A DNA stretch of 63,919 nt, the filler included, from Reclinomonas americana ATCC 50394 (taxonomy: Eukaryota): assembly GCA_048213135.1 (NCBI GenBank). It is 5 parts of 4 records of this genome, joined end to end, with 100 filler letters (N's around TTAATTAATTAA, not from the genome) between each part and the next. Parts side by side here need not be neighbours in the genome. Positions count along the whole stretch, not along the records: positions 16,366 to 42,869 come from PS015349.1; 4 more parts are not named here. One strand, given 5' to 3'. Position 1 is the stretch's first letter, and each line of letters opens with the position of its first letter. The notes beneath the pieces were generated by a model. It saw only the letters and a list, made by a program, of their open reading frames with translations. It had not been told where the DNA came from and ran no database searches. The position numbers and the translations under genes were made by a program. Positions 1 to 63,919 of this stretch are shown here, piece by piece.

Positions 1-13016: not shown

Positions 13017-15700
13017 TCATGGCTCCAGTCCAACATCGCGCTTCAGCGTGCGCGGATACCATTGCATGAACTTTTTCGATTCACGCAGCTCCATGTCGAC
13101 CGTGTCGTTCATCCGCGTGATCTCCGGCAGCGGTGGTGGATCCATGGTGGTTTTCGGGGCAACGGGCTGTGTGGCGGCGAGTGAGACGAGATCAATCGAA
13201 ATAAAACAACAAGAGAGAAAAGCAGACCAGGTCGCGGAGAGTGGCGTGCAGGTGGGTGGTGGCCAGTTCGCGCTCCTTGTCTATGCGCCGTGCGAAACAT
13301 ACACGGAAAGGCACTCGGTGGGAGGCCTCCATCTTTTTGCGGAGACGTTGTTCGGCGGCGACGGCGGTGCGTTCTTCTTCCGAGTCGGCTTCGTCGTCGA
13401 CGCCAGGGGGGAGTTTGGTTAGTGCTGAGCGGTCGAGTTCCTGCGAGGAGGAGAAGAGAATCAGCAAAGGGAGGGAGGGAGGGAGAGAGAGAGAGATACG
13501 AGAAGAAGGAATGAAAGAGAGAAAGAAAGAAAGGAAGAGAAAGAATGAGCGAGAGAAAACCCCAAAGGACAAGAGAGAGAGAGAGAGAGACAGAGAGAAA
13601 GAAAGAAAGAGAAAGAAACAAAGATTGAATGGATGAAAGATAATGCAAGAGAGAAAGAGCAAGAAAGAGAGAGAGAAAGACAGAAAGAGAGAGAAACGAA
13701 GAAAAAGGAAGAATAAGCGAAGGAAGAAAAGATAGACATAAAGAGAGAGAGAAAAACAAAGAATGAATGAATGAAAACAGAGAGAGAGAGAAAGAAAAGA
13801 ATGAATGAAGAAAGAGCGAGAGAGAAGAGAAAGAAAGAGACATATAGAAAGAAAGAAAGAAAGACAGAGAGAAAGAGACAGAGAGAGAGACATATAGAAA
13901 GAAAGGAAGACAGAGAGAAAGAGAAAGAAAGAGTGAGCGAGAAAGCAGAGAGAAAGAAAAGAAAGGGAGAGAGAAAGAGAGAATGAATGAATGAAGAGCA
14001 AAAAAGAGAGACAGAGAGAGAGAGAGAGAGAAAGAAAGAAAGAGACAGAAACAATGAAAGAAAGAGCGAGCGAGAGAGAGAGAGAGAGAAAGCGAGAGAG
14101 AGACAGAAAGAAAGAGACTGCCGTCCATCATATCCTCAGACTCGTCCATAGTGTGATCAGCAGAGATAGCAATGATGCGAGGATACTAATAGAGACAGAC
14201 ACGTTGCAAGAAACAAGAGCCAGAGGGAGTCAAAATGTGACGTAGAAGGGAGAGATGAAGAGAGAGCGACCAAGAAACACAAACAACAAGAAAAGAACGG
14301 CAGAAAAGCTCATTCAATCATCGCCTCTCTTTCTTGCTTAGACAAGCAATGTAGGAAACAGTCAGTCACAGGAGGGGAAGAGCGCGGAAGCACAACTTCG
14401 CGAGGAAAGAGTCAGTGAGACGAAAGAGNNNNNNNNNNNNNNNNNNNNNNNNNNNNNNNNNNNNNNNNNNNNNNNNNNNNNNNNNNNNNNNNNNNNNNNN
14501 NNNNNNNNNNNNNNNNNNNNNNNNNNNNNNNNNNNNNNNNNNNNNNNNNNNNNNNNNNNNNNNNNNNNNNNNNNGTGTGTGTGTGTCCCAAAGTAATGCT
14601 CTCTCTCTCTCTCGCTCTCTTGTCTCTAATCAGGCAATCGCTTGTTCTCTCTCTCTCTCTCTCTTCTCTTTCTCTTTCTCCCTCACCCTCAGTTCCCCCT
14701 CCCCTAACCCCCTTCCCCTCCCCCTTCCCCCTCCCCCTTCCCCTCCCCCTTCCACTTCTCGTCCCTTCAACTTCTCATCTCTTCTCCCCTCCCCCTCCCC
14801 CTTCCCCTCTCCCTCCCCTTCATACCCGTTCGGTAAACCGCCCCATGCTGATCAAACTCGAGAATTCCCGCCGTCGGCACCGGCTCCTCAATCGCCTTGG
14901 AGAGCGACGGACTCGGCGGCTTCCCGAAACTATCAATGCTGGCATTGACGCCGCTGCTGCTGCTGTTGTTGTGCGCAATAGTGGACACGGAAAGCGCCGA
15001 GGCATTGACGGCATCGCCACCGCCGCTGCCGACGACCTGCGCGCCAGGCAGTTGCGGTAACCGCGATGCGCGACGTCGTGACGCCAGCGAGCCGCCGGGA
15101 CTCGGCATGGGGTTGGGCGACGACGGCAGCTGCAAGCCGCTGCTCTGCTCGCCCGTGTGCTGCAGTGTCGACGCGCCCGTCAACCCAGTGGCCGTCGGCG
15201 TCGTCATCTCCACGCTAATGCCCATGGAGAACGACGGCTGCGGCACGTTGAGGTACATGCTCAGGCCGCTGCTGCTGTTGGCGCGGCTGTGCTCGGTCGA
15301 CCACTGTCGCCGCCGGTCGCGCATCTCGTCCGAGGACGGTGGCGTCTCCACCTCGTCAAACGTCTCCTGTTTGCGTGGTCGGCGGGCCGCCGACGGCTGG
15401 CAGCGGTAGCCAATGTCGAGGGGCACGAGGTCGACGGGGGACATGTCGGCGGGGCGGGTGAGGGAGTCGAGTAGACGGGAGCGTTCGGGGGAGACGCTCT
15501 ATGAGGGGGAAAGGGGGTGAGAGGAAAAAAAGGGGATGGAGTGTGAGGGGGGGGGGGGGATGACGCACGGCGAGAGCGGCGCGGAGGGCGTGTTGGGGGT
15601 CGACACTCATGAGCTTGCGGGCCTCGGCGGCGGCGGGGTCCATGGCTTCGAGGCGGGCACGGAGGCGCTGGCGGCGTTGTAGTTTTCTTTCCTCGCGGGC
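13017..15700 (-). CDS. Uncharacterised Ser/Pro-rich multi-exon protein (5' partial)
   Basis: GC-rich exons with GT-AG boundaries at ~15700-15570, ~15499-14827, ~13441-13229 and ~13166-13017. Ends ...MELRESKKFMQWYPRTLKRDVGLEP*. No domain recognised. Confidence 0.6.
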
Positions 15701-15764
15701 CTGGGAGGGGGAGGGGGTGAGAAAGGGAAGGGGGGAGGGGGAAGGGAAAGGGAGGGGTAAGAGG

Positions 15765-16085
15765 ATGGGGGAGACGATGGGGGAGACGATGGGAGAGACG
15801 ATGGGGGAGACGATGGGGGAAGACGAAGGGGGAAGACGAAGGCGGAAGACGAAGGGGGGAGGTTGAAGGGAGGAAGGGAAGACGAAAGGTAAGACGTAAG
15901 GGGAAGACGGAAGGGGAAGACAAAAGGGGAAGACAAAGGGGGAATGAGAAGGGGGAAGACCAAGGGGGAATGAGAAGGGGGAATGAGAAGGGGGAATGAG
16001 AAGGGGGAATGAGAAGGGGGAATGAGAAGGGGGAATGAGAAGGGGGAATGAGAAGGGGGAATGAGAAGGGGAAATGAGAAGGGGG
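15765..16085 (+). repeat. Purine-rich minisatellites (12-bp gggggagacgat; 13-bp gggggaatgagaa, ~10 copies)
   Basis: Directly visible tandem units, probably intronic. Confidence 0.85.
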
Positions 16086-16309
16086 AAGACGAAGGAGGGA
16101 AGGCGAGGGGAATGCGAAGGGGGAAGACGAAGGGGGAAGACGGAAGGGGAGATGGAAGGGGAAGACGAAGGGGGGAAGACGAATTGGGGAAGACGGAAGG
16201 GGGAAGAGCATGAGGGATAGGTTGAGGGAGAGGATGGGGGAGTACATGCGGGAGAGGATGGGAGGNNNNNNNNNNNNNNNNNNNNNNNNNNNNNNNNNNN
16301 NNNNNNNNN

Positions 16310-16321
16310 TTAATTAATTAA
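16310..16321. other. Artificial contig linker TTAATTAATTAA
   Basis: Six-frame-stop linker flanked by N runs. Confidence 0.97.
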
Positions 16322-16971
16322 NNNNNNNNNNNNNNNNNNNNNNNNNNNNNNNNNNNNNNNNNNNNGTCACACTATTGCTTCGGTCTCTGACTTCAGCTGT
16401 TGCGTCTGATTCCTAAACTATTCCTTGCTGCCCTTGCTCTGCCCTTCAACGTCAATCGAATACCCAGTGCCGTCAGACTATAATTCCGATCACTGTGCAC
16501 ATTGTTGTCTTCCTCCTCTTTCTCTCATTCACTCTCTCTATGACGCTGAAGAATTGAATCTCGCTCTCTCTACCCGGTCAAAGGCGCGTTTAACCTGGGG
16601 GTTCCTCTCTGCTTCCATCACTCTACAATTTCTTGATTCCGCTTGCCTCGCTCATTTATCATCCACCACGACTTCTCTCTCTCTATTCGCCTCGCTCTTT
16701 CGAGTCTTCTAACACTGCTTTCATATGTGCTCTTGAATTGTCTGCAGTATGCCCTCCGTTCTGCTCTCTCGCCAGTAATCACAGGCTGAGCCGCCTGCTT
16801 CTGCCTCACTTCTTGTCGCTAACTATTTCCAGAGGAACAATGATCCGGGCTTTCTTCTGCGTTCCTGCACCCTCTCACCCTCGCCCTCACTCATTTCTCT
16901 CTCTGTGTGCGTCTCTCTGTCTTTATCACTCTCCTTCTCCCTCTCCTTTTCCCCTCCCTCCATCAACCCAC

Positions 16972-17180
16972 CGCTGCATATTCCTCTTGATGCTCTCCTG
17001 AATCGCCGCCGGACCCGCCGACATGCTCCGCCTTCCTGTGCCACTACCTCCCGCACCACCAGCACCACCGACACTAGCCGGCGTCATGGCCCGCCCTGCA
17101 CGCGTCCGATCGCCCAACGATGACGGCATCTTGTGTCGCGATTTGGCGGCGAATACCGTGGCCGCGAAGGAGACGAGGTT
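16972..17180 (-). CDS. Isolated internal exon of an unidentified gene
   Basis: cacag|NLVSFAATVFAAKSRHKMPSS...IQESIKRNMQR|gtgggt. GC-rich island between low-complexity tracts. Confidence 0.4.
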
Positions 17181-17756
17181 CTGTGCAGGGGAGGACGAAG
17201 GGCAAGCGATGAGGAGGAGATAAGAAAGCGAGGAGAAGAGGACTGTGACGAAATGAAGGAGGGGGAGGAGGAGTAGGAGAAAGAGAGGAGGGAAAGAGGA
17301 GGAGGGAGGGAGGAGAGAGACAGGCAATGGAGGGAGGGAAGGAGGGCGAGAAGAACAAGAACTGCAAGGAGGTGATTGAGTGAGACAATGTCTGAGAGAG
17401 GGAAGGAGCCAGGGAAGGAGATAGGGAGGGTGACAGGGAGGGAGACAGGGAAGGGGACAGGGAGGGAGACAGAGGAGGAGACAAGAAGGGAGACAAGGAG
17501 TGAGCCAGGGAGGGTGACACGGAGGGAGACAGGGAGGGAGACAGAGAGGGAGNNNNNNNNNNNNNNNNNNNNNNNNNNNNNNNNNNNNNNNNNNNNNNNN
17601 NNNNNNNNNNNNNNNNNNNNNNNNNNNNNNNNNNNNNNNNNNNNNNNNNNNNNNNNNNNNNNNNNNNNNNNNNNNNNNNNNNNNNNNNNNNNNNNNNNNN
17701 NNNNNNNNNNNNNNNNNNNNNNNNNNNNNNNNNNNNNNNNNNNNNNNNGTCGTCGT

Positions 17757-17827
<71 letters not shown>

Positions 17828-18150
17828 CGATGGGGCTGAGGCTGGCTTGGTGAGCTGCGCGGGTTTGCTGCTCATGATTGAAGCACACAACACAACGCTT
17901 GAGTGATGTGATGGGTGTCACATCGGACCATCATCAGATTGCATTTTGTTGTTTCGCGATGAATGCGGGTGAGAGCGAGGACATGAAGTGGGTGTGTGGT
18001 CACTGGGTGCGTGTGGGGGGAGAGCGCGCGGTTGTTTGACGCAATTCATGAATGAAAATTCGAATTCAATTCGTGCAACTTGCCGACACGACAGCAGACT
18101 GAGTACCGCCATGAAACGATAGCTTGCGAAGGATTCGCTATTCACTATTT

Positions 18151-21100
18151 TCACAATAGTGAACATTTGCCTTTCTGCGATATGCGGGCTCGGTCACGAC
18201 GACGTCGGCACTCTGCCAGCCACTTGATGGCATCCACCGCAATCTGATCCTGTACACCAAACACCGCTCGCCGACCATCCACACACTCCACCAGCAGTGC
18301 CTCTGCCTCGGCCCATCGCTGCTGCTTCGTGAGCAGAATGCCGTAGTTGTACATCGTCTGCAAGGTGTATTCATGCCTGTGACCCAGCACTTCTCGCTGC
18401 CCCTCCACACAGCCAGGGTAAAAATCAGCAGCTTCGGCCAGTGATTTTTGTGTGCCTCGACCGGTGAGAGAAACAGCAAGATTGTGTATCGAAGCAAGAG
18501 TGTCTGGATGTCGATCTCCCAGCAATGCTCGCATGAACTGCAAACATTCTCGTTCCAGTTGAACCTTCTCCTCCCGGCGACTGTCATCTTGGATGCATGC
18601 GGCAAAATTGCCCATGGACAACAACGTGTCAGGGTGTTCAGCTCCAAGAACTAATCGTCGCATTTCCCAGCATCGTCTGTCAAGTGGCTCAGCATCAACA
18701 AATTGATTTCGATACTTGTGATACATAGCTTGCCAATGCAGCGTCGTCAACGAGTCCGGATGGCTCTCACCCAATGTCTCACACTGCCGCTCATGACACT
18801 GCACCAGCAGTGGCAAGTTGCCTGAATCGTAAGCGAACCACATCAAGCAGCGCAACGCGTCCACTTTATCCAGCACAGTTATCTCGCCACTGCTATCCCT
18901 CTCCCACACCTCGCACAAACGCCACGCCTGTTGCCACGCTACCTTGCGTTCATCCCACTGACGAAGCATGAAACTCAACCAAGCCCGACACTTTGACATC
19001 ACGACAGCGAACCGTCGTCGAACTGGACTCCATTCAACATCACCATCTCCACGTTGATCACACTCTGTATCTGTAACTTGTTGCAGAAGTGACGAGGCCT
19101 CTGTTTCGCCGAACCCGATTGATGGCACTCTACCAGCTGCACACTGCTCTCGAATCCATTCCACCGCCCCACACTGCACCAGCAGCCCATTCACACCAAC
19201 AACATCACTCGCCCACATGCCATCATCCTCACCCAACTGTCGCCACACTGTGTGCAGCACTCCGAGCAAGTCCCGTAACACGAACAGCACACCATCACTG
19301 TCATTCTGTGGATCAATACCATTCAGCACACAGCACACCAGTCGCACAACCAGTCGCTGCATCCGCGACACTACATCTCCACACCGTCCCGCAATCCACC
19401 CAGCAATCTCGTCGTGCACTCGATACTCCACCACCACGCCACCGCTTCCTCCCACAGGGTCACCACACAGCACACGGGCCACACTGTCCATGCTGCCACT
19501 GACACCCACTGTCACCAGATTCGACAAGCACAGACCCTCCAGCACATCCTCCACCCCTTCATCACCACCACTGCCCACCAACTAATTACGCCGAGCACGA
19601 ACTCTCTCCTCCTCTTCCTCACTCATCTCGTCAAACTGCAGTCGCTCACCCATCACCTCGGGTGCACGACGTCGCCTCTCCTGCGCCAGCTCATGCAATC
19701 GCAGTCGACACACACACTGACCCAACTCCACCAGTCGACTTGCAGCCTCCTCATCTTCATCCACTGCAGCCAGCTCGCCATTGCCACCACCCACAGCCAC
19801 TGTCATATCGGGAATCACTCGCAACACGCCCAGAGCCACTCGCGCGAGTGCCACTGTCACTGGCAAGCCGAGTTCCTTGCACGCCGTGATCAACACTAAT
19901 AGACGACGAGCTGCAGCTGTCTGTGACATCACATTGCGCTCCAGCAGCTGCGACAGCGCATCGCCACCAATACCACTCAGCACCTCCTCCAGTCGCGCTC
20001 CCACCAGCTGTGCTGGCGATTGCGACAGCAACCAGCTGCATGACGAGGAAGAAGAGAAATAAGACCTCTTCTTCGCACCAATCACTCTCACTCAATCACT
20101 CACCCAACACAAGCACTCACTCGCAGTGCACTCTTCTCCTGTTGTCCACTCTCCAGTGCCTCCACAATCCGTCGTCGCGCATCCACCGACACCTTGTGAA
20201 TCAGTCGCTCCTCCACCAGCTGCACAATATCCTCATTCTCCACATTCTCCACTCGCACACACTCCACCTCCGCCTCGTGCATCATCGAATCACGAATCTC
20301 ATCCGCCACCTGCCAATATCGACTCGTCACCACCACGATGGGTGCCACCATTCCATCTGAACACAGACACACACGTGATGGACATCAAGTCAGAAGCCAA
20401 CATCCAAGCAAGAATGAGAGAATTCTCTCACTTGACACAAACGCACCCCCATCAGCACACTGAACAACATTCCTCACTTGCTCCGCAGATCCCAGATTGT
20501 CCAGCACCATCACTCCACTCGATGCATGCATCAATTGTCGCAGCAGGCGACGCGCTGGCTCCACCTCACCACTCGCCAGCAGCGCATCCACCTGACCGGC
20601 CATCCTTCGTCCCTCCACTTCACCCACCCGCATCTGTGCCGTCACAAAGGCACGCAGACACTCGCTCAGAGCACTCTCCGCCTGCAGCATGACGAGAGGA
20701 AAAGAGTTAGAATGACAGGGAGATGAAGCAACATGAAGAGTCAACATGCATGTCCCTCATACACACCTTCACATGCTCCCTCGCATCACCCACATGACCA
20801 CGCATATCCACCGACACGGCTGATCCCCTCCATCGACGAGGGGGAGCCAGCAACTCGGTCACCAGCAGCTCGGCCAGGAACGACTTGCCAGTGCCGCCAT
20901 CGCCCGTCAGTACCACCATGATTGGATGATGTGCTGCGCAAGAATCATCCACCACATAAAACATGATGAGAAAAATGAATATGTAACGGGAAAGGAGAAT
21001 GAGAAGGAGCATCCAACCTTCCAGAGCATCCACAATGCGCGTGGCGAGTGAGACGGCCAGGGCACGCCGACTGGGGAAGCGGAACGTGGTCACTGGATTG

Positions 21101-22565
21101 ACAGTGCGCGCGATGAGCGGTGTCTTGGTTGGGCGACTGCTGTCCGGTGCTGTGTGGCAAAGAGAGACTGAGCAGAGGAATGCACATTCCAATGTAGGTC
21201 CATCATGGAACACACCTACAGCTGAGGGAGAAGTGGGCGAGATGCTCAATGTGTCAAGCCGCTGGTGCACACGCTCCATCTCCGCATGCATTTCCACACG
21301 CATCTGATAGATCACTTGCAAGTGAGAAACAGAAAGCCATCTGCAAGTGACCGCTGCTTCGTGACAATCCACTCGACCTGCTCCACATTTGCCGCTATCA
21401 ACACTTGGTCAGCTTGACTCAGTGCACCTGCATTTACACACAGCCAGACAGCATCAGCGTCCACAGTCAAGCAAATCATCCACACACATGCACCAGCCAT
21501 CACTCTCTTCACTCACCATCACGAGCCTCGTTCAGCTGCACCACCAATTCCTCCTCCACATCCCTGCCTATCTGCAGCCGCCGAACAAGCTGATGCAACT
21601 CGCCCTCTCCTCCTCCTCTGTCACCGAGCAGAGGCACAAAGAGTGCACTAGCTCGTGCAGGGTTCGCCTGCTCAAACACCTCCCTCATTCGCTCAATTGC
21701 ATTGCGCTGTGTGACAATGAGAGAGTGATAGGTACACTCGCACAAAGAGAGATCACACTCCTCCTCCTCCTTCTCATTCTCACACACTCACCACATCACC
21801 AGCTGGAATCAGACGATCAGGCTCGTCTCTCGGGTGCTCTCGATGACCCGCCAGCAGCAAGATCGTGCAGCACAGCATCGCATCAAACGAACTGCAGTCG
21901 TGCAGCTGGCCTCGCTGATGCCACTCGCGCACCAGCTGACGCTCCTTCTCGCTCAACTGGACACACATGTCCACTCCGTCTGGCATGGTGCTGCATGTGG
22001 GAAGAAGGCGCAAAGAAAGAGAGGATGCTGGTGAGTGAGGAATGTGTGTGACAACAAAGAGGAGACATTCATCGGAAAAGAATGTGGAATCGTGTGTGGT
22101 GAGACAATGAAGAGTGCGAGAGCGGGGAGAATGGGATGACCAGTGCAGTCACTATCTGCCTCTTGCTTGCGGCAATCATATCTCTTCTCTCATTCACATC
22201 TCCATTCTGCATCCTTGTCATTGTGTGCTTCCACATCCACCCCACACATACTCACCGCACATCACGCTCACTCGGCGCCTTGCACCAGGCAACGTGATTC
22301 ACATCGGGATACGAATCGAGAAACGCCGGCAGCACTTGCTCGAGTTTGGATTGCAGAGCGCGGGTGCATGGACGAGACAGGGCCTTCACAAGGCGAATCA
22401 TGTATTCCTCATCACCAGGATCGTGATGATGACTGCATGGGAGAGGAGAGAGAGAGAGAGAGTGAAAGAAACGAATTGCACACAATGTGAGAATGATGAT
22501 GCATCTGACAACAACACAATGAGAGAGACACGCAACTCACGCGGCACTCCACTCCCACTCGCCAT
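18151..22565 (-). pseudogene. NLR-like STAND protein copy 1 (HEPN-like/NB-ARC/TPR/CaaX CSLL), in-frame TAG at 19582-19584
   Basis: Walker A VVLTGDGGTGKS, Walker B VMVLDNLGSAEQV, sensor IVVVTSR, GLPVTVALA, and 4-5 LGxxHPDTL TPRs. GAG>TAG relative to copy 3 (RARRNELVG). Confidence 0.8.
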
Positions 22566-23026
22566 GATGATGCGTCACAACAAGGACAACAGCAAGCACA
22601 CTGACAGATGCACAGGGGAATGACACACGCTCTCTCTCTCTCTCTCTCTCTCTCTGTCACAATAAGAAGCGGAGAAATGCAACAACTCACTCTCCTTCTC
22701 TCCTTTCTCTCTCACACACACAGTGGGGAACAACGCTGATACAGAACAGAAAGAAGAACACACAAGCTCACTTCTGCTCACAGCAGCAGCAACAACAGAA
22801 CTTGTTGCCAACCAAACGAATGAACCACTGAAGTCAAGCCCTCTCTCTCCGTTCTCCGCTCTCATGTGCCGCGCCACTCATGACAGCGATGACGACGACG
22901 AAGAACCCGAATCACTGCTGGCACGCATTCACATGCACACACCTCCTCTTCCACCAATGCTACCCCGCCTCCTCACGTGCTGCTGCCTCCTCCTCCAGTG
23001 CTGCCACCAATGGTTTTTCTGTGTGC

Positions 23027-23068
<42 letters not shown>

Positions 23069-23138
23069 ATGAGAGAAGAGGATGCTGCTCTGTTCCACTG
23101 TTCCTTTCTCCCTCTCTCACTCTCGTTCTCTGACACAG

Positions 23139-24094
23139 TCTCGTCGACGGCATTGTCAGCGCCGCCTGCCTCGGCATCTTCTCATGGACAATCCTCTCGA
23201 TGAACCACGCGATCTTGACAACATGCATTCGAGCTTGGCCGAGTTGGTGATGTGCTTCCCCGAAGATCTTCAACCTGCTGGAGGACCTGGACGAGGTGCG
23301 TGCATCCGCGAGATCAGCAAGCGCACGCCTGAACTCGCGCAACTGGTGGTGTCTTCGGGTGCTCTCGGGAGTCATTGTCGACTACGTGGGCGAGACCAAG
23401 GGCAACAACCGCCTGCCGGGCATCATGTGACTCTCGGCTACATTGCCACCTTCTCCGACGCACTCGCACAACACGTGATTGCCAATGGCGGCGTGGTGCC
23501 GCTGGCGCAGGCGCTGGACTCGGAGAAGGAGGATCACCTGCGTGCGGCCGCCGCCTGGTCACTGAGTCAGATTGGTCGCCACTCGTCGGAGCACTCGAAG
23601 GCCGTGACCGACGCCGAGGTGTTGCCGCTGCTGCTCGACGCGTTCCTCGACCCGCAATCGTCGGACGACCTGAAGACCAAGGCCAAGCGCGCACTCAAGT
23701 CGGTGGTGCAAAAATGCCTCCACTTGCCGGCGCTGCAACCACTGCTCTCGCGCGCCCCCGTCAACATCCTCACACACGTCACTGGTCAGTACGCCAAGGT
23801 GCTGCCGGGCGATCGGACAGCAAGACGAGCATTTGTGTCGGATGGTGGTCTGGAGATGCTGCAGCGCATTTCCGAGCACGCACCCGAGGGCTCTGAGTTG
23901 CAGTTTCGTTGCTCTTCCTCACTGCTCTCCCACTCTCTTTGCTCGTGTGCTCATGATCATCATGCCCGTGTTACAGAAAGAACATTGACACAATCAACGC
24001 ATGCTACCCCGACGAGATTGTCAAGTACTACTCACCCGGCTTCTCCAAGAACTTTGACAAGCTCATTGACAACTACGCACCGCCACTCGAGTAA
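23139..24094 (+). pseudogene. SPAG6: Chimeric pseudogene: COA3-like exon 2 fragment fused to the C-terminal half of SPAG6/PF16 (copy 1)
   Basis: IREISKRTPELAQLVV, KGNNRLPGIM, EDHLRAAAAWSLSQIGRHS, SSDDLKTKAKRALKSVVQKC and LQ|KNIDTINACYPDEIVKYYSPG match SPAG6 armadillo repeats. The 5' part has frameshifts and the N-terminal half is absent. Confidence 0.88.
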
Positions 24095-24254
24095 TAATTA
24101 CCACGACAACAGCAGCAACAACGATAACAGAAGCTTGTTGGTTGTTGTTGTGAATGATTGTTCTTTTTTCCCGAGTAGTGAAGGCAATGAAATGTACATT
24201 GTTTCTGTCTGTGTCCTCTCTCTTGTTTGCTTGTTTGTTGAAGGAGATGTGGCG

Positions 24255-24635
24255 ATGCGCGACCGTCGAGTGCCACTCTCTCGCGTGTTGCAAGTGGCGA
24301 CTGTGATGCTCATGGCGATGCTCATCGTCTATGTGCTTGTTGTCACACAGAAGAGAGTTTCGTGTGTTGGTCTCGCAGTGTGTTTCTCTCTGTGCATGTG
24401 CTGACGCTGTTTGTTCTCTCTCTCCCTCTCTCTCCTTCTTCTTCTTCTTCTCTTCTTCTTGTCAGCGTGATAACGAGAATGTGACTGCGACCCTGCAGCG
24501 CACTGATGATGATGATGAGAATGATTGCGATGATGATCAAGTGGGATTTCCGTGGTCGCTGTTTGGGATGGACGAGTCGGCGACGCCTGTGCTGTTGAAG
24601 GCGCCGTTTGTTGCGGTGAGCTTGTTGGGATGCTT

Positions 24636-24670
<35 letters not shown>

Positions 24671-25136
24671 TCGNNNNNNNNNNNNNNNNNNNNNNNNNNN
24701 NNNNNNNNNNNNNNNNNNNNNNNNNNNNNNNNNNNNNNNNNNNNNNNNNNNNNNNNNNNNNNNNNNNNNNNNNNNNNNNNNNNNNNNNNNNNNNNNNNNN
24801 NNNNNNNNNNNNNNNNNNNNNNNNNNNNNNNNNNNNNNNNNNNNNNNNNNNNNNNNNNNNNNNNNNNNNNNNNNNNNNNNNNNNNNNNNNNNNNNNNNNN
24901 NNNNNNNNNNNNNNNNNNNNNNNNNNNNNNNNNNNNNNNNNNNNNNNNNNNNNNNNNNNNNNNNNNNNNNNNNNNNNNNNNNNNNNNNNNNNNNNNNNNN
25001 NNNNNNNNNNNNNNNNNNNNNNNNNNNNNNNNNNNNNTTTCCGGTGGTCGTGTTTGGGTAGTGGACGAGTCGGCGACGCCTCGTGCTGTTGTAGGCGCCG
25101 TTTCGTTGTCGGTGGTAGCGTTCGTTGGTAGTGTCT

Positions 25137-25174
<38 letters not shown>

Positions 25175-27115
25175 TGTCACTAAGTTTCTGTCTTCCTCAT
25201 TATCACTCTCCCTCTCTCCATCTCTGCTTCTCTGCATTGCCATCGCTGTCGCAGCTTCTCTTGCCTTCTGAGTGTTCCTCGCTCATGTGTTTCCCTTTCT
25301 TTGCATTCTCTGATCCATTCTCTGTGTCTCTGTTTCTGCATTTCACTCTCTTCTCTGTATTTCTCTGCCTGTTACTTGCTTCCCTCCCTCCTTGCGTGCT
25401 TATTACTTTCTTCCCTCTCACTCTTTCCCTTCCCTCATCCGTCCCCGCAGCCCATCAACACCAGCGACTGGCTGCTGGTGAGCGAGGACAGCGTGCGTCT
25501 GCAATCACCGCGATCGGGCGCCTCGCAAGTGTTGGTGGAGAAAGATGCAGTGTTGTTGAGCGACGGTGGCATGTGTGGCGTGACGTTGCAGCGGTTGCCG
25601 CATTTTGATTTGGTGCGTGTGTGAGGCGACGATTATGCTCTTGTCTCACAGATCACTGACGCTTTGAAATGCAGCCTGCCGACTTTTGTGTCGCGGCACC
25701 GATTCGAGCGCCTCGCAATCGACCGCACGAGTTGGGCTCCCCTGTCATCACCAAGGACGATGGTCGAGTCATGTGTCACGACAAAAGTGATCCTGTGCTC
25801 TCCTTTGTGGCCACGGTGCACAATGCGGTGCGTGAGGTGACTGTCAGGGAGTGAAAGGAACCGCTCCTCATGGCACGTTCCTCTCGCTCGCTGCTGGTGA
25901 CCCCAGATGGCAAGGTGTTCACTCGACAGCACATGTGGGCGTCGCATCGGCTGGACGGAGTCGATCGTGATGCGTCGTACTCGTGGAAGACCAGTGAATC
26001 GGTGCTGCTGGTCGACACAGTGGTATCATTGGTGCAGCATCACGGCGACACCTTCTATCACCTGCTGGGAGAGGTGCTTCCGCGCTTCATGCAGGTGTGG
26101 GACGTGGCGCGGGAGCACGAACCACATGCCCTGCTGCTCGTGCGCGACAATGCGTACGGATCGCACGTGGTGTATGACTATTTCGCACTGCTGGGCATTG
26201 GCAGAGACAGGGTGCGATGTGGTGTGCACAGCCTGTTCTTTGTTCGTAGGGAAGCTCATTCCTGCTGTGGCAGATCCTTCTGAATCCACCCGCAGTGTTG
26301 GCGCGACGAGTGCTTGTTGCGCAGGGTGTGCGAGGAGGCGCCGCGCAGCCTGCTCTGTTGCATGAAATGTCTCGCGTGTTTCACTCGCTGCATGGCGTGG
26401 CTTTGTGTTCGCAAGTTCAGGAATTTAGAAGCAGTTGCGTATCCTGAGCTTTGCTTGGTCGCCGGTGGGCATGGTCTCATCTTCGCGCCAGAACATGACG
26501 AAGAGTGGCGCCAATCTGCTCTCCACAATGGTCGCCCTCGGCGGTACGTGCTGGTCGTTCAACGGCCCGGCACTCGATCCCTGACCACGATGGAGAGAGT
26601 GTGTACTTCATCTTACCACACTTGTGCCTTCGTTGTCTCTGACGCTTCTGCGTCTTATACAGGTCCTGCAACTCATTGGCGAGGAGTTCCCGCACTGGCA
26701 TGTCTCCTCGTTCGACGCCCAGTCGGCACTGCACAGCGTGGCACAATTTGCTCGCAGCGACATTGTGCTGGGGCCGCACGGAGCGGCCTTTGCGCATCGA
26801 GCGTTTGTCGCTCGCCAAGACAATGGTGATCGACCGTGCTTTCATTTCGAAGTGTTGCCAGGGACTGGTCACACGCCGCCGAAAACGTGGAACCCAGTTG
26901 CGTAGCCTACTGGACGATCTTGTCGTGATATAGCAGCTGACTGGCTTGTGCAGGTGCACGTGATGATGGCCGCGTATCAAGGTTGCAGGACGTATTTGTG
27001 GTTTGACGAGAGAGCTGGCCTGCAGGATTCACTGGTGCTACCGGTGGCGCAAGCGCGCTGGCTGCTTCGTCATTTGGATGGGGAGTTGCGAGGGGAGGAG
27101 ATGACTGGCAGATAA
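24255..27115 (+). CDS. Glycosyltransferase family 61 (DUF563), type II membrane protein, copy 1
   Basis: N-terminal TM (VLQVATVMLMAMLIVYVLVV), TFYHLLGEVLPRF and ARSDIVLGPHGAAF, with about 8 introns. One acceptor reads CTG (25891-25893) where copy 2 has CAG. Confidence 0.8.
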
Positions 27116-27159
27116 GGGGCAGGAAGGACTAGGTTCTGGCGTGATCTTGGCGAGGTGTC

Positions 27160-27695
27160 TATGGATCTGTAGTCGGAGTAGCTCTGACTCGTCGAGGGGT
27201 GGGCAATGGCAATGTTGGCCATCCAGATATGCATTTGCTAAATTCGGAGTCGTCGAGTGTACCGATGACGCTGCTGGCCAGGGAAGTCGGAATCATGGGC
27301 ACAGGAGAAAGCTGGTACATTCTTCGTTCTGAGAAGAATATCGGCCTTGCTTGCATGTCGCCGGTGCCACGCAAGCATTAAGCAGGGCACACGACAGCTC
27401 GAAAGGACCGCGCGCTGTCCGAAGGCAAACAATCAAGTAGCTTCCAGTTGAAGGTTTATTTCCCGAGTCGTGTACGACCGCAGAAAACGCTATGCGTCTA
27501 TGCAAGTGCGTCAAATCCACTGGTCAACCACGCCTATGCGGTGAAGATCGCAGTTCTCGACTTGTTCGGAGCTCCGAGAGCGAANNNNNNNNNNNNNNNN
27601 NNNNCACACACAAGGAACCTGCTGCTGCCTCAAGATTGGTGTTTGTGTTGTTGTTTTGGATACTGTTGAACTTGGTCATCAAGACGGCTGTTGCT
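27160..27695 (-). pseudogene. Degenerate fragment of a Cys-rich (GCC2/TNFR-like) gene
   Basis: ATCKQGRYSSQNEECTSFLLCP* with flanking stops. Homologous to 36200-36700 and partly to 8320-8425. Confidence 0.35.
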
Positions 27696-27782
27696 TATTT
27701 GTTGGTGAATGAAGTTGTTGTTGTTGTCTCTCACGGCCAACGAGCAAACGACGTGACTGACATCGGATCGCACATAACTACT

Positions 27783-27903
27783 TTACATCAGTGAACATTT
27801 GCTTCTCTGCGGTCTTCTCTCGGAGGCGGCAACGGCATCAGGTGGCTGCTGCTGCTGCCGCTGTTGTTGGTGTTGCTGTTGCTGCTGCTGTTGCTGCTGC
27901 CGC

Positions 27904-27940
<37 letters not shown>

Positions 27941-30900
27941 GCTGAGCTCGGTCACGACGACGTCGGCACTCCTCCAACCGCTTGATGGCATCCACAGTGT
28001 CCGAATGCTCTTCACCAAGCACCGCTCGCCGACCATCCACGCACTCCACCAGCAGTGCCTCTGCCTCGGCCCATCGTCGCTGCTTCATGAACAGAATGCC
28101 GAACCCATACATTGCAGACAATGTGTCTTGATGCCTGTCACCCAATACTTCTCGCCGTCCCTCCAAGCACTCACGGTACAATTCAGCGGCTTCTGCCAGT
28201 GATTCTGGAGTGCCTTGATCGGTGAGAGAAGCAGCAAGATTGTTCATCGACAAGACAGTGTCCGGATGTCGATCTCCCAGAGCTTCTCGCCTCAACTGCA
28301 GGCAATCCCGTTCAAGGTGAATCTTCTCCTCCAGACGACTGACGTCTTGGATACATGCAGCAACATTGCCCATGGATATCAACGTGTCTGGATGCTCAGC
28401 CCCAAGAACCAGTCGTCGCATCTCCCAGCACCGTCGATGCAGTGTTCCAGAATCGGAATATCGTTTGCGATTAAAGTGGTGTCTTCCCTGCCAGTGCAGC
28501 GTCCACAGCGAGTCCGGATGACTCTCACCCAATGTCGCACACAGCCGCTCATGACACTGCACAAGCAGTGGCAAGTTGCCTGAATAGTAAGCGAACCACA
28601 TCAAGTAGCGAAATGCGTCAATCCTATCCAGTACAGTCATCCCGTCACTGCCATCCCTCTCCCACTCCTCGCACAAATGCCACGCCTGCTGCCACGATGC
28701 GTTACGGTCATTCCAATGACGAAACATTTCGAATAACCAGGCTTGGCATTTTGCCACCACAATGGCGATTCGTCGTCGCACTGGACTCATTTCAGCATCT
28801 CCATCTCCACGTTGTCCACACTCAGCCAGGCGTTGCACAAGTAATGAGGCCACTGCCGCGCCAAATCCGACGGAGGGTAATCTTTGATAAACACACTGCT
28901 CACCAATCAACTCCACCGCCCCACACTGCACCAGCAACCCATTCACACCAACCACATCACTCGCCCACATGCCATCATCCTCGCCCAACCGTCGCCACAC
29001 TGTGTGCAGCACTCCGAGCAAGTCCCGTGACACGAACAGCACACCGTCTATGTCATTCTGAGTATCAATGCTATTCAGCACACAACACACAAGTCGCACA
29101 ATCAGTTGCCGCATCCGTGACGCTGCACTTCCACACCGTCCCACAATCCACCCAGCAATTTCATCGTGCACTTGATACTCCACCACCACGCCACCACCCT
29201 CTCCCACTTGCTCACCGCACAACACACGCGCCACACTGTCCATGCTGCCACTGACACCCACCGTCACCAAGCTCGACAAGCACAGACCCTCCAGCACCGA
29301 CTCCACCCCGTCGTCAACACCACCACCACCAACCAATTCATCACGATGTGCGCGCACTCGTTGCTCCTCTTCCTCACTCATCTCGTCAAACTGCAGTCGC
29401 TCACCCATCACCTCGGGTGCACGACGTCGCCTCTCCTGCGCCAGCTCATGCAATCGCAGTCGACACACACACTGACCCAACTCCACCAGTCGACTTGCCG
29501 CCTCCTCATCTTCATCCACTGCATCCTGTTCACAGTCACCACCACCAACAGCCATCGTTATATCGGGAATCACTCGCAGCACACCCACAGACACTCGTAC
29601 AAGTGCCACTGTCACTGGCAAGCCGAGTTCCTTGCATGCCGTGATCAGCACCAACAAACGACGTGCTGCTGCTGTCTGCGACATCACATTGCGTTCCAGC
29701 AGCTGCGACAGCGCATCGCCACCAATGCCACTGAGCACCTCCTCAAGTCGCGCTCCCACCAGCTGTGCTGCTGATTGTGACAGCAACCAGCTGCATGCCA
29801 GAAGGGAGAGAAGTAGTGAGTCTTCGCATCCACACTACTCACTCGCTCACTGACACTCACTCACCCAACACAAGCACTCACTCGCAGTGCACTCTTCTCC
29901 TGCTGTCCACTTTCCAGAGCCTCCACAATCCGTCGTCGCACATCCACCGACACTTTGTGAAGCAGTCGCTCCTCCACCAGCTGCGCAATGTCCTCGTTCT
30001 CCACATCCACCACCCGCACACACTCCACCTCCGCCTCGTGCATCATCGAGTCACGTATCTCATCCGCCACCCGTCCATATCGACTCGTCACCACCACAAT
30101 CGGTGCCACCATTCCATCTGCACAGAACCATTATGATGCATATCGAGTCAGGATCCAACATCCAAGCAAGAAGGATTCCCTCTCATGACAACACGCACCC
30201 TCATCAGCACATTGAACAACACTCCTCACTTGCTCCGCCGATCCCACGTTGTCCAGCACCATCAGTCCACTCGACGCATGCATCAGTTGTCGTAGGGGAC
30301 GACGTGCTGGTTCCACTTCGCCACTCGCCAGCAGCGCATCCACCTGCGGCCATTCTTCTCCCCTTCACTTCATCCACTCGCACCTGTGCCGTCACAAAGG
30401 CGCGCAGACACTCGCCCAGTGCACTCTCCGCCTGCAGCATGCAGCATGACGAGAGGGAAAGAGTCAGAATGACACGTCAGAAGAGATGACGCAACATGAA
30501 AGACAACATGCATTCTTCTCAGCACACCTTCACATGCTCCGTCGCATCACCCACATGGCCGCGCATCTCCACCGACAGGGCTGATCCCTTCCATCGACGA
30601 GTGGCGAGCATCTCGGTCACCAGGAGCTCGGCCAGGAACGACTTGCCAGTGCCACCATCTCCCGTCAACATCACCATGATTGGATGGTGTGCTGCGCAAG
30701 AATCATCATCCACCACCAGACAACATGATGAGTCACACGAATGCAGAGAGAAGGAAGCAAAAGAGAGAAAAGAAGGAACATCTAACCTTCCACAGCATCC
30801 ACAATGCGCGTGGCGAGTGAGGCTGCCAGTGCACGTCGACTTGGGAAGCGGAATGCAGTCACTGGATTGACGGTGCGGGCGATGAGAGGTGTCTTGGGCG

Positions 30901-32325
30901 GGCGACTGCTGTCCGGTGCTGTGTGGCAAAGAGAGAAGGGTGAGCACACACTCAATGCACATTCAATGCAAGTCCATCATGGAACACACCCGCTGCTGGA
31001 GATGAAGGAGGCGAGATGTTCAGTGTGTCAAGCCGTTGGTGCATGAGCTCCATCTCCGCGCGCATTTCCACACGCATCTGATCAATCGCATGCAAGTGAG
31101 AAACAAAGAGCAATCTGCAAGTGACCACATCTGCATGCATTCTCACTCAGCCTGCTCCACATTGGCTGCTATCGATGCCTGATCTGCTAGACTCAGCGCA
31201 CCTGCATTCACACACAAACAATCAGCATCAGCTTCCACATTCAATCAAATCATCCACAGACATGCACGAGCCATATCTCCTTCCACTCACCATCACGAGC
31301 CTCGTTCAGATGCACCACCAGTTCCTCCTCCACATCCCTGCCAATCTGCAGCTGCCGCACAAGCTGGTGCAACTCGCCCTCTCCTCCTCCTCCGTCACCG
31401 AGCAGAGGCACAAAGAGTGCACAAGCTCGTGCGGGACTCGTCTGCTCAAACACCTCCCTCATTCGCTCAATTGCATTGCGCTGTGTGACAATGAGAGAGT
31501 GATAGGTACACTCGCACAAAGAGAGATCACACTCCTCCTCCTTCCATCTCATTCTCACACACTCACCACATCACCAGCTGGAATCAGACGATCCGGCTCG
31601 TCTCTCGGGTGCTCTCGATGACCCGCCAGCAGCAAGATCGAGCAGCACAGCATCGCATCAAACGAACGGCAGTCGTGCAGCTGGCCTCGCTGACGCCACT
31701 CGCGCACCATCTGCCGCTCCTTCTCGTTCAACTGGACACACATGCCCACTCCGTCTGGCATGGTGCTGCATGTGGGGAAAGGCACAAAGAAAGAGAGGAT
31801 GCTGGTGAGTGAGGGAATGTGTGACAAGAAGGAGGGGCGATTCATCAGGGATAGAATGTGGAGACGAGCGTGGTGAGACAATGAAGAGTGCGAGAGTGGG
31901 GAGAAAGGGATGACCGGTGCGTCACCATCGGCCACTATCTTGGCAATCTTTTCTCTTCTCTCCCATTCACATCCATCTGCATCTTGCCATCGTGTGCTTC
32001 CCCATCCTTCCCACACACTCACCGCACATCACGCTCACTCGGCGCCTTGCACCACTCGGCGACGTGATTCACACCGGGATACGAATCGAGAAACGCCGGC
32101 AGCACTTGCTCGAGTTTGGATTGCAGAGCGCGGGTGCATGGACGAGACAGGGCCTTGACAAGGCGCATCGCACATTCCTCATCACCAGCATCGTGATGAT
32201 GACTGTGTGCGAGAGAGAGAGAGAGAGGAGAGTGACAGGGAACGAATCACACAAAATGTGAGAATGATGATGATGATGCATCTGACAACAACATACTGAG
32301 GGAGACACGCAACTCACGCGGCACT
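27783..32325 (-). pseudogene. NLR-like STAND protein copy 2 (polyQ, CaaX CSLM), 2-nt deletion frameshift at ~30347
   Basis: Same motifs as copy 1. ATGGCCGCAGGTGGAT versus ATGGCCGGTCAGGTGGAT (copy 1) shifts the frame before Walker B. The start codon falls in the gap at 32326. Confidence 0.8.
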
Positions 32326-32386
32326 NNNNNNNNNNNNNNNNNNNNCTGCCTCCACCGCCTTTGCTGCCACTAATGGGCTTCTGTGT

Positions 32387-32433
<47 letters not shown>

Positions 32434-32502
32434 AAGGAAGAAGAGGATGTTGCTCTATTCCTCCGTTCCCTTCACCCTCTCTCACTCTCCTCTCTCACAC
32501 AG

Positions 32503-33413
32503 CCTCGTCGGTGGCATGTACAGCACCGCCTGCCTCGGCATCTTCTCATGGACAATCCTCTCGATGAACCACGATGTTGACAACGTGCATTCGAGCTTGG
32601 CCGAGTTGGTGGTGATCTTAGTAAGATCTTCAACCTACTGATGGACCTGGACGAGGTGCCTGCATTTGCGAGATCAGCAAGCACACGCCGGAACTCGCGC
32701 AACTGGTGGTGTCGTCAGGTGCTCCGGGCGTCATTGTCGACTACGTGGGCGAGACCAAGGGCAACAGCCGCCTGCCGGGCATCATGAGACTCTCGGCTAC
32801 ATTGCCGCCATTCTCCGACGCCCTCGCACAACACGTGATTGCCACTCGGGGAAGGAGGATCACCTGCGTGCCTGGTCACTGAGTCAGATTGGTCGTCACT
32901 CGTCGGAGCACTCCAAGGCCGTCACCGACGCCGAAGTGTTGCCGCTGCTGCTCGATGCCTTCCTCGACCCGCAATCGTCGGACGACCTGAAGACCAAGGC
33001 CAAGCGCGCACTCAAGTCGGTGGTGCAAAAATGCCTCCACTTGCCGGCGCTGCAACCACTGCTCTCTCGCGCGCTCCCGTCAGCATCCTCACACACGTTA
33101 CTGGCCAGTACGCCAAGGTGCTGCCGGGCGATCGGACAGCAAGACGAGCATTTGTGTCGGGCGGTGGGCTGGAGATGCTGCAGCGCATTTCCGAGCACGT
33201 ACCCGAGGGCTCTGAGTTGCAGTTTCGTTGCTCTTCCTCACTGCTCTCTCTCACTCTCTTCTCCTCGTGTGCTCATCATCATGCCCGTGTTACAGAAAGA
33301 ACATTGACACGATCAACGCATGCTACCCCGACGAGATTGTCAAGTACTACTCACCCGGCTTCTCCAAGAACTTTGACGAGCTCATTGACAACTACGCACC
33401 GCCACTCGAGTAA
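32503..33413 (+). pseudogene. SPAG6: COA3-fragment/SPAG6 chimeric pseudogene, copy 2
   Basis: Homologous to 23139-24094 with additional deletions and a frameshift. Confidence 0.85.
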
Positions 33414-33589
33414 TGATTACCACGACGACAACAACAGGAACAGTAGCTTGTTGGTTGTTGTTGTGAATGATTGTTTCCTTTTTTTCCGAGAAGTGAAGGC
33501 AACGGAGAGTGCACATTGTTTCTGTCTGTGTCCTCTCTCTTGTTGTTTGTTTTGTTGAAGAAGATGTGGNNNNNNNNNNNNNNNNNNNN

Positions 33590-36116
33590 TCGTGCTGTTG
33601 TAAGGACGCCGTTTCGTTTGTCGGTGAGCTCTCTCTCTCTCTCTCCTCCTCCTCCTCTCTCTCTCTCTCTCCCTCTCTTTGTGCCTCCGCTTGTCACTGC
33701 TTCTGTCTTCCTCTTTATCACTCTCCCTCACTCTGTCTCTGCTTCATATTCTTCCTTCGCGCTCTCGCTCGCATTCCTCGCTGTCTATCTCACTCTCATT
33801 CTGTCTCTGCTTCTCTGCATTGCCATCGCTCTCGCAGCGTCTCTTGACTTCTGAGCCTTCCTTGCTCATATGTTTCCCTTCCTTGCCCTTCCATGGCATG
33901 CAATCCGCACTCTCATTATCTCACTGCATGTCACTCTGCTTCTCTGTATTGCTCTCTTTCTCTCTCTTTGTGCCTCTGCTCGGTACTTGCATCTCTTCCT
34001 CCTTGCATACTCATTACTCTCCTCCCTCTCACTCTTTCCCTTCCCTCCTCCGTCGCCCAGCCCATCAACACCAGCGACTGGCTGCTGGTGAGCGCGGACA
34101 GCGTGTGTCTGCAATCCCCGCGATTTGGCGCCTTGCAAGTATTCGTGGAGAACGATGCAGTGTTGTTGTATGACGGAAGCACTTGTGGCGTGACACTGCA
34201 GCAGTTGCCGCATTTTGACTTGGNNNNNNNNNNNNNNNNNNNNNNNNNNNNNNNNNNNNNNNNNNNNNNNNNNNNNNNNNNNNNNNNNNNNNNNNNNNNN
34301 NNNNNNNNNNNNNNNNNNNNNNNNNNNNNNNNNNNNNNNNNNNNNNNNNNNNNNNNNNNNNNNNNNNNNNNNNNNNNNNNNNNNNNNNNNNNNNNNNNNN
34401 NNNNNNNNNNNNNNNNNNNNNNNNNNNNNNNNNNNNNNNNNNNNNNNNNNNNNNNNNNNNNNNNNNNNNNNNNNNNNNNNNNNNNNNNNNNNNNNNNNNN
34501 NNNNNNNNNNNNNNNNNNNNNNNNNNNNNNNNNNNNNNNNNNNNNNNNNNNNNNNNNNNNNNNNNNNNNNNNNNNNNNNNNNNNNNNNNNNNNNNNNNNN
34601 NNNNNNNNNNNNNGTGTGTGTGAGGCGATATGATGTGCTCGTCTCCCGGATCACTGACGCTTAGAAGTGCAGCCTGCCGACTTTTGTGTCGCGGCACCGA
34701 TTCGGGCGCCTCGCAATCGACCGCACGAGTTGGGTACGCCTGTCATCACCATGGACGATGGTCGAGTCATGTGTCACGACAAAAGTGGTCCTGTGCTCTC
34801 CTTTGTGGCCACGGTGCACAATGCGGTGCGTGAGGTGACTGCAAAGGGAAGAGAGAGGAGCCTCTCCTCATACCATGTTCCTCCCGCTCGCAGCTGGTGA
34901 CACCAGATGGAAAGGTGTTCACTCGACAGCACATGTGGGTGTCGCATCGGCTGGATGGGGTCGATCGTGATGCATCGTACTCGTGGAAGACCAGCGAATC
35001 AGTGCTGCTCGTCGACACGTTGGTATCATTGGTCCAGCATCACGGCGACGCATTCTATCACCTGCTGGGAGAGGTGCTGCCACGCTTCGTGCAAGTGTGG
35101 AACGTGGTGCGGGAGCAGGAACCGCATGCCCTGCTCCTCGTGCGAGACAATGCGTATGGATCGCATGTGGTGTATGACTATTTCGCACTGCTGGGTATTG
35201 GCAGGGAACGGGTGCGATGTGGTGTGTATGGCCTGTTTTTTTACGTCGGAAAGCTCATTCTGGTTGTCGCAGATCCTTCTGAATCCCCCCACAGTGTTGG
35301 CGCGGCGAGTGCTTGTTGCGCAGGGCGTGCGAGGAGGCGCCGCACAGCCTGCGTTGTTGCATGAAATGTCTCGCGTGTTTCACTCGCTGCATGGCGTGGC
35401 TTTGCGTGCGCAGGTTCAGGAATTTCGAAGCAGTTGCGCATCCTGAGCTTTGCTTGTTCGCCAGTGGGCAAGGTCTCATCTTCACCACAGAGCATGACGA
35501 GGAGTGGCGCGAATCTGCTGTCCACAATGGTCGTCCTCGACTGTACGTACTGGTCATCCAACGACCGGGCACTCGAACCCTGACCACGATGGAGAGGGCA
35601 TGTACTTCTTCTCGCACTTATGCCTTCGTTGTCTCTGACGATTCTTTGTGTGTGGCACAGGTCCTGTCACTCATTGGCGAAGAATTCCCGCACTGGCATG
35701 TCTCCTCGTTCGACACCACTCGATCGGCACTGCACAGCGTGGCACAGTTTGCTCGCAGCGACATCGTGCTGGGGCCACACGGAGCGGCCTTTGCGCATCG
35801 TGCCTTTGTCGCGCGCCAAGACAATGATGATCGACCGTGCTTTCACGTGGAAGTGCTGCCAGGAACTGGGCACACGCCGCCGAAAACGTGGAATCCGGTT
35901 GCGTAGCCTTCTGGACGATTGTGTTCTGATTTAGCCGCTCATTGGCGTGTGCAGGTGCATGTGATGATGGCCGCGTATCAAGGGTGCAGCACGTATGTGT
36001 GGTTTGACGAGAGAGCTGGCCTGCAGGATTCGCTGGTGCTCCCGGTGGCACAGGCACGCTGGCTTCTTCGTCACTTGGATGGCGTGTCGCGACGCGAGGA
36101 GAGGGCTGGTGATTGA
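33590..36116 (+). CDS. Glycosyltransferase family 61, copy 2 (5' exons lost in gap)
   Basis: AFYHLLGEVLPRF, ARSDIVLGPHGAAF, WNP|VHVMMAAYQGC...AGD*. Canonical acceptors. Confidence 0.8.
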
Positions 36117-36199
36117 GGAAGTGAAAACCGGGCGTGCATCTGGCGATGTACCTGTGACCCACAGCGAGCCCGGGTGGCTTGCAAAATTGGTGCAGCACT

Positions 36200-36700
36200 G
36201 ACTTGTCGAGGGTGGGTAACGGCAAGGATTGACATCCCGACAACCAAGTGCTCGAGGCGAAGTCGTCGAGTGTACTGATGACGCTGCTGGCCAGGTAAGT
36301 CGGAATCATGGGCACGGGAGAAAGCCGTTACGTTCTTCGTTCTGAGAAGAATATCGGCCTTGCTTGCATGTCGCCGGTGCCACGCAAGCATTAAGCAGGG
36401 CACACGACAGCTCGAAAGGACCGCGCGCTGTCCAAAGGCAAACAGTCAAGTACCTACCAGTTGAAGAACTATTTCCCGAATTCGATGTGCCGTGTACGAT
36501 CGCAGAAAACGCTATGCGTCTATGCAAGTGCTTCAAATCCACTGGTCAACCACGCTTATGCGGTGAAGATCGCAGTTCTTGACTTGTTCGGAGCTCCGAG
36601 AGCGAACACGCACGCATAAGTAAACCTGCTGCTGCCTCAAGATTGGTGTTTGTGTTGATGTTTTGGATACGGTTGAACTTGGTCATCAAGACGGCTGTTG
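36200..36700 (-). pseudogene. Degenerate Cys-rich gene fragment, second copy
   Basis: ATCKQGRYSSQNEERNGFLPCP*, homologous to 27160-27695. Confidence 0.35.
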
Positions 36701-36801
36701 CTTGTTTGTTGGTAAATGATTTTGTTGTTGTTGTCTCTCACGGCCAACGAGCAAACGACGTGACTGACATCGGATCGCAAATAACTACTTCACATCAATG
36801 A

Positions 36802-39800
36802 TCATTTGCTTCTCTGCGATCTTCTCTCGGAGGCGGCAACGGCATCATGTGGCTGCTGCTGCTGCTGCTGTTGCTGCAGTTGTTGTTGTTGTTGTTGCTG
36901 CTGCTGTTGCTGATCACGGCGACGTCGACACTCTGCCAACCACTTGAGGGCACCCACCGCAATCTGATCCTCTTCACCAAGCATCGCTCGCCGACCATCC
37001 ACACACTCCACCAGCAGTGCCTCTGCCTCGGCCCATAGTTGCAGCTTCGTGAGCAGAACGCCATAGTTATACATTGTCAACAATGTTCTCCTCTGCCTGT
37101 CACCGAGCACCTCTCGTCGTCCCTCCAAGCACTCACGGTACAATTCAGCGGCGTCTGCCAGTGATTCTGGGGTGTTTTGCTGCTCGAGAGAACAAGCAAG
37201 ATTATTCATCGAAGCAAGAGTGTCCGGATGTCGATCTCCCAGTGATACTTGCCTCAAGCGCAAACACTCTCGGTTCAGTTGAACCCTTTCCACCAGGCGA
37301 CCGAAATCTCGGATACATGTGGCAATATTGTTCATGGAAGACAATGTATGGGGATGCTCAGCTCCAAGAATCAGTCGTCGCATCTCCCAGCATCGTCTAT
37401 CAAGTGGCTCAGCCTCAGAATACTGCTGTCGTTGATAGTGGTACTTGGCCTGTCGGAACAGCGTCCACAGCGAGTCCGGATGACTCTCACCCAGTGTCGC
37501 ACACTGCCGCTCATGACACTGCACCAGTAGCGGTATATTGAGTGAATGGTAAGCACACCACATCAAACACCGCAACGCGTCAATCCTGTCCAGCACAGTC
37601 ATCTCGCCACTGCCATCCCTCTCCCAATCCTCGCACAAATGCCATGCCTGTTGCCACGCAGAATTACACTCACCAGACTGACGAAACAACGCAAACAACC
37701 ACGCTCGACACTTTGTCACCACAATGGCAAACCGTCGTCGTACGTGACTCGATTCAACTCCACCAGCTACTGGTTCTGCACACACCCTCACACGAACCAC
37801 AAGCGAAGTGGCAACTGCTTTGTCGAATCCCACCGAAGGCAGACGTTGCATGCCGTATTGCTCACTAATCCACTCCACCGCCCCACACTGCACCAACAGT
37901 CCATTCACACCAACATTTCTCACCCACATGCCATTGTCCTCACCCAAACGTCGCCACACTGCGTGCAGTACATCGAGCAAGTCACGCGACACCAGCAGCA
38001 ATCCGTCACTGTCATTCTGTGGATCAATACCATTCAGGACACAACAAACGAGTCGCAAAATCAGTTGCTGCGCCCGTGACACTGCATCTCCACACCGTCC
38101 CACAATCCACCCAGCAATCTCGTCGTGCACTCGGTACTCCACCACCACACCACTCCCTCCCACCTGCTCGCCACACAACACGCGAGCCACACTATCTATG
38201 CTGCTACTGACACCCACCGTCACCAGAGTCGACATGCACAGACCCTCCAACACATCCTCCACTCCGCCGTCAACACCACCACCCACCAACTCATTACGGC
38301 GTGCACGCACTCGCTGCTCCTCCTCCTCACTTATCTCATCAAACTGCTGTCCCTCACCAACCATCTCAGGCGCACGCCTTCGCCTCTCCTGCGCCAGCTC
38401 ATGCAGACGCAGTCGACGCACACACTGGACCAACTCAACCAGTCGACTTGCCGCTTCCTCATCTTCACCAACACCATCCACAGCCACTGTCATATCGGGA
38501 ATCACTCGCAACACACCCAGTGCCACTCGCGCAAGTGCCACTGTCACTGGTAAGCCGAGTTCCTTGCACGCCGCGATCAGCACCAACAGACGACGTGCAG
38601 CTGCCGTCTGCGACATCACATTGCGTTCCAGCAGCTGCGACAGTGCATCGCCACCAATGTCACGCAGCACCTCCTCCAGTCGCGCTCCCACCAGTTGTGC
38701 TGCTGATTGTGACAGCAACCAGCTGCACGATGAACAAGGGAAGAGGAGAGAAGAGTGAGTCTTCCCATCCGCACCACTCTCACTCACTCACTGCACTCAC
38801 CCAACACAAGCACTCACTCGCAGTGCGCTCTTCTCCTGCTGTCCACTCTCCAGTGCCTCCACAATCCGTCGTCGCACATCCACCGACACCTTGTGAAGCA
38901 GTCGCTCCTCCACCAGCTGCACAATGTCCTCGTTCTCCACATTCTCCACTCGCACACACTCCACCTCCGCTTCGTGCGTCATCGAGTCACGGATCTCATC
39001 CGCCACTTGTCCGTATCGACTTGTCACCACCACGATCGGTGCCACCAGTCCATCTGCACACAGACACGCACAAGATGCACATCAAGTCATGATCCAACAT
39101 CCAAGCAAGGAGAACTCTCTCACATGACACGCACCCTCATCAGCACACTGAACAACACTCCTCACTTGCTCCGCAGATCCCACATTGTCCAGCACCATCA
39201 CCCCACTCGATGCATGTATCAGCTGTCGCAGGAGACGACGTGCTGGCTCCACCTCGCCACTCGTCAGCAGAGCATCCACTTGACCGGCCATCCTCCGTCC
39301 CTCCACTTCGTCCACTCGCATCTGTGCCGTCACAAAGGCACGCAGACACTCGCCGAGAGCACTCTCCGCCTGCAGCATGTGGCACGGACAAAGAGAGAGA
39401 GTTAGAATGACAGGGAGATGAAGCAACATGAATTACAACATGCACGTTCCTCAACACGCCTTCACATGCTCCCTCGCATCACCCACATGACCACGCATCT
39501 CCACCGACACGGCCGATCCCTTCCATTGACGAGTGACTTGCAACTCCGTCACTAGCAGCTCAGCGAGGAACGACTTGCCAGTGCCACCATCGCCCGTCAG
39601 CACCACCATGATTGGATGATGCGCTGTGCATGAATCATCCACCACAGACAACATGATAAGACACACGAATGTGGAGAGGGAAGAGGAGAAAGAGTAGGAA
39701 GCCCCAACCTTCCACAGCATCCACGATGCGCGTGGCGAGTGAGGCTGCCAGTGCGCGCCGACTGGGGAAGCGGAATGTGGTCACAGGATTGACGGTGCGG

Positions 39801-41241
39801 GCAATGAGTGCTGTCTTGCGTGGGTGACTGCTGTCTGGTGCTGTGTGGCAAAGAGAGAGTGAGCAGAGCAATGCACAATGCAATGAAGATCAACCGCGGA
39901 ACACACCTGCAGCAGAGGGAGAAGTGGGTGATATGCTTATTGTGTCAAGCCGTTGGTGCACACGCTCCATCTCACCACGCATCTGATCAATCGCATGCAA
40001 GTGAGAAACAGAGAGCCATCTGCAAGTGCCAGCCTCCTCACGCATCCTTACTCAACTTGCTCCATGTGTGCTAGCAGCAACGACTGGTCTGCTTGACTCA
40101 GTGCACCTGCATTCACACACAACAAAGGCAGCATCAGCTTTCACCTTCAATCAAATCACATACACACAAGCACGAGCCATCTTTCTCCTCCCACTCACCA
40201 TCACGAGCCTCATTCAGCTGCACCACCAATTCTTCCTCCACATCCCTGCCAACTTGCAGTCGCCGCACAAGCTGATGCAACTCGCCCTCTCCTCCTCTGT
40301 CTCCCAGCAGAGGCACAAAGTGTGCACGAGCTCGTGCGGGACTCGTCTGCTCAAACACCTCCCGCATTCGCTCAATCGCATTGCGCTGTGTGACAACGAG
40401 AAAGTGAGAGACATGATCCCAGAGAGAGATCACACTCCTCCTCCTCCTTCCATCTCCTTCTCATTCTCACACACTCACCACATCACCAGCTGGAATCAGA
40501 CGATCCGGCTCGTCTCTCGGGTGCTCTCGATGACCCGCCAGCAGCAGGATCGAGCAGCACAGCATTGCATCAAACGAGCAGCAGTCGTGCAGCTGGCCTC
40601 GCTGGTGCCACTCGTGCACCGTCTGCTGCTCCTTCTCGCTCAACTGGACACACATGTCCACTCCGTCTGGCATAGTGCTGCATGTGGGGAAAGGCACAAT
40701 GAAAGAGAATGCTGGTGAGTGAGGGAGGTGAGTGACAAGAAAGAGGGGGGATTCATCAGGGATAGAATGTGGAGACGAGTGGTGAGACGATGAAGAGAGG
40801 GAGAGCATGGAGAAAGGGATGCCAGTAATCTGCCATTTGCTTGTGGCAATCTTTTCTCTTCTCTCATTCTCTTCTCTCATCTGCATCTTGCCATCGTGTG
40901 CTTCCCCATCCTTCCCACACACTCACCGCACATCACGCTCACTCGGCGCCTTGCACCACTCGGCGATATGATTCACACCGGGATACGAATCGAGAAACGC
41001 CGGCAGCACTTGCTCGAGCTTGGATTGCAGAGCGCGGGTGCATGGACGAGATAGGGCTCTGGCAAGGCGAATCATGCATTCCTCATCACCAGCATCGTGA
41101 TGATGACTGCATGAGGAGGAGAGAAGGAGAGTGACAGGGAACGAATCAGACACAACGTGAGTATGATGCTGATGATGCATCTGACAACAACACAATGAGA
41201 GAGACACGCAACTCACGCGGCACTCCACTCCCACTCGCCAT
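36802..41241 (-). CDS. NLR-like STAND protein copy 3 (HEPN-like/NB-ARC/TPR/polyQ), apparently intact but with the CaaX Cys codon changed to TGA
   Basis: About 10 exons splice in frame from MASGSGVPR. Motifs VVLTGDGGTGKS, VMVLDNVGSAEQV, VVVTSR and GLPVTVALA, then TPRs. Ends AGC AAA TGA TCA TTG ATG TGA. One GC donor (HVK|gcgtgt). Confidence 0.8.
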
Positions 41242-41803
41242 GATGATGTGTCACAACAAGAAGAACAACAACAGCACACTGACAGATGCACAGGGGAATG
41301 ACACGCTCTCTCTCTCTCTCAGGCACAGTGAGAAGCGGAGAAATGCAACAACTCTCTCTCTCTTTCTCTCCTTTCTCTCTTGCTCACACACGGGGAATGA
41401 TACTGACACAGAACGAGAACAGAGAACACACAAGCTGACTTCTGCTCACAGCAGCAACAGCAACAGAACTTGTTGCCAACCAAACAAATGAACCACTGAA
41501 GTCCAGTCTCTCTTCCCTTCTCCGCTCTCATGAGCCGCGCCACTCACGACAGACGATGATGATGACGATGATGATGAACCCGAGTCACTGCTGGCACGCA
41601 AACGACACATTCGCATGCCCACGCCGCCTCTTCCACCAATGCTTCCCTCGCCTGCTCCCGTGCTGCTGCCTCCACCGCCAGTGCTGCCTCCAATGGGTTT
41701 GTCTGTGTGCACAGAGAGAGAGAGAGAGAGAGAGAGAGCAAGGAAGAAGAGGATGTTGCTCTTTTTCCTCTGTTCTCTCTCCCCCTCTCTTTCTCTGATA
41801 CAG

Positions 41804-42718
41804 CCTCGTCGGTGGCATTGTCAGCGCCGCCTGACTCGGCATCTTCTCATGGACGATCCTCTCGATGAACCGCGCGATCTTTCAGCGTGCGTTCGAGCTT
41901 GGCCGAGTTGGTGATGAGCTTCCCAAAGATCTTCAACCTGCTGATGGACCTGGACGAGGTGCCTGTGCATCCGCGAGATCAGCAAGCACACACCCGAACT
42001 GGCGCAACTGGTGGCGTCTTCGGGTGCTCTCTCGGAGTCATTGTCGACTACGTGGGCGAGACCAAGGGCAACAACCGCCTGCCGGGCATCATGTGACTCT
42101 CGGCTACATTGCCGCCTTCCCCGACGCCCTCGCACAACACGTGACTGCCACTCGGAGAAGGAGGATCACCTGCGTATCTGGTCACTGGGTCAGATTAGTC
42201 GCCACTCGTTCGAAGCACTCCAAGGCCGTGACCGACGCCGAGGTGTTGCCGCTGCTGCTCGATGCGTTCCTCGATCCGCAATCGTCGGACGACCTGAAGA
42301 CCAAGGCCAAGCGCGCACTCAAGTCGGTGGTGCAAAAATGCCTCCACTTGCCGGCGCTGCAACCACTGCTCTCGCGCGCTCCCGTCAGCATCCTCACACA
42401 CGTTACTGGCCAGTACGCCAAGGTGCTGCCGGGCGATCGGACAGCAAGACGAGCGTTTGTGTCGGATGGTGGTCTGGAGATGCTGCAGCGCATTTCCGAG
42501 CACGCACCCGAGGGCTCTGAGTTGCAGTTTCGTTGCTCTTCCTCACTGCTCTCCCTCAGTCTTTGCTCGTGTGCTCATGATCATCATGCCCGTGTTACAG
42601 AAAGAACATTGACACGATCAACGCATGCTACCCCGACGAGATTGTCAAGTACTACTCACCCGGCTTCTCCAAGAACTTTGACAAGCTCATTGACAACTAC
42701 GCACCGCCACTCGAGTAA
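41804..42718 (+). pseudogene. SPAG6: COA3-fragment/SPAG6 chimeric pseudogene, copy 3
   Basis: Homologous to the other copies, with frameshifts in the 5' part. Confidence 0.85.
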
Positions 42719-42913
42719 TGATTACCACGACGACAACAACAGTAGCTTGTTGGTTGTTGTTGTGAATGATTGTTTCCTTTTTTCCCGAGAAGTGAAGGCA
42801 ACGGAGAGTGCACATTGTTTCTGTCTGTGTCCTCTCTCGTGTTTGCTTGTTTTGTTGAAGAAGATGTTGNNNNNNNNNNNNNNNNNNNNNNNNNNNNNNN
42901 NNNNNNNNNNNNN

Positions 42914-42925
42914 TTAATTAATTAA
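42914..42925. other. Artificial contig linker TTAATTAATTAA
   Basis: Six-frame-stop linker flanked by N runs. Confidence 0.97.
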
Positions 42926-43025
42926 NNNNNNNNNNNNNNNNNNNNNNNNNNNNNNNNNNNNNNNNNNNNTCTCTCTCTTCCCCCTTTCTCTTCTCCCTCC
43001 TCATTCCCCTCTTGCCAGTGTACGC

Positions 43026-44984
43026 ACCTCCACACCGACTTGTGCGCGACAAACTGCGTGGCACCGCGCGGAATCTCCCCGGCGAGCGCCGTGCGCGACA
43101 AATGGAGTAACCGCACAGGCCGCGGCGTCTCAAACATGTTTTGCACCAGCGCATTGACGTACTCCACATACGGCGCACCATTCCTCCCCAGATCCTCGCT
43201 CTGCACGTCCCTGCCGCGCTCGGGCAGCGGTTGTGCGGCCCACACAAAGAGCGTCTGATTGGTGGCCGTGGACAGCGCCGACGGCGACGGGAACACGTAC
43301 GTGTCGAATCCGTCGCACGGCGGCTCCGGGGTCGACGCGTGGCGCACACCAATCCAGTCGGGCATCGCCGTCAGGCAGTGCGCCGCCAGTCCAAGTGGCA
43401 CCGTGGCTGCCATGTCACCAAACACTTGCCGGGCCTGGAAGTCGCCAGCCAGTGTCGGCGACAGACTCGTGATATCCAAATCGCTCCGACTGCACACCAC
43501 GAGTGAGTAGCCCGCCGCCACCGTGAGGCAGCATTACGCGGCGCTCACCTATCGCGGAACGACGGATTCACACTGAAGCCCAGCTGCTTGCCCACCGACA
43601 ACACCTCCTCCTGTTTCTCCGGCGCCCGCGGCACCTGATGCGCCGTCGCACTATCGCCATACAAATGCAACATGATATGATTGATCGCCTGCGCATTGTC
43701 GCCCTCAAACAGCCGCTGCTGCACCACCTCCAGCGACTCGGGGCACATCTCCACATCCCCGTGCGCATACGTCGCCAGCTCGCTCAACAATGGATGACTG
43801 GTGGCGATGATGGATGAGCATAAGTAGTACGGCAGGCAGTCATCCACCGGAACGAAACATGAGCTTGTGCCGCACAGCCTTGGTGATCCACGTGTACACA
43901 CGACGATTGAATCCCGCTTGTTGCACAGCATCCAAGCACGCACTTGATGATGATGACGGGGATGATGATGGAGGTACGACTGCTGTGCGATGACTCTCAA
44001 CCTCCGAGGCCGAGTTGAGCATACTCTCGGTAAAACCTGTTGTGTAGAGGAATCCCGGGAGAGGAACAGTGAGTGAGTGTGAGAGGCAGGGAGATGGAAG
44101 GAGAGAGAGTGAGTGAGTGAGAGAGANNNNNNNNNNNNNNNNNNNNNNNNNNNNNNNNNNNNNNNNNNNNNNNNNNNNNNNNNNNNNNNNNNNNNNNNNN
44201 NNNNNNNNNNNNNNNNNNNNNNNNNNNNNNNNNNNNNNNNNNNNNNNNNNNNNNNNNNNNNNNNNNNNNNNNNNNNNNNNNNNNNNNNNNNNNNNNNNNN
44301 NNNNNNNNNNNNNNNNNNNNNNNNNNNNNNNNNNNNNNNNNNNNNNNNNNNNNNNNNNNNNNNNNNNNNNNNNNNNNNNNNNNNNNNNNNNNNNNNNNNN
44401 NNNNNNNNNNNNNNNNNNNNNNNNNNNNNNNNNNNNNNNNNNNNNNNNNNNNNNNNNNNNNNNNNNNNNNNNNNNNNNNNNNNNNNNNNNNNNNNNNNNN
44501 NNNNNNNNNNNNNNNNNNNNNNNNNNNNNNNNNNNNNNNNNNNNNNNNNNNNNNNNNNNNNNNNNNNNNNNNNNNNNNNNNNNNNNNNNNNNNNNNNNNN
44601 NNNNNNNNNNNNNNNNNNNNNNNNNNNNNNNNNNNNNNNNNNNNNNNNNNNNNNNNNNNNNNNNNNNNNNNNNNNNNNNNNNNNNNNNNNNNNNNNNNNN
44701 NNNNNNNNNNNNNNNNNNNNNNNNNNNNNNNNNNNNNNNNNNNNNNNNNNNNNNNNNNNNNNNNNNNNNNNNNNNNNNNNNNNNNNNNNNNNNNNNNNNN
44801 NNNNNNNNNNNNNNNNNNNNNNNNNNNNNNNNNNNNNNNNNNNNNNNNNNNNNNNNNNNNNNNNNNNNNNNNNNNNNNNNNNNNNNNNNNNNNNNNNNNN
44901 NNNNNNNNNNNNNNNNNNNNNNNNNNNNNNNNNNNNNNNNNNNNNNNNNNNNNNNNNNNNNNNNNNNNNNNNNNNNNNNNNNNN

Positions 44985-45055
<71 letters not shown>

Positions 45056-45464
45056 TGAGTGACGCATAGAGACGGAAATATGAGTGTGAGAGGGTGAGCG
45101 AGTGAGTGAATGAGAGAAGGAGAGAAAGAGAGAGGAAGAACAACAAGACAAGAGCACAGTGCAACTCTCTCAGAGAGTAAGTATGAGGCAATGAGTGAGA
45201 TCGGACGTCACCTGGTTGCACGACATCCTTTGCAACTAATGAAGCTGCGCCTGTCTCTCTCTTCACTGCTGCTGATGGCGATGAATGCGAAGACGAGGCG
45301 GAAGATGACGAAAGCGTGGAAGGCGATTGTTTGCGTGGCCATGTCGACGATGACGATGCCGAGAAGCGCCATCGTGACAGCGCTGCGCTGTTGCTCATTA
45401 GCACAATGAGTGAGAGGAGTACCAGCGCAATGCCGGCCACTGTCACCAGTGACGGCGCACGCAT
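43026..45464 (-). CDS. Uncharacterised type II membrane/secretory protein (3' partial, gap inside)
   Basis: MRAPSLVTVAGIALVLLSLIVLMS signal-anchor, Ser-rich stem, then GC-rich exons at ~44037-43026. Family not recognised. Confidence 0.65.
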
Positions 45465-45559
45465 CAGGAAGAGAGAGAGTGTCGCAGTGGACAGTGCTCG
45501 CGGGGCTTTGTCTCCTGGTCTTTACACAACGACCACGCAGTCGTTTTTTCGCTTTGGAT

Positions 45560-46050
45560 TGCACAATAGTCTCCCTCTTACTCTTCTGCAGCGGGTAATG
45601 CGAAAAGGCGATCAACGGCGAAGCAGGAGCAAGAATACGGTTCGATGTACAGTAACTGCTCGCCTTACACAACGAAGGCGTTGTCGTTCTTGCGCTTCGG
45701 ATCGCGAAATAGTCTCCCTCTACCTCTTCTCCAGTGTAGGAATGCAAAAGAAGCGATCGACAAGGGAGCAGGAACGAAAAAACGCTTCGGCATTGCAATT
45801 GTCTTCCGGTGATTACACAACGAATTCCCACTCATTTTCTCTCTGTTGATCGCGCCCTGCACGCCCTCATACTCTTCTACAGCGTGTAATTGCAAGAGAA
45901 GCGATCAGCAAAGTCAAGAGCGAGAGAGAGAATTCGCGATCGAACGCTCGAATTAATTCCTGCTCGTTCTTTCTCTGCGGATCGCGAAATGCACTCTTGT
46001 TTACTCTTCTGCAGCGTACAATTACAAGAGGAGAGGTCAGCAACAAGAAA
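45560..46050. repeat. Four degenerate ~140-150 bp tandem units in a divergent intergenic region
   Basis: Core ctcttct(g/c/a)cag.g....aat.(g)caa.a.aa.cgatc at ~45580, ~45724, ~45872 and ~46004. Confidence 0.7.
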
Positions 46051-46102
46051 CAGCTGCGACGGACAGTCGCTGCTCGCTCTGTCCTCATTTGTACTTGATT
46101 CA

Positions 46103-49100
46103 ATGAAGGGCGGTGGAAAGCAAGTGCAACGACGACGAGTGAGCACTCGAGGTACGCCACCCCCCACTCTCTCTATCCACCTCTGTTTGCCTCAGCGGCT
46201 GATTGCGCGCGTCCGTGTGTTTGTTTTTGTGCGTGTGTGTGCGCCATGTGCACATTCACATGCACAGCCCACCCGAGCAGCAGCCCGGCAGTGGCCACTC
46301 CGCCTGCCTCCAAGTGCGTTTCCTCTCTCATCATTATTACACTACATGTGCACATTGCTCATTCGTACTGTGTGCAGAGCGGCTGGTGTGCAGAAGAAGA
46401 GCAAGAAGACTGCTGTCAAGTCCAAGCCCACAGCAGGCAAGGGCAAGAAGAAGCAGTTGGTCGTCCAGTCGTCCTCTGAGGAGGAGGAGGATGAGGCGAG
46501 CGGAGATGACTTTGGCGACATGGAGTTGATGGATGCGGATGGCATTGAGGCGCAGCTGGCCGACATGGGAAGCGATGACTCAGGTCGGGCGATTGCACAC
46601 AGACTAGTCTCTCTCTTTGTGCTCACTGCTCACTGTGCAGAGGATGACTTTATGGAGGAAGTCGATGAGTTTGACACGGATGCGTATGAGGTGCCGCCGG
46701 AGCTCATGGACAGCGATGAGGAAGAGGAGGATGTGGACCCGGATGCGCCCACTCCCGACGCCAAGCAGGCGAAGAAGGCCGCCAAGTCGGGCTTCTCCGA
46801 CGAGAACGCGAAGTGGTTGAAGCCGAAGAAGGGCAAGAAGGCGGCGTTGTTTGACGAGGACGACGATGACGATGAGGACGAGGATGAGGTTGCGGATCAT
46901 GGTGACAGCGATGATGATGATGAGGAAGAGGAGGAGGAGGAGAAGGAGACCAAGTTTGAGCGCAAGGCGCGCAAGCTGGAGGTGGAGATGGAGCAGCAGG
47001 AGAAGGATGCGGCGGCGGAGTTGGAGGAGTCCAAGCAGGCGGAGGATGAGCTGGGGGATTTGATGGATGCGGAGAAGGAGGCGGCGGAAGGTGAATGGAA
47101 AGGGAAAGGGCGGAGAGGGAACGGGGAGCGAAAAGGGAAAGGGAGGGAGATGTGATGGTGTTGGTGCATGGAGACGAGGTGTATTTTGTTGCACTCCTCT
47201 TGCTCCTTTTTTCTCCTGGTCTATTATTTCTTCTCTTCTCTCCCCTTCATCTTCTTGCTTTTCTTCCTTGTTGTGTTGTTCTTCTCCGTCGTGAGTATGC
47301 AGAGACTTGACAGTGAGCCATGCAGAACAAGGTGCGTTGGGCAGAGAAAGACAGAGGTGGTGAGAATGATAACGCTCTAGTTGACGAGAGAGTGAGAGAG
47401 AGAAAGGACGAAAGAAGAGAGGCACAAGCAGGGAGGGCGAGAAAGAGAGCGATGAAGTGAGGGACGCAGCAGGTGGATGCGTGTGTGAAAAAAGGTTCCA
47501 TGGGAGAAGGAGTGTGAGTGCGTGTGTGACAGAGAGAGAGAGAAAGGGAACGGGAAAGGGAAACTGCATAAGTTTCTTCGTGTGGAATGGTAGACTCCAA
47601 GAATGCCGAGGGAGAATGAGAAGTAATGACAACGGACGGAAGAGAAGGAGGAAGAGAGAAATGGGTAAGCTTCAGTCATATTTGGGTGTGGATATGACAG
47701 ACTCTGAGAGTGGCAAGGGAGAGTGTGAATGAGAGAGGGACAAGGAATGAGAGAGAGAGTGTGTGTGAGAAAGGGAAAACTTTAGTGTGTCTGCGTGTGG
47801 AACAGACAGACTCTGAGAGTGCCATGAGAGAAGGTGAATGAGAGAACTTAATGGATCGGAATGAAGGACAGAGAGCAAGGTAGAAACTCCATTTGTATCT
47901 GCGTGTGGAATGCGGGGCCGTATTCTTCCTCATGAGACTCATCATTCCCTTTGCCCTCCATGCAGCCGCCCAGCACGGCCTCCTCATCGAAGATCTGAGC
48001 GTGGTGCAAGATCGCATCCAGCGTGTCATGCTGGTGCTGGCCGATTTCAAGGAGCGCCGCGATCCGAACCGCTCTCGCAAGGAGTACACCGACATGTTGA
48101 AGGTCGGTCCTCCTTTTCCTTTCCCTCCCCCTTTCCTTTTTGCCCACACGCCACTGTGCAGCGCGACCTGGCCACCTACTACGGATACGTGCCGTACCTG
48201 ATTGAAAAGTTCAGCGAGCTGTTCCCGCCGGACGAGCTCATTGAGTTCCTCGACGCCAACGAGCAGCCGAGACCCATCACCATTCGCGTGAACACGCTGC
48301 GCACACGACGACGCGACTTGGCGCAGGCGCTGATTGCGCGCGGTGTCAATGTCGATCCGATTGACAAGTGGTCGAAGGTCGGTCTGCAAGTGTTTGACAG
48401 CCCGGTGCCGATTGGCGCCACGCCCGAGTACCTGGCGGGCCAGTACATGCTGCAGGTATTTGTCTTGTCTCCCAAGAGTTGTGTGCGGAGAGGAGGTGCT
48501 CATAATTTTTGTTGGTGATGAATGCAGAGCGCTTCGTCGTTCCTCCCGGTGCTGGCGTTGCAGCCGATGGAGAATGAGAGAATTCTCGACATGGCGGCGG
48601 CTCCCGGCGGCAAGACGTCCTACATTGGTGAGCGACGGCGATGGAGGAGCGGGGATCTGTGATTTTGTTGACTGACTCACTTTTCGTACTCAGCGGCATT
48701 GATGCGCAACACGGGCACGCTGATTGCCAACGATTCGAGTCGCGAGCGCCTGCGCTCCGTGTCGGCCAACTTGGCGCGCATGGGTTTGTTGTTCATGGAG
48801 CGATGCGTGTCTTTGTCAATCAACTCACTTGGCATGACCCAGGCGTGCACAACACGGTGATTACGAATCTCGACGGCCGCAAGATACCCGAGCACATGAC
48901 GCACTTTGATCGGTGTCTGCTCGACGCCCCGTGCTCCGGCCTCGGTGTCATTTCGCGCGACCCGTCCGTCAAAGTCTCCAAGGTACGAATGGGTGTCGCG
49001 TCTGTTGCAATGTGTGCACAAAGTGCTCATCGATGCGTGCTGCAGACGGATCGCGACATTGTGTTTTGCTCGCAGCTGCAGAAGGAGTTGATCCTCGCCG

Positions 49101-60919: not shown

Positions 60920-63919
60920 CCAGGAGAAAACATGCCGGTAGCCGGGAAGTTGACAAACGAATACCCGGCGTCCAAAGTCGACGCAGGATACGATGTGGCA
61001 GCTCGAACTCCACCAAACACCTCCAGCGTCATGTCCGTCGACGACAGGGCCTCGTGCACACGGACACGTCCCGCGCCATCGACACCGTATCCAATGACCG
61101 CAAGATTAAAGTCGCCCACCGGATTCAGAGACAGCTTGAGACCGGAGGCTGTGAGAGCGCGATTGCTTGCTGCGCTGGCGGCCTGCGAGCCCAAACCGAG
61201 ACGAAGCGTCGATCCGCCGACGCTAAAGTCGCCGGATACGAGGACTGCAGTGCCCGTGTTCGGCGGCACCATTATGCGCCCGACGCCTTGATTCGACAAT
61301 GTCAATACGCTGCTGTCCGCCGCGGTGCCGCCTGTGCCACGCAACACAACGGAGTGAGCAGCAAGAAAAGCGTGGCATTGATGAAGTACCGTCGGTGGCA
61401 CGCACACGTACGTACCAATGGCAAACATGCCGGTGAGTGCGTCCGATTCGAAGGAATAGCCGGCATTCGAAGTCGACGGGTCGTTCGTCACGCCCTTGTT
61501 GACTCGCACGCCACCGGCCACGTCGATCTGAGCGCGTGGGTTCAAGTGACCAAAGCTGGTGTACCCGGTAAGCGGTTGGATTTTGAGAGCGCGATTGCCG
61601 ACTTGGAGGCCTGCACACACAAACACAGAGCGCACCATGGTTATACACACGCACACGCACATGTTGGCAAGCGTGGTGAGAAAAAGGACGTACCACCACT
61701 AAAGTCCTCCTGATAATTGAGCACCAGCGTCGGCTGTGTCGATGTGGCGTAGATGACTTGCATTGCTCGCGCAAGACCATACGAGTCCGCCAAGTTGGAG
61801 GTGGAGACCGAGTCCACGGCCTCTGAGCGGCGACCGAGAGCCAGAGTAGAGCCACCAATGTACGCGCTTCCATTTGCCACCATGTGCCAGTATTGAGTGT
61901 TGCTGCTGTCTTCTTTTGATACGCGCAGCATTTCGGTGCCGGTGACCACCAAACTCATAACAGGGTGAGTGGTGGGTGCTGCAACAGCGAGCGACGCAGA
62001 GGGTAGAAAGTGATGACAGTAATTGCGACCATGAGCAAGTGCGATGTTGCTGTGGCGCAAAAAGTACGAACCACGGGTCGATAGTGATCCGCCTCGAGTG
62101 CTCCCCGGCGCTGACCGAGACATTGCATCGGTGCTGCGGGGACTGGCTTCTGCGTCTACGGCGGACAGGAATAAACATGAACGTCAATACGAACACGTCA
62201 CCAACTGCAGCGAAGGAGCTGTGTGTGTGTGACACACCTCCACGGAAATGAGCACTCGGCTGAGACGCATCCATCGCGGTCTCCGACGTCGTTGTCACAG
62301 CACCGGAGGCGACCGACGGTGGGACACCGCCTGCGTTGAATGTTGACGAGGAGGACGATGATGATGATGATGATGATGAGGGTGAGGGTGACGGCACATG
62401 GCTACCGCGTGAGGAAATTGTAGGCGCATCGTGAGCTGGTCGGAGGGTGCACGTTGGTGACTGGCAGAGAGCGAGGAGCAACAGCAGATACGAAATGTAT
62501 ACCTCCCACAAATGCTGTGGAGCCAGAGCTCGCGCCTCGTTCGCTCGGTGCTGAAGGCACGGTGGTCGCCACCGGCGACGAGTTTGTGGTGGTCAACCGG
62601 CTGGCAAACAGACCGGTCGGAGACGCGGACGACGATGACGAGGCCGTATTGAACGTGTAGCCCACATTACCGCCCGAATCGGACGGAGTGCCACCATTGG
62701 CTTGTATGCCGCCGCCCACCTACATCAACGCGCACCATTAGCAATGCGCGCGTGGTGCACTGTGCAATCGGGACTGGGCGGACTTACATCTAGACTCTTG
62801 GTTGGATTGCTGGTTCCCACACCGACTCGCGAACTCGTTGCATCGACAACGAGTGAATTATTAGCTACAGTGAGATTACCGCTGACACTGTGGTGCGGGA
62901 AGCAGTCAGTATGTCAGCAAGGTGCGTGCCAGGAAATACACGCAAGCGAGACAACGCAACGTGGCGCTTGAATCGATTCGCACCGTATTGGACGTGGTGC
63001 TGTATGTCACTTGATCGCGATGTATGCGCCACACAAAGAAGAAGGCGATACCACAGCCGATGAGAAGCAGGACCCATGCGACCCACAGCCACGTGATGCA
63101 CAGCCGATGTCGCCGAGTCGGGGTGTCTTTTTCTGCTGCCGCCGCGGCTGCTCGTCGCAGGGCCACTGCGGCGGGCGGTGAAGCTGCCTGGAACGCCAAA
63201 TCGGGCGGTGATAGGGCAGCGGTGCGCGGGGTCATGCCCAGCGAGTCCGCCGAGGAGTCTTCGTCAAAATTCGGCGTGCGTGAACCGACGCCTGCGGTCA
63301 GACTGCGCGGGAAGTAGCGCACTTGCGGCGAGTAGATGGAGGGTGAGCGCGTCTCGCCGCCTTCCTCTGTCATGTGATTCGGGTGTGAGGCATGCAGGAG
63401 GAGGAGGAGGAGAGAGGTATGCATGAATGGTTTGTTTGGCGCACCTGCATACGGCGACATGAGACGATTGGGAAGCGGCGGTGACAGGCCCAGATACGCG
63501 TTGCTTTCGAGAGCTCCAGGTGGCTGAGGTGGCTGTTGGGGGAGAGGACACGGCATGCGAAGTGAGGCTTCACAACCACCAAACCAACAAAGGACGTGCA
63601 CGAAACTCTGGGCAGTGGCGGCAACGCAAACGTCGGCGGCAACTGGAACGAGATATCAGTGACCGGACGTGGACCCAGTCGCACGCCCCCACGCATCGCC
63701 TCTGCCGCCTGCTGCTGCTGCTGCTGCATGAGACCCGCATCACGCGCCGACAGACTCGCCGCAGTGAGCAGACCCGGCCGCAGCGGCACCACGCCCACTC
63801 CCGTCGACCCCGCCAGCGGCCGCCGCGCATGCGTATTCAACACCACAAACGGCCCATCGTCCTCCACCACCTTACCACGCGTGGTGCGTCGTCGTCCCTC
63901 TTCCTCCTCCGACGACGCT
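60920..63919 (-). CDS. Single-pass membrane protein with phage tail-fibre-like beta repeats (partial at both ends)
   Basis: Pro/Ser-rich N-region, then TM LCITWLWVAWVLLLIGCGIAFFFVW. This is followed by RVGVGTSNPTKSLD|VGG, GHLNPRAQIDVAGG, three GY(T/S)F...TG(L/M)F and two GGSTL.LG...RA...L.LN...DF repeats. Spliceosomal introns are present. Confidence 0.75.

Follow-up and report, generated by a model that had tools for sequence, protein, structure and literature searches.

The window analysed here, a stretch of 63,919 nucleotides (filler included) from Reclinomonas americana ATCC 50394, carries at 18151-41241 three similar genes that raise the question of what kind of protein they encode and whether that protein could be a membrane-tethered NLR-like receptor. 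A sequence-only reading had described three tandem genes of about 10 exons each, and this layout was borne out by the repeats, the gene models and tblastn. The repeat search returned direct-repeat families in 3 copies with a spacing of 8.9-9.8 kb over 18-43 kb, and tblastn of the spliced copy 3 protein against the window matched only the three minus-strand paralogues, referred to as c1, c2 and c3; coordinates below are on the minus strand unless otherwise given. Exon models were built on a three-way DNA alignment of the copies together with GT/GC-AG sites, and the introns are short, GT-AG and of eukaryotic type. The c1 gene (22401-18151) has exons at 22401-22256, 21990-21792, 21706-21517, 21427-21378, 21303-21216, 21149-21018, 20933-20767, 20681-20447, 20356-20104 and 20035-18151. 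The 10 exons of c2 (32171-27783) lie at 32171-32023, 31765-31567, 31480-31291, 31201-31152, 31077-30990, 30918-30787, 30691-30528, 30431-30199, 30117-29865 and 29790-27783, and those of c3 (41075-36802) at 41075-40927, 40677-40479, 40385-40199, 40106-40057, 39982-39907, 39840-39709, 39623-39460, 39369-39135, 39053-38801 and 38722-36802. Only c3 has an intact reading frame, of 1121 codons. The copies are carried in a segmental duplication of 9-10 kb that comprises three genes. With a probability of about 0.6, we read the locus as an array under birth-and-death evolution, in which three diverged paralogues encode a lineage-restricted, NLR-like switch protein and were spread by this duplication.

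The nucleotide-binding motifs noticed in the sequence-only reading (GDGGTGKS, VLDN, VVTSR and GLP) were all located. The Walker A motif or P-loop GDGGTGKS lies at 39571-39594 in c3 and 20881-20904 in c1, the Walker B motif VMVLDN at 39184-39201 and 20496-20513, and the sensor-1-like VVVTSR at 39016-39033 and 20319-20336; the latter two match the 'VfDN' and 'VliTtR' consensus of 13 NB-ARC-TPR proteins. The GLP motif was found within ELGLPV (c3, 38545-38562). The same 13 proteins, whose NB-ARC domains were confirmed by Pfam, served as a profile for hhalign, in which spliced residues 226-720 of c3 and c1 matched with 94.9% (E 4e-8) in local and 96.3% (E 1e-9) in global alignment, the pre-P-loop Arg, Walker A, Walker B 'DN' and 'TSR' being collinear. 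The controls stayed low, at 0.1-0.2% for the reversed query, at most 0.3% in 10/10 column shuffles and 0.2% for a kinase-domain profile. This agrees with the earlier proposal of tandem STAND NTPase genes with C-terminal TPRs. A check against NB-ARC (PF00931) had been suggested, and it came out positive by profile-profile comparison but not by exon-wise Pfam: NB-ARC was not passed in the single-exon scans, where its best E value was 0.15 in the P-loop exon, next to weak matches of that exon to AAA_22 (6.6e-4), nSTAND3 (2.5e-3), NPHP3_N (6.6e-3) and NACHT (0.03). Also against NB-ARC, our own NB-ARC-TPR HMM gave only 19-20 bits, and no match was obtained by phmmer with c3 residues 1-760 against 120 database proteins. 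The non-TPR parts had no relatives in the searched sequence collections, so that assignment to a family depends on a single comparison of profiles. At the sequence level, this comparison supports homology of the NTPase and the region following it to NB-ARC-TPR proteins. Global profile alignment also indicated a candidate winged-helix 'MHD-like' His in RLRLHEL (c3, 38395-38415), a placement taken solely from the alignment because AF2 gave no confident model of the winged-helix and spacer region (pLDDT <50).

The ~42-aa LGxxHPDTL repeats had been taken for TPRs, and Pfam agreed with matches exceeding the curated cut-offs to TPR_10 (1.6e-31 in c2, 6.1e-27 in c3 and 5.9e-26 in c1) and TPR_12 (7.6e-20 to 2.7e-18 across the copies). 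In c3, Pfam and AF2 delimit about 4.5 TPR_10/TPR_12 repeats of kinesin-light-chain type at 36927-37494, with the LGxxHPDTL-type repeats at ~42-aa spacing in 37081-37494. The c3 arm was modelled by AF2 with an alignment at pLDDT 82-97, and its fold is nearest to kinesin light chain and Podospora TPR-like repeats, as Foldseek matched it to KLC1/2 TPR domains (TMt 0.59-0.80) and to 4y6c (TMt 0.78). The ~280-aa helical spacer ahead of the TPRs may be degenerate TPR. All TPRs of the array are encoded in a single exon, whereas Ectocarpus NB-ARC-TPR genes have one exon per TPR.

The array shares its module order with fungal and bacterial NB-ARC-TPR STAND proteins, for example fungal NLR-like proteins with TPR_10/12 and actinobacterial FxSxx-COOH-system and AfsR-type TPR ATPases: an effector-like N-terminus, an NB-ARC-type NTPase, a winged-helix/spacer and a TPR_10/TPR_12 arm. 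The 'DN' Walker B, the T[ST]R sensor-1 and the 95-96% profile match are further likenesses. Unlike these proteins, the array does not reach Pfam NB-ARC per exon, its spacer is long and unmatched, its TPRs number only ~4.5 and its tail carries poly-Q and a CaaX box; its N-terminus is unrelated to the TIR, EAD1, DUF4062 and NNH1 domains of the 13 compared proteins. NB-ARC-TPR candidate receptors are also known in protists and algae, and those of Ectocarpus and Acanthamoeba castellanii, which were proposed as immune receptors, resemble the array by description as candidate pattern-recognition receptors with a eukaryotic NB-ARC plus TPR layout (available text of PMC4053784, citing Ectocarpus work). 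None of them was among the sequence-search matches of the array proteins, and the available text of PMC4053784 does not mention a CaaX tail for them.

A P-loop NTPase followed by kinesin-light-chain-type TPRs is also the layout of nephrocystin-3 (NPHP3), which is lipid-modified by an N-terminal myristate and membrane-associated. The array could thus encode a non-immune, lipid-anchored STAND/TPR scaffold that acts as a switch in signalling or trafficking rather than a non-self sensor. The nearest TPRs are indeed the cargo-binding ones of kinesin light chain, no death or effector domain of known kind was recognised, and purifying selection was seen throughout. The matches to NPHP3_N (6.6e-3) and TPR_NPHP3 (2.8e-5 to 2.5e-3) are weak, and they fall under the Pfam cut-offs, while both the 'DN' of Walker B and the collinear alignment point to NB-ARC-TPR proteins. 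The array's putative lipid would be a C-terminal prenyl, and decaying tandem copies contrast with a single conserved NPHP3 gene; tandem duplication, pseudogenisation and a faster C-terminal arm are the usual pattern of NLR-like clusters. We therefore regard a scaffold as unlikely and an NLR-like array as the preferred reading.

The N-terminal ~265 aa are helical and belong to no recognisable family. The sequence-only reading saw a HEPN-like module there, which did not hold up. Neither HEPN_DZIP3 nor another HEPN family matched the four c3 N-terminal exons scanned (E1, E2, E3 and E6) at E <=10, and these exons had no Pfam hit; the scan has reduced power, as the domain would be split across exons that were scanned one by one. 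The HEPN-motif-like site reads RNAIER, without His, in 3/3 copies, and no Rx4-6H occurs at a conserved position among c1, c2 and c3. An Atlas search with E2 returned no usable match, and when the first 250 aa were compared by hhalign with the N-terminal parts of the 13 NB-ARC-TPR proteins, the probability did not exceed 1.2%. These results make it improbable that the N-terminus is a DZIP3-like HEPN RNase effector that an NB-ARC-TPR sensor would drive and a prenyl group would tether to the membrane. What speaks for such an effector is an FD..L....LL stretch followed by R-N-x3 in the helical N-terminus, which we take to recall DZIP3-type HEPN, together with published fusions: animals combine DZIP3-type HEPN with partners such as NACHT and TPR domains, Capsaspora also has an expansion, and HEPN/STAND/repeat genes of cnidarians and oyster show lineage-specific expansion and tandem duplication (available text of PMC3710099, PMC8260672 and PMC10236652). 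The array is like these animal and Capsaspora genes, as far as that text describes them, in being lineage-specific, tandem and of effector-STAND-repeat order, but it has no detected HEPN, and its NTPase is nearer to NB-ARC-TPR proteins than to NACHT.

Is the C-terminus built for membrane attachment? The basic tails with a CaaX box read earlier as KGKCSLL and RSKCSLM were confirmed in the codons of c1 and c2. The c1 tail CSLL (TGT TCA CTA TTG TGA, 18151..18165) is preceded by RRRRDRARISQKGK and the c2 tail CSLM (TGT TCA CTG ATG TAA, 27783..27797) by ERRPQRSK, whereas c3 reads TGA TCA TTG ATG TGA (36790..36804) with a stop at the Cys codon. The preceding codon is AAA (Lys) in all three copies, which end in KCSLL, KCSLM and K, respectively; in c3 the Cys codon has become exactly TGA, and the old SLM and stop codons are still readable downstream. 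No SECIS or other Rfam match was found in 35800-36900 around the c3 tail. The tail also contains poly-Q tracts of CAG/CAA codons in c2 (27846..27944, 30 Q in 33 aa) and of 19 Q in 20 aa in c3 (36853-36912), with none in c1. The c1 and c2 tails are homologous, and their polybasic stretch plus CaaX box goes back to the ancestor of the array; this ancestral box is possibly a prenylation signal.

It is a real possibility, albeit one we do not favour, that CSL[LM] is a non-working signal whose -4 Cys arose once by chance in a low-complexity, fast-changing tail. Indels affect the tail more than any other part of the gene (126 nt and 45 nt in the poly-Q region, both in frame), the c3 Cys went without other visible change, and the searches gave no homologue beyond the array. 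Since the c1 and c2 CaaX tails share descent, they count as one event, and the three tails likewise represent a single evolutionary event. On the other side, Cys at -4 is rare, being present in 1/121 database proteins; 4-8 basic residues precede the box; and the box agrees with the canonical CaaX rule, in which a2 is Leu and X is Leu or Met. It was also kept in c1 and c2 over a dS of ~0.3, with the a2 Leu maintained through three codons (CTA, CTG and TTG). Our verdict is that the array consists of lineage-restricted NB-ARC-TPR NLR-like genes with an ancestral CaaX as putative prenylation signal. The claim that the combination is undescribed stands in part: effector-STAND-TPR and NB-ARC-TPR proteins are in print, and a CaaX tail on effector-STAND-TPR-type proteins was not found in the literature searched, including the available text on animal and Capsaspora HEPN-STAND-TPR proteins.

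None of the copies in this assembly codes for a full-length protein with a CaaX box, because c1 has a nonsense codon, c2 a frameshift and c3 has lost the Cys. The c1 lesion is an in-frame TAG in exon 10 (19582..19584, aa 638 of 1114; GAA in c2, GAG in c3), past the NTPase module and ahead of the TPR arm in an otherwise open frame, and that of c2 is a 2-nt deletion in exon 8 (near 30346..30347) that causes a frameshift between the two Walker motifs. These lesions were read from one gap-rich draft with 21 N runs and could reflect sequencing error or mutation. The earlier idea of a prenylated NLR thus keeps its CaaX boxes in c1 and c2, but both are frame-broken and the intact c3 lacks the Cys; with one defect per copy, a membrane-tethered receptor is only a possibility.

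The lesions suggest a pseudogene array in decay, a once functional family with no working protein now and the CaaX as a relic, as do the GC donors in place of GT in c2 intron 4 and c3 intron 7 and the lack of a corresponding protein in the database searches. We consider this doubtful. GC-AG introns occur normally as a minority class, c3 keeps a complete frame, and dN/dS is 0.28-0.30 overall in all pairs, those with c1 and c2 included; the NTPase exons have 0.12-0.18 and the TPRs 0.38-0.56, and the introns of the copies diverge by 0.20-0.24. Among the three coding sequences 15/16 indels are multiples of 3, unlike the intron length differences. The genes were therefore constrained through most of their history, and decay, if any, is very recent. 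No 60-codon window had pN/pS >1 (maximum 0.67, within the TPRs), so there is no support for diversifying selection of the kind usual in immune sensors.

For the preferred NLR-like reading, we infer a switch mechanism, ligand sensing by the TPRs, a prenylated tail and an immune role. The ~265-aa helical region would be the signalling or effector end, followed by an NB-ARC-type STAND NTPase with intact P-loop, a Walker B of the 'hhhhDN' form that is typical of NB-ARC-TPR proteins and a TSR sensor-1, and then by the ~280-aa helical spacer and ~4.5 kinesin-light-chain-type TPRs as presumed ligand-sensing arm. Past the TPRs would come the polybasic stretch, then poly-Q of variable length in c2 and c3 but not c1, and, in the ancestor of the three copies, the CaaX box K-C-S-L-L/M. 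By analogy with STAND proteins, a ligand at the TPR arm would release autoinhibition, exchange of ADP for ATP would lead to oligomerisation, and the oligomer would gather the N-terminal domains for signalling. The sensor end could be held at a membrane by the basic stretch together with a prenyl group, farnesyl where X = M and geranylgeranyl where X = L.

Two plus-strand neighbours were co-duplicated with the array genes. One (25855..27115, repeat families D14-D16 and D19) had no family by Pfam scan; its second copy lies near 34834-36116, these repeat families having 2 copies each at ~89-90% identity. The other is an ARM/HEAT-like gene (23073..24404, repeat families D1 and D3) with weak Pfam matches to HEAT_2 (1.1e-4) and Arm (3.3e-4), and its other copies lie near 32642-33558 and 41835-42917.

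Direct-repeat families place three copies of one gene, at a spacing of 8.9-9.8 kb, between about 18 and 43 kb of the window, and tblastn of the spliced copy 3 protein against the whole window returned exactly three copies: copy 1 at 18151-22401, copy 2 at 27783-32171 and copy 3 at 36802-41075. All are multi-exon and on the minus strand. A sequence-only reading had described three tandem genes of about 10 exons here and proposed a HEPN-like/NB-ARC/TPR/polyQ/CaaX receptor array. The observation behind that reading is confirmed, and its interpretation is supported in part. Taken as a whole, the results most likely describe a lineage-restricted NB-ARC-TPR NLR-like family in a birth-and-death tandem array, to which we give a probability of about 0.6. 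The repeated unit consists of the minus-strand NLR-like gene, a plus-strand ARM/HEAT-like gene with weak Pfam matches to HEAT_2 and Arm, and a second plus-strand gene without a Pfam match; outside the NLR-like gene, the copies of these two plus-strand genes lie within 22600-27700, 32300-36700 and 41300-43000. The ARM/HEAT-like neighbour was co-duplicated in three copies that are 93-97% identical in parts and the other neighbour in two copies that are about 90% identical. The last exon of the NLR-like gene is less similar across copies (61-87%) than either neighbour.

For the gene models, the three copies were aligned over their 5' halves and splice sites were set to keep the frame. Each copy is modelled with 10 exons, a first intron of 249-265 nt and introns 2-9 of 66-96 nt, and GT donors are found in 16 of the 18 introns of copies 2 and 3. 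The two exceptions, copy 2 intron 4 (31150-31151) and copy 3 intron 7 (39458-39459), carry GC donors where the other copies have GT, and could be either GC-AG introns or further splice-site decay. Among the three copies, 15 of 16 coding indels are multiples of three whereas intron lengths differ by non-multiples, which supports the 10-exon models. A good acceptor site, with a polypyrimidine tract and AG, precedes exon 1 (41110-41200 in copy 3 and the equivalent positions in the other copies), so a further 5' exon is possible and the start codon is uncertain. Upstream of exon 1 there is also a short conserved segment that ends in GTGAGT and has its own ATG out of frame with exon 1; it may represent either a 5'-UTR exon or a uORF. 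The window is part of a gap-rich eukaryotic draft, with 21 N runs and about 55% GC in its coding parts.

Exons 7-9 together encode the NTPase. The Walker A motif GDGGTGKS (GxxxxGK[ST]) is present in all three copies. Exon-by-exon Pfam scans gave only weak matches on the P-loop exon (AAA_22 6.6e-4, nSTAND3 2.5e-3, NPHP3_N 6.6e-3, NACHT 0.03 and NB-ARC 0.15); on these single exons the NB-ARC family PF00931 fell below its gathering score (11.8 bits vs a cut-off of 23.5) and matched no exon other than the P-loop exon, a weak negative for a domain scanned in pieces. A comparison profile was built from the NTPase-to-TPR region of NB-ARC-TPR proteins. Fourteen proteins were chosen from the matches of a last-exon search, 13 of them with a precomputed NB-ARC mark, and rescanned with Pfam; 13 of the 14 were kept (NB-ARC 4.8e-11 to 5.7e-4) and P0039, with no NB-ARC match, was dropped. 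With this profile, hmmsearch of the spliced copy 3 protein scored only 19.3 bits, and its alignment is collinear over the pre-P-loop Arg, Walker A, Walker B ('VfDN' to VLDN) and 'VliTtR' to VVVTSR. In the NB-ARC clade a hhhT[TS]R sensor-1 is expected about 25 aa beyond the hhhhD of Walker B; in copy 3, VMVLDN and VVVTSR are separated by 29 aa, and the 13 proteins have the consensus 'VfDN' and 'VliTtR' at these two sites. The Walker A, Walker B and VVTSR motifs named in the sequence-only reading are present and matched in order. Profile-profile comparison by hhalign of residues 226-720 of copies 3 and 1 with the same alignment of 13 proteins gave a probability of 94.9% in local mode (E 4.4e-8) and 96.3% in global mode (E 1.2e-9), and the controls stayed low: 0.1-0.2% for the reversed query, at most 0.3% for all ten column shuffles and 0.2% for a profile of 12 kinase domains. 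This homology extends over the nucleotide-binding, helical and winged-helix regions and bears out the assignment of the NTPase to the STAND class. The GLP motif of the earlier claim does occur, as ELGLPV, but the global alignment tentatively places it on the template 'IP' of the winged-helix region rather than on the GLPLA-type motif. In this alignment RLRLHEL, near aa 590 of copy 3, receives the template winged-helix 'lH.L', and we infer it to be a candidate site of the MHD-like His; RVHDEIAGW offers a second candidate His, and AF2 pLDDT is below 50 in this part of the protein.

The TPR assignment is solid. Pfam TPR_10 matched at 5.9e-26 to 1.6e-31 (90-108 bits vs a cut-off of 27.5) and TPR_12 at 2.7e-18 to 7.6e-20. 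The last exon of copy 3 (38722-36802) reached a pLDDT of 43.6 when modelled alone with AF2; with a 17-row alignment the TPR arm reached 82-97, and no other part of this exon was confident. The TPR model matches the TPR domains of KLC1/2 (TMt 0.59-0.80) and also the Podospora 'nearly identical TPR-like repeats' 4y6c/4y6w. The spacer of about 280 aa ahead of the recognisable TPRs looks TPR-like in the protein-language-model Atlas, where TPR_10/12 families (0.95) and one DUF7779 cluster (0.91) lie nearest, a lead towards the spacer being degenerate TPR. Taking the NTPase and repeat evidence together, we consider the STAND/TPR identity of the array genes highly probable.

Sequence searches returned no confirmed relatives beyond TPR-level matches. 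The whole last exon matched 221 proteins at E <= 0.001, and the best 120 of these 221 align to the TPR part only, with 29-42% identity and 22-51% query coverage. The non-TPR part (415 aa) had no relative among proteins of near length, and HMMER with 414 aa of it against 1.84 billion representatives gave one marginal match (3.9e-4). No relative was found among longer proteins with an exon 9 alignment, 599 pattern matches in metagenome contigs yielded 0 confirmed relatives, PDB sequence searches with exon 9 and the spacer returned chance-level matches only, and phmmer with residues 1-760 of copy 3 against the 120 listed last-exon matches returned nothing.

Exons 1-6 encode an N-terminal region of about 265 aa, for which a HEPN-like module had been proposed. 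This proposal was not borne out. In an exon-by-exon scan of copy 3 exons 1, 2, 3 and 6, which is a weak test, the DZIP3/hRUL138-like HEPN family (PF18738) gave no match at E <= 10, and the sole Pfam match was LSU at 0.077 on exon 3, a chance-level score. In each of the three copies the HEPN-like site is RNAIER, and no Rx4-6H motif lies at a common position in the three. According to a HEPN survey (PMC3710099), Rx4-6H is 'mostly conserved' in the DZIP3/hRUL138 family, so inactive members are possible. An Atlas search with exon 2 gave no usable match, and comparison of the region with the N-terminal domains (TIR, EAD1, DUF4062, NNH1 and others) of the 13 NB-ARC-TPR proteins reached at most 1.2%. 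Given how weak a test single exons provide, a HEPN effector at the N-terminus counts as unsupported, short of being dismissed, and we regard it as very unlikely.

Pairwise dN/dS over the whole gene is 0.28-0.30, and constraint is graded along the protein: 0.12-0.18 in the NTPase exons, 0.21-0.25 in the N-terminal region, 0.27-0.30 in the spacer and 0.38-0.56 in the TPRs, so the sensor arm is the fastest-evolving region. No diversifying selection was seen in the sensor repeats; no 60-codon window of the gene went above a pN/pS of 0.67, in a comparison of three sequences with low power. Low dN/dS indicates that purifying selection acted on all three genes through most of their divergence, and that their lesions are recent. 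Intron divergence is 0.20-0.24. With dS at 0.31-0.38 and one lesion in each copy, the array is a lineage-specific tandem expansion with birth-and-death, and a clean small example of that process in which the NTPase is held tightly and the TPRs loosely.

The lesions differ between copies. Copy 1 has an in-frame TAG at 19582-19584, aa 638 of 1114 and just past the NTPase module, where copy 2 has GAA and copy 3 has GAG; copy 2 has lost 2 nt of exon 8, at a point between Walker A and Walker B. The frame of copy 3 is uninterrupted over 1121 codons, and its lesion is in the tail. A CaaX box has Cys at -4 and an aliphatic a2, with M, S, Q or A at X directing farnesylation and L or F geranylgeranylation. 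Copy 1 ends AAA TGT TCA CTA TTG TGA (CSLL) and copy 2 AAA TGT TCA CTG ATG TAA (CSLM), confirming the CaaX endings claimed for these two, and both have polybasic residues as a second membrane signal ahead of the box (RRRRDRARISQKGK in copy 1, ERRPQRSK in copy 2). Copy 3 ends AAA TGA TCA TTG ATG TGA, with TGA at the Cys codon. Cys at -4 with an aliphatic a2 and a fitting X is thus found in two of the three copies, the a2 Leu is retained through three different codons, and the loss of Cys in copy 3 is a single TGT-to-TGA change, with the former SLM-stop codons still readable behind it. Because the three tails are homologous, the ancestor ended K-C-S-L-(L/M). Judged from the tails, this ancestor very probably bore a canonical polybasic and CaaX signal; that the signal was actually prenylated is a more tentative proposition, to which we give somewhat less than even odds.

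Two other explanations of the copy 3 TGA were rejected. Selenocysteine is opposed by the lack of a SECIS or other Rfam match in 35800-36900, and both selenocysteine and a variant genetic code are opposed by the fact that no other in-frame TGA occurs in any copy, over about 3300 codons. A poly-Q tract (CAG/CAA) separates the polybasic stretch from the tail, with 30 Q in copy 2 (27846-27944), 19 Q in copy 3 (36853-36912) and none in copy 1, and its length changes are all in frame. The whole window is very rich in (GA)n and (CA)n microsatellites, which often adjoin assembly gaps; the sequence around them may be of low quality, and the three lesions could be either mutations or assembly errors. 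As the draft assembly stands, none of the copies has both an intact frame and the CaaX Cys. The case for the membrane anchor is therefore half made: of the prenylated, membrane-tethered NLR that had been proposed, the canonical ancestral signal stands, yet an intact-frame gene that retains the Cys is not among the copies.

The combination had also been put forward as undescribed. According to the HEPN survey, the DZIP3/hRUL138 family is found in animals fused to TPR, NACHT, CARD, DEATH, LRR and further domains, and it has expanded in Nematostella, oyster and Capsaspora (PMC3710099); cnidarians have many HEPN-NACHT proteins, and their NB-ARC proteins mostly carry TPRs (PMC8260672, PMC10236652); and in Acanthamoeba an NB-ARC-TPR homologue is put forward as a candidate receptor by the genome paper, which also refers to the NB-ARC-TPR proposal made for Ectocarpus (PMC4053784). 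These papers make effector-STAND-TPR proteins, and NB-ARC-TPR proteins of microbial eukaryotes, known kinds, and that part of the novelty claim falls. The part concerning the tail holds at the level of the titles and abstracts listed, among which no CaaX-ended or prenylated NB-ARC or NLR protein was found; those on prenylation and membrane tethering dealt with small GTPases or NLRP3.

A switch mechanism and any immune role of the array proteins may be supposed by analogy with STAND proteins. It is conceivable, and in our view improbable, that C-terminal prenylation at the sensor end is a recurrent NB-ARC-TPR design in free-living microbial eukaryotes, of which the array ancestor would be one instance, and that it would define a membrane-tethered NLR-like class with a new N-terminal effector. 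NB-ARC-TPR proteins are, to our knowledge, the least understood NLR-like branch, with almost nothing known of their cellular site of action. In plants and animals, NLRs are brought to membranes by N-terminal acylation or by pore-forming domains. If true, a prenyl anchor beside the sensor arm would differ from both, would point to the phagosome, the plasma membrane or a similar membrane surface as the site under surveillance, and would offer a simple experimental handle through Cys-to-Ser substitution and prenyltransferase inhibitors.

Elsewhere in the window, three tandem proline-rich repeats of about 150 aa, with formin-FH1-like Pro runs, adjoin a large N gap at 11400-12800 on the plus strand; the one repeat tested had no Pfam match. 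The flanking genes look ordinary and encode an SNF2-related helicase (2213-5400, plus strand, 1.2e-5), a NOP2/RsmB-type RNA methyltransferase (47865-49190, plus strand, 5.3e-11) and a MAP-kinase-like protein kinase (58666-59307, minus strand, 8.4e-24).
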